Of a stretch of DNA of 64,000 bases, positions 1-64,000 are shown piece by piece. The number at the start of each line of letters is the position of its first letter. Positions within the stretch are counted from its first letter, which is position 1. The stretch covers positions 128,001 through 192,000 of the forward strand of contig CAWKNZ010000009.1 in assembly GCA_963851265.1 (NCBI GenBank), in the 5' to 3' direction. The notes beneath the pieces were generated by a model, which did not search any database, was not told the DNA's origin, and saw only the letters and a program-made list of their open reading frames with translations. A program made the position numbers and the translations under genes. This stretch comes from an uncultured Gemmatimonadales bacterium (GTDB taxonomy: Bacteria > Gemmatimonadota > Gemmatimonadetes > Gemmatimonadales > Gemmatimonadaceae).

Positions 1-1
1 G

Positions 2-919
2 CTCCGCCCCGCGTCCGCGCCGCCCCGCGTCGTCGACCTCCGGGCCGTCGCGCGGCGCCTCGACGATCTGGGTCCGCTCGACGCGGGTGCGTGGCGCGCC
101 GCGCAGCTCGTCGCGCTGCTGGTCGGGGCGGAGCTGGACGGCGGACCCGGCGCGGCCACGGCGGGATGGGAGGGCGGCACGACCGTGCGGGTGGCCGATC
201 TCGCGTCACGCGCCGGCGTCGTTCCGGCCGAGGTCGAGGACGCGCTTCGCAGGCTCGGCCGCGCCGGCGTGCTCCGCGCGGAGGAGGGCGGGGAAGTGGG
301 ACCGGCGTCGGACGACTATGCCGGGGTGTGCGTGCGCGTCGCGGCCGACTGCGTCACGGACGGCCCCGCTGCCGCCGTCGCGTGGCCCACCGTGACGGCG
401 GCGCTCGCCGGCTCGGCGGCCGGGCTCCTCGTGGCGCGTGCGCTCGCCGCCGCGACCGACCGGCCCGGGCATCCGACCGTCGTGCCCTACGGCGATCTCG
501 CCCGCGCGACGCACTACTCCGAAGGGATGGTGAAGCGCGGAGTGGCGACGGTGCTCGCGTCGGGCGCGGTCGTTCAGCACCCGTGCCGCGGGCGCGCGCC
601 GGCGTACGCGTTCTCGGACTGGGCGCTCGGGCGTGGTACCGCGCGCGCGGCGGTGGACGTGCCGGCCGAGGTGGCGCGCGTCGCGCCTCCCTCGACCGCT
701 CCGCGCCAGGCGGGTGCGCTGCCACCTGTCGCTCCGCAGCCCGTGCCCTCCCGCCGCACGGCGTCTGCGTTCGCAGCCCTTCCGCCGGTCCTGCGGGCGC
801 GCGTCGCCGGCGTCGACTTCGAGGTGCCGGCCGAGACGGGGGCGGAGGTGGTCGTCGAGACCGTGATCGACGGGCGCCCGGTCACCGCACGGCTGACGAT
901 CCCGGCGGCCCGCGGCTGA
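2..919 (+). CDS. 5'-truncated hypothetical protein with two winged-helix-like segments (putative DNA-binding)
   Basis: Frame +2 is open from the window edge. HTH-like segments VADLASRAGVVPAEVEDALRRLGRAGVL and YGDLARATHYSEGMVKRGVATVLASGAV. Confidence 0.55.
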   Translation, partial: LRPASAPPRVVDLRAVARRLDDLGPLDAGAWRAAQLVALLVGAELDGGPGAATAGWEGGTTVRVADLASRAGVVPAEVEDALRRLGRAGVLRAEEGGEVGPASDDYAGVCVRVAADCVTDGPAAAVAWPTVTAALAGSAAGLLVARALAAATDRPGHPTVVPYGDLARATHYSEGMVKRGVATVLASGAVVQHPCRGRAPAYAFSDWALGRGTARAAVDVPAEVARVAPPSTAPRQAGALPPVAPQPVPSRRTASAFAALPPVLRARVAGVDFEVPAETGAEVVVETVIDGRPVTARLTIPAARG

Positions 920-1031
920 CCGCGGGCCGCCCCGTGCGGGCCGCCCCGTGCCGGCGACGTGCGCCGCCGGGTAGATCTCCGGTGCTTCCCGGACTCCCCG
1001 CTGACCCTCGCCTTCGTATCTCGCGCCGCTG

Positions 1032-1529
1032 ATGCGTCCGACCCGACTGCTGACTCCGCTGCTCGCGCTCGCCCTCGCCACGCCCCTCGCTCTCCCGCTC
1101 GCCGCGTGCGGCGGGTCGGACACGACAGCCCCGACGCCCACGGCCACGATCGAGACGACGACCTTCGCCCCATCCCTCGGCATCGACCTGACCGCTCCGG
1201 GCTGGACGCGCACCTCGGCGGACCTCTACACCCGCACGCTGACCGCGGCGCCGTCGGGGGCGGCGACGGTCGTCAACGGGCAGCACCTGTCGGTGGCCTA
1301 CACCGGCTGGCTCGCGGACGGGACGTCGTTCGACTCGGGAACGATCCCTTTCACGCTCGGCGCCGGCGCCGTGATCCCGGGGTGGGACCAGGGCATCGTC
1401 GGCATGCGCGTCGGTGAACGCCGCCGGCTGCTGATCCCGCCGGGGCTCGCCTACGGCGCCTCGGGTCAGGGAAAGATTCCGCCGAACGCGGTCCTGGTCT
1501 TCGACGTCCAGGTGCTCTCGGCGGGGTGA
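1032..1529 (+). CDS. FKBP-type peptidyl-prolyl isomerase, lipoprotein
   Basis: Lipobox LAAC; FKBP motifs YTGWLADGTSFDS, VIPGWDQGIVGMRVGERRRLLIPPGLAYG, IPPNAVLVFDV. Confidence 0.95.
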   Translation: MRPTRLLTPLLALALATPLALPLAACGGSDTTAPTPTATIETTTFAPSLGIDLTAPGWTRTSADLYTRTLTAAPSGAATVVNGQHLSVAYTGWLADGTSFDSGTIPFTLGAGAVIPGWDQGIVGMRVGERRRLLIPPGLAYGASGQGKIPPNAVLVFDVQVLSAG

Positions 1530-1575
1530 GTGTGGGGTGTGCGGGGGAGCCCTCCCGCGCCCGTTACCTTCGGGC

Positions 1576-2310
1576 GTGCTGCACACCGTCCTCGACCTGC
1601 TCGGCGTCGCCGTGTTCGCCGCCTCGGGGGCGCTCGCCGCCGGACGCAAGCAGCTCGACCTGCTCGGCGTGCTCGTGCTCGCGCTCGTCACCGCCGTGGG
1701 CGGGGGCACGCTGCGTGACGTGCTGCTCGGCCGCCACCCGATCTTCTGGCTGGCGACGCCGCGCTACCTCGCGGTCATCGCGGCGGCCGCGCTGCTCACG
1801 GTCGCCTACACCCGCCGGTGGCGCGCGCCGGAGAGCGCGCTGCTCGTCGCCGATGCCGTGGGCCTCGGCGCGTACGCGATCGTCGGCGCCCAGATCGCCG
1901 AACGCGCGGGCCTGCCGCCGACCAGCGCCGTCCTCCTCGGCGCGGTCACCGGCGCGGCCGGCGGCGCCGTGCGCGACGTGCTCTGCGCCGAGATCCCGTA
2001 CGTGCTCCGGCGCGGCAACCTGTACGCGAGCGCGGCGCTCGCCGGCACGGGGAGCTACGTCGCGCTCGAAGCGCTGGACCTCGCCCGCCCCGCAGCCGCG
2101 CTCGCGGGCGCCGTGGTCACCATAGCCCTGCGGCTCGGCTCCATCCGCTGGCAGCTGCAGCTCCCCGTCTATCGGCTCGAGGCGGCGGAACCGCGCCCGC
2201 TGTTCTCGCGCCGCGCGACGGCCCGGGTCACCGGGGAGTTCGCCGTGCCGGCCGCGCCGCGCCTGCCACCCGATGCGGGGCCCGGCGGTGGCGCCGCGGG
2301 CGCGACGTAG
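1576..2310 (+). CDS. Trimeric intracellular cation channel / UPF0126 (YeiH/YadS-like) membrane protein
   Basis: Duplicated half-domains DLLGVAVFAASGA...TAVGGGTLRDVLLG and DAVGLG...TGAAGGAVRDVL. GTG 1576 chosen as start. Confidence 0.9.
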   Translation: MLHTVLDLLGVAVFAASGALAAGRKQLDLLGVLVLALVTAVGGGTLRDVLLGRHPIFWLATPRYLAVIAAAALLTVAYTRRWRAPESALLVADAVGLGAYAIVGAQIAERAGLPPTSAVLLGAVTGAAGGAVRDVLCAEIPYVLRRGNLYASAALAGTGSYVALEALDLARPAAALAGAVVTIALRLGSIRWQLQLPVYRLEAAEPRPLFSRRATARVTGEFAVPAAPRLPPDAGPGGGAAGAT

Positions 2311-2385
2311 TTTGACGTGACAGCCGGCAGACGGGCCGCACGCCGCGCGACCCGATCCCGCCCGACCACCCCGCCTCACCCTGCC

Positions 2386-3990
2386 ATGCCCGCACCCGGT
2401 CTCCCGCGGCGAGTTCTGCCCTCGCACACGGCCGCATGCCTCGCGACCGTCCTGGTGGCCGCCCTGGTGGCCGCACTCGCGCCGACCGTGGCGCGGGCGC
2501 AGGCCGTGCACCCCGCCGTCCGCGCCGCTTCCCCCGCGGCGTCCGGCGTGATCCCCGCGGCGATGGCCGCGATCCGCGAGGCGGACCTCAAGCGCGACCT
2601 CTACGCGCTGGCGAGCGATTCGATGCGCGGGCGCGAGGCCGGCACGCTGGACGAGCTGCGCGCGTCGATGTGGATCGCCGACCAGCTGCGGCGCATCGGG
2701 GTCGCGCCGGCGGCACCCGACGGCAGCTACTTCCAGTGGTGGAACATGCGTCGCACGCGCGTCTCGACCACGGCGAGTCGCGTGCTCGTCGGCGACCGCC
2801 CGCTCGCCATCTGGAGCGAGGTCGCGCCGGGGTCCGCGCTGGCGGCGATGGTGGACGCCCCCACCGTCGTGCTCGCCGACGCGCGCGACAGCACCACGGA
2901 CGTCGCGGGCAAGGTGGTCGTCGCCGACCTCGTGCCGCCGCCCACCGCCGTGCGCCGCGAGGGCACCAACTCGTACGAGTACCGCTACGCCGCGAGCGCG
3001 CTCGCCGCGGCCGGCGCCCGGCTGCAGCGGCGCGGCGCCGCGGCCGTGATCCTCGTGGCCGACTCGGTCGCCGAGCGCGGGTTCGAGGGTGTGGCGGCGA
3101 TCCGGTCGCGCGGCACGTACGACGTCGAGGGCGGGGCGCCGTGGCTCGCGCCGCGTGCGCCTAACGCCGCGACCGTTGCCGCCGCGCCGGTCCCCGTGCT
3201 CCTCGCGCGCCGCGGACTGGCGGACGTGCTCCGCGTCCCCGGGCAGCGCGTGCGGCTCGACCTCCGCCTCGAGCGCTTCGAGGCGCCCTCCGTCAACGTC
3301 GTGGGCACGGTGCGCGGCGCCGACCCGGCACTCCGCGACGAGTACGTGCTCTACAGCTCGCACCAGGACCACGACGGGGTGCGCTACGCGATCAACGGCG
3401 ATTCGGTCTGGGCCGGGGCCGACGACAACGGCTCGGTGAGCGTCGCGCTCCTCGCGATCGCGCGGGCGTTCGTGCGGCAGCCCGGCAGGCGCTCGGTCCT
3501 CTTCGTCTACCACGGCGCCGAGGAACGCGGCCTGCTCGGCTCCCGCTACCACGCGGCCCACCCCGTGGTGCCGCGCGACCGCATCGTCGCCGTGCTCAAC
3601 GGCGACATGATCGGGCGCAACAACCCCGACTCGGCGAGCCTGCTCGGCATCCAGCCGCCGCACCGCAACTCGTCCGACCTCGTCGCCACCGCGCTGCGTG
3701 CGAACGCACTCACGGGCAGGTTCCAACTCGACTCGATCTGGGACCGCCCCACGCACCCGGAAGGCTGGTACTTCCGGAGCGACCACGTGCCGTACGCGCG
3801 GATGAACATCCCGGCGATCGAGTACTCGACCAACCTGCACGCCGATTATCACACGCCGCGCGACAAGCCGTCGGCGATCGACTACGCCAAACTCACCCGG
3901 ATGACGCAGTGGATGTACTTGACCGGCTGGTTCGTCGCGACCGCGCCCACGCGCCCGACCATCGACCCCGGCTTCCGGCTGGAGCGGTGA
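2386..3990 (+). CDS. M28 family metallopeptidase (secreted)
   Basis: SSHQDH, GADDNGS, GAEERGLLGS, LNGDMIG, FRSDH, YHTP. Confidence 0.92.
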   Translation: MPAPGLPRRVLPSHTAACLATVLVAALVAALAPTVARAQAVHPAVRAASPAASGVIPAAMAAIREADLKRDLYALASDSMRGREAGTLDELRASMWIADQLRRIGVAPAAPDGSYFQWWNMRRTRVSTTASRVLVGDRPLAIWSEVAPGSALAAMVDAPTVVLADARDSTTDVAGKVVVADLVPPPTAVRREGTNSYEYRYAASALAAAGARLQRRGAAAVILVADSVAERGFEGVAAIRSRGTYDVEGGAPWLAPRAPNAATVAAAPVPVLLARRGLADVLRVPGQRVRLDLRLERFEAPSVNVVGTVRGADPALRDEYVLYSSHQDHDGVRYAINGDSVWAGADDNGSVSVALLAIARAFVRQPGRRSVLFVYHGAEERGLLGSRYHAAHPVVPRDRIVAVLNGDMIGRNNPDSASLLGIQPPHRNSSDLVATALRANALTGRFQLDSIWDRPTHPEGWYFRSDHVPYARMNIPAIEYSTNLHADYHTPRDKPSAIDYAKLTRMTQWMYLTGWFVATAPTRPTIDPGFRLER

Positions 3991-3995
3991 GCGCC

Positions 3996-5804
3996 ATGCG
4001 ACGCCTGCTCTCGATCGCGCTGCCGTGCGCGGTCGGCGTGTGCGCGGCCGGCACCGCGGCCCGCGCGCAACCTGCGGTCTGGCCCGACGAAGGGCCGCGC
4101 ACGTGGACGCCGCGCCCCACCGCGCCGGCCATCACCGCCAACGACCTGCGCACGCGTCTCTACCAGTTTGCCGACGACTCGATGCAGGGGCGACGCATCG
4201 GCGACGTCGGCAACTTCAAGGGGACCGAGTACGTTGCCCGCGAGTTCCGGCGCCTGGGTCTGCGCCCCGCCGGTGACGGCGGCACGTACTTCCAGGTGCT
4301 CCCGATCGGTCCGGTGGGCGTGGACAGCGCCGCGGCGCGGCTGCTGGTCGCGGGCGCCGCTCTCGCCCCACGCGCCGACTGGATTCCCACCGCGCCGAAC
4401 GCGGCGAACGGCTTCGGCGACGCCGTGGACGTCACCAACGCGCCGGCGGTGTTTGCGGGGCGCTGGGGCGACACGACGGTCGCGCTGGACCCGGCGGTGT
4501 TCCGCGGCAGGGTGGCGGTGTTCCTCGGCGCGGCCGGCACCGCGGGCGCGCGTCGTCCCGCGCTGCCCCGGTGTGATTCGGTGCCGGACAAGTTCGGCGC
4601 CGCGGCAGCCATCGCCGTCGAAACCGCCGACCGCGCACGCGGCGGAGGGATTCGGCGCGTGCGGGTGGTGCGCGACGCGCGGGCGCAGACCGCCGGCGCG
4701 CTCGCTGCGCTCGTCGTGGAGCTCGACGCACTCCCCGAGGCCGCGCTCGACGCCGCGTTCGCCCAGCGCATGACGATGCGCCCCGAAACGCCCGCGCGCG
4801 GGATCGGCGGTGCGACGATTTCGCAGGCCGCGGCGGCGCGCCTGTTCGGCCGGGCGGTCGACGGCCTCGCCGTGGGCACGGTCGGGCAACCGGTGACGGC
4901 ATCGTGGCGCTATACGTGGCGCATGTCGACAACGCCGGCGCGCAACGTCGTCGCCGTCCTTCCGGGCGCGGATCCGGCGCGTGCGGGCGAATACGTCCTC
5001 GTGAGCGCGCACAACGATCACATGGGCGTCAACCCGAGCGCGGTCGACCACGACTCGCTCCGCGCGGTCAACATGGTCACCCGCCCGCAGGGCATCAACG
5101 ACCCCGCCTGCCGCCCCACCGAGGCGCAGCAGCGGCGCATCGACTCGCTCGTCGCGCACGCCCGCAGCATCCGCCCGCCCCGGCGCGACTCCATCATGAA
5201 TGGCGCGGACGACGACGGTTCCGGCACCGTGGTGCTGCTCGAGATCGCCGAACAGTTCGCGGCGGAGCGTCCGGCGCGCTCCATCGTCTTCGTGTCGCAC
5301 ACGGGCGAGGAGGCGGGACTGCTCGGCTCGAAGTGGTTCACCGACCACCCCACGGTCAAGCTCGACTCGGTGGTTGCCGCCCTCAACATGGACATGGTCG
5401 GGAAAGGGCGGGCGGACCAGGTGAAGTTCGGCGGTCCGACCTCACTCCAGACGCTCGGATCTCGCCGCTTATCACGTCAGTTCGGCGACATCATCGACTC
5501 CGTGAACGCCGCGCGACCCGAGCACATGGCGATCGATCGGAGCTGGGACGTGCCCGCCAACCCGATGAACCGTTTCTGCCGCAGCGACCAGGTCAACTAC
5601 GTTCATCATGACGTCCCCGTCACCTACTTCTCGCTCGGCTACGCGGAGGACTACCACCAGGTGACGGACGAGCCGCCGTACATCGACTACGACCACGCGG
5701 CGCGGGTGGGGCGGTTCATTCACGACGTCATGGCCGCGATCGCCGATCGCCGCGACCGGCCGGCGATTTCGGGCGCCGACCCGTCGTACCCGGCCTGCCG
5801 GTGA
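3996..5804 (+). CDS. M28 family metallopeptidase (secreted)
   Basis: Signal peptide; SAHNDH, NGADDDGSG, GEEAGLLGS, LNMDMVG, RSDQ, DYHQ. Confidence 0.92.
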   Translation: MRRLLSIALPCAVGVCAAGTAARAQPAVWPDEGPRTWTPRPTAPAITANDLRTRLYQFADDSMQGRRIGDVGNFKGTEYVAREFRRLGLRPAGDGGTYFQVLPIGPVGVDSAAARLLVAGAALAPRADWIPTAPNAANGFGDAVDVTNAPAVFAGRWGDTTVALDPAVFRGRVAVFLGAAGTAGARRPALPRCDSVPDKFGAAAAIAVETADRARGGGIRRVRVVRDARAQTAGALAALVVELDALPEAALDAAFAQRMTMRPETPARGIGGATISQAAAARLFGRAVDGLAVGTVGQPVTASWRYTWRMSTTPARNVVAVLPGADPARAGEYVLVSAHNDHMGVNPSAVDHDSLRAVNMVTRPQGINDPACRPTEAQQRRIDSLVAHARSIRPPRRDSIMNGADDDGSGTVVLLEIAEQFAAERPARSIVFVSHTGEEAGLLGSKWFTDHPTVKLDSVVAALNMDMVGKGRADQVKFGGPTSLQTLGSRRLSRQFGDIIDSVNAARPEHMAIDRSWDVPANPMNRFCRSDQVNYVHHDVPVTYFSLGYAEDYHQVTDEPPYIDYDHAARVGRFIHDVMAAIADRRDRPAISGADPSYPACR

Positions 5805-5981
5805 GCGGTTTGGGCGAACGCCCCTGATCGGGGAGCAGTCGCCGCCGCCCTGCCCGCGATTTGCTCGCTCGCTGCCGACGTGGACCCGCGCTTGCGCGGA
5901 CGTACCCATCGCTGCACCGCGATTCCCGATCGCGCGACAGGCTTCGCCCACCGTTCGCGACTCCAACGCTCACACCGCGCC

Positions 5982-6932
5982 ATGACTCCGCAAGAACGCG
6001 ACGCCCTCCTCCCGCTCCTCGACCGGCTGCGCCAGGCGCGCGTGCCCACGAAGGACGCCGAAGCCGACCAACTCATCCGGCAGGCGGTCCAGGCGCAGCC
6101 CGACGCGCCGTACGTGCTCGCCCAGACGGTGCTGATGCAGGACTACGCGCTGCACGCCGCGCAGGACCGCATCCATGCCCTCGAGCAGCAGGTGAGCCAG
6201 GCGCAGGCCCAGGGGCAGCGGTCGTCGGGCGGCGGCGGATTCCTGAGCAACCTGCTCGGCGGCCACCCCGCACCTCCGCCCGCGCCTCCTCCGCCCCCGC
6301 CTCCCGGCTACGCCGCGCCGCCCGGGGCCTTCCAACAGCCGAGTTATGGCCAATCGGCGGCATACGGCCAGCAGCCCGGCTACGCCCAACAACCCAGCTA
6401 CGGCCAGCAGGTCGCGAACGCCGTCCAGCCCGGGGCCGGCCAGCCGTCGTTCCTCCGGAGTGCGGCACAGACTGCCGCGGGAATCGCCGGCGGCGCGCTG
6501 CTCTTTCAGGGGCTCGAGGGGCTGTTCGGCGGCCACGGCGGATTCGGCGGCGGCGGTGGCCTCGGAAGCGGGTTCCTCGGCGGCGGCGGTCAGGGCTTCG
6601 CGCCGCGCGAGGAGATCGTCGAGAACGTGAACAACTACTACGGCGACCAGCCGACCCACGCCGGCCAGCAGTTCGGCGGGTTCGCCGATCAACCCGGTGC
6701 GGGCCAGCCCGGGATGGACCAACCGGGGAACGAGGACGTGACCCGTTTCGCCGACCAGGGTGGTGCGCAAGGCGGGGACGCGGGTGCCTTCTCCAACACC
6801 GCCGATTACGACACCTCCGACGACCCCGGCGCGAGCGGCCTCGACGACTCGGGGAACGACTACGGCGGAGATTCGGGGGGCGGAGACTTCGGCGGGGGAG
6901 ATTTCGGCGGGGACGACAGCTTCAATAGCTGA
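5982..6932 (+). CDS. DUF2076-family protein
   Basis: MTPQER...DAEADQLI...QPDAPYVLAQTVL; SFLRSAAQTAAGIAGGALLF; Gly/Asp-rich tail. Confidence 0.85.
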   Translation: MTPQERDALLPLLDRLRQARVPTKDAEADQLIRQAVQAQPDAPYVLAQTVLMQDYALHAAQDRIHALEQQVSQAQAQGQRSSGGGGFLSNLLGGHPAPPPAPPPPPPPGYAAPPGAFQQPSYGQSAAYGQQPGYAQQPSYGQQVANAVQPGAGQPSFLRSAAQTAAGIAGGALLFQGLEGLFGGHGGFGGGGGLGSGFLGGGGQGFAPREEIVENVNNYYGDQPTHAGQQFGGFADQPGAGQPGMDQPGNEDVTRFADQGGAQGGDAGAFSNTADYDTSDDPGASGLDDSGNDYGGDSGGGDFGGGDFGGDDSFNS

Positions 6933-6940
6933 GCGGCCGC

Positions 6941-8494
6941 GTGCGCCTTCTTCGCCGCGCGCTCGCGGCCCTCTGCGGATTGGCCGCGGGCCTACCCGTC
7001 GCCGCCCAGTCCGCACGCGCCCCGCGGGCCACGCGCGAGCCCGCTGCCACCGCGCCGCGCGTCGGACCCGCGCGCGGCGCGGTGGTGGTCGTCGGCGGCG
7101 GGGCGGTCGGCCCCGAGATCCTCACGCGCTTCATCGCCCTGGCCGGCGGCCCCGACGCGCTGATCGTCGACGTGCCGACGGCGGGCGGCGACTCCGTCTA
7201 CCCGGCCGACACGCCCGGGGCGCGGATGCTCCGGGCGGCAGGCGCTCGGCACGTCGTCGTCCTGCACACGGTGAGTCGGGCCGCGGCCGACGCCGACAGC
7301 TTCGTCGCCCCGCTCGCCCGCGCGGGCGGCGTCTGGTTCGACGGCGGCCGGCAGTGGCACCTCGTCGACAGCTACGCGGGCACGCGCACCGAGCGCGGCT
7401 TCCACGACGTGCTCGCGCGCGGCGGCGTGGTGGGCGGCTCGTCGGCGGGCGCGTCCATCCTCTCGAGCTACCTGCTGCGCGGCGCGCGCGCCGGCAACGC
7501 GACCATCATGGCGGCAGGCTACGAGCAGGGCTTCGGCTTTCTGCGCGGCGTGGCCATCGACCAGCACGTCGTCGCCCGCGATCGCCTCCCTGATCTCGCC
7601 GACTCGCTCCGCCCCGCACACCCCGAACTGCTCGGCATCTCGGAGGACGAGGGCACGGCGTGGGTGGTGCGCGGCGATACCGCGGACATCCTCGGGCGGA
7701 GCAAGGCGTTCGTCTACGGCGGCGCCGACCCCACCGACCCCGGCCGGCCGTTCCTCACCCTCTACCCGGGCGACCGGTACGACCTCGGCGCGCGCCACGT
7801 GCTCCGCCGCGCGGGCGAGGGGCTGCCGCTCACGCGCGCGTTCGTCGACTCGCTGTTCGCGCCCGTGGCGGGGGCGGGGCGCGGCGCGGCCACGGTGCTC
7901 GTCGCCGAGGACGGCCGCGTGCTCGCCGACGAGGCGTACGGCGTGCCCGACCAGCCGCGCTACCTCCCGCGCACGACCGCGCCCAACTTTGCGTTAGGCG
8001 GCATCGCCGCGCCGCTCGACTCGCTGGCCTCGCGGCTGGCCGCCCGCGACTCCGCCGCGCGCCCCGACGAGCGACTCGGCAAACGCGCCTACCCGCAATT
8101 CGTGGCGCGACGCGTCTTCACCCCCGTCGGCGCGCACCGCACCACCGTCGACGCCGCCGGGGCGTTCCGGTCCAACGTCGACGAACTGTACCGGCTCTCG
8201 TTCGCCTTCGACCCGCGCGAGACGCCGGCGGCGTTGGGCGGGCCCGCGCCGACGGACGGACCGCCCGACGCCTTGGACGCGTCGGCGTCGGGGTGGCAGG
8301 TCGACCGCGTGGGCGGGCTCACCCGCCTGAGCGCGTTCGCCACGCCCGACGGCCGGCGCGGCGCGTTCGTGCGCATCCCCGACCGGCGCGCGACCATCGT
8401 CATCCTCAGCGATCGCGACGCCGTGGACGCGCGCGGCCTCGCCGAGCGGATCGCCGAGCGCCTGGTCGGGGCGGACCGCCCGCGTCGCGAGTGA
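6941..8494 (+). CDS. Cyanophycinase-like peptidase S51 fused to a degenerate beta-lactamase-like C-terminal region
   Basis: VWFDGGRQ, GGSSAGA nucleophile motif, AIDQH, GISEDEGTA; C-terminal ATVLVAEDGRV...SNVDELYRL...PDRRATIVILS. Confidence 0.8.
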   Translation: MRLLRRALAALCGLAAGLPVAAQSARAPRATREPAATAPRVGPARGAVVVVGGGAVGPEILTRFIALAGGPDALIVDVPTAGGDSVYPADTPGARMLRAAGARHVVVLHTVSRAAADADSFVAPLARAGGVWFDGGRQWHLVDSYAGTRTERGFHDVLARGGVVGGSSAGASILSSYLLRGARAGNATIMAAGYEQGFGFLRGVAIDQHVVARDRLPDLADSLRPAHPELLGISEDEGTAWVVRGDTADILGRSKAFVYGGADPTDPGRPFLTLYPGDRYDLGARHVLRRAGEGLPLTRAFVDSLFAPVAGAGRGAATVLVAEDGRVLADEAYGVPDQPRYLPRTTAPNFALGGIAAPLDSLASRLAARDSAARPDERLGKRAYPQFVARRVFTPVGAHRTTVDAAGAFRSNVDELYRLSFAFDPRETPAALGGPAPTDGPPDALDASASGWQVDRVGGLTRLSAFATPDGRRGAFVRIPDRRATIVILSDRDAVDARGLAERIAERLVGADRPRRE

Positions 8495-8533
8495 TCGGTG
8501 CCGGTGGTCCTCACGCTCCCTCGTCGCGCCCGC

Positions 8534-10588
8534 ATGCGCCGCCTCTCCCTCGCCACGTCCGCGCTCGCGGCCTCCCTCGTCGCGGGCCGTTCCGCGTCCG
8601 CCCGCGTCGTCCGCGTCGTGGTCGACCACCGCGACGACGTCGCGGCCGGCGCGCCCATCGGCGGCGCGCCCGCCTACGAACGCCTCACGGGCCGGGTGTT
8701 CTTCGCCTTCGACCCGCGCAACCCGCACGACCGGCAGATCGTCGACCTCGCGCGCGCGCCGCGCAACGTGCGCGGTGAGGTGGAGGCGTGGGGCGAGTTC
8801 GCGATGCTGCGCCCCAAGGACCCGGCGCGCGCGAGCGGGGTGACGCTGGTCGACGTGGTGAACCGCGGCGGCGTGACGGTGGGCGTGTTCCACCTCGGCG
8901 CCGAGCGCGGGGCGGGGCCGACCGACTCCGCCGCCTTCGGCGATGCGCTCCTCCTCCGTCGCGGCCTCACGGTCGTGATGCTCGGCTGGCAGTGGGACAT
9001 CCTGCCGAACGCGCCCGGCCTGCACTTCTACCCGCCCGTGGCCCGCGACGGCGCGCACCCGATCACGGGGCTCGTGCGGAGCGACGTCACCGTCGACGCG
9101 CCGACGCGCACCATCCCGCTCGGCCACCGCGTCGCGACCTCCGAGGCGCTCGGCTACCCGGTGTCCGACCCCGACGACCCGGCGACGGTGCTCACCGTGC
9201 GCGACGGCCCGCTGGCGCCGCGCACCACCGTGCCGCGGAGCGCGTGGCGCTTTGCGCGCGAGGACAGCGCCGGGGGCGTGATCGCTGACGCACGGCACGT
9301 CTACATGGCGGCCGGCTTCCAGCCGGGGCACGTATACGAGGTCGTCTACCGGGCGAAGGACCCGGTCGTCGTCGGCACCGGGATGGCCGCGGTGCGCGAC
9401 ATGATCGCGTGGCTCAAGCACGACCCCGCCACGCTCGCGCCCACGCGCTGGGGCATCGCGTACGGCGTCTCGCAGACGGGGCGCTTCCTGCGCCACTTCC
9501 TGTACGACGGCTTCAACGTCGACGAACGCGGGCGCCAGGCGTTCGACGGGATCTTCGCGCACACGGCCGGTGCGGGGCGGGGGAGCTTCAACCACCGCTT
9601 CGCCCAGCCCTCGCGCGACGCGCAGCCGTACTCGACGTTCTTCTACCCCACCGACGTCTTCCCCTTCACGAGCCCCGACGAGACCGACCCCGCGACGGGG
9701 CGCACGGGCGGACTGCGCACGCACCGCCCGTCGGGCGCGGGGGCGCCGAAGGTGTTCTACGTCGACGGGGGCTACGAGTACTGGGGACGCGGCGCGTCGC
9801 TCGCGCACACCACCGTGGACGGCCGCCGCGACGTGGGGTTCCTCCCGCTCGAGCGGCGCTACGTGCTGTCGTCGGCGCAGCACTCGGGCCCTGCGGGGTG
9901 GCCGCCACCGCCTAACGCGCGCGTCGGGGACGCGGCGGCGTGGCGCGGCAACCCGATGGACCAGCGGCTCGCCCTCCGCGCGCTCCTCGTCGCGCTCGTG
10001 GACTGGGTGAAGGACGGGCGCGAGCCGCCGGCGTCGCTGTACCCGACGCGCGCGGCCGGAATGCTCGTGCCCGTCGACTCGCTGGTCCGGCCCGCCATCC
10101 CGGGCGTGCGGCTCGCGGCGGTGCCGTACCGGCCGTACCGGCTCGACTTCGGCCCGCGGTGGACGAGCGGGATCATCGACCGCGAGCCGCCGGCGGTGGG
10201 CGCGCCGTTCGCCGTGCTCGTGCCACGCGTCGATTCGTTAGGCAACGACCTCGGCGGCGTGCGGTCCGTGGAGCTCGAGGCGCCCCTCGCCACCTACCTG
10301 CCGTGGCAGCTGCGCGCGCCGTCGCTCGCCGGGAGCGACCGGCTGGTGAGCTTCCAGGGCACGTTCGTGCCGCTCCCGCGCACCGAGGCCGAGCGGGCGC
10401 GCGCGGGCGACCCGCGCCCGAGCATCGAGCGGCTCTACGGCACGCGCGACGCGTACCTCGCGCGCGTGGACGCGGCCGCGCGCGCCCTCGCCGCGCGCCG
10501 GTTCCTGCTCGACGAGGACGTGCCCCGCGCGCGCGCGCGCCTCGCGAGCACGTGGGACTGGATCACCGCGAACGGGGGCACGCGCTGA
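8534..10588 (+). CDS. Secreted alpha/beta-hydrolase-domain protein
   Basis: Signal peptide; VVNRGG, GWQWD, YGVSQTGRFLR (GxSxxG), EYWGRGASL. Confidence 0.8.
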   Translation: MRRLSLATSALAASLVAGRSASARVVRVVVDHRDDVAAGAPIGGAPAYERLTGRVFFAFDPRNPHDRQIVDLARAPRNVRGEVEAWGEFAMLRPKDPARASGVTLVDVVNRGGVTVGVFHLGAERGAGPTDSAAFGDALLLRRGLTVVMLGWQWDILPNAPGLHFYPPVARDGAHPITGLVRSDVTVDAPTRTIPLGHRVATSEALGYPVSDPDDPATVLTVRDGPLAPRTTVPRSAWRFAREDSAGGVIADARHVYMAAGFQPGHVYEVVYRAKDPVVVGTGMAAVRDMIAWLKHDPATLAPTRWGIAYGVSQTGRFLRHFLYDGFNVDERGRQAFDGIFAHTAGAGRGSFNHRFAQPSRDAQPYSTFFYPTDVFPFTSPDETDPATGRTGGLRTHRPSGAGAPKVFYVDGGYEYWGRGASLAHTTVDGRRDVGFLPLERRYVLSSAQHSGPAGWPPPPNARVGDAAAWRGNPMDQRLALRALLVALVDWVKDGREPPASLYPTRAAGMLVPVDSLVRPAIPGVRLAAVPYRPYRLDFGPRWTSGIIDREPPAVGAPFAVLVPRVDSLGNDLGGVRSVELEAPLATYLPWQLRAPSLAGSDRLVSFQGTFVPLPRTEAERARAGDPRPSIERLYGTRDAYLARVDAAARALAARRFLLDEDVPRARARLASTWDWITANGGTR

Positions 10589-10624
10589 CCGGATCGGACC
10601 GCCACCACGGTCAGGCCGTCAGCA

Positions 10625-11905
10625 TCATGCCGCGGCCGGCGCGGTGCTCGACCCCCGCAGCCCGTAGTACACGATGTAGAGGTAGCAGAGCGCCGGCACG
10701 AGGAACGCCGGCTGCAGCCCCACGCGATCGGCGAGCGCGCCGCACAGCAGCGGCACCAGCGCGCCGCCGACGATCGCCATGACGAGGATGCTCGACCCCT
10801 CGCCCGTCCGGTGCCCGAGCCCCTCGATCGCCAGCGCGAAGATGGTCGGGAACATGATCGAGTTGAACAGCCCGACCGAGAGCAGCGTCCACATCGCCAG
10901 CTGACCGCTGCCGGCGGCGGCCACCGCGGTCAGTACCGCGGCGCACGCGGCGAACAGCGCGAGCAGGCGTCGCGGGTTGACGTGCTTCAGCAGCTCCCAC
11001 CCGATGAACCGCCCCACCATGGCCCCGCCCCAGTAGTAGGCCACATAGTGCGCGGCGGCCGCCTCCGGGAGTCCGGCGATCCGCGACTCGCCGAGGAAGT
11101 TGATCATGAAACTGCCGATCGCGACTTCGGCGCCGACGTAAGCGAAGATGCCGACCGCGCCGAGCGTGAGGTGCCGGACGCGCCACACGCCGCCCTCCGC
11201 CTCGCCAGCCGACGCCGCGTCGTCGCGCGCGTCCTCGATGCTGAGCCGCGGCAGCCGCGCGACCGACATCACCGCGGCGAGTGCGAACAGCGCGACCGCG
11301 AGTCCCACGTACGGCCCCTGCACGGTCTTGGCCGTCGCGAGCCGCTGCGCGAAGGTGGCGGACGTGCCCACGGCCGCGCTGAAGATGAGGAGCCCGCCGA
11401 TCAGGGGTGCGAGCGTGGTGCCGAGCGAGTTGAACGCCTGGGTGAGCACGAGGCGGCTCGACGCGAGGGCGGGCGGGCCGAGCACCGCGACGTACGGGTT
11501 GGCCGCGACCTGCAGCAGGGTGATCCCGGCGGCGAGCACGAACAACGCGCCCAGGAAGACCCCGTACGAGAGCAGCCCCGCGGCCGGGTAGAAGAGCAGC
11601 GCGCCGATGCCGGCCACCGCCAGCCCGACGACGATGCCGCGCTTGTACCCGATGCGCGTCACCACCCGGCCCCACGGAAGCGCCGTGAGGAAATACGCCC
11701 CGAAGAAGGTGAACTGCACGAGCGCGGCCTGCGCGTAGCTCAGCGCGAACACGCCGCGCAGGTGCGGCACGAGGATGTCGTTGAGCGACGTGAGAAAGCC
11801 CCACGCGAAGAACAGGGCGGTCACCGTCGGGAGCGCGAGGCGGCTCGTCTCGGCGCCGGCGGGGGTCGTGGCCCCGCTCCGGGGGACGGGGGCGGCGATG
11901 GCCAT
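10625..11905 (-). CDS. MFS sugar transporter, FucP/GluP family
   Basis: LFFAWGFLTSLNDILVPH, LLQVAANPYV, QAFNSLGTTLAP, YVGAEV, SIMFPTIF. Confidence 0.93.
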   Translation of the reverse strand: MAIAAPVPRSGATTPAGAETSRLALPTVTALFFAWGFLTSLNDILVPHLRGVFALSYAQAALVQFTFFGAYFLTALPWGRVVTRIGYKRGIVVGLAVAGIGALLFYPAAGLLSYGVFLGALFVLAAGITLLQVAANPYVAVLGPPALASSRLVLTQAFNSLGTTLAPLIGGLLIFSAAVGTSATFAQRLATAKTVQGPYVGLAVALFALAAVMSVARLPRLSIEDARDDAASAGEAEGGVWRVRHLTLGAVGIFAYVGAEVAIGSFMINFLGESRIAGLPEAAAAHYVAYYWGGAMVGRFIGWELLKHVNPRRLLALFAACAAVLTAVAAAGSGQLAMWTLLSVGLFNSIMFPTIFALAIEGLGHRTGEGSSILVMAIVGGALVPLLCGALADRVGLQPAFLVPALCYLYIVYYGLRGSSTAPAAA

Positions 11906-12000
11906 GGGGGAAGTGGGACGTGAGAGAGGCGGTGGCGCGCGTTGTCATAGTACGCGGGCGACCCACGTACCCGCAGCGCGCGGCGCCGGGCGTCGTGCGC

Positions 12001-13257
12001 CTACGGCGCCGCGTCGTCGGCCCGCTTCGTTCCGGCCGTGGCGGCGTCCTCGGCGCGCCGCGACGGCAGCGAGAAGGCGAACACCGAGCCGCCCGCCTCC
12101 GGGAACTCGACCCACACGCGTCCCCCGAGCGCCTCGACCGTCTCGCGCACGATGCTCAGCCCGAGCCCCGTGCCCTCGATGCCCGTCACCGTCTCGCCGT
12201 GCGCGCGGTAGAACAGGTCGAACAGGCGCCCGCGCGCGTCGGGCGGCACGCCGAGCCCGTTGTCGGTCACGCGCACCACGAGCTCTCCACCGTCGGTGCC
12301 GGCACCGTAGCGCAGCTCGCCCGACACCGCGACCCAGGACGAGGAAGCCGCCGGGTCCGCGTACTTGATCGCGTTCGACACGTAATTCGTGAGGCACAAC
12401 TCGACCGCGGCCGCGTCCACCTCGACCGCCGGCAGGTCGTCGGCGATCCGGACGTCCACCCCGCGCGCCTCGGCCGCGCCGCGCAGCTGTCGCGCGACCT
12501 CGGCCGTCGCGTGCGCGAGCAGCACGTTCCGCTGCTGGCGCGCGTCGGCCTCGAAGCGGGAGAGCGCCTCGAGGTTGTCGAGCACCCGCTGCAGCTCGTG
12601 CGCGTTCTCGGTGATCATCCGCGTGAACCGGGCGCGCTGCGCGTCGTCCAGCCACGGCTCCGACAGGAGCCCGGCCGCGCCCCGCACCGCGCCCACGTGG
12701 TTCTTCAGCTCGTGCGCCACCATGCGGTTGAAGCGCCGGAGCCGCCCCTCGCGCTCGCGCACGCGCTCGGCCGTCAGGCGGAGGAAGTGGGTGAGCGTCG
12801 CCTGCCGGATCAGCTCCGTCGCGTGCGCGACGCGCTGCCAGCAGGTCGCGACCGCGCGGGGCGTCGCGCCGCCGGCGAGCACGTCGAGCTCGTCGGCGAG
12901 GAACGTCGAGAGGATCGCGCCGAGGATCTCGTGCTCCTTCAGGATCTCGTACGCGTCGAACCCCTGGGCGTGCCGGAGTGCGCCGAGTTCCATCGCCTTC
13001 GCCGTGACGGGCGCGTCGGCGTCGAGTTCGCGGTCGGGGCCCTCCAGGTAATCGGCGACCCCGTCCACGAGCAGGGGGACGTGGTTGAGGAGCGTGTCCG
13101 TCGGAAAGACCCGCTCCGGTGCGACCGCCACGCGCGCGACGATTCGGTCGAGCCATCGGCGGACGAGCGTGTCGCGCTCGGCGCGCAGGCGTGAGGCCAT
13201 CGCTCCGGCCAGGGCGACATCGGGCAGGGGCGCGGCGGTACCAACGGACGTGGACAT
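12001..13257 (-). CDS. Soluble sensor histidine kinase with RsbRD_N-like helical N-terminal domain
   Basis: H-box VAHELKN, N-box NYVSNAIKY, DNGLGV, GTGLGL; no TM helix; N-terminal LGALRHAQGFD. Confidence 0.88.
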   Translation of the reverse strand: MSTSVGTAAPLPDVALAGAMASRLRAERDTLVRRWLDRIVARVAVAPERVFPTDTLLNHVPLLVDGVADYLEGPDRELDADAPVTAKAMELGALRHAQGFDAYEILKEHEILGAILSTFLADELDVLAGGATPRAVATCWQRVAHATELIRQATLTHFLRLTAERVREREGRLRRFNRMVAHELKNHVGAVRGAAGLLSEPWLDDAQRARFTRMITENAHELQRVLDNLEALSRFEADARQQRNVLLAHATAEVARQLRGAAEARGVDVRIADDLPAVEVDAAAVELCLTNYVSNAIKYADPAASSSWVAVSGELRYGAGTDGGELVVRVTDNGLGVPPDARGRLFDLFYRAHGETVTGIEGTGLGLSIVRETVEALGGRVWVEFPEAGGSVFAFSLPSRRAEDAATAGTKRADDAAP

Positions 13258-13469
13258 GACGGAGAAAGCTGGCCGCGTCGGCCCCCGCGCGACAGTCGCC
13301 TGGGGCCGGCAACTTCGGGCGCGGGCGCGGCGCGGAGTGTTAGGCTCGTGACACCCCCCGACGCGGCCGCTCGTCGTCGGCACTCGTCGAAGGCGGGCGC
13401 GCCGTCGTAAGTTCCGGGCGGAAACCGGGTGCGCGTGCGCGCGCGGGACGACCCCTGCAGGAGACTCTT

Positions 13470-14384
13470 GTGTTCAACCGACTGGTATGGGCCGCCGCGG
13501 CCGCGCTCGCCGCTGCATTCGGCGGGTCGTGCGCGGGCCACGGTGGGACGTCCGCGGGGCCCGCGCGCGACCTCGCACACGCCCCCGCGCCCGTCGGCAG
13601 CCCCGCAGACCCGGTCGAGATTTACGCGGTCCGTTACGGCACGCTGACGAACTTCCCGGTGGCGGCCCTCGTCGCCGGCGCAGACACGGCGCGGCGGATG
13701 GACATCGCGCTGATGGTGTGGCTGGTCCGTGAGCCCGGTGCCGACGGGCATCCGCGCACCGTTCTGGTCGACGCCGGCTTCTACCGCGACGCGTTCGTCC
13801 GCCGCTGGCACCCCGCCGATTATCAACGCCCGTCGGCCGCCCTCGCGCCGCTCGGCGTGCGCCCGGAGGACGTGACCGATCTGATCATCTCGCACGTCCA
13901 CTGGGACCACCTCGACGGCGCCGACCTCTTCCCGAACGCGCGCGTGTGGATCCAGCGCGCGGAGTACGAGCACCACGTCGACGCGACCGGCCGGGTGCGA
14001 GACCGCGCGATCGACTCGACCGACGCGGCGATGCTCGCGCGGCTGCGGGCTGCCGGCCGGGTCAGGCTCTTGGACGGCGACAGCACTCAGGTGCTGCCGG
14101 GGATCGTGGCGTATACGGGCGGCCGGCACACGTACGCGTCGCAATACGTGAGCGTCGCGACGCCGGAGGGCCCCGTCGTCCTCGCGTCGGACAACGCGTA
14201 CCTGTACGAGAACCTCGACACGCATCGCCCGATCGCGCAGACGCTCGACACGGCTGCGAACCTCGCGGCGCAGGCGCGCATGGTCCGGCTCGCGGGCGAT
14301 CCGCGCCGCATCGTGCCGGGCCACGACCCGGCCGTCTTCGTACGCTTCCCGCTACCCGGCCACGGCATCGCACGTATCAGGTGA
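13470..14384 (+). CDS. Metallo-beta-lactamase-fold hydrolase (AHL-lactonase-like), exported
   Basis: ISHVHWDHLDG, GGRHT, LASDN, VPGHDP; N-terminal signal. Confidence 0.85.
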   Translation: MFNRLVWAAAAALAAAFGGSCAGHGGTSAGPARDLAHAPAPVGSPADPVEIYAVRYGTLTNFPVAALVAGADTARRMDIALMVWLVREPGADGHPRTVLVDAGFYRDAFVRRWHPADYQRPSAALAPLGVRPEDVTDLIISHVHWDHLDGADLFPNARVWIQRAEYEHHVDATGRVRDRAIDSTDAAMLARLRAAGRVRLLDGDSTQVLPGIVAYTGGRHTYASQYVSVATPEGPVVLASDNAYLYENLDTHRPIAQTLDTAANLAAQARMVRLAGDPRRIVPGHDPAVFVRFPLPGHGIARIR

Positions 14385-14430
14385 CCGCGGGCGCGGGCCG
14401 GATACGACGTCGACGTCGAGGACCAGTCCA

Positions 14431-14829
14431 ATGCCGACCCGGATCGCCGGACGTGTGCAGGCCGGAAAGGGCGACGCGTCTCGCTGGCTCGCGCGCTTCA
14501 ACGCGGAGTACAGCCGCAAGCTCGGGATCGCCGTTTATCCCGGGTCGTTGAACGTCGCGCTGAGCCACGGCTTTGACTGGTCCTCCCCCGACCTGCAAGC
14601 GCACCTGCGCTGGTTCGGACGGGAGGAGTACGGCGGCGAGCGCGACATTCTGCTCCTGCCATGTTCGCTGGCGAACCTGCGCGGAGAGCGGGCGTTCCTC
14701 TGGTCCACGACGACGGCGGCGCGGGACCGCCCCGATCCGTGGGTAGTGGAGATCGTCGCGGCGGTCGGGCTTCGCGCGACATACGGACTCCGCGACGGCG
14801 ACGCGGTTGCCATCGATCTCCCCTCGTAG
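14431..14829 (+). CDS. CTP-dependent riboflavin kinase-like protein (DUF120 family)
   Basis: GRVQAGKGDA...YPGSLNV...VEIVAAVGLRATYGLRDGDAV matches the archaeal RibK pattern. Confidence 0.7.
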   Translation: MPTRIAGRVQAGKGDASRWLARFNAEYSRKLGIAVYPGSLNVALSHGFDWSSPDLQAHLRWFGREEYGGERDILLLPCSLANLRGERAFLWSTTTAARDRPDPWVVEIVAAVGLRATYGLRDGDAVAIDLPS

Positions 14830-15034
14830 CGACCCGCGCACGATGCGCCAACCGGCAGGATAGGCATCGACGCGGCCGCCACTCGGGTGCCGAGATGTAC
14901 TTCTGCTCGTGAGATGGTCGTGAATTCGGGATCCCGGACGAACGGCTCCAGACCCGCGAGTGCGCGCCATCGTCGTATGTTGGACGCGCGCGGGATCGCC
15001 CCGCGCCGCGCGCCGGGCACCTCGGAGGACGTCG

Positions 15035-16102
15035 ATGACCAACGCGGACCCCACTCGGACCCGCATGCGTATGCCGTGGCGGACCACGCTCCCTGTCGCC
15101 GCCGCCGTCTTTCTCGGCCTCGGCGTCCTCTGGGGCCTCCGCGACATCGCGCGCCCGCTCGGCTTCCTCATCCTCGCGATCGCCGTCGCCGAAGCACTCG
15201 CGCCGCTCGTCGCCGCGCTCGAACGGTGGCGCGTGCCGCGCGGCGTCGCCATCAGCGTCGTCTACCTCGGCGTGCTCGTCGCCACCGTCGGCGTCGGCTG
15301 GCTCCTCGTCCCGACGATCATCGCGCAGACCGGCGAGTTCGTGAACCGCCTGCCCGCGCTCGCGTCCTTCGCACGCCGCCTCGCCGCCGAGGGACACGCA
15401 GCCATCGGCGCGCAACTCGACGCGCTCCTCGGCAACCTCGCGCGCCAGGTCGGCGGGTTCCTGCTCGCCGTACCGCTCCAGGCGTTCGACGCCCTGATCA
15501 ACCTCATCCTGCTCGCGTTCCTGTCCGCGTACTGGCTGTTAGGCGAGCCGGCCCTCGTGCGCTTCGTGCTCACGCTCCTGCCCGAGCGCCGGCACGCCGC
15601 GGCGGCCGCGCTGTTCGACGCGATGGGCCGCGCCATGGGCGGCTACGTACGCGGCACCGCGATCAACTCCGTGCTCATCGGCGCCGCCGTCGGCGTGGGG
15701 CTCGCCCTCGCGGGCGTCCGCTACCCGGTCGTCCTCGGCACGCTCACCATGCTCCTCGAGCCGTTCCCCGTCGTCGGACCGTGGCTCGCGGCCGGCCCCG
15801 TCGCCCTCGTCGCGCTCCTCGACTCGCCCGGGAAGGCCCTGCTCGCCCTCGGGGTGTACGGCGTGCTGACGCAGGTCGGCGGTCAGGTCCTCACGCCCAT
15901 CATCATGCGGCGCTCGACCGACATCCCGCAGACGCTCGTCATCTTCGCCATCCTCGCCGGCGCGGCGGTCGGCGGCCTCCTCGGGCTCGTCGTGTCGATC
16001 CCGCTCGTCGCCGCCCTGCGCGTGTTCGTGCTCCGCGTCGTCGTGCCCGTGGTGCGCCGGTGGACGGGGGCCGAGCCGGACGTTCCGTCAGCCGCGGCGT
16101 GA
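15035..16102 (+). CDS. AI-2E family transporter
   Basis: GGAGG SD; multiple TM helices; GGYVRG, PVVGPWL, LTPIIMRRS, GGLLGLVVSIP. Confidence 0.9.
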   Translation: MTNADPTRTRMRMPWRTTLPVAAAVFLGLGVLWGLRDIARPLGFLILAIAVAEALAPLVAALERWRVPRGVAISVVYLGVLVATVGVGWLLVPTIIAQTGEFVNRLPALASFARRLAAEGHAAIGAQLDALLGNLARQVGGFLLAVPLQAFDALINLILLAFLSAYWLLGEPALVRFVLTLLPERRHAAAAALFDAMGRAMGGYVRGTAINSVLIGAAVGVGLALAGVRYPVVLGTLTMLLEPFPVVGPWLAAGPVALVALLDSPGKALLALGVYGVLTQVGGQVLTPIIMRRSTDIPQTLVIFAILAGAAVGGLLGLVVSIPLVAALRVFVLRVVVPVVRRWTGAEPDVPSAAA

Positions 16103-16294
16103 GGCCGGCGGTGGACGTCTCGCGCGGCGTGTCGCGCCCCCGAACGACCTTGCGCGCTGCCCGGGCGCGCCCCACGTTGCCGCGCCGCATCGCGCCGGTA
16201 CCGTGTGCCCCGCGCGACGACGCCGGCGACGACCCCCGGTGACGGCGGCCGACTGCGATCGGCGAGCCTGCTCCCCAATTCCATGGAGGTTGCC

Positions 16295-17542
16295 ATGTTC
16301 CGACTCTTGGGAGTCTCTGCGCTGTGTGTGGCGTGGGCCCCGATCGCGGCGGCCCAGGGACTCCGCAGCCAACTCGACAAGCTCCTCACGTTCGGGGCGT
16401 GGCCGGCGCCGCTCCAGGTGGGCGTCGTGGCGCCCGACGGTCGGTCCATCGTACCGAGCAACGCGTTCTCCCCGAGTGCCGTCGGCGCCAACGGCCAGCT
16501 CGCGTCCTTCCTCGTCGCCTGGATGACCGCGGATGCGTCGAGCCCACCGCTCGCTTCCACCGGAGGCGGCCGCACGTTCCGCTTCGCAGGTGGAATCCCG
16601 GTGGAGGACCGACCCGCCCCCGGGCCGATCTTCGGCGAGAGTGCCACCACCCTCGGCCGCGGGGCGCTGCTCGCCGGCGTCAACTACACCGGCGTCCAAT
16701 TCTCGCGCGTGCGGGGCGTCCCGATGAACGCGCTCGACCTCACGCTCACGCAGGGCCCGGCCGCCGGCGCGAACGCCGATGCGATCGATCTGCGCCTCTC
16801 CGTGGACTACGCGATGTCGGTGACCGCGCTGTTCGCGACCTGGGGCGTCCTCGACCGTGTGGACCTGGGGATCGTCGTCCCAGTCGTCCGGACCCGACTG
16901 ACCGGGGCGAGCACCGCGCGCGTCGTCAGCGGATCCGGCGCACAGCCTTCGACCGTGCTCGGCGGTTCGCCCGAGGCGCCCCTCTACACGTCGCAGCAGA
17001 GCATCGCGGGCCGAGCGTCCGGCATCGGCGACGTCGCGCTGCGCGCGAAGGTCAACATCATCGACCGGCCGGCCGGCGGACTCGGGGTCGTGGGCGACGC
17101 GCGGCTACCGACGGGCGACGCGAACAACTTGCTCGGCAGCGGCACGTTCTCGGCCCGACTTCTCGCCGTGTACTCCGGCCGGTTCGGACAGATCGTGCCT
17201 CACGCGGAGGCAGGCTACCTGTACTTCGCCGACCGTACCATCAATGACGCGTTCCTCGCGACGGTCGGGCTCGACGGAGACATGGCCCGTTGGGCCACGG
17301 TCTCTCTCAGCGTCATCGGCCAGCGCCATGCCGGCAGTAGCGCGTACCAGCTCCCGGCGGCGACCAACCGGCAGCCGCTGACGAACATCCCCGACGTTCG
17401 CGACGACGCGCTCAGCGCGTCGCTCGGCGCGAAGGTCGGCGTCGGCGGCACGCGCGCGACCGCAAACGTCATCGCGCCGTTCACGCGCGGTGGCCCGCGC
17501 CCAGATCTCGCCTACACCTTTGGCGTCGAGCGGGTGTTCTGA
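16295..17542 (+). CDS. Outer-membrane beta-barrel protein (putative transporter)
   Basis: SD GGAGG, signal peptide, SGIGDVALRAK, RLPTGD..NLLGSG, C-terminal Phe. Confidence 0.7.
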   Translation: MFRLLGVSALCVAWAPIAAAQGLRSQLDKLLTFGAWPAPLQVGVVAPDGRSIVPSNAFSPSAVGANGQLASFLVAWMTADASSPPLASTGGGRTFRFAGGIPVEDRPAPGPIFGESATTLGRGALLAGVNYTGVQFSRVRGVPMNALDLTLTQGPAAGANADAIDLRLSVDYAMSVTALFATWGVLDRVDLGIVVPVVRTRLTGASTARVVSGSGAQPSTVLGGSPEAPLYTSQQSIAGRASGIGDVALRAKVNIIDRPAGGLGVVGDARLPTGDANNLLGSGTFSARLLAVYSGRFGQIVPHAEAGYLYFADRTINDAFLATVGLDGDMARWATVSLSVIGQRHAGSSAYQLPAATNRQPLTNIPDVRDDALSASLGAKVGVGGTRATANVIAPFTRGGPRPDLAYTFGVERVF

Positions 17543-17582
17543 CGTGTGACACCGCGCGCCGTGCGGTCCGCCCGACGCACGC

Positions 17583-18638
17583 TCATTCGACCGTACGCAA
17601 TCGCCACCCGGCCGCGGCGCGGGAGAGCGTGACGACGAAGTGCACCGCCACCCGCTCGGTCCGATGCGGCCGCAAGTTCTGGTACTCGTACGTGCCGTGG
17701 ACGCGAGCCCGCGCCGTCGCACCCGAGCCCACGAGATCTCCCACCTCGAGTCGCGCGTGCAGATCGGACACCGAGCCGAAGAACGAGGCCCACGCGCGGC
17801 GTTGGTCCTCCGGCATGTCCGGGTACACGCGCTGCAACGCGGCCAGGTCGCGCGCCTCGATCGCCTGTCCGTACTCGGTGATCGCGACCTGAACACCGGC
17901 CGCGCGTATCGCGGCCTCGGTGCTGGCGTTGCTACTCACCGTGCCCGCGGCACCGGGCCCGGCGTCGGAACCAGCGTCAGGGGGCGCGCCGATGCTTCCC
18001 GCGCGCGCGGACGCCGGACCCGCCGCGATCACCTCCCCGGCCGCCGATCGCGTGGCCGGTGACGCCGGCGAGGCGACGAGATCGGGAGTCGATGAGCGCT
18101 TGGGGACCTGCGCCTCGCCATCCCGCGCAAGCGCGTCCGGCGCGGACGTAGCGAGGTCCACACGCGCCGAATCGTACGTAGTGACGCCGACGACGGACTC
18201 CAGGCCGAAGGCCTCACCCACACGTCGCGCCGAGACGCGCCCGGCGGACGGTAGCATCACCCCCCGCGCACCGACGTCGACCAGCGATGATGGAAGTCCC
18301 CGGTCGCTTGATGAAGCGCCGGGGGGCGCGAGCCCCTGCTGGAGCGCGTCGGCGAGCAGATCGCTCGGCGCGCCGAGCAACCGAAACAGGGCCGCGCGCG
18401 CTGCGACGTTGTTGGGGTCGGCGCGGACGGCGGCTGCGAGCGAGCGGCGCGCCGCCGCGACGTCTTCGGCCGCCGGTGCGGCGAGTCGCGCGCTCCCCCA
18501 GCCGTCCCCGAGGTGCGCGCCGAGGCTGGCACGGGCCGCCGCCCGCGCCTCGCGTTCTGAATTGCACGCGCTCGCGCCCAGTGCGGCCACGAGCGTCGCG
18601 GTCATCACGATCGTTGCCCAGCCAGTCGGTTGTGGCAT
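17583..18638 (-). CDS. Hypothetical lipoprotein with C-terminal NTF2-like domain
   Basis: Lipobox ASAC; C-terminal YGQAIEARDLAALQRVYP...GWRL. Confidence 0.55.
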   Translation of the reverse strand: MPQPTGWATIVMTATLVAALGASACNSEREARAAARASLGAHLGDGWGSARLAAPAAEDVAAARRSLAAAVRADPNNVAARAALFRLLGAPSDLLADALQQGLAPPGASSSDRGLPSSLVDVGARGVMLPSAGRVSARRVGEAFGLESVVGVTTYDSARVDLATSAPDALARDGEAQVPKRSSTPDLVASPASPATRSAAGEVIAAGPASARAGSIGAPPDAGSDAGPGAAGTVSSNASTEAAIRAAGVQVAITEYGQAIEARDLAALQRVYPDMPEDQRRAWASFFGSVSDLHARLEVGDLVGSGATARARVHGTYEYQNLRPHRTERVAVHFVVTLSRAAAGWRLRTVE

Positions 18639-19380
18639 CGCCAGGAGACGCACGCGGAGGCCTCGCCCGGATCGCTGATCGCCTCGACGTCGCGGAGCGG
18701 CAAGCACGCACGTCACCGAATCGTGAGCGCGTCGGCCTCGGGGGTTTCGGCCAAGGTAGGTCCCGGCATCGGCATCCGCGAGCAGGAAGGCATCGCGCGG
18801 CGTCAGGACGGGATCGGAAGGACCCGACGTCGGTGCAACGACGGTGGCGCGGGACGGCGGTGCCCGACCGAACGACGAGACGCGCGCGACCGGCAACCAC
18901 GTCGCGATCCCGCTCGACCCGGGTCATGTGCACCCGCGAGTCGCGTTGCGCCGGGGGTCGGTCCAGCGTCAACCGCGCGGTGCGACGCGGACCCCTGCGT
19001 CCTGACGCGCCGCCACACCGCGTTCAAGTCGGCACCCGCCGCGCCGAGACTCCGGAACGCGCGGACCCTTCGCACGGCCGCGCATCGTGCGCTGCCCGCG
19101 ACGCCTGCGTGCGACCCCCTCGTTCGCTCCTCCGACGCGGTGGGGCCAGCATGCCACGTCCCGGCTGCACCGGGACGCGGTGTGCCGGCCCCGCAATTGG
19201 GGGGATCACCGCCATCCGCGCGAGCGCGATGAATCTCCGTCTGGTGCAGCACCACGATCCCACGCCGACCGCGCACGTCGCACCGCCCGCTCCGCGGTCG
19301 GCGGTTCTACCGACGTCGGCGCGCCGAGTGGACGCAACGCGGGCTCGCGCGTGACGCGGTCGACGGAGGGTGACCGCCCG

Positions 19381-21447
19381 ATGCCTCGCGCGGTCGGCTT
19401 CGTGGGGCGCGTTGCGCGACGCGGCCTCGCCCACGTGCGGCAGGGATTCGGGCAGCCCGCGATGGGACCGACGCGAGCCGAGCAGGCGTTCGAGGACCTA
19501 CACCTGGCGCGCGAGGAAGCCGAGAGCACGGCCGCTCGCCTCCGCACGGTCGCGGACGTGGCCGGCGGCGTCATCCGGGCCGACTCCTTGCCCGCCCTGC
19601 ACGCGGTGCTCCGCGACGTCTGCGGTCAGCTGTTCACGTTCGACCGCTTCGCGGTGGTCGCGGGTGAGCCGGTCGGCCCACCCGGCACCCCCGTGCCATT
19701 GCGCGCCCTCGGGGACTCCGATCCGTCCCTGGCCGCTGTCGTCGTCGGCGGGATCACGGTCGCCGGGTGCGGGACCGCGCGGCCCGACTCGTTCTCGACG
19801 AGCGCGTCGTCGGTTCTTGCGGCATCGGACTGCTCGACCCTCGTCAGACCCGTGCTCGGCGACGACGCGGTGCTCGGCTATATCGCCCTGGGCGCCGACC
19901 GACCCGACGCCTTCCGAGTGAGCGACGGCGAGGTGCTCGAAGCGCTTGCCGCGCTGGCGGCCACCGCGATTCGCAACTTGGTGCTCGTCGGCGAGCTGCG
20001 GTACTCGCGCGAGGCGTACGCGCACCAGGCGCTGCACGATCCGCTGACCGGACTTCCCAACCGTGCCGGGCTGCACGAGCACCTCGCGCGGGTGCTGGGC
20101 GGCCCGCACCCGGAGCGCGTGAGCGTGCTCGTCCTCGACCTCGACGGCTTCAAGCGCGTCAACGATTCGTTAGGCCACCCGCAGGGCGACAGCCTGCTGG
20201 TGCAGGTCGCGGAGCGCCTGCTCGACGCCACGCGCGGCAGCGACACGGTCGCGCGACTCGGCGGCGACGAGTTTGCCGTGCTGCTCGAGAACACCCGTGC
20301 GCCGGACGACGCCGTCGCGGTCGCCGAGCGCGTCCTCGGGGCGCTCCGCGCGCCATTCGACCTCGGCGGCGCCGAGGCCATGGTCGGCACGAGCGTGGGT
20401 ATCGCGTTCAGCGGCGCCGCCGAGGCGGACCTTCTGGGCGACGCGACGGCTCTGGGCGACGCCCTGCTGCGCGACGCGGACCTCGCCATGTACCGCGCGA
20501 AAGAATCGGGCAAGGGGCGATACGTAGTCTACGAGCCTCACATGCACGCGGAGGCGGTCAGTCGCCTCGAGCGCGAGGCCGATTTACGCGCGGCGATCGA
20601 GAAGCGCGAATTCCGCCTGTATTACCAGCCGATCGTAGCGCTCGAGACTGGGGCGGCGCTCGGCGTGGAAGCGCTGGTCCGCTGGGAGCACCCGCTTCGT
20701 GGCCTCGTCCCGCCTGCCGAGTTCATCCCGCTCGCCGAGGAGACCGGACTCATCGTGCCGCTCGGCCGTTGGGTCCTGGGCGAGGCGTGCCGCCAGGCGC
20801 GCGTGTGGGCCGACCACGCGTGGGGGACCGACCTCACCGTGACCGTGAACGTGTCGGGCATCCAGCTCTACGACGCCGCGTTCGTCGAGGACGTCCGCCT
20901 GGCACTCGCGGCGAGCGGCGTCACGCCGCAGCGGCTCGTCCTCGAGCTGACCGAAACGGTCATGGTCGACCGACCCGGGCTCGCGCTCGAGCGGTTCAAC
21001 GCACTCAAGGCGCTTGGCGTGCGGCTGGCCATCGACGACTTCGGCACGGGCTATTCGGCACTCAGCTATCTGCGCCAGTTTCCGTTCGACGTCCTCAAGA
21101 TCGACAAGAGCTTCGTGGACGAGGTTGCCACCCGCGGGCAGGCCGCGACGCTCGCGGCGGCGATCGTCGCGCTCGGCAACGCATTCGCCCTGCGCACGGT
21201 GGCGGAGGGCGTCGAGTCGGCCGACCAGGCCACGGCACTCGGCGAGATCGGCTGCGCGATCGCGCAAGGGTACCATTTCAGCCGACCGCTCGCGGCGGAG
21301 GCGGTGACGGCCTGGCTCGCGGCCGAGCGGGTCGCCCCCGCGCCCGACCCACTCGGCGGGGTCACCGAAACGAGGTGGGCGCGGGAGCCCGCGGGCGGGC
21401 GGGCGGCGCCGCTGCGCACCGTGGCGACGCGCGGCGAGCTGCCGTAA
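19381..21447 (+). CDS. GAF-GGDEF-EAL diguanylate cyclase/phosphodiesterase
   Basis: HDPLTGLPNR, DLDGFKRVND, RLGGDEF, VEALVRW, ELTE, IDDFGTGYS, KIDKSFV, AEGVE, QGY. Start may be GTG 19351. Confidence 0.95.
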   Translation: MPRAVGFVGRVARRGLAHVRQGFGQPAMGPTRAEQAFEDLHLAREEAESTAARLRTVADVAGGVIRADSLPALHAVLRDVCGQLFTFDRFAVVAGEPVGPPGTPVPLRALGDSDPSLAAVVVGGITVAGCGTARPDSFSTSASSVLAASDCSTLVRPVLGDDAVLGYIALGADRPDAFRVSDGEVLEALAALAATAIRNLVLVGELRYSREAYAHQALHDPLTGLPNRAGLHEHLARVLGGPHPERVSVLVLDLDGFKRVNDSLGHPQGDSLLVQVAERLLDATRGSDTVARLGGDEFAVLLENTRAPDDAVAVAERVLGALRAPFDLGGAEAMVGTSVGIAFSGAAEADLLGDATALGDALLRDADLAMYRAKESGKGRYVVYEPHMHAEAVSRLEREADLRAAIEKREFRLYYQPIVALETGAALGVEALVRWEHPLRGLVPPAEFIPLAEETGLIVPLGRWVLGEACRQARVWADHAWGTDLTVTVNVSGIQLYDAAFVEDVRLALAASGVTPQRLVLELTETVMVDRPGLALERFNALKALGVRLAIDDFGTGYSALSYLRQFPFDVLKIDKSFVDEVATRGQAATLAAAIVALGNAFALRTVAEGVESADQATALGEIGCAIAQGYHFSRPLAAEAVTAWLAAERVAPAPDPLGGVTETRWAREPAGGRAAPLRTVATRGELP

Positions 21448-21490
21448 CCGCCGGCAGCCGAGGGCGTGTCGGCGGTCGCAGGCGGGTCGA

Positions 21491-22975
21491 CTACGCCGAG
21501 TCGGCGCGGCTGCGATCGCGCCCCGTGGGGAAGCGGCGGTCGAGCTCCCCCTTGCCGGTCCGCACCCACGCATCACGCGTCACGCGGACGATCCGCAACG
21601 GGCGCGCGGCGAGTGGGCCTAACAAATCCGGGAGGTCGCCGGCCTCCGGCACCGGCTCCACCTCGCCGGCAGTCGACAGGGCCAGCACCAGCGTCCGCCC
21701 GTCGGGCGACGACAGCAGGACGTCGGTGAGCTGCGGCCAGCGCGCACGCACCGCGCGCTCGACGGAAGCGGCGGGCACGAACCGGCCGTTCTCCAGCTTG
21801 AAGCTGTCTGCCGTGCGCCCCTCGAACGTGTAGGTGCCGTCGAACTCCCGCCTCGCGAGGTCGCCGGTGCGCACCCAGCGCCCGGGTGGCTCGACGCTGA
21901 TCCCGAGACCTCCGGCCGCGTCGGCCTCCCACACGCCGAGGCAGGCGTTCGCGCCGCGAAACGCGAGCACGTCGTCGGCGTCGAGGCGGACCTCACAGCC
22001 GACTGGGTGACCGAGCGCGCCCGCGTGCCACGCTCCCGGATCACCCATCGTGATGCCCGGCGAGGCTTCGGTCTGACCGTACCCCACGCGCAGTCGCGTG
22101 CCGCGGAGCAGATCGGCGAGTGTCGAGTCGACCGGCGCCCCACCGATCACCCCGCCGCGCAGCCGGCCTAACAGCGCGCGGCCCTCGTCGCGTTCGGCGA
22201 GCAGGCGCAAGGTGTACGGCACGGCGTGCAGGTGCGTGATCGGATGCTCGGCCGCCACGGCCAGCATGGCCGCGGCGTCGCGCCCCCCCGAGGGGTCGCG
22301 CAACAGCTCGGCGCCGGCCAGCAGCGCGGGGAGCAACTCGAGCACCAGGCCGAACGCGTGATGCCACGGCAGCACCGAGAGGACCACGGCCCCATCCATG
22401 GCCAGCAGCGGGGTGTGGCTTGCCAACACCGCTCGCACGTTGGCGTCGGAGAGCGCCACGCGCCGCGGGGCCCCAGTCGTACCACTGGTCTCGAGGAGGA
22501 ATCGCGCCTCGCGGGTCGGCCCCGAGCGTGCCGGGCGCGGGATCACGGCAACGTCGGGCGGCGTGCCCGCGCGCTCCGCGGCGACGATCGCGGCAGCCGC
22601 CGGGCGGCCTGGTGCGACCACGGCATAGCGCGCATCGACGAGGTCGAGCAGGGACGCGACGTCGGCGCTGGCCGGCGCGGGCACGAACGTCAGATCGTCC
22701 CAGAGGGCCGCGACGAGCAGCATCGCGAAGCCCGGGCCGGGCGGCAGTGCACACACGACGCGGTCGCCCGGGCCGACGCCGTGCGTCCGCCACCACGCCG
22801 TCCACCGGCGCGCACCGGCCCACAGCGAGGCGGCGGCCACGAGGTCGTCACGCGTCCACAGCAGCGGGAGCGGACGGCCGCGGAGCCGGCGGTAGAGCGC
22901 GTCGCGCCACGACGACTCCGGCGCGGCACGCTCCGGCGCGAAATCCGTGACCGCAGCATCAGGTCGCACGTCCAT
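21491..22975 (-). CDS. pcl: AMP-binding acyl-CoA ligase, probable p-coumarate ligase for the PYP chromophore
   Basis: P-loop TSGTTG, LPWHHAFG, GYGQTE, RTGDL, EGR..D.FK..NG. Substrate inferred from the divergent pyp/tal operon. Confidence 0.8.
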   Translation of the reverse strand: MDVRPDAAVTDFAPERAAPESSWRDALYRRLRGRPLPLLWTRDDLVAAASLWAGARRWTAWWRTHGVGPGDRVVCALPPGPGFAMLLVAALWDDLTFVPAPASADVASLLDLVDARYAVVAPGRPAAAAIVAAERAGTPPDVAVIPRPARSGPTREARFLLETSGTTGAPRRVALSDANVRAVLASHTPLLAMDGAVVLSVLPWHHAFGLVLELLPALLAGAELLRDPSGGRDAAAMLAVAAEHPITHLHAVPYTLRLLAERDEGRALLGRLRGGVIGGAPVDSTLADLLRGTRLRVGYGQTEASPGITMGDPGAWHAGALGHPVGCEVRLDADDVLAFRGANACLGVWEADAAGGLGISVEPPGRWVRTGDLARREFDGTYTFEGRTADSFKLENGRFVPAASVERAVRARWPQLTDVLLSSPDGRTLVLALSTAGEVEPVPEAGDLPDLLGPLAARPLRIVRVTRDAWVRTGKGELDRRFPTGRDRSRADSA

Positions 22976-22982
22976 GCCGCGA

Positions 22983-22988
22983 ACGTTA
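22983..22988 (-). promoter_or_regulatory. Putative -10 box (TAACGT) 7 nt upstream of the pcl start
   Basis: AT-rich patch in the 105-bp divergent intergenic region; TANNNT pattern. Confidence 0.4.
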
Positions 22989-23080
22989 CAACCTTAGACC
23001 GGCCGGTCCGACAGTCCGAAGCGAAGGCGCGGCGACGGGCCGAATCGGCCGCGGTCCACCCCCCGCCCCTGTTCGTCGTG

Positions 23081-23416
23081 ATGTCATCCCTCGATGCCCC
23101 TCGGCCTGCACCCGCGAGCGCCGGCGCTCCCGACGCCCTGCACGAGATGGTCGCGAGCCTCGAGGCGCAACTCGTCTCGCTCTACGCAGAGCGCGAAGCC
23201 GAGGTCGCCGAGGCCGACACTCTGCGCGCCGCCGTCGCCAGCCTCGAAGAGCAGGCGCGCGCGTGGTACGCGAGCGTCGAGCGCCTCGGCGGTCGCACCG
23301 TCGACGAGGCCGCCGACGCGCTCGTGAGTTACGAGGCCCAGCTCGATGCGCTCTACGCCGCGGTCGACGCGACCCCCGGCGACGGCGGCAGCGCTCCCGC
23401 TTCGACGCCCGCCTGA
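23081..23416 (+). CDS. Small acidic coiled-coil protein with three V.S(L/Y)E.Q...(L/W)YA repeats
   Basis: ATG 23081; repeats VASLEAQLVSLYAE, VASLEEQARAWYAS, LVSYEAQLDALYAA. Confidence 0.75.
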   Translation: MSSLDAPRPAPASAGAPDALHEMVASLEAQLVSLYAEREAEVAEADTLRAAVASLEEQARAWYASVERLGGRTVDEAADALVSYEAQLDALYAAVDATPGDGGSAPASTPA

Positions 23417-23459
23417 ACCGCACTGCGTTCACACCACCTCCACCATCCCGACTTCACCC

Positions 23460-23828
23460 ATGTCCTTCGTTCCTCAGGCCGTCATCGACGGCCTCGCCGA
23501 GTTCTCGCGCTCCCAGGCCGACGCCCAGCCGTTCGGTGTCGTCCGCGTCACCGACGAGGGCATCGTCACGCTCTACAACCGCTGGGAATCCGGCCTCGCG
23601 GGCGTCGCCATCGAGACCGCCGAGGGCCGCAACTTCTTCACGCAGATCGCGCCGTGCACCAACAACCGCCTCGTGTTCGGCCGGTTCAAGGACGGCGTGC
23701 AGAAGAAGCAGCTCGACTCGGAGTTCAACTACACGTTCACGTACAAGATGAAGCCGACCAACGTCGCGCTTCGTCTCTTCCGGCACGAGCCTACGGCGAC
23801 GAACTGGGTGTTCGTCGGGCTGCGCTGA
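23460..23828 (+). CDS. pyp: Photoactive yellow protein
   Basis: 122 aa, colinear with H. halophila PYP: FG, YNxxE (Tyr42/Glu46), GRNFFxxIAPCT (Cys69), FxYTFxYxMxPTxV (Met100), WVFV. Confidence 0.95.
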   Translation: MSFVPQAVIDGLAEFSRSQADAQPFGVVRVTDEGIVTLYNRWESGLAGVAIETAEGRNFFTQIAPCTNNRLVFGRFKDGVQKKQLDSEFNYTFTYKMKPTNVALRLFRHEPTATNWVFVGLR

Positions 23829-23850
23829 GCCGCCGCGGAAGAGCCCGGCC

Positions 23851-24306
23851 ATGATCGCCGAACACCTCAGCGTCGCCGCGAACGTCGACCGGCTCGAAGC
23901 GCTCCTCGAGACGACGTGCAACGGGGTGCCCGCCGGCCCGGCCCGTGAGGCGCTCCTCGCGTATGCGCGGCAGAAGCGGGATGGGATGGTGGCGCTCGCC
24001 GCCGCGCTCCACGCGGCGGACGACGAGCCCGAACTCGTCCGCCTGCTCGCCGCGGTGTGGTTGGAGCTGCGCTGCGAGTGGGAGCGGTACAACAACGTGT
24101 CGAACTATCAGCTCTTTCATTCGGGGCACGACGCCGAGCCCCAGGTCATGGCGGCGGCCGCCACGATGTCGGGCATGCTCACGTGGATCGAGGAGGTCGT
24201 TCCCGGGCCGGCCGTCGAACTCATGACCGTCGCGACGCTCGACATGCTCGACCGCATTCGCGCGGACGTGGTGGAGCGCGCGTTGACGGCCGGCACCGCG
24301 GCCTGA
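23851..24306 (+). CDS. Hypothetical all-helical protein in the pyp operon
   Basis: 22 nt after the pyp stop, coding-like codon usage, aromatic patch WLELRCEWERYNNVSNYQL. Confidence 0.75.
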   Translation: MIAEHLSVAANVDRLEALLETTCNGVPAGPAREALLAYARQKRDGMVALAAALHAADDEPELVRLLAAVWLELRCEWERYNNVSNYQLFHSGHDAEPQVMAAAATMSGMLTWIEEVVPGPAVELMTVATLDMLDRIRADVVERALTAGTAA

Positions 24307-24318
24307 CCAGGCGCCTTC

Positions 24319-25212
24319 GTGGTAGACACCGTCAGCTACACGCCGCGCTTTGCCTGGGCGATGGTGGCCGCACCGGCCGCCACGGGGAGCGCCGTCGTCG
24401 CAACCAACGGGCCCGTAACCGGCGGGCCCGCGCAGGCGGGGCCGCCGAACGGCGCGGCGCTCGCGGAACTCGCGGCCGGGCTCGAGCGGAGCCGCGAGCG
24501 CGTGGAGACGCTGACCAACAGCGCGACCACGGTACTCTGCCTCACCTCGGTCGTGCACACGCAGCTCGCGGACGTGGGCGCGCGCGCGGCCGACGTGAGC
24601 GGCGCGGCCGCGCGCGTGGCCGAGCAGAGCCGCGCTACGGCCACCGCGGCCGCGGAGATTCGCGCCCTGGTCGATGACGCGCGCGCGGCGGTTGCGGCGC
24701 TGGCCGGTCACGCGCGCGACATCGAGCACGTGAGCACGCGCTTGAACGTGCTCGCCGTCGAGGCGCGCTTCGTCGGACTCAACGCGGCCATCGAGGCGGC
24801 GCGCGCCGGCGACGCGGGCCGAACCTTCGCGGTGGTGGCCGACAAGGTCCGCGAACTCGCCGACGGGGCATCCGACGCCGCGACGCAGATCATCGGCCGC
24901 CTCGGGCGCATCCGCGACGACGCGCTGCAGTCCGCGGCCGTGATGGAGCGCGCCGGCGTGTCGGTCGGCGCGATCGACGCGTTCACCGCCGGCGTGGCCG
25001 ACGCCGCGGCGGCGCAGGAGGCGGGCACCGCCGAGATCACGAGCAGCCTAACGCAGGTGTCGGGCGCGGTCGACGAGATCGTCCGTGCGGTAGAGGACAT
25101 CACCGAAGTCGGCATGGTGCTCGGAGACGGGACCGCCGAGAATCTCGCGCTCGCCGGCGCACTCGGCGCCGGCGCGGCGGCTTCCGATCCCGCGCCAGCG
25201 AGCGACTCGTGA
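24319..25212 (+). CDS. Soluble methyl-accepting chemotaxis protein (signalling domain only)
   Basis: Hairpin tip LNAAIEAARAGDAGRTFAVVADKVRELA; no TM or sensor domain. Start may be ATG 24361. Confidence 0.9.
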   Translation: MVDTVSYTPRFAWAMVAAPAATGSAVVATNGPVTGGPAQAGPPNGAALAELAAGLERSRERVETLTNSATTVLCLTSVVHTQLADVGARAADVSGAAARVAEQSRATATAAAEIRALVDDARAAVAALAGHARDIEHVSTRLNVLAVEARFVGLNAAIEAARAGDAGRTFAVVADKVRELADGASDAATQIIGRLGRIRDDALQSAAVMERAGVSVGAIDAFTAGVADAAAAQEAGTAEITSSLTQVSGAVDEIVRAVEDITEVGMVLGDGTAENLALAGALGAGAAASDPAPASDS

Positions 25213-26888
25213 CCGCATCGCTCCGCGACGTCCCGCGGGCGATCGCGCCCGGTGGCGAGGGAGACGCGGGCACGACGACGGTGGACCTGGGCGGACACGT
25301 CACGCCGGCCGACATCTACGCCGTCGCCGTCCGCGGGGCGCCGCCGCGAATCGGGCCCGACGCGCGGGCTCGGATGGAGGCGTCGGCGGAATACCTGGCA
25401 CGGTGCGTCGACGAGCGGCGGCTGGTGTACGGCGTCACGACCGGCTACGGCCCGCTCGCGCGGCACCATGTCGGGCCGGAGCACGCCGCGACGCTCCAGC
25501 AGAACCTCATCTATCACCTCGCTTCGGGCGTCGGCGCGCCGCTCTCGCCGGCGCACACGCGTGCGCTGATGGCGGCGCGCGTCGCGAGCCTGGCCCGCGG
25601 CTACTCCGGCGTTGGGCGCGCGACCGCCGACCTGCTGCTCGCGTGCCTCACGCGCGGCGTCACGCCCGTTGTCCCCGAGCGGGGCACGGTGGGGGCGAGT
25701 GGTGACCTGACGCCGCTCGCCCACGTGGCGCTCGTGCTCATCGGCGAGGGGCGGGCCGCGTACCGCGGCGGCGTCCTGCCGGGGGCCGACGCGCTTCGGC
25801 TGGCGGGGCTCGCGCCGGTGGCGCTCGGGCACAAGGAGGGGCTCGCGTTGGTGAACGGCACGTCGGCGATGACGGGGATCGCCGCCGTGAACGCCGAGCG
25901 TGCGCGCCGGCTCGCGGAGCTGGTCGCGCGCCTCGCGGTGCTGCACGCCGAGGTTCTGGGGGGGCACGTCGAAGCATGGGACGCGCGCTTCGGGCGCGCG
26001 CGGCCGCACCCCGGGCAACGCGCGGCGCACGCGCGACTGCTGCGACTCGCGCGCGGGAGCGGCCGCCTAACGCCGTCGGTGCAGCCGCCGCCGCGGCTCG
26101 ACGCGCGGAGCGAGGCGACCGGACTGTTCAGCGCGCCCGAGCCGCCGCAGGACCCGTACACGATCCGGTGCGTTCCGCAGGAGCTCGGCGCCGCTCTCGA
26201 CGTGCTCGCCTTCCACGCCGGCGTGGTGGGAACGGAGCTCAACAGCGCCACCGACAATCCGCTCGTCTTCGCCGACGGCGCGGACGACCCGGATGGCGCG
26301 GTGTTGCACGGCGGCAACTTCTACGGCCAGCACGTCGCGTTCGCGAGCGACGCGCTCGCGATGGCGGTGGTCAAGCTCGCGGCCTGGAGTGAGCGGGCGC
26401 TCGCGCGGCTCACCAATCCGGCCTACAACAAGGGGTTGCCGGCGTTTCTGCACGGCGGAGCGCCGGGGCTGACGAGCGGTTTGATGGGAGCGCAGGTCAC
26501 GGCGACGGCACTCGTCGCGGAGATGCGCACCGGTGCGGTCCCTGCGTCGATCCAGACGATCCCGACGAACAACGACAATCAGGACGTCGTCACGATGGGT
26601 ACGATCGCCGCTCGCAAGGCGAGCGGGCTGCTCGACCTCGCGTGGCACGTGCTGGCGATCCACGCGATCGCCGCCGCGCAGGCGTCGGAGTGCCGGGCGC
26701 GCGAGGGCGGCGCGCGGGCGCCCGGCGACGCGGGCTTCTCCTCCGCGAGTGCCGCGCTCTGGTCGGCGGTACGCGGCGCGGTCGCACCGCTCGACACGGA
26801 CCGCCCCCTGTCCGACGACATCATGCGCCTCGCCGAGGCGCTGGAGCACGACGACGCGCTGCTCGGTGCGAGCCCACTCCTGACGTAG
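25209..26888 (+). CDS. tal: Aromatic amino-acid ammonia-lyase, tyrosine-type
   Basis: YGVTTGYG, MIO triad in GTVGASGDL, QDPYTIRC, HGGNFYG. NLIYHLASGVG has His at the TAL selectivity position. GTGA overlap with the MCP stop. Confidence 0.88.
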   Translation: MTASLRDVPRAIAPGGEGDAGTTTVDLGGHVTPADIYAVAVRGAPPRIGPDARARMEASAEYLARCVDERRLVYGVTTGYGPLARHHVGPEHAATLQQNLIYHLASGVGAPLSPAHTRALMAARVASLARGYSGVGRATADLLLACLTRGVTPVVPERGTVGASGDLTPLAHVALVLIGEGRAAYRGGVLPGADALRLAGLAPVALGHKEGLALVNGTSAMTGIAAVNAERARRLAELVARLAVLHAEVLGGHVEAWDARFGRARPHPGQRAAHARLLRLARGSGRLTPSVQPPPRLDARSEATGLFSAPEPPQDPYTIRCVPQELGAALDVLAFHAGVVGTELNSATDNPLVFADGADDPDGAVLHGGNFYGQHVAFASDALAMAVVKLAAWSERALARLTNPAYNKGLPAFLHGGAPGLTSGLMGAQVTATALVAEMRTGAVPASIQTIPTNNDNQDVVTMGTIAARKASGLLDLAWHVLAIHAIAAAQASECRAREGGARAPGDAGFSSASAALWSAVRGAVAPLDTDRPLSDDIMRLAEALEHDDALLGASPLLT

Positions 26889-27017
26889 ACCGGCGCCGGC
26901 GACGGTCGGCGCGTTCGGCGCTCGCGCCGTGCGCGATCTCCTCAATTCTTCCGCTGAGTGTCTCACCACCTCGACGTCCCGCGCCTTCCGAGCGCAGACC
27001 GCTGTCCGACCGCACCG

Positions 27018-28262
27018 ATGCGTGCGGTGATGGACGACTCTCGCGCCCGCGACGACGCACGTCACGATCACTCGCCGACGTCGCGCCCGATCGCGCCCGT
27101 CGGTCCGCTCCGCATCGACGTGGCGACCACGATCGGGCAGTTCGAACGTCTCGAGGGCGAGTGGTCGGCCCTGCTGGCGCGCGTACCGGGCGCGCTGCCG
27201 TTCGCTACGTACGACTGGGCGCGGGCGTGGTGGGAGCATCTGCGGCGCGACGGCCGCTGGACGCGCGACGCGCTCTGCGTGTTCGCCGTCCGGACTGCCG
27301 CGGGCGACCCGGTCGCGTTCGCGGCCTACATGCGCACGGCCTACCGCGTGCTCGGCCTGCCCGTCGCCAGGATCGTGCAGCCGTTCGGGGCCGATCCGAA
27401 CCTCACCGAAGTGCGCGGGATGCTCGTCGCGCCCGAGCACGAGGCCGCGGTAGTCGCGGCCATCGACGCCCACCTGCGCGGCGGGCGCGCATGCGACTGG
27501 GTGCGCTGGGGCGGACTCACGCGGGACGGTGCGGCGCTCGCCACGCTCGCGTCACGCGATGGCGCGGTGGTGGACCGAGTGCTGCCGACCTTCGTGCTGG
27601 CGCTCCCCGACACGTGGGACGAGTTCCGCCGCACGCGCCCGCGCAACGTGCGCGAGTCTCTCCGGAAGTGCTACAAGCTTCTCGAGCGCGACGGCCATGC
27701 GTGGGAGTTCCGGGCCCTCGACACCGGCCCCGCGGTCGCGGCGGCGCTCGACGGATGGTTCGACCTGCACGGCCGCCGTGCGGCACTGACCGAGACGTCG
27801 GTCCGGCATCCGGATTACTTCGCCGTGCCCGGCGCGCGGGCGTTCGTGGCCGACGTCGTGGAGCGCATGGGGCGGCGCGGCGGCGTGCGCATGTTCCAGC
27901 TCCAAATCGGCGCCGACGTCGTCGCCATGCGACTCGGCTTCGTCGTGGGCGACAGTCTGTACCTGTACTACTCGGGCTACGATCCCGCGTGGAAGGCCTA
28001 CAGCGTGATGACCACGGTGGTCGCCGAGTCGATCCGGTACGCGATCGAGCACGGAATCCGCACCGTGAACCTGTCGAGCGGCGCCGACCAGTCCAAAGCG
28101 CGGTGGCGCCCGAGCGAGGTGGCCTACGCCGACGCGGTCGCCATCCGCCCCGGCCGGCGCGCGCACCTCGCCCACCGCGCGTTCACCGCGTTGCGGGCGC
28201 GGACGGATCGCCGCGATGCCCCTCTTCCGCCTGCGGCGTCGGAGGCCGCGTCCGATGCCTGA
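27018..28262 (+). CDS. CelD/BcsL-type GNAT acyltransferase
   Basis: LEGEWSALL..PFATYDWARAWW, LPDTWDEF, YLYYSGYDPAW, NLSSGADQSKARW. Confidence 0.82.
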   Translation: MRAVMDDSRARDDARHDHSPTSRPIAPVGPLRIDVATTIGQFERLEGEWSALLARVPGALPFATYDWARAWWEHLRRDGRWTRDALCVFAVRTAAGDPVAFAAYMRTAYRVLGLPVARIVQPFGADPNLTEVRGMLVAPEHEAAVVAAIDAHLRGGRACDWVRWGGLTRDGAALATLASRDGAVVDRVLPTFVLALPDTWDEFRRTRPRNVRESLRKCYKLLERDGHAWEFRALDTGPAVAAALDGWFDLHGRRAALTETSVRHPDYFAVPGARAFVADVVERMGRRGGVRMFQLQIGADVVAMRLGFVVGDSLYLYYSGYDPAWKAYSVMTTVVAESIRYAIEHGIRTVNLSSGADQSKARWRPSEVAYADAVAIRPGRRAHLAHRAFTALRARTDRRDAPLPPAASEAASDA

Positions 28263-29121
28263 ACCGCTCGTGTCCATCGTGATCCCGACGTTCCGCCGCG
28301 AGATGATGCTCGTTGACGCGATCCGATCGGTGCTCTCCCAGTCCGGCGTGCGCGTCGAGGTGATCGTGCTCGACGACAGCCCGGAGGGATCGGCGGCGGC
28401 TGCCGTCGCGGGCTGCGCCGACGCCCGGGTGCGCTACGTGCACCGGGCCGTACCGTCCGGGGGACGTCCGGCCGTCGTGCGGAACGACGGCCTCTCCCTC
28501 GCCGGCGGGAAGTACGTGCACTTTCTCGACGACGACGACGTGCTCGCCGAAGGCGCGCTCGCGGCCACCGTGGGCGCGCTCGAAGCCGCTCCGCACGCCG
28601 GGGTCGCGATCGGCCTCGTCGTTCCGTTCGGCGACGACCCCGTCGCCCTCGCGCGGGAACAGGCGTACTTCGGCGCGGCGACGCAGCGCCTGCGCGCGAT
28701 CCGCGCGCGGCTCGCGCTCGTGGCGGAGATGCTGTTCCAGAAAACGCCGCTCGTGAACTCGTCGTGCACCATCCGACGGACGTGTGCGGTCGCGGTCGGG
28801 GGCTACACGCCGACCATCCCCATGAACGAGGACGTGGATTTCTACCTGCGCGCGGTCCGACGCGGCGGCTTCGTGTTGGTGGACGTGCCGGTCGTCCACT
28901 ATCGTGTCGGCCAGCCGTCGCTCATGCACTCGCTGACCGACTTTTCGGTGCTGGCGGAGGCGTACGGGATGATCCACCAGCAGTACCGGCGCGAGCACGG
29001 CGCGATCGAGTTCACCCTGCTGCGCGCGTACGGCCTCGCGCTCCGGCTCGCGGGCCGCGTCCGCGCGCGCCGGCATGCGGCTGCGGGGCTGGTCCACGCC
29101 GCGCCGCGCGTCGCGGGCTGA
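28255..29121 (+). CDS. Glycosyltransferase family 2
   Basis: LVSIVIPTFRR, VIVLDD, FLDDDD, NEDVDFYLR; SD GGAGG; 8-nt overlap with the GNAT. Confidence 0.92.
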   Translation: MPEPLVSIVIPTFRREMMLVDAIRSVLSQSGVRVEVIVLDDSPEGSAAAAVAGCADARVRYVHRAVPSGGRPAVVRNDGLSLAGGKYVHFLDDDDVLAEGALAATVGALEAAPHAGVAIGLVVPFGDDPVALAREQAYFGAATQRLRAIRARLALVAEMLFQKTPLVNSSCTIRRTCAVAVGGYTPTIPMNEDVDFYLRAVRRGGFVLVDVPVVHYRVGQPSLMHSLTDFSVLAEAYGMIHQQYRREHGAIEFTLLRAYGLALRLAGRVRARRHAAAGLVHAAPRVAG

Positions 29122-29230
29122 GCGGGTGATCGCGCGCGTGGCGGTGCTCCGCCGCGTGACGCGCAACCCGTCGCGCCGGGGCGTTAGGCGACGCCCCGAC
29201 CGCGGGTACGATCGGACGGCCGCTCGCGGC

Positions 29231-30730
29231 TCACCGGTGCAGCGGGCTTCCGGCCTTCCACACCGGCGCGGCGTCCTGCCCCGCCACGCGCGCTACGAGC
29301 GCGTAGTAGAACCGGTTGAAGTCCGCCGCCGCCTTCCAGTCGATCCGCTGCTGGAGGTCGTCTTTCGGCGTGTGGTATCCCTCGCGGTACCACTGGCGGT
29401 AGATGCGCTCGCTCTCCGTCCCGGGGCGGTAGCCGAACACGAAGTTCGTCGCCGGAATCCCCGCCTGGAGGAACGGCCAGTGGTCGGAGCGCTGCAGGAG
29501 GCCCCGCTCGGGCTCGGGGTCGCGCTGCACGGCGATCCCGAGCGACTCCGCCACGGCGCGCGCGTCGTCTCCCAGACTCGTGTCGTCCAGGCCGTGCACG
29601 GTGAGAAGCTCCAGAGGGAAGAGCGGGCGGAGCTGGTCGAGGTTGATGTCTCCGGCGATCCGCGCGCGCGGTACGGGCGGGTGCGCGACGAACCACCGAG
29701 AGCCGAGGAGGCCCTTCTCCTCGCCCGTGACGATCGCGACGATCACGGGGCGTCGGAAGCCCTGCCCGTGGCGCCGCTCGAGGACGCGGACGATGAGGGC
29801 GACGTACGCCGCGTCGTCGAGCGTTCCGTTGTAGAGCGAGTCGCCGTCCACCGCCGTCCCATAGCCATAGCCGTCGAGGTGCGCGGTGAGGACGATCGCC
29901 TGGTCGGCCTTCGTCGGGTCGGTGCCCGGGAGCATGCCGACGACGTTAGGCGAGCGCAGCGTCCGCCGCGCCGTCGAGAACGTCGCGCGCAGGCGGTCGC
30001 GCAGGTCGAAGGCGGGCAGGGGTCGCCCGGCGCTCCCCGCGGCGACGAGGGAGTCGGCGTTCGGCCCGCTCCCCCCGAGCACCGTCCGAAGCGCTCCGGC
30101 GCGCAGCGAGAGGGTGACGAACCCGGGGTCGCGAGCCGGAGGTGTCGGCGTCCCGCCGGCCAGCGTGACGCTCCGCGCGTAGGCCGCCGGCCAGCGCGGC
30201 GGCTCCACGGTGAAGCCCGGGTCGGCGATCGCGATCATCCCGGCCGCCCCCGCCTGCTGCAGCGCGGCCCGCCGCTGCTCGTCGTTAGGCAATCCGGGTC
30301 GCCGCGTGGCGTGGCAGATCACCAGCTTCCCGCGCACGTCGCCCAGCGCGTCGGCCCCGCAGTAGCCGCGGTAGGCGAGCGCGCCTTCGAGCGTCGCCGG
30401 TGCTGCCTGCGCGCGCAGGGTGACGTCGTACAGGAAGCGGAGGGACCGGCCGCCGACGTCGAGGTGCGCGCCGGTGACGGCCACCTCTTCCATCGGCACC
30501 GACTGGTACCACGACCCGTCGTCCCCGAGCGGCTTCACCCCCGCCGCAGCGAGCCACCGAGCGACGTGCCGCGCGGCGTGCTCGTGCCCGCGCGACCCGG
30601 TGTCGCGCCCCTCCATGGAGTCGGCGGAGAGGACCGTGGTCCGCTGCCACCACGCGCGCGTGTCGGCGTCGGTGGGGCCACCCGGAGGCGTCTGGAGGAG
30701 CGCGAGAACGGAGAGAACGACGGCGAGCAT
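29231..30730 (-). CDS. M28 family metallopeptidase (secreted)
   Basis: TAHLDG, NGTLDDA, GEEKGLLGS, RSDH, YHTP. Confidence 0.9.
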   Translation of the reverse strand: MLAVVLSVLALLQTPPGGPTDADTRAWWQRTTVLSADSMEGRDTGSRGHEHAARHVARWLAAAGVKPLGDDGSWYQSVPMEEVAVTGAHLDVGGRSLRFLYDVTLRAQAAPATLEGALAYRGYCGADALGDVRGKLVICHATRRPGLPNDEQRRAALQQAGAAGMIAIADPGFTVEPPRWPAAYARSVTLAGGTPTPPARDPGFVTLSLRAGALRTVLGGSGPNADSLVAAGSAGRPLPAFDLRDRLRATFSTARRTLRSPNVVGMLPGTDPTKADQAIVLTAHLDGYGYGTAVDGDSLYNGTLDDAAYVALIVRVLERRHGQGFRRPVIVAIVTGEEKGLLGSRWFVAHPPVPRARIAGDINLDQLRPLFPLELLTVHGLDDTSLGDDARAVAESLGIAVQRDPEPERGLLQRSDHWPFLQAGIPATNFVFGYRPGTESERIYRQWYREGYHTPKDDLQQRIDWKAAADFNRFYYALVARVAGQDAAPVWKAGSPLHR

Positions 30731-31049
30731 GACGCGAAGACGGGGGAGCGGAGCGGGAGCACGAACGAGGGCGGTACACTGCCCCACGCACCCGCGCGCG
30801 GCAAGGGAGCGCGCAGGGCCGTGCACCAACGCCTGTCGGTCGTCCGGGCGACGGTGCCGCCGCACACGGTCGGGCCTGTGGCCACGAGAGTCGCCGCGTC
30901 GCGCGGGCGTGGAGGGTAGGCTGGCGCGCGCGCCGGTACGATCCCATCGTAGCGCGCCGGTCGCGGGACGTCGTCGTACCAGCGTCCGGGGCCGGGCGCG
31001 CCGCGCAGCAGCCTGCCGGCCGAGCCTCCACCCCGTGCAGGGTCCGTCC

Positions 31050-32024
31050 ATGCCATCGCTCCCGACCACCCCCCTCCGCCCGCACAGCCCGCCCCGTGTC
31101 CGGGCCGGCCGCGCCGCGCCCGCCACGATCAGTCTCGCGGGCCTCCTCACCGTCAGCGTCTGCGCCGCCCGCGCGCAGGGCCAGGTGCCGGCCCCGCGCC
31201 GCTACACCGTCGTCCCGCTCGACGTCCCCGGCGCGGTCGTCACGGTGGCGCACGGCATCAACGCCGCCGGGCAGGTCGTCGGGACGTACAGCGACTCGGC
31301 GTACGGCGCGCACGGGTTCCTGTGGGGCGGCGCGGGCGCCGGCGCGGTCACCCGGCTCGACGCGCCGGGCGCGGTCGGGGCGACGGTGGCGCGCGGGATC
31401 ACGGACGCCGGGCAGGTCGTCGGCTTCTACAAGGACGCGGCGCGCCATGCCCACGGCTTCCTGTATCGCGCAGGCGTGTTCACTCCGCTCGACGCCCCGG
31501 GCGCGGTGGACACGTACGCGGAAGGGATCGACGCCGCGGGCGAGGTCGTCGGGTGGTACAACTTCTCCGACTCGACCAGCGCGTCGGGCGGTGTCCGCGC
31601 CTTCCGCTACGCCGGGGGGACGTTCACGCCGCTCGACCTCCCCGGTGCGGGCCTCCTCGGGGCGACGGGACTCACCACCGGCGGGCAGATCGTCGGGTTC
31701 TACGGCGACTCGTCGCGCGAGCTCCACGGCTTCCTTGAGGGCGCGGGCGCGTTCCGGGTGCTCGATGTGCCGGGTACTACCCACGGGACGTTCCCGGAGG
31801 GCGTCAACGCCGCCGGGCAGGTCGTCGGGACGTACACCGACACGTTGGGCCGCCACGGGTTCGTCTACGCCGAAGGCGCGTTCCTGCCGCTCGACGCCCC
31901 GGGCGCGCGGCTCGGGCCGCGCAGCGGGACGTCGGCGCACGGAGTCAACGCCGCCGGGCAGGTCGTCGGGGACTACTTCGACGGGGCGCACATGCACGGA
32001 TTCGTCGCGACCCCGCGGCGGTGA
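31050..32024 (+). CDS. Secreted HAF-repeat (beta-propeller-like) protein
   Basis: About six repeats of LD(V/A)PG...A.GI(N/T/D)AAGQVVG.Y...HGF; signal peptide. Confidence 0.85.
   Translation: MPSLPTTPLRPHSPPRVRAGRAAPATISLAGLLTVSVCAARAQGQVPAPRRYTVVPLDVPGAVVTVAHGINAAGQVVGTYSDSAYGAHGFLWGGAGAGAVTRLDAPGAVGATVARGITDAGQVVGFYKDAARHAHGFLYRAGVFTPLDAPGAVDTYAEGIDAAGEVVGWYNFSDSTSASGGVRAFRYAGGTFTPLDLPGAGLLGATGLTTGGQIVGFYGDSSRELHGFLEGAGAFRVLDVPGTTHGTFPEGVNAAGQVVGTYTDTLGRHGFVYAEGAFLPLDAPGARLGPRSGTSAHGVNAAGQVVGDYFDGAHMHGFVATPRR
31258..31970 (+). repeat. Intragenic 26-bp exact repeats TCAACGCCGCCGGGCAGGTCGTCGGG
   Basis: Copies start at 31258, 31804 and 31945 and encode NAAGQVVG. Confidence 0.85.
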
Positions 32025-32552
32025 CGTCGCGCCGGATCGGGACCGAGTGCCTGGCGAAGCACGCCGGCCTGCATGCGCCGCGGGTCGCCGCGGCCACACA
32101 GCCTCGTGATGGTCGTCGCCACAGGCCGCGGCCACGGCAGGCGCGCTGCCGTGCGCGCCGACACAGGTGCGACACGCCGCCGACCTCGCGACAACCGCCT
32201 GACGTTCGTGCGCGCCGCCGTGCCTGACCTGGCCGAGCTGGCCCGGCTCGTCGAGCGGCTGGGCCGGCTGGCAGGCTGACGCCCGGGCGTGCGATCCGGC
32301 CCTACGCCGCGCACCTGCGAGTCGTTCCGACCCTGAGCGCCGGCAGTACCGGCGGGCACGCGGATGGCGTCCGCTCGGGGGCGTTACTCGGACGCGCCGC
32401 GCGGGTTGCCATGGCTCGCCATGCGCCTCACGCGAGCAAGCGCGAGATCTCGTTGCGGTCTCAAAACGGTCGCACTCCCGGGCTCGCCCCCCCGGGCTCA
32501 CAGCCCGCGCTCGGGCGCTCCGACGGGACCCGTCCGGTGTTCCGGGCGCGTA

Positions 32553-32596
32553 TACGAACTTTACGGACTTGACGGGCTGACCGTGTGCGGCATCTT
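32553..32596 (+). promoter_or_regulatory. Promoter/operator of the RES toxin-antitoxin pair
   Basis: TTGACG (32569) and CATCTT (32591); three tandem 9-mers TACGAACTT/TACGGACTT/GACGGGCTG overlap the -35. Confidence 0.55.
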
Positions 32597-32602
32597 TCAC
32601 GC

Positions 32603-33319
32603 ATGCCCGCCCCTGCGAAGTCGAATCCCGCTGCTGGCCGTCCCACCACCCCGGCCGGCGCCTCGGCGCGGGGGCGCGCGTCCCGGACGCCGGACGCACC
32701 CCCGCGGACCCTGCTCCGGCTCTATCGGGATGCGGTTCGGCGGAGCCGGGCAGCCGGGCGGCCGGTGAGCGTGCGCTTCATCGTCGACCCGACTGGCGCG
32801 GCGGCGGTTGACCGGTCCTCCCGGGCCGACGAGGCGCCCCGGCCGGCGTCCCCGCCGACAGGACCGACCGCCGCGGTCGAGGCGTACCCGGTCGAACCAG
32901 CGGCCGAGCCGGACGCGGCGCTACGGAGCGCGCTCGACGCCGCGCGTGCGAGGGGGGAGCGGCGCGCCGCCGAGATCCTGGCCGGCGCCGACATGCTCAG
33001 CGCCGACCAGTTCGCGAAGCTGCTCGGGACGTCGCGCGTGACGGTGAACACGCGGCGGCAGCGCCGGGAGGTGCTCGCGCTCGACGGCGCGAAGCGCGGC
33101 TTCCGCTTCCCGGCGTGGCAGATCGATCGCGAGGGCAAGCCGTTCGCGGCACTCCCGGCCCTTTATGACCGACTCGGCGGCAGCGCGTGGGCGGTCTACC
33201 GCTTCCTCGTGCAGCCGCACCCCGAGCTCGACGGGCTCACCGGGCGCGAGGCGCTCGCGCGGGGCCGGGCCGCGCAGGCCGTCGCGGCCGCGGAGAGCGT
33301 CGGGCGCGACTTCCGATAA
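32603..33319 (+). CDS. Antitoxin of Xre/MbcA/ParS type
   Basis: HTH (SADQFAKLLGTSRVTVNTRR), FRFPAWQ, FLVQPHPELDGLTGREAL; directly upstream of the RES gene. Confidence 0.8.
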   Translation: MPAPAKSNPAAGRPTTPAGASARGRASRTPDAPPRTLLRLYRDAVRRSRAAGRPVSVRFIVDPTGAAAVDRSSRADEAPRPASPPTGPTAAVEAYPVEPAAEPDAALRSALDAARARGERRAAEILAGADMLSADQFAKLLGTSRVTVNTRRQRREVLALDGAKRGFRFPAWQIDREGKPFAALPALYDRLGGSAWAVYRFLVQPHPELDGLTGREALARGRAAQAVAAAESVGRDFR

Positions 33320-33374
33320 GCACGGCGAGCCCGCGCGCCTGGGCCCTGGGTTGGTCGCCAGCGTGACGCCCTGA

Positions 33375-33983
33375 ATGGCGGGCCCGCGGCCCACCGCGGC
33401 GTTCGCCCGGGTGCCGCTCGAGATCGCGACGGGGCCGGTCGGGGTGCGGTTCGGCCGTATCTACCTCGACCGCTACCCCGACCCGCTCGGGTATGGCAAG
33501 GCGCCGAGCCGCTTCAGCGACCCGCGCCGGCGTGTCGCGGCGCATCGGTTCGGGGTGCTCTACCTGGGCGAGAGCCTGCACGTGTGCTTCGCGGAGGCCG
33601 TGCTGCGCGACCGGCGCGACGGCGCGGTCGGGGACCTCCCCGTCGAGGAGGCAGAACTGCGTGCGCGGCGCTACGCGACGCTTGCCGTGGCCGCCCCGCT
33701 GCGGCTGGTCGACCTGCGTGAGAGCTGCGCGCTCCGCATGGGCGTACCGACGGACGTGGCACGTGCCGCGCGGCAGTCGCTCGCGCGGGCGTGGTCGGCG
33801 GCGTTCTACGCGCACCCCGCGCAGCCCGACGGTGTGATCTACCCGTCGCGCCTGACGGGGCAGACGAACGTGGCGGTGTACGATCGCGCAGTCCCCAAAC
33901 TCGCGGTCGCGCGGGTACAGCAGCTGCTCGGGGCCGCGGGCCTGGCGGACGTGCTCACCAACCTCAGAGTCGCGCTCGTCTGA
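33375..33983 (+). CDS. RES-domain toxin (NAD+ phosphorylase family)
   Basis: SRFSDP, VLYLG, CFAEAVLR, DGVIYPSR, NVAVYDR. Confidence 0.88.
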   Translation: MAGPRPTAAFARVPLEIATGPVGVRFGRIYLDRYPDPLGYGKAPSRFSDPRRRVAAHRFGVLYLGESLHVCFAEAVLRDRRDGAVGDLPVEEAELRARRYATLAVAAPLRLVDLRESCALRMGVPTDVARAARQSLARAWSAAFYAHPAQPDGVIYPSRLTGQTNVAVYDRAVPKLAVARVQQLLGAAGLADVLTNLRVALV

Positions 33984-34007
33984 CCCACCCCGCTGCGACC
34001 GGGTGCA

Positions 34008-36041
<2,034 letters not shown>

Positions 36042-36154
36042 GCGTGATCTCGGCGGGTGGGGAATCCACTCGGCGGCCGGCGGCCGCGGGGGCACGGCGG
36101 CTCGCCGCGTGCTCTGTACGTTGCTGTTCCGGCACGTGTACCGACAAGGATCGC

Positions 36155-36221
36155 CGGCCTTCTCGACTCCGTCCGCGGCGAGCACGGCGATCCGGATCCC
36201 GTCGAGTGGCTTCTCGAACAT
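36155..36221 (-). pseudogene. N-terminal fragment of a PfpI/DJ-1 family protein, in frame with the kinase
   Basis: AGGAGG SD, then MFEKPLDGIRIAVLAADGVEK; similarity stops after about 21 aa. Confidence 0.6.
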
Positions 36222-37040
36222 CGCGCTGGCCCTCCTGGCGCTCGCGCGCCGACGTGCTCGGCCCTTGCCGCTGCTCGCCCCCGCCGCCGGCGCGCCGACG
36301 GGGACCGAGCGTTCGCCGCGGGGCCGCACGCAGTCTGCTCGCGGGGTCCGGGCGCGTCCATCAGAAGCGCGCGAACCCACACTTCCCGAACACCCGACAC
36401 GGGCCCGGCGGTAGACGTGGCGGCGACGATGGCCGCCGCCGCGCTCTCGGCCTTGCCAATGACCGCGGTGACCGAGGTGGCGCAGATTCATGCCAGTTCG
36501 CGGCGAACTCGTCGTCGGTCATCTCCTCGGCCGCTCTCCGCCCCCCTTTCGCGTACGGCTACTGGCCGACGCACCATCACCCCGCCCTCGCCCGTGGCGC
36601 TCAGGCCGCACACGGTGCAGGAAATCGTCCACGGGCGGGCCCACTCAGCCGTGGACCGGGCCAAGCGCCTCCTGCTGACGACCACAGCTTCGGGCCTCGT
36701 AGCCTCATGGAGCGGGAACGCACGTGGGCCGGCGCCCGCGCGTGGACACCCACGCGAGCTCGTCGTTTGCCGGGTGCTCAGCGCCCGTTTCGATCGCGGT
36801 ATCGGTGCCTAACGGTGAGACGCCGCTCGGATCTCGAACGCTGATGCGATGTTAGTACGCATCTCGTCAGTGTTCGAGCCGTCGCACGACGGCCTGACCC
36901 CCCAGACCCGGCCGCGCCCCACCCCTCGTCGGCGCGCCGGCACCGCCGCGGAATGGGGCGTGCGAACGACCGTCCAGCGTGCACACCCGTCGGCCGACGG
37001 TCGTGCTCGTTCGGGCCCACGTTTCCGGAGCATCTTCGTC

Positions 37041-38045
37041 ATGGCATCGCCGCGCTACCGTCCCCCGCACGACTTCGGCCTCGGCGGAGTCGCGATCGGC
37101 AACGAGTTCGAGTTCGCGACCGACGAGCAGGCGGAGGCGACGCTCGCCGCCGCCTGGGACGCGGGGGTCCGCTACTTCGACGTCTCGCCCTGGTACGGGC
37201 TCGGGCTCGCGGAGCGGCGCTTCGGGCGCTTCCTCGCGCGCAAACCGCGCCACGAGTTCGTGATCTCGTCCAAGGTCGGCAAGCTCCTCCACGCGAGCCG
37301 CGGCAACCGGGCGAAGGAGTACTTCCCGTTCACCACCTCGCCCAACACGCCGTCGTTCGACTACTCGGCCGACGGCGTGCGGCGCTCGATCGAGGATAGC
37401 CTGCAGCGGCTCGGGCTCGACCGGCTCGACATCGTCTTCGTCCACGACCTGTCGCCAGACAACGCGTACCTGCCCGAGGACTGGAACGCGCTGTGGCCGG
37501 TCGCCGAGCGCGGCGCGTTCCCGACGTTGACGCGGCTGCGCGAGGAGGGGGTGATCGACGCGTGGGGGATGGGGGTGAACCGCCCGGAGCCGATCCTGCG
37601 ATGCCTGGAGGTGGCCGACAGCGACGTGCACCTGCTCGCCAGCCAGTACTCGCTGGTGGACCACGCGAACGCCGTCGAGCAGGTGTTCCCCCGCGCGCGC
37701 GAGGCCGGGGTGAGCTTCGTCGTCGGCTCGGCGCTCAACGCCGGCTTCCTCGGAGGCGCGTCGCGCTACAACTACGGCGACGAGAACACGCTGATCGCGA
37801 ACGATAAGCGCGAGCGACGCGCGGCCCTGTGGGCGACCGCCGCCCGGCACGGGGTCGACCTGGTCGCGGCGGCGCTCCAGTTCAGCAAGGCGCCCGACGT
37901 CGCCGCGGCGCTGATCGTCGGCGCGGCGCGCCCCGAGCACATCCTGGCGGACCACGCGGCGCTCCGGGCCAAGATTCCGCCGGCGTTCTGGGAAGAGCTG
38001 CGAGCGGCGGGAATCCTGCACCCCGACGCCGCCGTGCCGGCGTAG
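37041..38045 (+). CDS. Aldo/keto reductase
   Basis: FGLGG, YFDVSPWYGLGLAE, SSKVG, SLQRLGLDRLDIVFVHD. Confidence 0.92.
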   Translation: MASPRYRPPHDFGLGGVAIGNEFEFATDEQAEATLAAAWDAGVRYFDVSPWYGLGLAERRFGRFLARKPRHEFVISSKVGKLLHASRGNRAKEYFPFTTSPNTPSFDYSADGVRRSIEDSLQRLGLDRLDIVFVHDLSPDNAYLPEDWNALWPVAERGAFPTLTRLREEGVIDAWGMGVNRPEPILRCLEVADSDVHLLASQYSLVDHANAVEQVFPRAREAGVSFVVGSALNAGFLGGASRYNYGDENTLIANDKRERRAALWATAARHGVDLVAAALQFSKAPDVAAALIVGAARPEHILADHAALRAKIPPAFWEELRAAGILHPDAAVPA

Positions 38046-38458
38046 CCGCACCACCGGGCGCGCACGCCGCGACCCACGCGCCGCGACCCACGCGCCGCGT
38101 GCACCGCGCGAGTCGGGCGGTGAAGAGGAGCTCGGCGTGGGGCGTCGCAGGCCAGAACCCGGGCAGCGGCCGTTCCGCAAGTCGCACCCCCCGAGGACGG
38201 CCCGGGGACGCGCGCGTCCGCCCGGCGTGCTCCGTGTGTTAGGCGCTGCCCGCGAACAGGCTCAGCACCCGCCAATGCGGCCCGTGCTCGGAGCCGGCGG
38301 CGGGCCGACCCTGACGCGCACACCCGTCCCTCGCGCGAACGCCGGCGAAGTCGCGCCTGCTGCCGTGACGGGCACGGGCCAGTCCGCGCTTGCGAACCGC
38401 AACGCCGCCGGTATCGTGACGCGGTCGGCGTCATCGGGCCGACCGACGACTCACACGC

Positions 38459-40843
38459 GTGGAGGCTTCCGTGTTCCCCCTCGACCGCTCCCCATGGGCG
38501 CTGGTGCGCCGCGCGGTGCGCCTCGCCGCCGCCCTTGCGGGCCTGCTCGCGGCGGAACGGGTGGCCCGCGCGCAAGCGGGTGCCGCCGCGCCGCCGACCG
38601 ATCCGACGCGCGTCACGCTCGATCGGCTCTTCGCCTCTCGCGACTTCGCGCCGCAGCCGTCGCACGGCCGGCGGTGGCTCGCCGACGGAGCCGGGTACAC
38701 AAGTCTGGAGCCGGCGTCGGGCGCGGCTGCCGGCCGCGACCTCGTGCGCTACGATGCCGCGACGGGGCAGCGGACGGTGCTCGTGCCCGCGGCGCGGCTC
38801 GTGCCCCCCGGCGCGGCGACCCCGGTCGCCGTGGAGGACTACGCGTGGTCGGCCGAGGGCGCGCGGCTTCTGGTGTTCACCAACTCGCAGCGGGTCTGGC
38901 GGCAGAACACGCGCGGGGACTACTGGGTGGTCGACGTCGCGGGCGGGCCGATGCGGAAGCTCGGCGGTGACGCGGCACCCTCGACACTCATGTTCGCCAA
39001 GTTCTCGCCCGACGGCCGCCGCGTCGCGTACGTCCGCGACCACGACCTGTACGTCGAAACGTTAGGCGATGGTCGCATCGCCCGCCTCACGACCGACGGC
39101 TCGCGGACGACGATCAACGGCACCTTCGACTGGGTGTACGAGGAAGAGCTGAACCTCCGCGACGGCTTCCGCTGGAGCCCCGACGGGACGCGCCTCGCGT
39201 ACTGGCAACTCGACGCGCGCGGGGTGCGCGACTACCTGCTGATCGACGACACCGACTCGCTCTACTCGGTCGCCACGCCCGTCCAGTATCCGAAGGCCGG
39301 GTCCACCAACTCGGCCGCGCGCGTGGGCGTGGTCGACGCGGCGGGTGGCGCGACCCGCTGGCTCGCGGTGCCGGGCGACCCGCGCAACAACTACATCGCG
39401 CGGCTCGAGTGGGCGGCGAACTCCGACGAGCTGGTCCTGCAGCATCTCAACCGGCGCCAGAACACGAACGAGGTCATGCTCGGCGACGCGCGCACCGGGC
39501 AGGTGCGCACCGTGCTCACCGAGCGCGACAGCGCGTGGGTCGACGTGGTCGACGACGTGCGGTGGCTCGACGGCGGACGGCGCTTCACCTGGGTCAGCGA
39601 GCGCGACGGGTGGCGACACCTCTACACGGTCTCGCGCGACGGCGCGGCGACGCGGCTCGTGACGCCGGGCGCGATGGACCTCGACAATCCCGCGAGCGCG
39701 TTCGGCGAGCGGCTGGTCGTCGGCGTCGACAGCGCGGCCGGCACGTTCTACTTCACGGCGTCCCCGGCGAACGCGACGCAGCTGTACCTCTACACCGCGC
39801 GCCTCGACGGGCGCGGCGCGCCGCGGCGCGTGACGCCGGCCGACCAACCGGGCACGCACACCTACGTCATCGCGCCGAACGGACGGTGGGCGTTCCACAC
39901 GACCTCGGCGTTCGGCACGCCGCCCGTGACGGAGCTCGTGCGCCTGCCGGGCCACGAAGTCGTGCGCACGCTCACGGACAACGCCGCGCTCCGAACCGCA
40001 GTGACCGCGCTCCAGCGCCGTCCGGTCGAGTTCTTCCGCGTGAGCCCCGAGCCGGGCGTCACGCTCGACGGCTGGATGATGACGCCGCCGGACTTCGATC
40101 CGGCCAAGCGCTACCCGGTGCTCTTCACGGTCTACGGCGAACCCGCCGCGCAGACCGTGCTCGACGCCTGGGCGGGGGCGGGGTATCTCTGGCACCTCAT
40201 GCTCACGCAGCAGGGCTACATCGTGGCGAGCGTCGACAACCGCGGGGCGCCGGCGCCGCGCGGCCGCGCGTTCCGCAAGGCGATCTACGGACAGATCGGC
40301 GTGCTGAACGCGCGGGACCAGGCCGGCGCCGTCGCGGCGCTGCTGCGCCAGCGCCCCTACCTCGATCCGACGCGCGTCGGCGTGTGGGGGTGGAGCGGCG
40401 GCGGGGCGTCGACGCTCAACCTCCTGTTCCGTTATCCCGCGGTGTACCGCATGGGGATGGCCGTGGCGCCGGTGAGCGATCCGCGCTACTACGACACGAT
40501 CTACGAGGAGCGCTACATGGGGCTCCCGCAGGACGACTCGGCGCGGTACCGCCAAGCCGCGGCGGTGACGTTCGCGTCCGGGCTCCGCGGCGACCTGCTG
40601 CTCGTGCACGGTACGGGCGACGACAACGTGCACTTCCAGAACAGCGAGGCGGTGATCAACGCGCTCGTGGCGGCGAACAAGCCGTTCACGATGATGGCGT
40701 ACCCGAACCGGACGCACTGCATCTGCGAGGGGGACAACACGTCGCGCCACGTCTTCGAACTGCTGACGCGCTACCTGCACGAGCACCTGCCTGCGGGGGC
40801 GACCGTCGCCGCGGTCACCAGGCCTGCCGAGGGGGCGCGGTAG
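38459..40843 (+). CDS. Dipeptidyl peptidase IV (S9B)
   Basis: NGTFDWVYEEE, YPKAG, GWSGGG, HGTGDDNVH, RTH; start 38459 or 38471. Confidence 0.95.
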   Translation: MEASVFPLDRSPWALVRRAVRLAAALAGLLAAERVARAQAGAAAPPTDPTRVTLDRLFASRDFAPQPSHGRRWLADGAGYTSLEPASGAAAGRDLVRYDAATGQRTVLVPAARLVPPGAATPVAVEDYAWSAEGARLLVFTNSQRVWRQNTRGDYWVVDVAGGPMRKLGGDAAPSTLMFAKFSPDGRRVAYVRDHDLYVETLGDGRIARLTTDGSRTTINGTFDWVYEEELNLRDGFRWSPDGTRLAYWQLDARGVRDYLLIDDTDSLYSVATPVQYPKAGSTNSAARVGVVDAAGGATRWLAVPGDPRNNYIARLEWAANSDELVLQHLNRRQNTNEVMLGDARTGQVRTVLTERDSAWVDVVDDVRWLDGGRRFTWVSERDGWRHLYTVSRDGAATRLVTPGAMDLDNPASAFGERLVVGVDSAAGTFYFTASPANATQLYLYTARLDGRGAPRRVTPADQPGTHTYVIAPNGRWAFHTTSAFGTPPVTELVRLPGHEVVRTLTDNAALRTAVTALQRRPVEFFRVSPEPGVTLDGWMMTPPDFDPAKRYPVLFTVYGEPAAQTVLDAWAGAGYLWHLMLTQQGYIVASVDNRGAPAPRGRAFRKAIYGQIGVLNARDQAGAVAALLRQRPYLDPTRVGVWGWSGGGASTLNLLFRYPAVYRMGMAVAPVSDPRYYDTIYEERYMGLPQDDSARYRQAAAVTFASGLRGDLLLVHGTGDDNVHFQNSEAVINALVAANKPFTMMAYPNRTHCICEGDNTSRHVFELLTRYLHEHLPAGATVAAVTRPAEGAR

Positions 40844-41320
40844 CGCGCGGGGAGCGGCACCGGCATCGAACGGCAGGGGCACCCCGCCTGGCACCTGCCG
40901 CCAAACCGCGTCCCGGAACGACGCGTGCGGGCCCCCCAAGCCGACGTCGGCCGATACGGGCGAGTGGCGAACGCCGAATCGGACACCAGCATCGGGCCGA
41001 TTCTGAGACGTTAGGCGGCAGCATACTAGAACGCGTCGCACGAGCCGTCGCACCAGCACGCGTCCCGAAATGCTCGGCGCGTGGGGCGGCGCGACGGCCG
41101 GCGCGGAAACGGCCAAGTTCTCGGTGTCTCAGCCGAGTTGTATCGAGCCGTGCGGGGACACCATTCGTCCAGCGTGATTGGCGGGCTATCCGCCCGGCGA
41201 CCGATGAGAATTGGCGAGGGCGGCGGTCTGTCGGGTTGATTCACGGGCACGCCCCACGCGCCCCACGCGGCGCCCCGCGGCCGCGTGTCTCCGCGCCCAC
41301 CCTTCCGGCTCCGTTCCCAC

Positions 41321-41740
41321 ATGCCGAGCACGCCGATCACCGTCGAGACCACCGTCGCCGCACCCGTGGACCGCGTCTGGCGCGCCTACACCACCCCCGA
41401 GGCGATCATCCGGTGGAACGCCGCGTCGGACGACTGGCACACCACCGCCGCCGCGGTCGACCTGCGCCCCGGCGGCGCGTTCTCGTCGCGCATGGAGGCG
41501 AAGGACGGGAGCGCGGGCTTCGACTTCGCGGGTACCTACACCGGCGTCGTTGAACACGAGCGGATTGCCTACACGTTCGGCGACCGGAACGCCGAGGTCG
41601 CGTTCCGCGCCACGCCGGGCGGGACCGTCGTGCGCGTGACGTTCGACGCCGAGGCGACGCACACGACGGATCAGCAGCGGCAGGGCTGGCAGGCGATCCT
41701 GGACAACTTCCGGCAGTACGTCGAGGGCGAGGGACGCTGA
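41321..41740 (+). CDS. SRPBCC/AHSA1-family protein
   Basis: VWRAYTTPE..RWN.ASDDWH, DLRPGG, MEAKDGS.GFDF, GWQAILDNF. Confidence 0.9.
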   Translation: MPSTPITVETTVAAPVDRVWRAYTTPEAIIRWNAASDDWHTTAAAVDLRPGGAFSSRMEAKDGSAGFDFAGTYTGVVEHERIAYTFGDRNAEVAFRATPGGTVVRVTFDAEATHTTDQQRQGWQAILDNFRQYVEGEGR

Positions 41741-42093
41741 GTTCCGCGACGAACCCGCGTCGGGCCATCACGGTCGGTTCTGCGCCCGAGACGCCCGAGG
41801 GCTCGGAACGCGTTACACGACCGGTCTCGCACCGCGATGGGTCAGGGTGCAAGATCGCCGTGCGTTGCCGAGCCGCGGGCGGTCGCATCGCCCGAACGCA
41901 CGCGTTCAGGACGTCTCAGTCCAGCGTGACCCGAGCGCCGCGCCCCGCTGACTCACGAACCGCCGCCTCGCTGGCGCGTCCGCGCCGGCGCCGTAGGTTG
42001 CCCGGAGGGTCTCGGACGGCCTCTCGCCACCAGGCAGCGAACCCCCGCGCCGGTGCGAGGAGGGACAGATCCCACACCCCGCCACGCAGGAGC

Positions 42094-42687
42094 ATGACCA
42101 TGGCTGACGCTCGACGTGCCACGATCGCCCTCGGCACCGTGGTGCTGGCGTTCTTCCTGAGTGCGACGCCAGCACCGGCACCCGCCCAAGCACCGACCCC
42201 GGCACCGGCACGCACGTCCTGGAGTTGGAGCTACTCCGGGAGCGGGATCAGCGCCGCGGGCTCACTGCTCACGTCCGACACGCCCGACGCGGCTGGTTAT
42301 TTCCACATCGTGTCCATCACAGGCAGCCGGAACGGCGACGCCATCGTGGCGCTGTATCCGACGGGGCTCGCCATACCTGGCAATGAGCCGTACAGCGTGG
42401 ACAACCTGATCCGCCGTGATGGGTCGGGCATGATCACCGTCCACGGCTTCGGCTATTCTCTCGCGTCGGGGGCCTACGTGAACCCCTACTTTGCCGACTT
42501 CCTGTCGCCTCCCGCCTACGCGGAGGTCTTTACGCAGGGCGGCACTCTCAGCGAAGTGCCCATCACCTTCACCGCAACGCCGGTCGCTGCGCCGTCCGCC
42601 GTGCCGGAGCCGTCTGCCGCGGCCTGCCTGCTGTCCGGCTTTGCGCTGGCCGGTGTCCGGCGTCTGGCTCGTCGCCGTGATGGCTGA
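42094..42687 (+). CDS. PEP-CTERM sorting-domain protein
   Basis: Signal peptide; C-terminal VPEPS + hydrophobic helix + RRLARRR. Confidence 0.88.
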   Translation: MTMADARRATIALGTVVLAFFLSATPAPAPAQAPTPAPARTSWSWSYSGSGISAAGSLLTSDTPDAAGYFHIVSITGSRNGDAIVALYPTGLAIPGNEPYSVDNLIRRDGSGMITVHGFGYSLASGAYVNPYFADFLSPPAYAEVFTQGGTLSEVPITFTATPVAAPSAVPEPSAAACLLSGFALAGVRRLARRRDG

Positions 42688-43010
42688 CGGTCGGCGACAC
42701 CCCGGACGGGTGCCGATCGTTCGGTGAGCACCGGGGCTCGTCGTTTCCATCACCCGTGGAACACGGCAGGCGGTAGAGCCTGAAGGTGCATGACAGGTAG
42801 GCGGCGGGCACCGGCATGGCCCCGGTCACTACGGTCGGTTCTGACACGTCAGCTTCGGCCCATCAGCTTGCGACGCCTGTCACCGGGCGCCACACGTCAC
42901 GCCCGACCGCCTCGCAGGCGACGGACTCGCCCCGATGCTGGGCGCCGGGGCCGGCCGGCGGTCGGCGGCCACTCCTCCACGCACATGCTACCGCCCTACA
43001 CGCCGCGCCG

Positions 43011-43394
43011 ATGACTACCGTGGCGGACGTGCGCCGCGTCGCGACGGCCTTGCCCGACGTCGAGGTATCTGCCGATGCCCTCGTTTTCGCCGTGCGCCGC
43101 GGTACGAAGGCCCGGGGGTTCGCCTGGGCCTGGCGCGAGCGCGTCGCGCCGAAGCGGCCGCGGGTGCCCAACCCGGGCGTGTTCGCGGTGCGGGTGGCCA
43201 GCGTCGCGCAGCGCGACCTGATGATCGCGGCCGAGCCGGCGAAGTTCTTCACCGAGCCGCACTACGACGGGTTTCCGGCAGTGCTGGTCCGGCTCGATGC
43301 GGTGAGCGTGGCCGATCTCGAGGTGCTGCTCGCCGCGGCATGGCGGTGTCAGGCCGCGCCACCGGGGCGTAGCTCACGCGCGCATCGTCCGTAA
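43011..43394 (+). CDS. MmcQ/YjbR-family protein
   Basis: TVADVRRVATALP, KFFTEPHYDGFPAVLVRL, AWRCQA. Confidence 0.85.
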   Translation: MTTVADVRRVATALPDVEVSADALVFAVRRGTKARGFAWAWRERVAPKRPRVPNPGVFAVRVASVAQRDLMIAAEPAKFFTEPHYDGFPAVLVRLDAVSVADLEVLLAAAWRCQAAPPGRSSRAHRP

Positions 43395-43598
43395 ACGCGG
43401 GTACCAATCGAGAGCCGCGCGACGGGAGAGCGGTCCGGTTCTGCGAGGGCATCTGCGATGTTTCACCGCAGCTGTTCTGACGCATGACAGCGGGCCGACC
43501 AGGCCCGCGTGTGATCGTGGACGCCGGTGGACAACGGCCGTTTCGCGCGTCCGGGTCGGTGGCCGGCGCGCGCCCATCGTCGGTGTTACGTTGGACGC

Positions 43599-44033
43599 GT
43601 GCGCCGGTCCGTCTGGTCCCGCCTGCTCGCTGGTTGGCTCGCCTGTTGGCTGCCGCTCGTCCTCGCCGACGGGGGGTGGCTGCACACGTGCCCGATGCAC
43701 GACTTCGCCGTGCGCGACGGCAGCGGCGCCAGAGGCGCAGTCGCGGCGCACGCCGCGATGCCGCACATGCATGGGATGACGGCGGCGAACCACGCCGGAC
43801 GCGACGACCCGCATGGCGCGTCGCACGGCGGATCGCGTGGTGCGCGGTGTTGTACCTGCGCCGCGGCCTGCTGCGCCCCGGTCGCCGCGTTGCCCGTGCA
43901 CCCTCGGGCCGAAACGGTGCTGACAGCCGAGCGCGCGTTCGTGGCCCCGACCGGGCGCCCCGAGCACGAGTACGTCTCGGCGTGGGTGGATTTCGTCCTC
44001 CCGTTCGCGACCGCACCGCCGACGCGGGGCTGA
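43599..44033 (+). CDS. DUF2946/CruR-like His/Cys-rich leader protein
   Basis: Signal-like N-terminus, HTCPMH, His-rich linker, CCTCAAACC, C-terminal LPFATAPP; directly upstream of a TonB receptor. Confidence 0.65.
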   Translation: MRRSVWSRLLAGWLACWLPLVLADGGWLHTCPMHDFAVRDGSGARGAVAAHAAMPHMHGMTAANHAGRDDPHGASHGGSRGARCCTCAAACCAPVAALPVHPRAETVLTAERAFVAPTGRPEHEYVSAWVDFVLPFATAPPTRG

Positions 44034-44241
44034 CGTCGTTCCCGCGTCCGGCGGCCCCCCAGGGGGAGACCTTCCGCCCGGCGCGGTCCCGTCTCGCGCG
44101 CACCGCTCGGGGTGTCCCGACCGGGCGCGCGCATGCCCCGTGACCCCGGCCGAGCCGGGTCGCGCCCCGCCGACTGCCGTGCGCGTGTTCGCGCACCGCG
44201 CACGACGGGGAGCGCCGCGCTCGCCGGCGACCCTTGCCTCC

Positions 44242-46410
44242 ATGATTCGACCAACATCGGCCCCCGCGACGCGCGGTGGTGCCGCGACACCGCCGTCACG
44301 CCCCTCCATGCCCGCGGCGACGCTGGCCGCGCTCGTGTCCGTAGCGCTCGCGTCTGTCTCTCTCGCGGCCCGTTCTGTCGCGGCGCAGCCGCCACGCGTT
44401 CCGCGCCCGGACTCGACGCGCGCCGATTCGGGCCGCGCGCGCGGACGCGTCGCCCAACTGCGCGCCGTGACCGTCGTCGCGACGCCGGCCGAGCGGACGG
44501 CGCCGCTCTCCGCCACGCACGTCGACGCCGCGATCGTCAGCGTCACCCCGTCCGCGAGTCCGTACGACCTGTTGCGCCAGACCGCGGGGGTCGCCGTCCA
44601 CGAGCAGGGGCAGGGCCCGGGGTTCGCCTCCGACGCTTCGGTCCGGGGCTTCAGCTCCGACCACGCGACCGACATCGCGCTCTGGGTCGATGGCGTGCCG
44701 GTCAACGAACCCGTGAACGGGCACTCCGAGGGCTACAACGACTGGAGCGTGCTCTTTCCGGGCGGCATCCAGGACATCGACGTGATCCGGGGCCCCACGA
44801 GCGCCCTGTTCGGCAACTTCGCGCTCTCGGGCATCGTGAACGTCCGCACGCTCGAGCGCATGACGGGCACCGAGGCCACGCTCACGGGCGGCGCGTTCGG
44901 GCGCGGCGAGGGCATGCTGCTGACCGGCTTCGACCACGGTGCGGCCGGCGGCGGCGTGCTCGGCGCCCGCTTCGCCCGCGAGGACGGCTTCCGGCCCAAC
45001 GCCGGCTACGACATCGGCCAGGGCCACATGCGTCTCGTGCACGACCTCGCGCCCGGCGTGCGCATCGACGGCGGGGTGGAGCTCTACAGCAGCGGCTGGC
45101 GATCGCCCGGGTACCTGAGCGCCGACGAGTTCGCGGCCGGGCAGTACGGGATCGTCTCGAACCCGAGCGACGGCGGCTTCAAGCGGCGCGCGCAGGAGCG
45201 CGTGAGCCTGAGCGTCCTCGCCGGCACGGCGCTCTGGCGCACGACGGCGTACGCGACGCAGAGCCGCTGGTCGCTCTTCCTGACCATCCCGCCCGCCGGC
45301 GGTCAGTTCGAGGGCACGGGCAGCCAGACCGAGGAGGAGGATCGCCGCCACGGGTACGGCGCGACGAGTGCGCTGACCTGGAGCCTCCCGCGGGGGAGCG
45401 AGGTGAGCGTCGGCGCGGAGGGACGCTGGGACGAGTCGCGCTACGAGAACTACTACACGACGGCGCGGGCGCGCGACTCGGTGAACGCCCTGGTGACCGG
45501 CCGTCAGCTGCTGGGCGCGCTCTTCGTCCAGGGGCACACCGACGCCACCGACCGCCTGCGCTTCGACGTCGGGGCCCGCTACGACGCGTTCGACACGCGC
45601 TCGACGCCGGACGGGGACGCCGCCGGCGCCGGCGGCACCCTTCGGGCGACGCATGCCGTGCTGAGTCCCAAGCTGGGCGCATTGTACCGGCTGACTTCCG
45701 CCCTGGGCGTGTACGGCAACGTCTCGCGCGGGTTCCGCTCGTCGGACGGCATCATCCTCGACCCGACGCTCGCGCCGATCACGGCGTGGGCGTACGAGGG
45801 CGGGCTGAAGCTGACGCGCGGGGCCGCGTTCGCGCAGGCGGCGCTCTTCCGCATGGACGTGAGCAACGAGCAGACGCTCGACCCGCTCACGCTGCTCGCG
45901 ACCAACGGCGGGCGGAGCCGGCGACAGGGGCTCGAAGTGAACTGGCGCGTCCCGGTGCTGCCGGCGCTCGGCGGGGCGGGCGCGACCGGCGTCGGCGTCA
46001 CGCTCTCGGGCGACTGGACGTTCAACGACGCGCGCTACCGGAGCACGGCGGTCACGGGCGACACGGGCGGCGTCCGGCTGCTCGACGGCCTCCGCGTCTA
46101 CAACACGTCCAAGTACGTCGGGCTCGCGGCGCTGGACGTCGGGCCCGGGTCGGGCGCGTGGCGGGCGCGGGTGAGCGGCACGTTCAACGGGCCGTACTCG
46201 CCGTTCGACGAGCCGGGCGTCGTCACGGGCGCGTTCGCGCTGCTGCACGTGGGCGGCGCGGTGCGGGTGCCGGGGCTCGGGCGCGGGGCCGAGGTGAACG
46301 CCGGGGTGCGCAACGTGTTCGACCGCCGCTACCCGGAGCTGATCGCGGGCGGGGTGGTGTCCCCGGGGCAACCGCGCGCGTTCGAGGTGTCGGTACGCGT
46401 GCGGCCGTGA
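44242..46410 (+). CDS. TonB-dependent receptor
   Basis: Plug SVRGF...VDGVPVN...IDVIRGPTSALFG; C-terminal GVRNVFDRRY...PGQPRAF. Start 44242 or 44308. Confidence 0.93.
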   Translation: MIRPTSAPATRGGAATPPSRPSMPAATLAALVSVALASVSLAARSVAAQPPRVPRPDSTRADSGRARGRVAQLRAVTVVATPAERTAPLSATHVDAAIVSVTPSASPYDLLRQTAGVAVHEQGQGPGFASDASVRGFSSDHATDIALWVDGVPVNEPVNGHSEGYNDWSVLFPGGIQDIDVIRGPTSALFGNFALSGIVNVRTLERMTGTEATLTGGAFGRGEGMLLTGFDHGAAGGGVLGARFAREDGFRPNAGYDIGQGHMRLVHDLAPGVRIDGGVELYSSGWRSPGYLSADEFAAGQYGIVSNPSDGGFKRRAQERVSLSVLAGTALWRTTAYATQSRWSLFLTIPPAGGQFEGTGSQTEEEDRRHGYGATSALTWSLPRGSEVSVGAEGRWDESRYENYYTTARARDSVNALVTGRQLLGALFVQGHTDATDRLRFDVGARYDAFDTRSTPDGDAAGAGGTLRATHAVLSPKLGALYRLTSALGVYGNVSRGFRSSDGIILDPTLAPITAWAYEGGLKLTRGAAFAQAALFRMDVSNEQTLDPLTLLATNGGRSRRQGLEVNWRVPVLPALGGAGATGVGVTLSGDWTFNDARYRSTAVTGDTGGVRLLDGLRVYNTSKYVGLAALDVGPGSGAWRARVSGTFNGPYSPFDEPGVVTGAFALLHVGGAVRVPGLGRGAEVNAGVRNVFDRRYPELIAGGVVSPGQPRAFEVSVRVRP

Positions 46411-46570
46411 GCGAATAGCGGCATCCGGCCGCACGGCGCGAGGCGGACCGCGGCAGTCGCGGCCGCCCCGCGCGCGGACCGCCGCCGTCCCGGGCGTCGG
46501 TCACCGCGCACCTTGCGCGTGGGCGTCGGTCACGCCGTCGGCGACGCGGCGGAGTCGGGCGCAGCAGGCG

Positions 46571-46600
46571 TTGACTCATCAAGAAACGCTGTTATATATC
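46571..46600 (+). promoter_or_regulatory. ars promoter with ArsR operator
   Basis: TTGACT...TATATA with CATCAAGAAACGCTGTTA between them, resembling ATCAA-N6-TTGAT. Confidence 0.7.
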
Positions 46601-46606
46601 CGGTCC

Positions 46607-46972
46607 ATGACGACCGCCGTCGCTCACGCCCTTGCGGCGGACCGCGCCCGGGCCGCCCGGCTCTTCCACGCGCTGTCGGACGCGACGCGGCTCGCCATCC
46701 TCGACCTGCTGCACGACGGCGAGCACTGCGTCTGCGACCTGCAGGACGCGCTGGACGCGGCGCAGTCGCGCCTATCGTTCCACCTCAAGGTGCTGCGCGA
46801 CGCCGGCCTCGTGTCCGACCGGAAGGAGGGCCGCTGGTCGTACTACGCCATCGTGCCCGAGACGCTGGCGGAGGTGCACGACCTGGTCGTCGAACTCGAC
46901 CCGAGCGCGCGGTCAGGGCGGGGCCGAACGAGGCGGGCCGGGCTTCGGGTCGTCGGGAACTGCTGCGGCTGA
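46607..46972 (+). CDS. arsR: ArsR/SmtB family repressor
   Basis: FHALSDATRL, EHCVCDL, QSRLSFHLKVL, C-terminal CC. Confidence 0.93.
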   Translation: MTTAVAHALAADRARAARLFHALSDATRLAILDLLHDGEHCVCDLQDALDAAQSRLSFHLKVLRDAGLVSDRKEGRWSYYAIVPETLAEVHDLVVELDPSARSGRGRTRRAGLRVVGNCCG

Positions 46973-47057
46973 CGGTAGGCGACTGCGCAACACGCGCCCG
47001 CCGGGCGTAGAACGCCGGGCGCCTCGCACGGGCGGGCGCCTGCTCTCGTGGCAAACG

Positions 47058-47075
47058 CATCAACATTTCTTGCTG
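47058..47075. promoter_or_regulatory. Second ArsR-operator-like site before arsM
   Basis: CATCAACATTTCTTGCTG; its reverse complement matches the first site at 13/18 positions. Confidence 0.6.
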
Positions 47076-47089
47076 AGGAGGAACAGCGC

Positions 47090-48049
47090 ATGTCGAACAC
47101 CGACGGAGGCCCCACGGACCTGACCGCAGTCGTGCAGGAGAAGTACGGTGAGGCCGCGCGGCGCGTTCTCGAGGCCGGCACCGCAGCGTCGTGCTGTGGT
47201 CCCGTGAACTCCTGCTGCGGGGGCGCGGCGTTCAACGGCCAGGTGGACCCGATCACGGCCGACCTCTACGTGAACGGCGAGACCGACGTCCTTCCCTCGG
47301 CCGCGGTACTGGCGTCCCTCGGCTGTGGCAACCCGACCGCCCTCGCCGAACTGCGCGCGGGTGAGACGGTGCTCGACCTGGGCTCGGGCGGCGGCATCGA
47401 CGTCATCCTCTCGGCCCGGCGCGTGGGCCCGACGGGCCGCGCGTTCGGCCTCGACATGACCGACGACATGCTCGCGCTGGCGCGGCGGAACGCCGAAGAG
47501 GCGGGCGTCGATAACGTCGACTTCCTCAAGGGGCAGATCGAGCGCGTCCCGCTGCCGGACAACTCGGTCGACGTCATCATCTCCAACTGCGTGATCAACC
47601 TCTCGGGCGACAAGCGCCGCGTGCTGGCCGAGGCGTTTCGCGTGCTCAAGCCGGGCGGGCGCTTCGCGGTGAGCGACGTCGTGGTGCGCGGTGAGGTGCC
47701 CGCGGCCGTGCGGCGGAGCATGGAGCTCTGGGTGGGCTGCGTCGCGGGCGCGCTCGAGGAGGCGGAGTTCAAGACCCTGCTCGCCGACGTGGGGTTCGAG
47801 GGCGCGGACGTCGAGCCCACGCGCGTCTACCGAAGCGAGGACGCCCGCGTGTTCCTCGAGGAGGCCGGCGTTCCCGTCGACGCGCACCTCGCCGAGATCG
47901 ACGGGCGGTTCATGGCCGCCTTCGTCCGCGCGACGAAGCCGGTCACGCCGGCCAGCGCCGCCCGGGTCGCGCCCGGCCTCCGCACGCTCGCCGTGGCCGG
48001 CGCGACCCCGGCCACGACGTCGTGCTGTGGCCCGGACTGCTGCGCCTGA
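47090..48049 (+). CDS. arsM: Arsenite S-adenosylmethionine methyltransferase
   Basis: SLGCGNP, VLDLGSGGGID, ISNCVINL, WVGCVAGAL, CC pairs; SD GAGGAGG. Confidence 0.95.
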   Translation: MSNTDGGPTDLTAVVQEKYGEAARRVLEAGTAASCCGPVNSCCGGAAFNGQVDPITADLYVNGETDVLPSAAVLASLGCGNPTALAELRAGETVLDLGSGGGIDVILSARRVGPTGRAFGLDMTDDMLALARRNAEEAGVDNVDFLKGQIERVPLPDNSVDVIISNCVINLSGDKRRVLAEAFRVLKPGGRFAVSDVVVRGEVPAAVRRSMELWVGCVAGALEEAEFKTLLADVGFEGADVEPTRVYRSEDARVFLEEAGVPVDAHLAEIDGRFMAAFVRATKPVTPASAARVAPGLRTLAVAGATPATTSCCGPDCCA

Positions 48050-48088
48050 GTCGCCCCGATCCCTGTCCCCGTGCCGAGGACCGCACCG

Positions 48089-48610
48089 ATGACGACGCCC
48101 GCCACGAGCACGCCGACGCGCCTGCTCACCCTTCGGACGGCGACGCCCGCCGACCTCCCGGCGGTGGAGGGACTCCTCACCGCGGCCGGGCTCCCGACCG
48201 CCGACCTCGCGGCCCTGTTCGCCGCGCACGCGGACGACTTCCTCGTCGCGGACGACCCCGAGCAGTCGGGGGCGCTCCTCGGCGTGGCCGGGCTGGAGGT
48301 GTGTTGCGGCACGTCGCCGCATCCGACCGCGCTCCTCCGGTCCGTGGCGGTGCGGGACGACTGGCGCGCGCACGGGATCGGGCGCGAGCTGGTGCGCCGC
48401 ATCGTCTGCGTGGCCGAGGCGCGCGGGCTCCGCGCCCTGTACCTCCTCACCATGACGGCCGAGCACTACTTCCCGCAGTTCGGCTTCCGGCCGGTCGGGC
48501 GGGACACCGTGCCGCCCGATATCGCGGCCACGCTCGAGTTCCGGAGTGCGTGTCCGGCCTCGGCCACCGCGATGGCAAAGCGGCTCGCCGGCGCGGTCCC
48601 GAGCGCGTGA
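48089..48610 (+). CDS. arsN2: Arsenic-resistance GNAT, ArsN2-like
   Basis: ALLRSVAV, LYLLTMTAEHYF, EFRSACPASATAM. Confidence 0.85.
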   Translation: MTTPATSTPTRLLTLRTATPADLPAVEGLLTAAGLPTADLAALFAAHADDFLVADDPEQSGALLGVAGLEVCCGTSPHPTALLRSVAVRDDWRAHGIGRELVRRIVCVAEARGLRALYLLTMTAEHYFPQFGFRPVGRDTVPPDIAATLEFRSACPASATAMAKRLAGAVPSA

Positions 48611-49152
48611 CGGCGGCGCCGGTCCCCGGGTCTCCCCCGCGCGTCCGCCCGGCAACCGCCGCCGACCTCGCGGACGCCGCCGCGATCTACAACGCGGGCA
48701 TCCGCGGGCGCGGCGCCACGTTCGAGACGGTCGAGCGCACGCCAGCCGACCTCGCATCCTGGCTTGCCGGCCCGCACCCGTTCCTGGCGGCCGTGGACGA
48801 CGGGGGGGACCACGCGCGCGCCGACGCGCCGGTGCTCGGGTGGGCGCGCGCCTCCGCGTACCGGCCACGCGCGTGCTACGCGGGGATCGCCGAGTTCTCG
48901 GTCTACGTTGCGGCGCACGCGCGGGGGCGGCGCGTCGGCGACGCGCTGATGGCTGCCTTCGTGCCCGCCTGTTCCGCCGCGGGCTTCTGGAAGCTCGTCT
49001 CGCGCGTGTTCCCCGAGAACGCGGCGTCGTGCGCGCTGTGCGCCCGCCACGGCTTCCGCGAGGTCGGGACGTACGAGCGCCACGCGCAACTCGACGGCGT
49101 CTGGCGCGACGTGATCATCGTCGAACGACTCCTCCCCGAACACCTGACGTGA
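48607..49152 (+). CDS. arsN1: Arsinothricin/phosphinothricin N-acetyltransferase, ArsN1-like
   Basis: IYNAGI..R.ATFET, YRPRACYAGIAEFSVYV, WKLVSRVFPEN, LDGVWRDV; GTGA coupling. Confidence 0.88.
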   Translation: MTAAPVPGSPPRVRPATAADLADAAAIYNAGIRGRGATFETVERTPADLASWLAGPHPFLAAVDDGGDHARADAPVLGWARASAYRPRACYAGIAEFSVYVAAHARGRRVGDALMAAFVPACSAAGFWKLVSRVFPENAASCALCARHGFREVGTYERHAQLDGVWRDVIIVERLLPEHLT

Positions 49153-49335
49153 CCGACCGTGCGACCACCACCGACGGCGGGGCATTCCGGTCGACGACTT
49201 CCCGTCTGACGCCTCCCGGCCGGACGCCCTCCGCGTGCTCGTGCTCTGCACCGGGAACTCGGCGCGCAGCCAGATCGGCGAGGCCCTGCTCGCGACGAGG
49301 GGCGCAGCCCGGGTGGCCGCCGACTTCGTCGCCCC
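49149..49335 (+). pseudogene. arsC: Truncated ArsC (LMW-PTP type arsenate reductase), N-terminus only
   Basis: RVLVLCTGNSARSQIGEALL, then similarity ends; the coupled GTG 49149 is out of frame. Confidence 0.8.
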
Positions 49336-49339
49336 GGTC

Positions 49340-49505
49340 GGGCGGCGGCTGGACGGCGCACTGGCTGTACTGGGCCGCGCCGGTCGTGGGGATGGTCGCC
49401 GCGATGCGAGGCTACGAGCACCTGCGGGGCGCGTGCCCGCCGGCCGTCGTGCCGCCGGGCGTGTCGGTCGGCGTCGAGGGCCCGTTCGCGCCGGACCGCT
49501 CGTAG
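49340..49505 (+). pseudogene. C-terminal remnant of an MIP/aquaglyceroporin
   Basis: GGWTAHWLYWAAPVVG..A...YEHLR, the last helix of MIP channels; no NPA motifs remain. Confidence 0.7.
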
Positions 49506-49892
49506 CGATCTCGCCCACGGCGGGGTCGGTTGCGGGATGCGCGACTCCCGTTTCGCGAGCCGCGGGTTTGTTCGAGACCGCGCGGCACGCGCGGCTGCGA
49601 GGTCGGGAAGGCGGGTGATAAGTGTGCTACTTCTCGGGTTTGCCCCCGTACCGGCATTCCACCAGTTCCCCTATCCGCGCCCAACGTCTGACGGTTTCCC
49701 CTGTTGGTCGCCGCGTCTTCCTGGTCGGCGGCGCGACGATGCCCAGCAGATCCATTGGAAAGGTCACGGGCGGCTACACAGGAAAGGGCGACGCGGGCCT
49801 CCACTGCAGTGGCCCACCGGGTGCGCGACGGTGGGGCAGACGCACCGCTCGGGGTTCCGTTAAGGGGGTCCGGAAGGCCTGGCGCACAATCA

Positions 49893-50130
49893 GCGGCTCT
49901 GCCCCACGCCCCGGGCCCGCGTGCAGGATCACCTCGATCTGGTACAGGCCGATCACGGTCTCGGCGAGCGCATTAATCGTAGGCGTCGCCCTGCGAGCCG
50001 ACCGACGGCGCCACGCCCGCCTCGGCCAGCCGCTCGGTGTAGGGCAGGGAAGAGGTATTGCGCGCTGCGGTCGGAATGACAGACGAGCCCCGCGTCGATC
50101 TCGCGGTCGTACAGGGCCTGCTCCTTCTGA
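49893..50130 (-). mobile_element. IS3-family transposase (integrase core) remnant
   Basis: Frameshifted pieces EQALYDR..GLVCHSDRSAQY / YTERLAEAGVAPSVGSQGDAYD / NALAETVIGLY. Confidence 0.85.
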
Positions 50131-50338
50131 CCCGGCAGCACGCCGCCGGCCCGCGCGTGTAGCGGTTCGGCTCTTTGCCAAACGCTGACGCCGCGAAACG
50201 CCGACGCGCTGAACCACCCGGGCATCCGGTGCAGAACGCGGGCTGTTTTGTGACTCGCCGAACGACGACCGTACCCGCACCGCGCGTGAGCGCGCGTGCG
50301 CGCGCGTGCGCGGCGCGGCGAAACGTCGGACGCCGCCG

Positions 50339-50890
50339 CTACGCGCGGCCCGCCGCGGCGTCGAAGGCGAGGACGTGCCAGTGGCCGCGAGCTCCCGGGT
50401 CGCCGGGCCGGCCCACGGCGACGGGACCGCCGGCAGCCTCGTCGCTGACGACGCGCTCCCAGAACGCGAGCGCCCCCGGGTTGGCTGCGCCAACCCGGAC
50501 CGTCCACCGCCCCGGGCGCCGGCGCCAGAGCAGGGCGGCAGCGCGGCGGCCCACGCCTGCACCGCGGAAGCGGCGCAACACGAAGAACTCCGCGACGTCG
50601 AACACCTCGGGATCGTCGACCGCGGGCGAGCCGCGCGTTGCGAGCACGAACCCCGCCGTCCGCCCATCGGCCCGGATCAGGTAGGCGAAGCGGCGGTCGG
50701 GCTCGGTCCAGTAGCGCGTCAGGTGCGGGTAGCCGAAGCGCCCGTCGGGGCCGAGCGGAATGTCGGGGAACGCGGCGCTCAGGTCGTGGATGTAGAGCTC
50801 AAGCAGGTTAGCGAGTAGCGTGGCGTCCTCGGGCGTGGCTTCGTCGAGCGCGACCGCCGCGACCTTCGCGCCTTCGGGGGCGGGCGTCAC
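50339..50890 (-). CDS. GNAT family N-acetyltransferase
   Basis: LANLLELYIHDLS, VAEFFVLRRFRGAGVGR, NPGALAFW. Confidence 0.88.
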   Translation of the reverse strand: MTPAPEGAKVAAVALDEATPEDATLLANLLELYIHDLSAAFPDIPLGPDGRFGYPHLTRYWTEPDRRFAYLIRADGRTAGFVLATRGSPAVDDPEVFDVAEFFVLRRFRGAGVGRRAAALLWRRRPGRWTVRVGAANPGALAFWERVVSDEAAGGPVAVGRPGDPGARGHWHVLAFDAAAGRA

Positions 50891-51175
50891 GGCCGGCCAT
50901 CCGCCTGTCCCGCTGGGCGGCAGTCGTCCTCCGGAGGGCGCGTCGGTGTCTCCGAGCGGGTCGCGGATGCGACCACCCGCCGCTGCGTGGAGCCCGCGAG
51001 CGCGCCCGGGCGCGGCACGTCGGCGGTCGTCGCCCGGCGAGTGGGGATCGGCATGCCGGGAGTCTGCGCCGCGTCCGCGCGGCCGTCCACCCCGTGCCAC
51101 ATGGTCGGTTTTGAGATGGCCGAGCGGTCCCCCGGCGCGGGAAGCGGCGCGACGCGTCGGGCCGCCCGCGCATCA

Positions 51176-51862
51176 TCACGCGCGGTGATTCTGCTGCTCG
51201 CGGTCCGCCTCGGACGGGGTCTCACGCGCGTACGAGCCGGTCCGCACGTCACCGTCACGCTCGTACGTCGCCGCGAGCACGCCGCTCTGCCCCACGACGG
51301 AGCGGGTCAGCCGGAACGCCGCCGGCCGGGTGCCCTCGCCGAACAGCCGCTTTCCGGTACCGAGCGCCACCGGGTAGATCAGTAGTCGAAGCTCGTCGAC
51401 CAGGTCGGCCGCGAGTAGCGTTTGGAGCAAGTCGGCCGAGCCCTGCGTCAACAGGTCCGGCCCGTCGCCCTGCTTCAGCTGGCGCACCGCGACCGCCGCG
51501 TCGCGGCCGAGCCACCGGCTGTTCTGCCAGGCGAAGTGCGACCGGGATCGGGAGGCGACGTACTTCGTGGCCTGGTTGAAGGAGTTCGCGATCTCCGCCG
51601 CGCCGGCCGCGAGGCTGCTCGAGTCAGGGGCGACGTCGAAGAACGGCCAGTAGCCGGCGAAGATGTCGTAGGTCTTGCGGCCGAGCAGCAGGTCGTAGGG
51701 TCGGCCGAAGTTCTCTGCCGTCCCACGGCCGAAGGCGGGGTCCGAGTATGCGGCGGTCCACCCGCCGAATCGGAATCCGCCGGTCGGGTCCTCCTCGGGC
51801 GCCCCCGGAGCCTGCATGATGCCGTCTACGGTCAGGAAGGCGGCAGTTACCAGCTTTCGCAT
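51176..51862 (-). CDS. Dihydrofolate reductase / RibD C-terminal family protein
   Basis: MRKL..FLTVDGIMQAPG, LLLGRKTY, QGSADL, LVDE..L.IYPV.LG.GKRLF. Confidence 0.9.
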   Translation of the reverse strand: MRKLVTAAFLTVDGIMQAPGAPEEDPTGGFRFGGWTAAYSDPAFGRGTAENFGRPYDLLLGRKTYDIFAGYWPFFDVAPDSSSLAAGAAEIANSFNQATKYVASRSRSHFAWQNSRWLGRDAAVAVRQLKQGDGPDLLTQGSADLLQTLLAADLVDELRLLIYPVALGTGKRLFGEGTRPAAFRLTRSVVGQSGVLAATYERDGDVRTGSYARETPSEADREQQNHRA

Positions 51863-52494
51863 CACCGTCTCCTGGGGGTGTGGTGAGTGCGCGGCGTGCG
51901 CACCCACGCTCAGACGGCGACCGACCGGGAAAATCATCGGTGTGACCTCGACCCGTCGCTCGGACACCGGCGCAGGAGGACCCGCGCCGCTTCGCGCCGC
52001 GACGCTCCCGTGCCACGATCGGAAGCGTGAATGAGTGGGTCGGATATGCGATACGGCCGCGTCTCACCTGGGTGCCCCGCCGCAAGGACGCGGTGGTGTC
52101 GCGAGACCCGGCCTCATAATCAGCGACTCAAATCGCTGCCCCGTCACGAGTTCGGAGACGGTCGAGCACCATGCGGCAGCGGCCTTTGCGCGCTCCGGTG
52201 CTGAGAGTTGGCGCGGCTGGCCCGAGTGGGCGCGTGCAAGCGGATGCGATGACACGAAGCCAGTCCGGTGCGAGCCGAACGTACGCCCATGTTCGCGCGA
52301 GTGCCGACAACACGCGCGTGATACGCGCACGGAGGCCCGTTTTCGGAGGGCCGGCCCGATGCAGATCTATTTCCTACGTAAGCAACACCTACAAAGAGAA
52401 GTACGCCTGATACCGCGGCTTGCGACCCCCAGCCTGCTCCCTGGTCGTGCGCACGATGTCGCGGGCGTCGGCGCCGGCGATCGCGACGTACACG

Positions 52495-52944
52495 TTAGGC
52501 GGTGGGCCAGGGCGGGTCGAAGGCGAAGCCGGGCACCAGGGCGGCGAGGCGGACGAAGTCGCGCGCGTTGCGCGTGACCAGTCGGATGCCGTGGGCCCGA
52601 CACGCGAGCGCGAGGTGCACGTCGTTGACGAGCGACTTGCTCATGTCCGCGACCGTCGGGCCGTGCGCGTTCGCGAACCGGCGCATCACGTCCCCCGCCT
52701 CGCCCCACTCCGGGTACCCCGACGCGAACACCCGACCGCGACGCAGGAACGGACCGAGCACCTCGCGTTCGAGCCGGCGCTGCTCGGGCGGCCGGACGCC
52801 GGCCCGGAGTTCCTGGGCCACGACGCCGGACAGATACAGCCACGGCGCGAACGCCTCGCTGAACCCGGCCAGCGCGGCGCGGTGGGCGGGGTCGCGGGCC
52901 GCGTCGACGTAGAGGTTCGTGTCCAGGGTGTACCGGGCGGGCAC
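52495..52944 (-). CDS. vapC: PIN-domain toxin (VapC-like)
   Basis: LDTN, VAQELRAG, NDVHLA, LVTRNARDF. Confidence 0.9.
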   Translation of the reverse strand: MPARYTLDTNLYVDAARDPAHRAALAGFSEAFAPWLYLSGVVAQELRAGVRPPEQRRLEREVLGPFLRRGRVFASGYPEWGEAGDVMRRFANAHGPTVADMSKSLVNDVHLALACRAHGIRLVTRNARDFVRLAALVPGFAFDPPWPTA

Positions 52945-52957
52945 GGGACGCGCCGCG

Positions 52958-53257
52958 TTAGGCGTCCCGATCGAACGCGTCGAAGGTCATCCCGGCGAGC
53001 GCCTCGGCGCCCGTCCTGAGCTCGCGGCCGAACAGGACGTAGTCCAGCGCCGCGTCGAGGGTGGCCGTGTCATTCGGCGTGCCGAGCACGCGACGCGCGG
53101 CGGCCAACCGCGCGGGGTCGAGGCGGAACGCGCGGGGCCCGGCCTTCTTGCCCGGGGCCACGGGCCGTCCGGCCGCGGGCGCGCGGGTCGACGTCCCCGC
53201 GCCTGACGTGGCGGCGCGCGGCGGCCGCGCCGCGGGGTGAGATTCGGATTTCGCCAC
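52958..53257 (-). CDS. VapB-like antitoxin
   Basis: FRLDPARLAAARRVLGTPNDTATLDAALD (RHH-like); 13 nt upstream of vapC. Confidence 0.78.
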   Translation of the reverse strand: MAKSESHPAARPPRAATSGAGTSTRAPAAGRPVAPGKKAGPRAFRLDPARLAAARRVLGTPNDTATLDAALDYVLFGRELRTGAEALAGMTFDAFDRDA

Positions 53258-53271
53258 GGCAGGTCGACTCC

Positions 53272-53306
53272 TGTGTATATGCGTAAACTTTGGACGAATA
53301 TACACA
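53272..53306. promoter_or_regulatory. Palindromic operator upstream of vapBC
   Basis: TGTGTATAT-N17-ATATACACA perfect inverted repeat. Confidence 0.75.
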
Positions 53307-53402
53307 AATGGAGGGCTCGAGGCGCGTGCGCGCCCACGTGCTATCGCCGACCGTGCCCGGCCCGGGGCCGCATGTGCCAGCCGCCGATCCGGCGCGCACG
53401 CC

Positions 53403-54299
53403 CTACGGTCGCCGCGTGCCCTTCGCGAACACCTTGTCATCGTCGCCCCGCCACTCGAAGGTCATCGGGCGGCCCTTGTCGCGCATGAACTCGATGGTCA
53501 CGTCCGGGCGGAGCACCTCCGAGATCACCCCCGCCGTGTCATACACGGCGGGCACGAACCAGTCCGGCGCCACGCGGATCATCGCGAAGTGCCCCAAATA
53601 CCCGTTCCAGAGCCCGACCCGCCCCTTGAGCGTGCCGTTCTCGTAGTCGAGGACGAGCGGGGACGTCTTCGTCACCCGGCCGGTCGCATCGACCTCCATG
53701 AAGTCGTACCGCCCGAGATACGCCTGCGCGTCGGCGAGCGGCATCGTAGTGCTCAGCGAGGGCGCCACGCCGACGTTGAGCGCCACGGTCGTCCGGTCCC
53801 AGTTGAAGGCCAGCGTGCCGCCATCCACACGCAGGGCGGGGATCGACCAGGTCAGGACCTCGGTGAAAGGGGCCTCGTGCGTATGCACCGCGAAGCGGAT
53901 CTGCGCCGGCGTCGAATCCGGCGGCATGTTGTGGAACTGCCGCCACTTCGGGTCGAGCACCAGGGTCCAGTCCCCAGACGCGCGCACCACGAACCACACG
54001 GAGTACTTGCCCTTGGGCACGGCGTGGCCGTCGAGCGTGATCGCCCGGTCCGTCTCGAGGGTCGTCGCGTAATTGGCGCCCGGCGTCCACACCTCGCCCC
54101 AGTGCACCGCTGGGGTGCCGAATAGAGGGTGCCGGCCCCGCACGCGAGGTCTCGAGTACTGCACGGTGATCGTCGTGCCATCGATCACCTGAGCCATCGT
54201 CCCGAGCTCGCTCGCTTTGACCTGGGCCGTGGCGGGCCTCGCGCGGCCCACCATCCCCGTTGCGACGACGAGCAAGCCTCGCGCGACGTGCCACCGCAT
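53403..54299 (-). CDS. DUF2911-domain secreted protein
   Basis: ITVQYSRPRVRGR.LFG, VWTPGANYAT, PKGKYSVW. Confidence 0.85.
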   Translation of the reverse strand: MRWHVARGLLVVATGMVGRARPATAQVKASELGTMAQVIDGTTITVQYSRPRVRGRHPLFGTPAVHWGEVWTPGANYATTLETDRAITLDGHAVPKGKYSVWFVVRASGDWTLVLDPKWRQFHNMPPDSTPAQIRFAVHTHEAPFTEVLTWSIPALRVDGGTLAFNWDRTTVALNVGVAPSLSTTMPLADAQAYLGRYDFMEVDATGRVTKTSPLVLDYENGTLKGRVGLWNGYLGHFAMIRVAPDWFVPAVYDTAGVISEVLRPDVTIEFMRDKGRPMTFEWRGDDDKVFAKGTRRP

Positions 54300-54329
54300 G
54301 GATGCCCCCGCGTGATGTCCGGTCACCGG

Positions 54330-54776
54330 TCAGCCGAACTTCGCGTCCACCGCCGCGCGAATCGCGTCGAGCGACTTGCCGGCCTTGTGCAGTCGCACGG
54401 CGAGCCGGCCCTGTCCCTGGCAAATCGGGCAGTCCCGTGCCATCGCCTCCCTGCCTTCGTAGCACGACAGGAGCGAGTAGAAGCCCTCCATGTGCGCACA
54501 TCCGCAGTTGCAGCGGATCCCATCGATCACCTCGGGGATCGCGCGCACGGCATCGAACAGCTCCACGAGTTGCGGGGCGCCCGCGAGTTGCTCCGTCGTG
54601 AGCACGTTCGCGCCCGTGATGCCGGCCCGCGGGGTCGGATGTGGCCCCGGTACCCAGGCGCGCACCTCGGGGCGCACACGCGCGGCACGCGCGCTCCGAC
54701 CCGGGACGAGGACTCCCGCCAGGGCGGTGACACCCGCGGCCAGCAACGTCCGCCGTGAGACTTCGTGGCGCATCAT
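54330..54776 (-). CDS. Tat-exported PCYCGC-motif-like protein
   Basis: SRRTLL signal; CNCGC, LLSCY, CPIC. Confidence 0.75.
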   Translation of the reverse strand: MMRHEVSRRTLLAAGVTALAGVLVPGRSARAARVRPEVRAWVPGPHPTPRAGITGANVLTTEQLAGAPQLVELFDAVRAIPEVIDGIRCNCGCAHMEGFYSLLSCYEGREAMARDCPICQGQGRLAVRLHKAGKSLDAIRAAVDAKFG

Positions 54777-55239
54777 GGTCTCCTGGTTTCCGACACCAGC
54801 ACGCGTCCCGCGACGCGGCTCCGGAGTGTAGCCCGCCGCACACGGCCGACTCAACCCTCCCGTTCGTCGGCCATCGTCGCCAGACCCGCGACAACAGGCG
54901 CGGCCGTGCGTCTCCTGGGCTCGGCCGTCCGTCGCGTCTGCCCCCTACGATGATCGCCTTCGCGTCCTGGGGTTGATCGGTCGGCGCGCGGGCGGCCCCG
55001 CCGCCGGCGGTCGCCGTCGCACGCCCCACGGAGACCGCCGCATGGCGACCACGCTCGCCGCTCTCCCATTCCCGCGTCCGACTGCAGTCCGGCCGACCGC
55101 GACCGCGACGCCGCCCTGCGCGACCGGGCGGAGGGGCTCGGCCGGGACGGGGTACGGCGTCACCGTGCCGCCGCCGAAGTCGTCGAAGGTGGCGCCGCTC
55201 GCGCCGACGTCGACGAGGCCGATGTAGCCGCCGCGCACC

Positions 55240-55695
55240 ACCCAACAGTGCCCCCACGGGACCGAGGCCAGCGGCTCGGGTCGTCCGGCGGTGGCTCGAC
55301 CACCGGCCGCCACCTCGCCGGCACTTTGTGCAACAACCTGTTGCACATCTGCCGGCACTTCGGGGAACGCGCGCCGTAAATCGTCGGCGAGACGATTCAC
55401 CACCTCGGCACCCCAGCCCTGCGCCCTGTCGGCGGGCGGCGATCTCGCGCCCGAGCTCGAAGTAGAGCGCGACCAGCCCGCGGTTGACCGCGACGGCCGT
55501 GCGGAACTGCGCGACGCGCACCCGCTCCAGCACGTCGGCGGGAAACGCGGCGTAGCCGGCGGGCACCTGGTCGCGCGTCGCGGTCGGAACGGTATCGGAG
55601 GTGAGCGTCCCGATCGCCGAGCCGGGCGTCGCGCCTGCCGCCGGCGGGGCGGCGGTCGGCGCAGGCGAGGAGGAGCGGGGCCGCTTGGGAGGCAT
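55240..55695 (-). pseudogene. DUF1016/YhcG N-terminal fragment, frameshifted
   Basis: RVRVAQ..A.AVNRGLVALYFELGREI / GWGAEVVNRLADDLRRAFPE / VPWGH. Confidence 0.8.
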
Positions 55696-55729
55696 ACTCG
55701 AACGTGAGGCGCCGGGCGGGCACCCCGCC

Positions 55730-55900
55730 TCCCAGAACGCCGACGCCATCGGAATCCATGTGCAGCCGGTACCCCTGGGGCCGGTCCCAGGAGCTGTGAT
55801 CGCGCTCGAACACCTGGACATCGACGTCCGCGCGGCGGAGCGCCTGGGCCAAACGGAGACTACCCAAGCCTGCGCCGGACACCCGCACCCGCAATCCTGC
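55730..55900 (-). pseudogene. FAD-dependent monooxygenase N-terminal fragment
   Basis: RV.VSGAGLGSL.LAQALRRA.VDVQVFERD....RPQGYRL only. Confidence 0.75.
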
Positions 55901-56129
55901 CGACGAGCCTACTGTGAGACGGCCCTCTCCCGTGAAAAAAGGGACGCACTGGAGGCCGGTCCCGTACGTGGGAGGGGGCGTGTACGAGCGCGAAGCGGCG
56001 CCACCCGGACTACCCACCGGGCTGTGACTTTCGCACGTCTCCCGGGACGCTATCGCGTTCGAGGCTTGCACGTCGACGCCGCGCGTGTCGGGTCCCCGGC
56101 ACGGCGGGACGGCGATCGTCCGCACGTGG

Positions 56130-57132
56130 TCACCCCACCTGGTCGCGTGCCGCGCCCGGCCATGCGTCGCTCGGGTCGCCGGGCGGCAACACGCCGCGCC
56201 GGAACCGCTCCGGGGCGAACCCCGTCAGCCGGCGCATGTGCCGCGCGAGGTGGCCGGCGTGCGCGAACCCGCTCGCCGCGGCGACCGCGGCGACACTCGT
56301 GTGCGGCGACGCCAGCAGCGTGATCGCGCGCTCGACGCGGCGGCGCACCACGTACGCGTGGGGCGGCAGGCCGGTCGCCCGCGCGAACTCGCGCGCGAAG
56401 TGGTACGGGCTCAGCCCCGCCTCGGCCGCGAGCGCCGCGAGCGGGAGCGGGCCGGCGAGGTCGGCCGCGATCCGGTCCAGCACGCGGCGGAGGCGCGGCC
56501 TGGCGATGCCGCCTCGCGATGGCCGCACCGGCGGCTCGGCGCTCGGGCAATCACGGGCCGCGTGGTGCTGCACGAGATGGTCGGCGAGCTGCGTGGCGGC
56601 CGCGTCCGCGGCATCACCATCGGGGGCTGCCGCGATGGCGTAGATGCGGCGCGCCAGGATCGGATCGTCCACGTCGACCCCCGGCCGGAGCTCCACGTGG
56701 GCGCCGTCCCCGCCCTCAGCGACGACGGCCGCGCCGCACGATGGCCCACGGCAGCCGCACCGTGAGCACCCGGCACGCCCCGAGAATGCGGAACTGGAAG
56801 CGACACCCGGGCGGCATCACGGTCACCGTGCCGACCCGCGGCACGTCCCGGATCGCCCGCCCGTCGACCCGCGCCTCGACCTGGTGGGCGTCGCTCAGGT
56901 TGAGCACGAGGCCGACCTCGTCGCGGCCGTCGACCACGAGCGACGTCTCGCGGTGGCGCACCCGCCGCACGAGGTCGCGCGGGCCCGGCGTCACCCGCGC
57001 GCCGGCCCCGAAGTCCGCCTCGAAGATCCCCGGGAACATGCGCGACATCGTCGGAGGGTGCGGCGTGAACCCGCGGGCGCGTGCGTCCGGCCCGGCTGCG
57101 AGTCGCGTGCCCACGAGGTCGCCATCCGCCAC
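56130..57132 (-). pseudogene. AraC family regulator split by a frameshift near 56735
   Basis: N-half in ORF 56716-57132; C-terminal HTH (GLSPYHFAREF...SGFAHAGHL) in another frame, 56130-56696. Confidence 0.78.
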
Positions 57133-57139
57133 GGCGCGC

Positions 57140-58204
57140 CTACCGCGCGACCGGGACCGCGAACGCGCTCGCGAACGGGTCCCCGACCGCGACCGGCGCC
57201 ATCCCGAGGTCGGCGAACCCGTGCGCGCGCTGCTCCTCGGCGAGGGCGGGCGGCGTCCAGCCCGGCGGCGGCAGCTCGCGCCGGTCCGCCGGGGCCCCGC
57301 TCATCGTGAGCATCCGCTCGAAGCCCGCCGGCGTGTAGAGGTTCAGGAACCGCGCGGTCGCACTCGTCACCTGGAAGCCGTGCACCGTGCCGCGCGGGAC
57401 GAACACGGTGTCGCCCGCGCGCGCCGTCTCGCGCCGGTCGCCGAGCAGGAACTCGGCCTCTCCGGCGAGCACGTAGAACACCTCGTCCATCGCCGCGTGG
57501 AGGTGCGGCGGCGCCGCGGGCCCGTGCGGCATCACCTCGTCGAACAGGCAGTAGCTCCCGTTCGTCGCGCGCCCGTCGGCCAGCACGGTCCACAGCCCGC
57601 CCACGGACCAGTAGGCCGGGGCCGTGGTCGCGTGGCTGCTGAAGGGGGGCACGACCGCGTCCGGCGTGGGGACGGTGGCCATGTTGTCCGCGCGCGGCGG
57701 GTCGACGCCCGGCAGGCCGAGGATCGGGATCTGGCCGTAGTCGCGCGAGAGTTGCTCGACGAGGCGGCGCGGCGGCATCGGCACGTCGGGCGGCGGCAGC
57801 TCATTCCGTTCGGCCGGGTACCCGAAGCCCATGACGAGCAGCTCGAAGCCGGCGGGCAGGTAGAAGTTGAGCAGCTGCGTGTCGGGCGCGTCGACGACGA
57901 ACGAGTGCTGCGCCCAGCGCGGGACCGCGACGAAGGTGCCCGCCCCCGCCGAGATCGTCTGGCCGGCCGCGTGGAACGTGCAGTGGCCCGAGACCACGTA
58001 GAGGCCCTCGTCCATCGGGTGGGCGTGCGTGCAGGGGCCGCCGCCGTTGGGGGTCACGAGCTGGTCGAGGAGGCAGAACGTGTTGTCGGTCTGGATGCCC
58101 GAGGCCATCACGCGCCACAGGTTGCCCAACTGCCAGAAGCCGGGCGCGCTCTCGGGGGTCGCGACGTAGGCGCGGGCCGTGCTGGCGGCGGAAGCGGTGT
58201 GCAT
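57140..58204 (-). CDS. Bicupin, quercetin 2,3-dioxygenase-like
   Basis: Two cupin motifs: HAHPMDE...HSF and HLHAAMDE...HGF. Confidence 0.85.
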   Translation of the reverse strand: MHTASAASTARAYVATPESAPGFWQLGNLWRVMASGIQTDNTFCLLDQLVTPNGGGPCTHAHPMDEGLYVVSGHCTFHAAGQTISAGAGTFVAVPRWAQHSFVVDAPDTQLLNFYLPAGFELLVMGFGYPAERNELPPPDVPMPPRRLVEQLSRDYGQIPILGLPGVDPPRADNMATVPTPDAVVPPFSSHATTAPAYWSVGGLWTVLADGRATNGSYCLFDEVMPHGPAAPPHLHAAMDEVFYVLAGEAEFLLGDRRETARAGDTVFVPRGTVHGFQVTSATARFLNLYTPAGFERMLTMSGAPADRRELPPPGWTPPALAEEQRAHGFADLGMAPVAVGDPFASAFAVPVAR

Positions 58205-58378
58205 CGGGGGGCCTCTCGGGGCGAGGCCGCGCCGGGGAACGGGCGTGTTCCCGCGGAGCGGTCATGTCCCGGCGTGCAGGTTCCGGACGGCGGCGGGCCG
58301 CCGCGCGCACGTTCTTGCTGCCGCGTGTGGAGGACGGCCCGTGGCGAAGGGCCGCCGCACCCCGGCCGGAGCACGCGC

Positions 58379-58620
58379 TCACGCCGCGCCGGGCGGGAGC
58401 AACTCGGTGCGGTAGAGTGGGGCGATCGCGGCGGCCCTGGCCAAGAAGGCCGCCTGCTGCGCTGGACTGAGTGGGGGCGGCGCCGTCGTGCGGCCGGCGA
58501 CGGCCACGCCGATCTGCTGGAAGAACTCCTCCTGCCCCGCGGGCGCGCAGCAGCAGCGCAGCCGCACGGGCGCCGGCGACCCGTTCTGAAACTGGTGCGG
58601 TGCGTCGGCCGGGATCATGC
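58379..58620 (-). pseudogene. Cupin C-terminal fragment
   Basis: IPADAPHQFQN...PAGQEEFF; first cupin motif missing. Confidence 0.65.
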
Positions 58621-58781
58621 ACCAGCCGACGCGTCGTGAACCAGCGCCGCGCGCCCGCACAGTGAAGCGCAATGCTGCCCGCGTTCGGCCCGGTGGGGGC
58701 GCCGGCGACCGGCACATCGCGCGGTCCGCGCGTCGACCGTGCGGGCGCGGACCGACCCGGACCGACCCGGACCGGCCGGCG

Positions 58782-59585
58782 TCAGTTGCCCGCGGCCGCG
58801 CGGCTGCCGGGCACGTGGCCTCCCGCGAGTCGGTCGAGCCACTCGCCGAGCAGGTGCTGCTCGCCGACGGTCAGCGCGTCGGGCGTTTCGGTCAGGACGG
58901 CGCGTAACGCGACGGCGCGCGCCGCCACCCGTGCCGGGCCGGGTACCGGGTCGCGCGTGCGTTGCGGGGCGCCGCCGACGTCGGGCGCGACGGTGACCGC
59001 GGCGAGCACCGCCTCGCGCATCGCGTCCGCGAGCCGCGGGTCGCGCGCCCCGGGCGCGGCGGCTACGAGGGCGAGCGTGACCCCGTTGCCCGCCGCCGCA
59101 ACGAGACGGGTGGCGTGGGCGACGTCGACCCGCAGACGCCCAGCCACGGCCACCTGTGCGACCAGCGCGTGTAAGTGCGCTTCTCCCTCCCGCGCCGCGT
59201 CGGCGAGCGCACCGCCGGCCGGGTCGCCGTAAATCAGCGCGTACACCGCGGGGTGAGCGAGGCCGAACGCGACGTGCAGGTCCCACCCGCGGCGCAGGTC
59301 CTCGACGGGATCGCCGGACGGGGTGCGGGCGGCCTTCTGGCGCACGTACGCGGCCAGTGTCTCGCGCGCGGCCGTGTCGAGCAGCCCGCGCATGTCGCCG
59401 AACAGGCGGTAGATCGCGGGGGGCTGCACGCCGGCGGCGGCGGCGACCGCGCGCGTGGTCGCGGCGTCGCGTCCGCCCGCGTCGAGCAGCCGGGCCGCGG
59501 CCGCCACGATGCGCGCGCGCGCCGCGTCGGTCTGATCCGCGGGATCGACCGGGGCGGCGTCGAGGATCGCGGTTGGCTCGTGCAT
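58782..59585 (-). CDS. TetR family regulator
   Basis: TTRAVAAAAGVQPPAIYRLFGDM. Confidence 0.92.
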   Translation of the reverse strand: MHEPTAILDAAPVDPADQTDAARARIVAAAARLLDAGGRDAATTRAVAAAAGVQPPAIYRLFGDMRGLLDTAARETLAAYVRQKAARTPSGDPVEDLRRGWDLHVAFGLAHPAVYALIYGDPAGGALADAAREGEAHLHALVAQVAVAGRLRVDVAHATRLVAAAGNGVTLALVAAAPGARDPRLADAMREAVLAAVTVAPDVGGAPQRTRDPVPGPARVAARAVALRAVLTETPDALTVGEQHLLGEWLDRLAGGHVPGSRAAAGN

Positions 59586-59630
59586 GCCGGAGAACTAGCA
59601 CGACGCACATTCCGCCGATAGTCGAGTCTT

Positions 59631-59664
59631 GCTATCGATGGTAGCGTCTGATACCATCGGTACC
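59631..59664. promoter_or_regulatory. Paired TetR operator palindromes
   Basis: GCTATCGATGGTAGC and GATACCATCGGTACC between the divergent genes. Confidence 0.65.
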
Positions 59665-59708
59665 AAGAAAAGAGTATCAGCGAAACGACAATCGGACCCG
59701 AGGTATCA

Positions 59709-60608
59709 GTGATCGTAGTCACCGGGGCGACCGGCCCGCTGGGCCGCGGCGTCGTCCAGCATCTCCTGCAGCGCGTCCCCGCCGACCAGGTCGGCGTCAG
59801 CGTCCGCGATCCGGCGAACGCGGCCGACCTCGCAGCGCGTGGCGTTCGCGTCCACCGCGGCGACTTCGCCGAGCCGGACGGCCTGGCGAAGGCGTTCGAG
59901 GGCGCGACGCAGGCGCTGATCGTGTCCATCGACCAGCTCGGCGAGCTGGCGCGTCAGCGCCACCGCGCCGCGATCGCGGCGGCGCGTGCGGCTGGCGCGC
60001 GGCGCGTGCTCTACACGAGCCACATGGGCGCGCGGGCGGACTCGCCGTTCGCCCCAGGCGCCGATCACGCGGCGGCCGAAGAGGCGCTCGCCGAGGGAGG
60101 CCGGTCGTTCACAGCGCTCCGCCACGGCTTCTACGCGGAGAGTGCGCTCCACCTGATCGGCCCCGGGCTCGTGGCCGGCGAGATCCGAGCGCCGGAGGAC
60201 GGCCCGGTGAGCTGGACCACGCGCGCCGACCTGGCCGAGGCGGACGCAATCCTGCTCGCCGACGAGGGGCGGCTGGACGGCATCACGCCCCCGCTCACCG
60301 CGCTCGAGGCGTTCACCATGGCCGACGTGGCCCGGGTCGCGTCCGAGCTGACCGGGCGCGAGATCCGCCGGGTCACGCTGTCCGACAGCGCGTGGCGCGA
60401 CGCCACCGTGGCGCAGGGCGTGCCGGCCCCCGTGGCCGACCTGCTGCTCGGGATGTATCAGGCCGCGCGGCGCGGCGACTTCGCCGCTGTCGACCCGACC
60501 CTCGAACGGCTGCTCGGGCGTCGCCCGGCGAGCCTGCGCGACGCCCTCGCGGCGCACCTCCGGCGCGGGTCCGCACCGCACACCGACGCCGGTCACGCCG
60601 CCGCGTGA
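59709..60608 (+). CDS. NmrA/YtfG-like NAD(P)H-binding oxidoreductase
   Basis: IVVTGATGPLG, VLYTS, LRHGFY. Confidence 0.9.
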   Translation: MIVVTGATGPLGRGVVQHLLQRVPADQVGVSVRDPANAADLAARGVRVHRGDFAEPDGLAKAFEGATQALIVSIDQLGELARQRHRAAIAAARAAGARRVLYTSHMGARADSPFAPGADHAAAEEALAEGGRSFTALRHGFYAESALHLIGPGLVAGEIRAPEDGPVSWTTRADLAEADAILLADEGRLDGITPPLTALEAFTMADVARVASELTGREIRRVTLSDSAWRDATVAQGVPAPVADLLLGMYQAARRGDFAAVDPTLERLLGRRPASLRDALAAHLRRGSAPHTDAGHAAA

Positions 60609-60636
60609 CCCTCCCCCTCACCACCGGACGATTCCC

Positions 60637-61332
60637 ATGACTATCACGTTCATCACCGGCGCCAACAAGGGCCTCGGCTACGAGACGGCGCGCCGCCTCG
60701 TCGCGCTCGGCCACACCGTGCTCGTCGGTGCGCGCGACCCCGCGCGCGGCCGTGCCGCGGCCGATCGGCTCGGCGCGCGGTTCGTGCCGATCGACGTCGC
60801 GGACGACGCGTCGGTCGCCCGCGCGGCGGAGGACGTGCTGGCGCACGAGGGCCGCGTCGACGTGCTGATCAACAACGCCGGCATCGTCGGCGTGCACGGC
60901 CCCGCCGACGCACTCACCGGCCCGGACGCCGTGGAGATCTTCAACACGAACGTGGCGGGCATCGTGCGCGTCACGCACGCGTTCCTGCCGCTGCTCCGGC
61001 GCGCCGACCACCCGGCGATCGTCAACGTGAGCAGCGGCATGGGCTCGTTCGATCGCACGCACGACCCGGAGCGTGTCGAGTCGGGGCCCGTCGCCCCGCT
61101 CTACACGGCCTCGAAGGCCGCGGTCACGATGCTCACCACGCAGTACGCGCGGGCGCTGCCCGGCATCCGCGTGAACGCGGCCGACCCCGGCTACACGGCC
61201 ACCGACTTCAACGGCCACAGCGGGCCGCAGTCCGTCGCGGAGGGCACGGACGCGATCGTCGCGCTCGCGACCGAGGGCCCCGGCGCCGGCACGGGCCGGT
61301 TTCTCGACCGCCTCGGACCAGTCGGCTGGTAG
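60637..61332 (+). CDS. Short-chain dehydrogenase (carbonyl reductase-like)
   Basis: TGANKGLG, NNAG, VSS, YTASK. Confidence 0.93.
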   Translation: MTITFITGANKGLGYETARRLVALGHTVLVGARDPARGRAAADRLGARFVPIDVADDASVARAAEDVLAHEGRVDVLINNAGIVGVHGPADALTGPDAVEIFNTNVAGIVRVTHAFLPLLRRADHPAIVNVSSGMGSFDRTHDPERVESGPVAPLYTASKAAVTMLTTQYARALPGIRVNAADPGYTATDFNGHSGPQSVAEGTDAIVALATEGPGAGTGRFLDRLGPVGW

Positions 61333-61454
61333 TCGCGCGCCATCGCCGCGGGCCACCGCCCGCCGCGGTGGAGTCGGATCCAGCATCCCGGGGCGCCCAT
61401 GCCCGCCCGGACCGGGGTGCCGCCGACCGCGCCGGCCGTGTCACGACGCGCCGG

Positions 61455-62369
61455 TCAGGACGGCTTCATCGCGAGAATGTCGGCCACCGGGACGGGCAAT
61501 CGCGCGAGCGGCGCCGCCGCGACCATGGCGTCCACGAGCGCGCGGCACTCAGCGTGTCCCGTCGCCAGCACCGTGCGGAATGACCGGACCCGCGACATGC
61601 CCCAGAGCAGGGCCGCCACGGCCCACATCGGACTGCCGTCGATGCGCCGCTTGGCACGCGGGTAGACGCGATCCCCGAGCCCCCGGATCAGGGCGAAGCT
61701 CGCGTGGATCCCGCGCGCCAGCACGACCGCCTCGCCCCACGAGGCCCCGCCGCCGCGCCGCTCGCCGGCGATCGACACACTCTCGAATGCCACACACAGG
61801 GGCACGTGGCAGCGCAGCCAGAGCGGCATCTCGCGCTCAAGCCGCGCCGGCAAGCCCGCGGCGTCGAACACGTCGACCCAGCGCTGGTCACTCATAAGCG
61901 TCCGTTGGCCGGCCGCGCCGATGGTCGCCGTGAGCCGGCCGGCGTCGTCCAGGGTGGCCTGCACGAACGGCATCCCGAAGGCGCAGCGCTCGACACCGAC
62001 CGCGTTGCCGAAGCGCTCCGGATCGAAGGTGTTGCACATGAACTGGATGCACCGGGCCGCGCTGCGCTGCAACGTCGGCAGGAGCGCGTCCACCTGGTGG
62101 GCCAGGAGCGTGACGATGATCAGATCGTACGGCGTGTGTTCGTCAAGCAGGTCCGACACCCGGACGTCGGCCCGTCCGCGCGTCGCGTCGAGGATCGCCC
62201 CCTCCTGTTCCAGCTGCTGCAGCCGGACGGAGCCCGGCCGCGCGATGACCGTGATCTCGTGACCGCCGACGCGGGCCAGTTGCGAGGCGAAGGTACTGCC
62301 GATCTTCCCCGCGCCGAGCACCGCGATCCGCAGCGGTGGCGTCGAAGCGCGCACGACGGTTCCGGACAT
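61455..62369 (-). CDS. Ketopantoate reductase (ApbA/PanE) family protein
   Basis: IAVLGAGKIG, YDLIIVT..AHQV. Confidence 0.75.
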   Translation of the reverse strand: MSGTVVRASTPPLRIAVLGAGKIGSTFASQLARVGGHEITVIARPGSVRLQQLEQEGAILDATRGRADVRVSDLLDEHTPYDLIIVTLLAHQVDALLPTLQRSAARCIQFMCNTFDPERFGNAVGVERCAFGMPFVQATLDDAGRLTATIGAAGQRTLMSDQRWVDVFDAAGLPARLEREMPLWLRCHVPLCVAFESVSIAGERRGGGASWGEAVVLARGIHASFALIRGLGDRVYPRAKRRIDGSPMWAVAALLWGMSRVRSFRTVLATGHAECRALVDAMVAAAPLARLPVPVADILAMKPS

Positions 62370-62411
62370 GGAGGACCTCACCTGCAGGGGATGGACGCTC
62401 GCGTCCGCCTC

Positions 62412-62483
62412 GATGACACGGCGTGTCGTCATGGTAGCCGGTGATGACACGGAATGCCAACACCGAATGCCACCCCGTATACT
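62412..62483. promoter_or_regulatory. TetR operators and -10 box
   Basis: GATGACACGGCGTGTCGTC (62412), GATGACACGGAATGCCAAC (62443), TATACT (62478). Confidence 0.65.
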
Positions 62484-62489
62484 TCCCGC

Positions 62490-63152
62490 ATGAGCCGATG
62501 GCCCGCAGGCGCACGCGACCGGCTGGAGCGGGCCGCCCTCGCGCTGTTTCGCGAGCAGGGGTTCGCCGAGACCACCGTCCCGGAGATCGCCGCCCGCGCC
62601 GGGCTCACGACCCGCACCTTCTTCCGGCACTTCGCCGACAAGCGCGAGGTGCTCTTCGTCGGCGAGGCGGAGCTACCGGCGCTGGCGGCGCGGCTCGTGG
62701 CCGACGCCCCGGCCGCGCTCGGGCCGATGGCGGTGGTCGCCCACGGGCTCGACGTCGTGGCTACGAGGGTGGGGGCGGGCCGCGTCGAGGACCTCCGGGT
62801 GCGCCGCGCCGTCGTCGCCGCGGACGAGGGGCTGCGCGAACGCGAGCTCCGCAAGTTCGCCGCGCTGGCCGACGCGGCCGGCCGGGCGTTCCGGGACCGC
62901 GGCGTCGACGCGCTGACCGCCACGCTCGCGGCGGAGCTGGGGGTCATGGCCTTCCGCGTCGCCGTGACCCGGTGGCTCGACGGCGGTGGGGCGGAGGGGC
63001 TGCCCGAGCTCGTCGCCGACACCCTGGCCGCCCTCCGGGCCGTCGCCGCCGATGGGTCGGCGCACCAGCCCGGTAGCGCCACTGCCGCGCCACGACCGCG
63101 AACGGCCCCGCGGCCCGGTCGCGGCGCCCCTGGAGCCGGCGGACGCTCCTAA
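62490..63152 (+). CDS. TetR family regulator
   Basis: ETTVPEIAARAGLTTRTFFRHFADKREVLF. Confidence 0.93.
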   Translation: MSRWPAGARDRLERAALALFREQGFAETTVPEIAARAGLTTRTFFRHFADKREVLFVGEAELPALAARLVADAPAALGPMAVVAHGLDVVATRVGAGRVEDLRVRRAVVAADEGLRERELRKFAALADAAGRAFRDRGVDALTATLAAELGVMAFRVAVTRWLDGGGAEGLPELVADTLAALRAVAADGSAHQPGSATAAPRPRTAPRPGRGAPGAGGRS

Positions 63153-63361
63153 CGCTCGGCCCACGACGGCGCGTCCCCCGGAACGGACCAGACCCCCTCG
63201 GCGGATCCGGTCGGCCGGGGGCACGCCGCGGTTGGATACGGGGCGGTCCCAACGCCAGCGCTCGGGGGCGTCTCGCACCGACCGCATGCGCGTGCCGGAC
63301 CCCGCAGGCGGCGCGACCCGGGCCGCACGGGCGCGCACCGCCCACACCGGCCAGCGAGGGT

Positions 63362-63568
63362 CGTTTTCCGGAATGTTGGAGTTACGTCCGGAAAACGTCG
63401 TGGGAGCCTAACGTGAGACCGGCGTCCCGTCTCCTTACCGTACGACTCCTGCGCGTCTCCGTTGAAGAGTGGGCGTCCTGGCCCGGCGGACGCGTGGTCG
63501 GCATCGCGGCACGTCGTGATGGGCCGGCCGGGCGTGTTAAGTTCGTGGCCTAACACGCCCGACCGGCC
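63362..63568. repeat. Two non-coding inverted repeats
   Basis: CGTTTTCCGGA-N14-TCCGGAAAACG (63362-63397); 20-bp arms, 18/20 matched, with a 7-nt loop (63522-63568). Confidence 0.75.
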
Positions 63569-64000
63569 TACCACGCGTCCCCACCCCACCGCATGCCCCC
63601 GCCCCGCGCGGGCGGTGACAGCATCGCGCGCCATCTGCTGCGCAACGCGTAGCCCCACTACCCCGCGGTGCTTGGAGGAATCCGCGCCGCCCGTACGGCG
63701 GCGCCGGCCGCTCGGACGCCACGCCCGGGCTCAACCCTGGCTACCCGCACCTGAACCGCTGCATCCGCGTCGCCGACTTGGACGCGCTCGCCGGCGGCGG
63801 ACCGAGGTACGACAATTTGTCCCATCGTGGAACTTCCTCGCGGTGGACGTGTACGGCAACGTCACACGCGCTGCGGAGGTACACCAGGCGGGCGCGTGGG
63901 GCGGCTGTGCCGCTCCCCACGAGGTTCCCGGCGCTTCTGGCGACGCCAGCCGCCACAGGTACGCCGCATGTCGTCTGCCCCTCGTCCGTCCGCGCCCGTC

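Follow-up and report, generated by a model that had tools for sequence, protein, structure and literature searches.

HIP1 (GCGATCGC) of cyanobacteria is a hyper-abundant, exact and lineage-specific word that overrides codon preference. The attC and attI sites of integrons have the core consensus GTTRRRY and the inverse core RYYYAAC, and many integron cassettes end in GCC-TAA-C. Both consensus strings occur in the available portions of integron papers. As described in the available parts of the papers cited here, uptake sequences, i.e. the USS of Pasteurellaceae and the DUS of Neisseriaceae, originate by point mutation, with 1471 perfect versus 764 singly mismatched copies and a representation of 183-392 versus 2-5 (USS/DUS; PMC1939737), while the even spacing of USS is a known property that is expected under uptake drive (PMC1939737, PMC7811141). 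Moreover, tripeptide frequencies are doubled by uptake sequences (PMC2817400), and newly acquired DNA is poor in them (PMC2817400, PMC7811141).

The window analysed here, a stretch of 64,000 nucleotides with 71-76% GC (in 4-kb windows), belongs to the genome of a soil bacterium of the family Gemmatimonadaceae, order Gemmatimonadales (label G000; 4.6 Mb, 73% GC, completeness 94%). A sequence-only reading of the window had proposed that the heptamer GTTAGGC/GCCTAAC is highly iterated; we recovered 22 exact matches, all 22 at the positions it had listed (Table 1), and its tally by frame was reproduced, i.e. seven sense xxG-TTA-GGC, four antisense G-CCT-AAC, two antisense GC-CTA-AC, two GCC-TAA-C stops and seven intergenic copies. 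Its estimate of about five copies by chance was too high, since the mean over 100 shuffles that preserve dinucleotides was 2.33 (sd 1.36, max 6) and 0/100 reached 22; the excess is thus larger than stated.

Table 1. Copies of GTTAGGC/GCCTAAC in the window: position, strand, placement, reading frame and state of the ortholog
Position	Strand	Placement	Gene or interval (strand)	Reading	Ortholog
3159..3165	-	antisense	peptidase M28, 2386-3990 (+)	G-CCT-AAC (Pro-Asn)	retained in G003
7993..7999	+	sense	6941-8494 (+)	xxG-TTA-GGC (Leu-Gly)	
9910..9916	-	antisense	8498-10588 (+)	G-CCT-AAC	retained in G001
10237..10243	+	sense	8498-10588 (+)	G-TTA-GGC	retained in G001
13339..13345	+	intergenic	between 12001-13257 (-) and 13470-14384 (+)		
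15538..15544	+	sense	AI-2E transporter, 15035-16102 (+)	G-TTA-GGC	C-CTC-GGC in G001
20169..20175	+	sense	GGDEF/EAL, 19351-21447 (+)	G-TTA-GGC	
21617..21623	-	sense	AMP-binding enzyme, 21491-22975 (-)	G-TTA-GGC	
22166..22172	-	sense	AMP-binding enzyme, 21491-22975 (-)	G-TTA-GGC	
25046..25052	-	antisense	MCP domain, 24319-25212 (+)	GC-CTA-AC	
26065..26071	-	antisense	aromatic amino acid lyase, 25209-26888 (+)	GC-CTA-AC	
29183..29189	+	intergenic	29121-29231		
29945..29951	+	antisense	peptidase M28, 29231-30730 (-)	G-CCT-AAC	
30284..30290	+	antisense	peptidase M28, 29231-30730 (-)	G-CCT-AAC	
36807..36813	-	intergenic	36221-37041		
38238..38244	+	intergenic	38045-38459		
39061..39067	+	sense	DPP IV/S9 peptidase, 38459-40843 (+)	G-TTA-GGC	
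41010..41016	+	intergenic	40843-41321		
52494..52500	+	on stop codon	PIN domain, 52495-52944 (-)	GCC-TAA-C	
52957..52963	+	on stop codon	small gene, 52958-53161 (-)	GCC-TAA-C	
63406..63412	-	intergenic	after 62490-63152 (+)		
63548..63554	-	intergenic			

The whole G000 genome contains 1762 copies, about one per 2.6 kb and roughly 10-20 times the number expected by chance, with genes, stop codons and spacers all affected and with all 12 contigs bearing the word at 0.33-0.55 per kb. The enrichment survives a codon-aware null in which synonymous codons are shuffled within each gene: using genes from our own crude gene caller (3683 genes, 89% coding), 13 genic copies were observed in the window versus 0.99 ± 0.94 (max 5; 500 shuffles) and 1293 genome-wide versus 72.9 ± 6.7 (max 86; 20 shuffles). 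TTA is scarce outside the word, as had been suspected, with 987/1309 in-frame TTA codons and 1762/1925 TTAGG pentamers lying inside it, and spacers hold 281 copies in 0.51 Mb versus 2-56 for variants of equal A+T content. Finally, the word is equally abundant in four other assemblies of the same genus as well as in other genera, which rules out an assembly artefact. A literature search found no paper describing the GTTAGGC word.

The word occupies 987/10868 X-Leu-Gly contexts (9.1%), 204/1465 antisense X-Pro-Asn contexts (13.9%), 77/1908 [SGRC]-Leu-Thr contexts (4.0%) and, as GCC-TAA-C, 123/856 Ala-stop contexts (14.4%) in G000, i.e. occupancy is similar (~4-14%) in all cheaply reachable contexts, on either strand, at stops and in spacers. 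Spacer copies and copies in each frame also have like flanks, with C at position -1 in 73-86% and T at position +7 in 3-5%; the extended word is thus C/T-GTTAGGC plus a G, A or C. Among the one-letter variants used as comparison set, 19/21 occur at 0.12-0.99 of the null, and only GTTGGGC (2.46), one transition from the word, and GTTCGGC (1.40) exceed it. Seven word-rich genomes from three families have the same word and the same flanks, the sole deviation observed being a slight relaxation at the last word position in G012. In G012, which is the densest genome, 47% of Pro-Asn pairs are encoded by CCT-AAC, and this dipeptide reaches 1.86 times expectation versus 1.17-1.23 in G000, G001 and G006. 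In total, we conclude that it is the double-stranded DNA of the exact word that is read, whatever its strand, frame or coding status, which supports the earlier proposal that the signal lies at the DNA level and prevails over codon bias on both strands.

In 247 kb aligned between G000 and its congener G001 at 81% identity, 53 copies are common to both, 41 are private to G000 and 117 to G001; where one congener lacks the word, it mostly has GTTGGGC, GCTCGGC or GCTGGGC at that position. Retention of the G000 copies in this alignment is 56% versus 21-43% for 11 control heptamers, and the window sites follow the same pattern of keeping and turnover in their orthologs (G001, G003). Thus, point changes, most of them synonymous, create the word in place, both in spacers and where Leu-Gly, Pro-Asn, Leu-Thr or Ala-stop already exist, and copies outlast comparable words yet turn over between congeners. 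Moreover, among 12333 Leu-Gly and Pro-Asn opportunities in G000, occupied neighbours were found 9 times within 200 bp versus 67.9 ± 8.6 expected and 79 times within 500 bp versus 159 ± 13.5 expected, counts that low being seen in 0/1000 simulations. The presence of one copy therefore lowers the chance of a second within ~0.5 kb. Globally, copy spacing is near-Poisson (CV 1.07) and the evenness is short-range only. The largest word-free desert in G000 spans 45 kb of origin-proximal housekeeping genes, and its divergence from congeners exceeds that of its flanks.

Across the order, 26/213 genomes from three families are word-rich. The trait switches on and off within genera: in genus g42, three genomes have 3479-4141 copies versus 66 in G147, and similar switching is seen in g22, g51 and g76. 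The cultured, word-rich Gemmatirosa kalamazoonensis KBS708 carries the word on its megaplasmid (plasmid 1) at 0.96 per kb (39 copies in the 40.8 kb read). The 400 kb read of the word-poor relative G006 contained no alternative hyper-abundant word, and no family of dialects is therefore apparent.

We tentatively favour the reading, with a probability of about 0.4, that the word may be a lineage-specific genomic self tag, kin in type to the DUS and USS and recognised by a putative reader. Since copies interfere with each other, the benefit would go to a stretch of DNA several hundred bases long rather than to the site itself, and the simplest process giving such a benefit would be a sequence-biased step in acquiring homologous DNA. 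A putative surface or periplasmic receptor would prefer word-carrying fragments, recombination would then spread word-bearing alleles by molecular drive, and mutation together with the cost of the rare codons would hold this spread in balance. Given the patchy on/off distribution, the putative reader would often be gained and lost, and, as the word is identical to the integron attC core, some link between integron biology and the reader, or the specificity of the reader, is suggested. G000 encodes PilM, ComEA-like proteins, ComEC and DprA; however, PilM is present in 40/41 panel genomes, word-rich and word-poor alike, and such uptake-type genes are also found in many non-competent bacteria (control rows). 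The titles and abstracts of the literature searched revealed no competence or DNA-uptake experiment for the phylum. Also against this reading are the word-rich state of just 26/213 genomes with its within-genus switching, where known uptake sequences are conserved family-wide, the length of the word (7-9 bp), which falls short of DUS and USS, the near-Poisson global spacing, the lack of an alternative word and hence of a dialect family in G006, and the exact identity, including flanks, with the attC core, which uptake does not predict. The interpretation given by the sequence-only reading is supported in part: among the mechanisms it listed, an uptake-sequence-like element fits best, the Chi-like and methylation-driven elements are disfavoured, and the HIP1-like element fails.

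The match to GTTRRRY had been taken as a formal coincidence. The match itself holds, but real attC sites are bounded at either end by this same heptamer with similar flanks, as an exact pair of inverse core and core. This is the case in relatives, where arrays have a period of 500-680 bp, units of 90-136 nt fold at z -3 to -12 and one array adjoins intI (G021:C80), and also in G000 itself (C6:1592-1708 beside intI, and three or four sites on C10). At attC ends chosen by the exact word, with each attC counted on both strands, C or T stands at position -1 in 67/70, and position +7 is G in 39, A in 16, C in 12 and T in 3, in agreement with the lone copies (-1: C.79, T.14; +7: G.54, A.22, C.19, T.05). 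Moreover, integrons are near-universal in the order (IntI above cut-off in 18/31 and 17/22 genomes), and the G000 genes ending in GCC-TAA-C number 123. On an integron-linked reading, each lone copy could be a half-site (R box) recognised by the integron integrase or by another tyrosine recombinase related to it. Use by that protein, or by a derivative, would then have spread the copies through the chromosome, where cassettes might dock or insert at them, new attC might be built from them, or they might have some other chromosomal role. We consider this unlikely because the copies are nearly all lone, as the earlier reading had recognised, without inverse partner or fold; genome-wide, only 9 inverse-core/core pairs lie at an attC-like distance and ~4 of these fold attC-like. 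Nor does the presence of the integrase track the trait: no IntI above cut-off was found in the word-rich G001, G002, G008, G012, G018, G083, G167 and G207, while IntI is present in the word-poor G005-G007, G009, G010, G014, G019, G020, G024-G026, G028, G029, G046, G055 and G147. Mapped onto a tree of 44 IntI, the word-rich state requires 12 changes versus 14.5 with shuffled labels (58/500 as low), and thus no IntI clade accompanies the word. The G000 intI is split by an insert encoding a large serine recombinase. Finally, thousands of good sites within genes would be a hazard if the integrase inserts at GWT, which, according to the available part of a preprint, is all that integrase-mediated genome insertion requires (bioRxiv 10.1101/2022.09.11.507474). 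Similarly doubtful is a chromosomal service site, bound or nicked by a DNA-maintenance or nucleoid protein acting over ~1 kb, e.g. a mismatch-repair strand-discrimination nickase or loader. With such a range one copy per segment would suffice, and exact, strand-blind recognition, short-range interference with near-Poisson long-range spacing, retention above control words and presence on all 12 contigs and on the megaplasmid of the cultured relative all fit; however, a candidate protein is lacking, an essential housekeeping role is hard to square with within-genus switching and with a 45-kb origin-proximal housekeeping stretch without the word, and neither the G000 profile searches nor the KBS708 methylome offers a methylation mark to discriminate strands.

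A Chi-like signal for recombination hotspots or self-recognition, read by RecBCD, AddAB or AdnAB in double-strand break repair, would suit a 7-8-mer at about one per 2.6 kb, the AddAB-like operon of G000 and the leading-strand orientation of 218/319 copies in a 1-Mb stretch of contig C2 that surrounds the terminus, where a dif-like site lies at C2:1368945-1368975. This reading is close to refuted: leading-strand occupancy (178/1878) does not differ significantly from lagging-strand occupancy (57/745), and the replichore skew follows gene orientation. Moreover, RecC (PF04257) was not found in six word-rich genomes (G000, G001, G003, G004, G008, G012), the PDDEXK_1 nuclease domain of AddAB-type enzymes was not found in three of the five other than G000 (G004, G008 and G012, 92-97% complete) and gave no more than weak matches in G001 and G003, and no same-genus genome has a match to the G000 AddB at E<=1e-20. 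Also very improbable is a methylation- or repair-driven origin (HIP1 or very-short-patch type), in which near-cognate sequences would be converted into the word by a site-specific methyltransferase acting together with a mismatch endonuclease, or by some other mutation bias that is site-autonomous. The patchy, mobile-element-like distribution resembles that of restriction-modification genes, and GTTGGGC, one transition off, is enriched; however, a site-autonomous process does not predict interference of neighbouring copies, and the word is non-palindromic, on which the HIP1-like proposal fails. Profile searches of G000 gave no match to PF00145 or PF01555, i.e. to the C5 or N4/N6 methyltransferase families, and PF02384 matched only two Type-I-like loci at low-GC contig ends, both split across frames. 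Finally, the SMRT methylome of the word-rich KBS708 comprises only RGATCY, ATGCAC and CCAGN7TCA (PMC3974934) and not GTTAGGC, although SMRT is weak for m5C, so that an m5C mark may have escaped detection in that strain.

In comparison with known systems, GTTAGGC resembles HIP1 in being hyper-abundant, exact, lineage-specific and able to beat codon preference, but it is non-palindromic and neither a cognate methyltransferase nor methylation was found (G000 profiles; KBS708 methylome). It resembles Chi as an over-represented short asymmetric word with a raw leading-strand excess (218/319); however, searches of most word-rich genomes yielded none of the known Chi readers, and the excess is accounted for by gene orientation. 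With the integron attC/attI core it shares an identical sequence and similar flanks, and real attC with such ends exist in relatives and in G000, whereas ~99% of copies are lone, without inverse partner, fold or adjacent integrase, and the trait follows neither the presence of IntI nor its clade. Unlike USS and DUS, which are family-wide, the word is patchy and on/off within genera, is shorter (7-9 bp), uses the genome's rarest Leu codon instead of preferred codons and coincides with an integron core site, and its receptor is putative. Like USS and DUS, it consists of a single short, exact word that occurs in either orientation, at 0.4-1.4 per kb, and is placed in tolerant coding frames, spacers and gene ends, with perfect copies far exceeding one-letter variants, an origin by point mutation in place and relatively even spacing at short range; moreover, judging from the available parts of the papers on uptake sequences, it also shares with them a proteome distorted where the word is dense (here G012) and scarcity in a diverged or new segment (here the 45-kb desert).

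Exact matching recovered all 22 copies of GTTAGGC/GCCTAAC that the sequence-only reading had listed in the window, with identical coordinates, and its division of them by frame was reproduced (seven sense xxG-TTA-GGC, four antisense G-CCT-AAC, two antisense GC-CTA-AC, two GCC-TAA-C stop codons and seven intergenic copies); genes were called with our own crude caller, based on codon log-odds (3683 genes, 89% coding). The G+C content of the window is 71-76%, and 100 dinucleotide-preserving shuffles of it gave 2.33 ± 1.36 copies, the largest count being 6. The whole assembly from which the window (C9:128001-192000) comes (G000; 4.60 Mb, 12 contigs) contains 1762 copies of the word (885 + 877), i.e. 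0.38 per kb overall and 0.33-0.55 per kb on every contig. Moreover, TTAGG is the most deviant 5-mer of G000 under a maximal-order Markov model, and 1762 of its 1925 occurrences lie inside the heptamer. The excess persisted under a codon-aware null in which synonymous codons were shuffled within each gene: 1293 copies were present in genes vs 72.9 ± 6.7 after shuffling, an 18-fold excess, and 13 vs 0.99 ± 0.94 for the genes of the window only. This null is conservative because the rare codons carried by the word are retained in the shuffle. The scarcity of TTA triplets outside the word, also noticed from the sequence alone, held as well, with 987 of 1309 in-frame TTA codons inside the word; 996 in-frame TTA codons are followed by GGC, and TTA-GGC is the third commonest Leu-Gly spelling in G000.

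The word is sharply delimited. Nineteen of its 21 one-letter variants occurred at 0.12-0.99 of the codon null, the exceptions being GTTGGGC (2.46) and GTTCGGC (1.40), and the spacers (0.51 Mb) contain 281 copies of the word vs 2-56 for variants of equal A+T content. It extends by one position on either side, with C (79%) or T (14%) at -1 and G (54%), A (22%), C (19%) or T (5%) at +7, and these preferences hardly differ between spacers and the individual coding frames. A second over-represented family of 7-mers in G000 is built as A-(GC-rich pentamer)-T (AGCGCCT, 2075 vs 1040 expected; AAGCGCT, 635 vs 234; maximal-order Markov model), and AGCGCCT also heads the 7-mer list in G006, a relative poor in the word. 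The best named relative of one window protein came from a "Gemmatimonadales bacterium" MAG (71% identity), and parts of the window stretch were found in public sequencing runs in short metagenome contigs only, with no RNA data set listed; alignment of these contigs gave no information on the sites.

The word had been proposed to be a DNA-level signal on both strands, and this was borne out, as coding frames of either orientation, stop codons and spacers hold it at comparable levels. Raw copies in genes number 1012 sense vs 281 antisense, an excess that vanishes when opportunities are counted per context: the word occupies 987 of 10868 X-Leu-Gly opportunities (9.1%; 14-21% where X can end in CG), 204 of 1465 antisense X-Pro-Asn (13.9%), 123 of 856 Ala-stop (GCC-TAA-C; 14.4%), 77 of 1908 [SGRC]-Leu-Thr (4.0%) and 25 of 3541 Val-Arg-x (0.7%). 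Among the stop codons of G000, 123 of 432 TAA and 82 of 737 TAG lie within the word. Alanine is the last residue encoded by 856 of the 3683 genes that our own caller predicted (23%). Occupancy is level along the length of genes, and a tRNA-Leu(UAA) gene is present. A translation or codon-pair signal is ruled out by the equal filling of antisense frames, stop codons and spacers.

The distribution of the word was determined across the order with pattern counts of CGTTAGGC, the reversed word serving as control, in 31 relatives and 201 genomes of the order with a completeness of 85% or more (union 213; the unpublished genomes G011, G084 and G204 enter as word-poor rows only). In 26 of the 213 genomes, which we call word-rich, the count of the word was twofold or more that of its control; elsewhere, it is rarer than the control. 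All five genomes of the window's genus are word-rich, as are genomes of 12 further genera of the same family (g5, g9, g14, g15, g32, g35, g39, g41, g42, g44, g45 and g47), with 6360 copies (1.25 per kb) in g9, and of g22 and g51 in a second family and g76 in a third. Close relatives differ in state: three genomes of g42 contain 3479-4141 copies vs 66 in G147, two of g22 contain 345 and 195 vs 8, two of g51 contain 561 and 177 vs 11, and two of g76 contain 1061 and 726 vs 337 and 181, the latter two being under their controls. Density reaches 1.3-1.4 per kb in G012 and G119. The same word and flanks recur in samples of G159, G212, G040, G119, G012 and G001, with a slight relaxation at the last position in G012 only among the sampled genomes. 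An alternative word in a word-poor relative was sought in 400 kb of G006, where no other hyper-abundant 7- or 8-mer was found.

Turnover was measured over 247 kb of the congener G001 aligned to G000 at 81% identity. At the same positions, 53 copies are common to both genomes, whereas 41 are private to G000 and 117 to G001; where a copy is unshared, its counterpart is in most cases GTTGGGC, GCTCGGC, GCTGGGC or GTTCGGC, largely alternative spellings of Leu-Gly. Retention of G000 copies in G001 is 56% vs 21-43% for 11 control heptamers. The window sites 3159, 9910 and 10237 are kept in congeners, while at site 15538 G001 reads C-CTC-GGC instead; conversely, five sites occur in orthologs only, and the window has GCTCGGC (three times), GATCGGC and GCCTCAC opposite them. 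We conclude that copies arise in place by point mutation of existing sequence, with ordinary synonymous codons at orthologous positions. The enriched GTTGGGC may be a decay product of the word, for which the signs are mixed: relative to overall TTG use, TTG before Gly codons is at 1.25-1.47 in G000 and G001, but at 0.98 in G006 and 0.51 in G012. TTA-GGC makes up 0.1% of Leu-Gly spellings in G006, 7.8% in G000, 13% in G001 and 19.6% in G012, and CCT-AAC makes up 0.6%, 11.1%, 17.4% and 47.3% of Pro-Asn spellings, respectively. The Pro-Asn dipeptide itself occurs at 1.86 times expectation in G012 and at 1.17-1.23 in the other three genomes; therefore, the word reshapes proteins at high density.

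Gaps between copies in G000 are near-Poisson overall (mean 2592 bp, CV 1.07). At short range, copies repel one another. When 12333 Leu-Gly and Pro-Asn opportunities were occupied at random with class-specific probabilities in 1000 simulations, 67.9 ± 8.6 occupied neighbours were expected within 200 bp vs 9 observed, and 159 ± 13.5 within 500 bp vs 79 observed. No simulation gave so low a count at either distance. For neighbours within 1 kb, 287 ± 19 were expected vs 249 observed. Heterogeneity between genes would push this test in the opposite direction. Thus, the repulsion speaks against any site-autonomous mutation or repair bias and favours a benefit or drive whose unit is a stretch of DNA several hundred bases long. 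The largest stretch free of the word spans 45 kb (mean gap 2.6 kb) and contains origin-proximal housekeeping genes (mnmG/gidA, parA, parB and mnmE). An origin-proximal desert as a conserved feature is ruled out, as G001, G004, G145, G159 and G212 have the word there. Because identity between G000 and its congeners drops inside the desert (77-78% vs 83-85% in its flanks), the sequence suggests that this is a replaced or unusually diverged segment.

The identity of the word with the integron core GTTRRRY, which had been pointed out from the sequence alone, is exact, and the word also forms the ends of attC sites (the recombination sites of integron cassettes) in G000 and in the relatives G021 and G019. 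Word-poor relatives have few matches, and these cluster in arrays with a period of 500-680 bp, i.e. integron cassette arrays, one of which adjoins intI (G021:C80). Each unit ends in an element of 90-136 nt with GCCTAAC at its start and GTTAGGC at its end, and the bottom strand of this element folds as attC (R box, unpaired spacer, bulged L box and variable loop; folding z-score -3 to -12). Of 70 attC ends, 67 have C or T at -1, and +7 is G in 39, A in 16, C in 12 and T in 3, where both strands of every site enter the count and sites were chosen by the exact word; these flanks are close to those of lone copies. Gemmatimonadota integrons are on record (PMC8618304). Several observations argue against the integron integrase IntI as the determinant of the word. 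Integrase-driven chromosomal insertion requires just GWT (bioRxiv 10.1101/2022.09.11.507474). As the sequence-only reading had held, the copies are not arranged as attC hairpins: among the 1762 copies, there are 9 pairs of inverse core and core at 66-149 nt, with approximately 4 attC-like folds. IntI scored over the cut-off in 18 of 31 and in 17 of 22 genomes, word-rich and word-poor alike; no IntI over the cut-off was found in the word-rich G001, G002, G008, G012, G018, G083, G167 and G207, and it is present in the word-poor G147, G055 and G046 and 13 others. The intI gene of G000 is itself interrupted. Mapped onto a tree of 44 IntI sequences, the label word-rich, which here includes G061 (1.7 times its control), changes 12 times vs 14.5 for shuffled labels, and 58 of 500 shuffles were as low. 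Altogether, the suggested co-occurrence with an integrase failed, neither the presence nor the clade of IntI being related to word richness, and IntI as determinant is rejected on both counts.

Further candidate recognition systems were tested as well. A Chi-like role predicts a cognate helicase-nuclease, and G000 does have one AddAB-like operon, which contains its PDDEXK_1 match; apart from weak matches in G001 and G003, this nuclease domain is confined to G000 and was not found in G004, G008 and G012, and no RecC was found in the word-rich G000, G001, G003, G004, G008 and G012. The operon looks like an accessory acquisition, since its AddB drew no match at E<=1e-20 from the remaining four genomes of the genus. 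On contig C2, on either side of a terminus-like switch, 218 of 319 copies are oriented as the leading strand, a polarity of the kind expected of KOPS- or Chi-type signals that here tracks gene orientation. Per opportunity, the skew that had been proposed as a check is 178 of 1878 leading vs 57 of 745 lagging (ratio 1.24, not significant over 1 Mb of this one contig), with no significant effect beyond gene orientation. A Xer/dif half-site is rejected, as the arms of the dif-like site differ from the word. A methylation-driven motif of the HIP1 type would call for a methyltransferase: PF02384 matches in G000 only two Type-I-like loci at low-GC contig ends, and no PF00145 or PF01555 match was found there. 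Moreover, the cultured word-rich relative Gemmatirosa kalamazoonensis KBS708 has 39 copies in the 40.8 kb read of its plasmid 1, and its SMRT methylome, from a method that is weak for m5C, contains only RGATCY, ATGCAC and CCAGN7TCA (PMC3974934), so that the word is absent from it. Finally, the uptake genes found in G000 are generic ones, for PilM, three ComEA-like proteins, ComEC and DprA; the presence of a type IV pilus is rejected as discriminator, as 40 of the 41 genomes of the panel have PilM, whether word-rich or word-poor.

Features of G000 by location (C, contig; window, position within the window)
Feature	Location	Remarks
attC site	C6:1592-1708	
attC site	C10:194558-194654	
attC site	C10:202950-203046	
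attC site	C10:203674-203792	
Cassette array at contig end	C10:about 193000-215025	Three or more attC sites; two IS110-family transposase genes with identical scores; cassettes of toxin-antitoxin type (DUF5615/PIN_10 with DUF433, BrnT, DUF4926 with DUF6883)
intI, two pieces	C6:3005-6044	On the same strand, separated by 2.1 kb; large serine recombinase encoded in the insert (Resolvase, Recombinase and Zn_ribbon_recom domains)
Inverted word pairs forming perfect hairpins (examples of a few)	C2:11211, C2:116118	
dif-like site	C2:1368945-1368975	AT-rich arms, 6-bp centre; at the switch of gene orientation and GC skew
Xer-type recombinase match	C2:1346667-1347503	Near the dif-like site
Largest word desert	C1:182877-227962	
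AddAB-like helicase-nuclease operon	C3:244574-251686	
Type-I-like restriction-modification loci	C7:767831-772495, C9:923-1858	61-69% GC; methylase matches split over several frames
Segment without synteny to congeners	window:1-20000	Counterpart genes 72-89% identical, scattered over contigs of G001, G003 and G004; nevertheless holds the word at genome-average density
RES-domain gene	window:33375-33983	
PIN-domain gene and small upstream gene	window:52495-53161	Likely toxin-antitoxin pair; both genes end in GCC-TAA-C word copies

We favour, tentatively and with a probability of roughly 0.4, the interpretation that the word is a self tag resembling the uptake sequences of Pasteurellaceae (USS) and Neisseriaceae (DUS) and kept by segment-level drive; this is the best explanation because the anatomy of the word agrees with that of uptake sequences in seven respects. 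The size of the excess, strand-blindness, origin in place, interference and distribution are shown by the data, whereas a biased-uptake step and a reader, i.e. a protein recognising the word, would be its postulated parts. The suggestion of an uptake-sequence-like element thus stood as to exactness, copy number, strand-blindness, scarcity of mismatched forms and origin in place, and fell as to conservation throughout a family. Indeed, the on/off distribution, the identity with the integron core and a phylum in which competence is not known fit poorly with simple uptake-sequence membership. In a further reading that we consider unlikely, the word would be the recognition sequence of an undescribed, horizontally mobile system of self-recognition or DNA acquisition, with a specificity borrowed from or co-evolved with the attC core. 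Every integron cassette, in any bacterium, has two copies of the core. Since cassettes carry two cores, an import (or other discrimination) step preferring CGTTAGGC would favour foreign gene cassettes together with the cell's own DNA, and the specificity of transformation would be coupled to cassette capture. A chromosome gaining the reader would fill with the word within genus-level time, and the word would decay on its loss.

To our knowledge, sequence-specific DNA uptake tags are known from two families of Proteobacteria only, and their rise, spread and purpose are still debated; here, a comparable word occurs in another phylum, one of abundant soil bacteria. The literature on Gemmatimonadetes competence contained no report of competence in this phylum that we could find. 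Similarly, we found no published description of the word in the literature covered, including that on competence, on Gemmatimonad integrons and attC sites and on Gemmatirosa motifs; as a search string it gave only primers and unrelated matches among the matches listed, and it was not seen in the main text of PMC4670013. New here are the identity with attC together with the negative tests of it, the statistic on interference and the order-wide on/off map, as well as the finding of no Chi readers and the methylome check. Because the word switches on and off between close relatives, the reader gene should be findable by genome comparison, and KBS708, a cultured and sequenced strain bearing the word on the replicon segment read, makes the system tractable. 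The identity with the recombination core offers a testable link of DNA acquisition to gene-cassette capture. Three quarters of the TTA codons of the genome have been rewritten by the word system, and dipeptide frequencies are shifted in the densest genomes; should the uptake interpretation be wrong, a sharp, strand-blind 8-bp recognition system remains.

Among known systems, attC and attI sites have the same core sequence, and lone copies of the word differ from them in having neither an inverse-core partner at 50-150 nt and an attC fold nor a dependence on IntI. Unlike USS and DUS, which occur throughout whole families with dialects, the word is rich in 26 of 213 genomes, with on/off states within g42, g22, g51 and g76; its global spacing is only near-Poisson (CV 1.07). 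Like USS and DUS as described in PMC2817400, PMC1939737 and PMC7811141, the word is exact with few one-mismatch forms, is strand-blind, originates in place by point mutation, is evenly spaced at short range, alters the proteome where it is dense, is missing from a diverged segment and builds up in the cheapest frames.

Follow-up and report, generated by a model that had tools for sequence, protein, structure and literature searches.

How might a single-domain photoactive yellow protein (PYP) pass its signal to a chemoreceptor encoded beside it? This question is raised by a six-gene cluster in a 64,000-nt window of DNA from an uncultured Gemmatimonadales bacterium. On the minus strand, pcl (21491..22975; 494 aa) encodes an adenylate-forming ligase (PF00501 AMP-binding, 111.9 bits), a candidate p-coumarate ligase. 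The 105 nt beyond its start (22976..23080), delimited by ORF positions, are presumably a promoter region shared with the divergent genes; the sigma-70 consensus, uninformative for this phylum, has no match there. On the plus strand follow cc111 (23081..23416; 111 aa), pyp (23460..23828; 122 aa), unk151 (23851..24306; 151 aa), a gene for a soluble, sensor-less chemoreceptor (MCP; 24319..25212; 297 aa) and tal (25209..26888; 559 aa). Gaps of 43 (cc111/pyp), 22 (pyp/unk151) and 12 nt (unk151/MCP) separate them, and a GTGA overlap joins MCP to tal (25209-25212). Gene number, order, the divergent pcl, the gaps and the overlap are thus all as given in a preliminary description of this DNA, which had proposed a self-contained PYP module signaling in trans, via two small proteins, to a cytoplasmic MCP.

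That the module includes its own chromophore genes is supported by profile and PDB matches of tal, pcl and pyp. The pyp product scores 98 bits against TIGR02373, below the curated cut-off of 143, and matches PYP/Ppr chains in the PDB at E values of 2e-22 to 1e-19 (1mzu, 2.3e-22; Halorhodospira halophila PYP, 1e-19). At the positions of Tyr42, Glu46 and Cys69 of H. halophila PYP it has Y39, E43 and C66 (register +3), Thr50 and Arg52 are replaced by Ala and Val, and the protein is basic (pI 8.89). The tal product is an aromatic amino acid ammonia-lyase (PF00221, 528 bits) whose score lies under both the HAL and TAL equivalog cut-offs; its translation shows the GASGDL MIO motif and YHLASGVG. By the His-Leu specificity rule, the latter would mark tal as a candidate tyrosine ammonia-lyase. 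Homologues of pcl (44-51% identity) and tal (61-66%) were found in the corresponding clusters of relatives. TAL and pCL would make p-coumarate and attach it to Cys66, the Cys69 equivalent, of the basic single-domain PYP, and the locus as a whole is probably a blue-light sensory module, complete in itself and belonging to the clade-B PYP type.

The acidic helical protein cc111 (pI 4.06) has no significant Pfam family and carries three [LF]ExQ[LV]xx[LM]Y-type repeats (LEAQLVSLY, LEEQARAWY and YEAQLDALY); in 49 locus ORFs, the gene preceding pyp has 3-6 copies of this repeat, which is also present in two Leptospiraceae-like loci (L082 and L098). The acidic, all-helical unk151 (pI 4.64) matches nothing in Pfam or NCBIfam and belongs to a domain family without a Pfam model (hereafter unk), with 270 representatives at E <= 1e-3 and the core motif WLELRxEWxRYNxxxNY. 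Its AF2 model (pLDDT 97.2) has six helices, for which Foldseek returned nothing at E <= 1e-3 and the best VIA Z-score was 9.0, under the noise level of about 13 for helical bundles. With no convincing PDB fold match, and hence no recognizable fold relative, no mechanism can be borrowed for it.

The arrangement is not a product of chance: of 18 Gemmatimonadales genome loci, 15 repeat it, with pyp beside unk, and so do 44 of the 56 unique metagenome groups that match unk, these 44 carrying PYP. Where the contig extends 700 nt upstream of a stand-alone-type unk match, pyp lies directly upstream in 46 of 51 cases; four of the others are divergent fusion-gene fragments truncated by the contig end, and the fifth is a further copy from the same cluster. 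The trio of cc-repeat protein, PYP and unk151 is shared by Gemmatimonadales and Leptospiraceae-like DNA (29-36% GC), and the unk protein of one Leptospiraceae-like locus (L082) has 72% identity with a protein from a Leptospiraceae MAG; pyp is 9-79 nt upstream of unk in 5/5 loci of 29-42% GC. Because they are co-conserved across phyla in this search of genome and metagenome loci, the two small proteins belong to the PYP module, as first suggested. Within the order, unk is present in 5 of 201 Gemmatimonadales genomes, and PYP of the unk-linked subtype in exactly those five (at least 198 bits to the unk-linked profile; next best match 117.8 bits), although this co-occurrence represents few independent events because genomes of one order are kin. 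Sixteen other genomes hold only other PYP types and lack unk. The window PYP is 54-68% identical to unk-linked PYPs elsewhere, with the sole exception of L085 (41%), and at L024, a Gemmatimonas locus, unk lacks any pyp within 16 kb. An MCP is present in 2 of the 18 genome loci, HDOD in 14 and an unk-CheA-like fusion in 11.

Binding of unk151 to PYP is supported by controlled complex prediction: the pair scored ipSAE values of 0.70, 0.68 and 0.71, whereas the best of three controls scored 0.00. Among solved complexes 116 of 157 attain the mark applied, as do 2 of 215 mismatched pairs, rates that apply only roughly here, as prediction on self-built alignments lies outside the tool's calibration. 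At least 96% of contacts are shared between the runs, which model apo-PYP without chromophore, and the partner pLDDT is at least 85. In the alignments, the predicted PYP-side residues C66, N69, F89, Y95 and P99 are invariant or nearly so and Y91, T94, K96 and N101 nearly invariant, as are, on the unk side, W77 and N81 (invariant or nearly so). The motif that defines the family (W77, N81, N85 and Y86) would dock on the chromophore-pocket face of PYP, formed by C66 and the TYKMKP loop with its Met100 equivalent. Since this face rearranges on photoactivation, binding would be expected to depend on light.

The sequence features of the MCP agree with its original description as cytoplasmic and sensor-less. 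PF00015 is the sole domain matched (65.2 bits, cut-off 34.6; residues 104-261), and the maximum 19-residue Kyte-Doolittle hydropathy is only 1.40, arguing that no transmembrane segment is present. A low-complexity linker of about 60 aa precedes a signaling hairpin whose canonical tip (LNAAIEAARAGDAGRTFAVVADKVRELA) is almost the same as in the best PDB match, Thermotoga maritima TM1143 (2ch7, E 2.9e-14). A search of the genome for downstream components yielded two CheA, CheW, two flagellin genes and ten MCP-signal matches.

Besides its stand-alone form, the unk domain occurs fused to an MCP (P0031) and to CheA P3-P4-P5, where it replaces P1-P2. P0031 consists of an unk part (44% identity) and an MCP part (53% identity), colinear with the two ORFs of the window; P0110 combines unk with H-kinase_dim, HATPase_c and CheW, and CheW is found in 12 of 48 long family members. 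The model of a 492-aa fusion protein (L012; pLDDT 90) matches CheA P3-P5 (6s1k_A, E 3.6e-18; 1b3q, E 5.9e-16). In relatives the unk domain is thus the N-terminal part of Che-type proteins, either a soluble MCP or a CheA-like P3-P4-P5 protein, and in the window it is encoded separately, directly before a soluble MCP whose kinase-control tip is intact. We therefore consider the most likely path to run from light through PYP, unk151 and the soluble MCP to CheW/CheA and flagellar behavior or another Che-type output, with PYP acting together with the two acidic helical proteins that accompany its subtype, cc111 perhaps as a multivalent scaffold. We assign a probability of roughly 0.55 to the reading that the locus is a PYP blue-light module signaling via a unk151 connector to the soluble MCP with a Che-type output. 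The fusion, the adjacency to PYP, the five-of-five genomes and the complex prediction all favor the earlier suggestion that the helical protein links PYP to the MCP, and make unk151 a good candidate for the long-sought sensor-chemotaxis link; we infer the light dependence, the MCP coupling, the output and the role of cc111.

Most relatives have both HDOD and the CheA-like fusion and the window has neither, so its wiring may differ. It is conceivable, though unlikely, that only cc111, PYP and unk151 form the conserved unit and that the MCP is one of several interchangeable neighbors rather than the direct target, the output being, for example, a CheA/CheW array contacted directly, c-di-GMP or HDOD-type signaling, or gene expression. 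The gene after unk does vary: HDOD together with the CheA-like fusion occurs in 11 of 18 genome loci and an MCP in only 2, other loci have a BLUF-cyclase and pcl (L085), an amine oxidase downstream of unk (L098) or only pyp, unk and pcl (L028/L015), and a GAF-GGDEF-EAL gene (19087-21447) abuts the window cluster. That gene, however, like the GNAT gene on the other flank (26958-28262), yielded nothing at E <= 1e-3 when the loci of five relatives were examined. Moreover, those variable neighbors that have a Pfam-recognized signaling domain are all Che-type (MCP, CheA-like) or HDOD, an MCP also adjoins the trio in Leptospiraceae-like loci, and P0031 joins unk directly to an orthologue of the window MCP. 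The same P0031 bears on an altogether different, and in our view very improbable, account, in which unk151 and MCP are halves of a broken fusion gene and the MCP is unmade or non-functional. The two ORFs share frame 0, separated by one TGA (24304-24306) and four codons (24304..24318 with the 12-nt spacer), and a read-through product (X at the stop) of 453 aa would be colinear with the 454 aa of P0031; the GTG start of the MCP, which is uncertain, has no visible ribosome-binding site. The TGA at 24304 could reflect decay by nonsense mutation or an assembly error. Yet close unk relatives (66-73% identity; 12 clusters) are 149-157 aa long with the same end point, MCP homologues (55-81% identity; 11 clusters) are stand-alone proteins of 253-322 aa with P0031 alone fused, and in some relatives unk and MCP are separate genes with HDOD in between. 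Two pairs of unk and MCP relatives on equal-sized contigs (3335 and 2234 nt) suggest the same split adjacency, and a metagenome contig, which may stem from the source sample and so be less than independent, matches 24076-24327 with 0 differences, TGA included.

Because the predicted interface lies where the chromophore is attached, it is equally compatible with a role in maturation, in which unk151, perhaps with cc111, holds apo-PYP until pCL delivers p-coumarate and transduces no signal. Coverage of Cys66 and the pocket loop in the apo model, the constant presence of pcl and tal in or adjoining the cluster, and extra unk copies directly beside pcl in three loci (L021, L031 and L066) are in line with this. 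Fusions to MCP and, replacing P1-P2, to CheA P3-P5 make no sense for a chaperone, however; the genome of the window encodes three PYPs and one unk, leaving two paralogues without it, and H. halophila-type PYPs are described as reaching the holo form with TAL and pCL alone (PMC12826048). We therefore regard a maturation factor as improbable, and signaling through unk151 to the MCP as the preferred reading.

The preliminary description left open whether the architecture is undescribed, and it is so only in part, because the idea of PYP signaling to an adjacent chemoreceptor (PMC9664959) and MCP-PYP fusions (PMC12826048) are already published; no published account was found of the connector domain, the repeat protein or the soluble layout without HDOD, as far as the accessible portions of these sources extend. 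A clade-B (Leptospira) single-domain PYP beside a sensor-less chemoreceptor has been proposed to signal in trans in a CetA/CetB-like manner (Xing, Gumerov & Zhulin 2022, PMC9664959), and Data Set S3 there enters Leptospira as PYP-None-MCP and Gemmatimonas phototrophica as TAL-None-HDOD-None-PYP-None, the latter being the gene order of the relatives here. Both systems place a single-domain PYP beside an MCP without a ligand-binding domain, but the Leptospira chemoreceptors have transmembrane regions whereas the window MCP is soluble. The "None" genes, unanalysed in the accessible text of that study, here fall into two conserved families, one of which has a predicted interface with PYP and also occurs joined to MCP and CheA-like proteins.

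MCP-PYP fusions in Methylomicrobium alcaliphilum and Nitrincola alkalilacustris (Dohmen et al. 2025, PMC12826048) likewise link PYP to an MCP signaling domain, imply phototaxis via CheA/CheY, and include MCPs without TM helices or HAMP. In those 12 cases the MCP ends in a C-terminal PYP domain with no connector domain, whereas in the window PYP is unfused and the helical domain, also separate, lies at the N-terminal side of the MCP. Table 2 of the same source lists no MCP in any of 113 pyp operons, and its Table 1 gives a cycle of 0.35 s for the Leptospira biflexa protein (Lbif PYP). The H. halophila pyp-pcl-tal operon described there also brings a photoreceptor together with a ligase and an ammonia-lyase; the window differs in gene order, in its divergent pcl and in three extra genes (cc111, unk151 and MCP).

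A parallel for the small partner is offered by Rc-PYP of Rhodobacter capsulatus, which an adjacent protein, PBP, binds light-dependently (bioRxiv 10.1101/2021.06.01.446672). PBP is acidic (142 aa, pI 3.9) and its PYP basic (pI 9.4), properties by which the basic PYP and adjacent acidic unk151 of the window can be likened to them; for PBP both helices and beta-sheets are predicted, whereas unk151 is all-helical in the AF2 model. Finally, Ppr of Rhodocista centenaria binds CheW experimentally (Kreutel et al. 2010, PMC2993699) and so also ties a PYP-containing photoreceptor to the chemotaxis scaffold, although there the kinase domain of a multidomain protein makes the CheW contact, rather than a single-domain PYP acting through a connector.

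The locus consists of a minus-strand candidate p-coumarate ligase gene, pcl (21491-22975; 494 aa, PF00501 at 111.9 bits), and five plus-strand genes: cc111, coding a repeat protein (23081-23416; 111 aa, coiled-coil matches sub-threshold only), pyp (23460-23828; 122 aa, TIGR02373), unk151, coding a helical protein (23851-24306; 151 aa, no Pfam/NCBIfam match), an MCP gene (24319-25212; 297 aa, PF00015 only) and tal (25209-26888; 559 aa, PF00221). Successive gaps of 43, 22 and 12 nt separate the genes from cc111 to the MCP gene; the tal start overlaps the MCP stop in GTGA. unk151 and the MCP gene share one frame, with just the TGA at 24304-24306 and four codons between them. ORF coordinates and Pfam/NCBIfam searches confirm the six ORFs, strands and spacing of the preliminary description. 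A GAF-GGDEF-EAL gene (19087-21447, plus strand; 786-aa ORF) lies convergent with pcl and ends 43 nt before its 3' end; tblastn against 20-kb stretches of five relatives' loci gave no match for the flanking GGDEF-EAL and GNAT genes. A promoter scan of 21000-27500 found none, the one terminator found there was at chance level, and no Rfam family matched in the whole window. The window (C9:128001-192000) belongs to a 4.6-Mb genome of 12 contigs and ~74% G+C, which contains 10 MCP-signal matches, two CheA genes, CheW and two flagellin genes, one CheA gene being ~10 kb from the latter; the CheA, CheW and flagellin genes all lie outside the window. Among sequencing runs, no RNA run is listed as containing the stretch and one soil-metagenome DNA run contains 21% of its words, and metagenome contigs cover only parts of it, the uncovered parts being uninformative.

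On sequence grounds, we consider the identity of the pyp product as a photoactive yellow protein (PYP) sound, though its TIGR02373 match (98 bits, positions 11-121 of 124, E 4e-28) lies below the curated cut-off of 143. A phmmer search of the PDB matched both PYP chains and Ppr chains, with E values from 2e-22 to 1e-19, and the Gemmatimonas clade-B PYP is also below the cut-off in Xing 2022 (PMC9664959). Residues Y39, E43 and C66 align with Tyr42, Glu46 and Cys69 (register +3); across 22 unk-linked PYPs, C66 and Y39 do not vary and E43 hardly does, and the window PYP has Ala at Thr50 and Val at Arg52. The tal product (PF00221 at 528 bits) contains the Ala-Ser-Gly MIO triad as GASGDL. This candidate TAL scores under every NCBIfam equivalog cut-off (top match HAL subfamily, 471.8 vs 524) and carries a His-Leu pair (YHLASGVG), which under the selectivity rule for ammonia-lyases would point to tyrosine. 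The pcl product, identified by its AMP-binding domain, is kept in relatives' clusters. There are three PYP homologues in the genome, and its single unk gene accompanies the window PYP only; the two further paralogues (C3:181322-181660, locus L002; C7:481380-481703, locus L001) have neither an unk nor a repeat-protein neighbour. Immediately after the C3 copy (143 aa) comes a PAS-GGDEF-EAL gene, pyp-GGDEF/EAL being a published operon type (PMC12826048, Table 2).

Of 1.84 billion protein representatives searched with an unk profile built from nine sequences, 270 matched at E<=1e-3, with 111 of them reaching 1e-10 or better and 17 reaching 1e-30 or better; they fall into size classes of ~135-165, ~300-350 and ~460-530 aa. 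The family, seeded on unk151, is defined by a helical domain of ~140 aa with the core WLELRxEWxRYNxxxNY (more widely, [DE]DExELxxxLxxxW[LI]EL[RK]xEWxR[YH]NxxxxY). W77 does not vary among 53 stand-alone members, in which E72, N81 and E114 are almost constant. Amino-acid composition in the family ranges from Ala/Arg/Gly/Pro-rich to Lys/Asn/Ile-rich, two of the latter being proteins of Leptospiraceae MAGs. No Pfam family covers the domain in these 53 members, which gave three single weak matches only. The AF2 model of unk151 has six helices (pLDDT 97.2), for which Foldseek returned nothing at E<=1e-3 and no convincing PDB relative, VIA-align gave a best Z of 9.0 to generic helical bundles (under the noise level for such folds), and the ESM Atlas held no usable match.

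The longer family members link the domain to chemosensory proteins. Among 48 of them, Pfam identified CheW in 12 and HATPase_c in 3; 34 lack any Pfam family, or 35 if P0016, with only a sub-threshold DUF3422 match, is included. One protein, P0110, joins unk to H-kinase_dim, HATPase_c and CheW, i.e., a CheA with unk at the P1-P2 place, and P0031 is the sole member combining unk with MCPsignal. A 492-aa fusion from genome G138 (locus L012) gave a model (pLDDT 90.0) matching CheA P3-P4-P5, with Foldseek hits to 6s1k_A (E. coli CheA, E 3.6e-18), 1b3q (E 5.9e-16) and 2ch4 (E 1e-15); phmmer against PDB sequences found nothing for the same protein. Such ~490-aa proteins (L012:11305-12780 in G138; also at L018-L023, L026, L029, L031, L033 and L034) stand in place of the MCP in most Gemmatimonadales relatives. 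They have no P1, P2 or conserved phospho-accepting His, and are either kinases with a new input or pseudo-kinase scaffolds. Because unk occupies the CheA P1-P2 place, we asked whether it is a divergent Hpt/P1 domain; it has no invariant His, and neither Foldseek nor VIA-align assigned it a known fold.

The window MCP belongs to PF00015 (65.2 bits vs a cut-off of 34.6), and its hairpin tip matches that of the T. maritima MCP TM1143 almost residue for residue. Pfam found no further domain in it, whether ligand-binding or HAMP, and there is no hydrophobic stretch that could form a TM segment (maximum KD19 1.40). We therefore call it sensor-less and soluble, which leaves its PF00015 membership unaffected. 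A homologue named to organism, P0177 (58% identity), comes from a Gemmatirosa sp. MAG. The fusion protein P0031 (454 aa, from a 2.3-kb metagenome contig) aligns with unk151 over residues 25-149 (44% identity) and, over residues 197-402, with MCP residues 61-266 (53% identity). Reading through the unk151 stop (X at the stop) yields a 453-aa product colinear with P0031, in which the stop falls within the low-complexity linker; this near-equality of length is what would be expected if the pair were a single fusion gene broken by a stop codon. We regard that as a minor possibility, as the close relatives of the two proteins are sized separately: proteins 66-73% identical to unk151 form twelve clusters of 149-157 aa, and those 55-81% identical to the MCP form eleven clusters of 253-322 aa. 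We therefore read unk151 and the MCP as a genuine two-gene arrangement, the split being the rule in this lineage.

Conservation of the gene order was examined within the order Gemmatimonadales. With unk151 alone as the query, 201 genomes yielded relatives in five other than the source genome (G000); one of these, the G132 match (L016), was dropped as spurious, since it looks off-frame and low-complexity and a profile search at 1e-5 misses it. With the unk profile, five genomes match (G000, G073, G086, G138 and G099), and these five, and no others, score 198-224 bits with a profile built from unk-linked PYPs, the next best being 117.8 bits; sixteen other genomes have only lower-scoring PYPs and no unk. 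As these genomes are kin, this co-occurrence of unk and PYP subtype is a matter of few independent events. In G138 and G086 the order (tblastn, 20 kb) is the repeat-protein gene, pyp, unk, HDOD, a gene for a ~500-aa protein that resembles unk at its N-terminus and has a CheW domain, and tal, with pcl nearby. In G099, of another family, it is pcl (minus strand), the repeat-protein gene, pyp, unk, HDOD, a small MCP and tal.

Scanning all species genomes for the motif WLELR[FC][EA]W[EQM] gave 18 loci, all in Gemmatimonadales, three of them being contigs of G138, G073 and G099. HDOD was present at 14 of these loci, a CheW-containing fusion at 11 and a small MCP at two (L017 and L032); by gene content, the window cluster is therefore a variant of a conserved type, with an MCP and without HDOD. 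In almost all relatives the HDOD gene, absent from the window, lies between unk and the Che-type gene (e.g., L014:10316-11341); five HDOD matches occur elsewhere in the source genome, one of them (C3:177334) ~4 kb from the second PYP. pyp adjoins unk at 15 of the 18 loci, the exceptions being L027 (a 2.4-kb contig), L030 (a 1.9-kb contig) and L024. The last (16 kb, Gemmatimonas sp. MAG) is the only long unk locus without pyp, repeat-protein, tal or pcl genes within 8 kb on each side. Some clusters have one more stand-alone unk gene at their far end, immediately next to pcl (L021:13639-13917, L031:12789-13064 and L066:9801-10229).

Metagenome contigs extended the association across phyla. A degenerate DNA pattern of the unk motif matched 74 stretches, representing 71 loci in 57 unique groups; the unk profile matched in 56 of these, 44 of which also contain a PYP at E<1e-10, and the remaining group (L104) is a false match. 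There were 67 stand-alone-type unk matches, 51 of them with 700 nt of upstream DNA, and pyp lies directly upstream on the same strand in 46 of the 51; the other five are four contig-end fragments of divergent fusion genes and one extra copy in the same cluster. Together with the 15 of 18 genome loci, these counts bear out the linkage of unk to pyp in other genomes. The loci span 29-75% G+C, and in all five at 29-42% pyp lies 9-79 nt ahead of unk. They include L082 (33% G+C, with a Leptospira-associated DUF1574; order HAMP-MCP, 143-aa protein, PYP, unk), whose unk shares 72% identity with a protein from a Leptospiraceae MAG, L098 (29% G+C; 106-aa protein, PYP, unk) and L085 (42% G+C; BLUF-cyclase, PYP, unk, pcl). 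In L085 the BLUF-adenylate/guanylate cyclase gene (4139-5155) is directly upstream of pyp-unk-pcl, placing two blue-light sensors side by side. Several metagenome clusters have two tandem unk genes after pyp.

The repeat of cc111 recurs in the small proteins encoded at L082 and L098 (LEEQVEDLYQEKEE vs SLEAQLVSLYAEREAE); across 49 locus ORFs, the gene that precedes pyp contains it 3-6 times. cc111 itself has three repeats in 111 aa, compared with 170-183 aa in relatives (e.g., L012:8676-9227), and is without their C-terminal LEAQVAALL...KRRAREL helix. This variable repeat number suggests that cc111 might act as a multivalent scaffold.

The preliminary description had PYP signalling through both small proteins, and complex prediction supports the PYP-unk151 part of that proposal. 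Using a 22-row alignment for PYP and a 53-row alignment for unk151, ipSAE was 0.70, 0.68 and 0.71, compared with 0.00 for the best of three controls; among solved complexes 116 of 157 attain the ipSAE mark, and among mismatched pairs 2 of 215 do, a calibration that is only rough here since we used our own alignments. Contacts agree between runs to at least 96%, with partner pLDDT of at least 85. The predicted interface is coherent and comprises C66, N69, L71, F89-T92, T94-P99 (TYKMKP, with the Met100 equivalent) and N101 of PYP, and W77, Y80-N82, S84-Y86 and the next helix of unk151, i.e., the family signature. The model thus supports, rather than shows, binding of PYP to unk151. The predicted contact lies on the chromophore-proximal face of PYP, which in H. 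halophila PYP moves on photoactivation. The model was built on apo-PYP, and a role for unk in PYP maturation would fit the same interface.

Our boldest reading, to which we give a probability of about 0.45, is that unk151 represents a new cross-phylum "PYP-receiver" domain, the long-sought direct downstream partner of clade-B single-domain PYPs, which would read the light-driven change of the chromophore-pocket loop and signal to chemosensory arrays in three interchangeable forms: as a free protein, in fusion with a soluble MCP or in place of CheA-like P1-P2, with the LEAQLxxLY-repeat protein as an obligatory third component. In the mechanism that we propose, light would act on PYP, PYP on unk151, and unk151 on the soluble MCP, whose tip is canonical and from which the signal would pass to CheW/CheA and a flagellar or other Che-type output. 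unk151 would act as a free protein in the window, and as a covalently joined one with the MCP in P0031 and with CheA P3-P5 in most relatives. The calculated pI values are 8.89 for PYP, 4.06 for cc111, 4.64 for unk151 and 4.55 for the MCP. By analogy, the 0.35-s photocycle of Lbif PYP from Leptospira biflexa (PMC12826048, Table 1) would be a taxis-compatible time scale.

For decades PYP has served textbooks as a model photoreceptor, yet two recent surveys of the family (PMC12826048; PMC9664959) still name its downstream signal chain as the main gap. The locus and its relatives supply a concrete, small, soluble candidate partner with a predicted interface that can be probed by point mutants (unk151 W77 and N81; the PYP TYKMKP loop), and the natural fusions to MCP and CheA-like proteins indicate where the signal would go. 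The trio of repeat protein, PYP and unk occurs in Leptospiraceae-like DNA and, according to Data Set S3 of PMC9664959, beside the PYP of Gemmatimonas phototrophica, which is in culture; the hypothesis is therefore testable in existing strains. In addition, unk adds a Pfam-less domain family to the chemosensory input modules, and a light-controlled PYP-partner pair could be an optogenetic tool. If the reading is true, Gemmatimonadales and saprophytic Leptospiraceae would have in common one dedicated phototaxis input device, invisible to current annotation.

Literature searches, with bioRxiv supplements outside their scope, found neither the unk domain nor the repeat protein nor the CheA-like fusion named or analysed, and no paper joining photoactive yellow protein with HDOD; titles and abstract openings on PYP and Gemmatimonas contained nothing about this locus. 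The earlier interpretation of a PYP signalling in trans to an MCP is partly supported by the conserved trio, the unk-Che fusions and the predicted PYP-unk151 interface, and is partly in print already (PMC9664959; PMC12826048). In the former, clade-B PYPs often adjoin a chemoreceptor without sensory domains, a CetA/CetB-like relay is proposed, and Data Set S3 lists neighbourhoods of Gemmatimonas phototrophica, Leptospira and Sphaerotilus natans in which the genes studied here appear as "None". The window pyp likewise has a sensor-less MCP nearby, encoded by the second gene after it in the operon; unlike those chemoreceptors, described as having TM regions followed by a signalling module, the window MCP has no TM segment and its close homologues are 253-322 aa. 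Dohmen 2025 (PMC12826048) counts 12 fusions of an MCP with PYP, and lists no MCP for any of its 113 pyp operons; in contrast to those fusions, in which PYP is C-terminal in one polypeptide, the window PYP and MCP are separate genes with pyp upstream. Ppr has been shown to bind CheW (PMC2993699), and a basic PYP with an acidic partner repeats the charge pattern of Rhodobacter capsulatus PYP and its PYP-binding protein (pI 9.4 and 3.9; bioRxiv 10.1101/2021.06.01.446672). What is added here to these systems is a conserved three-protein sensor core and a new connector domain tying PYP to Che proteins.
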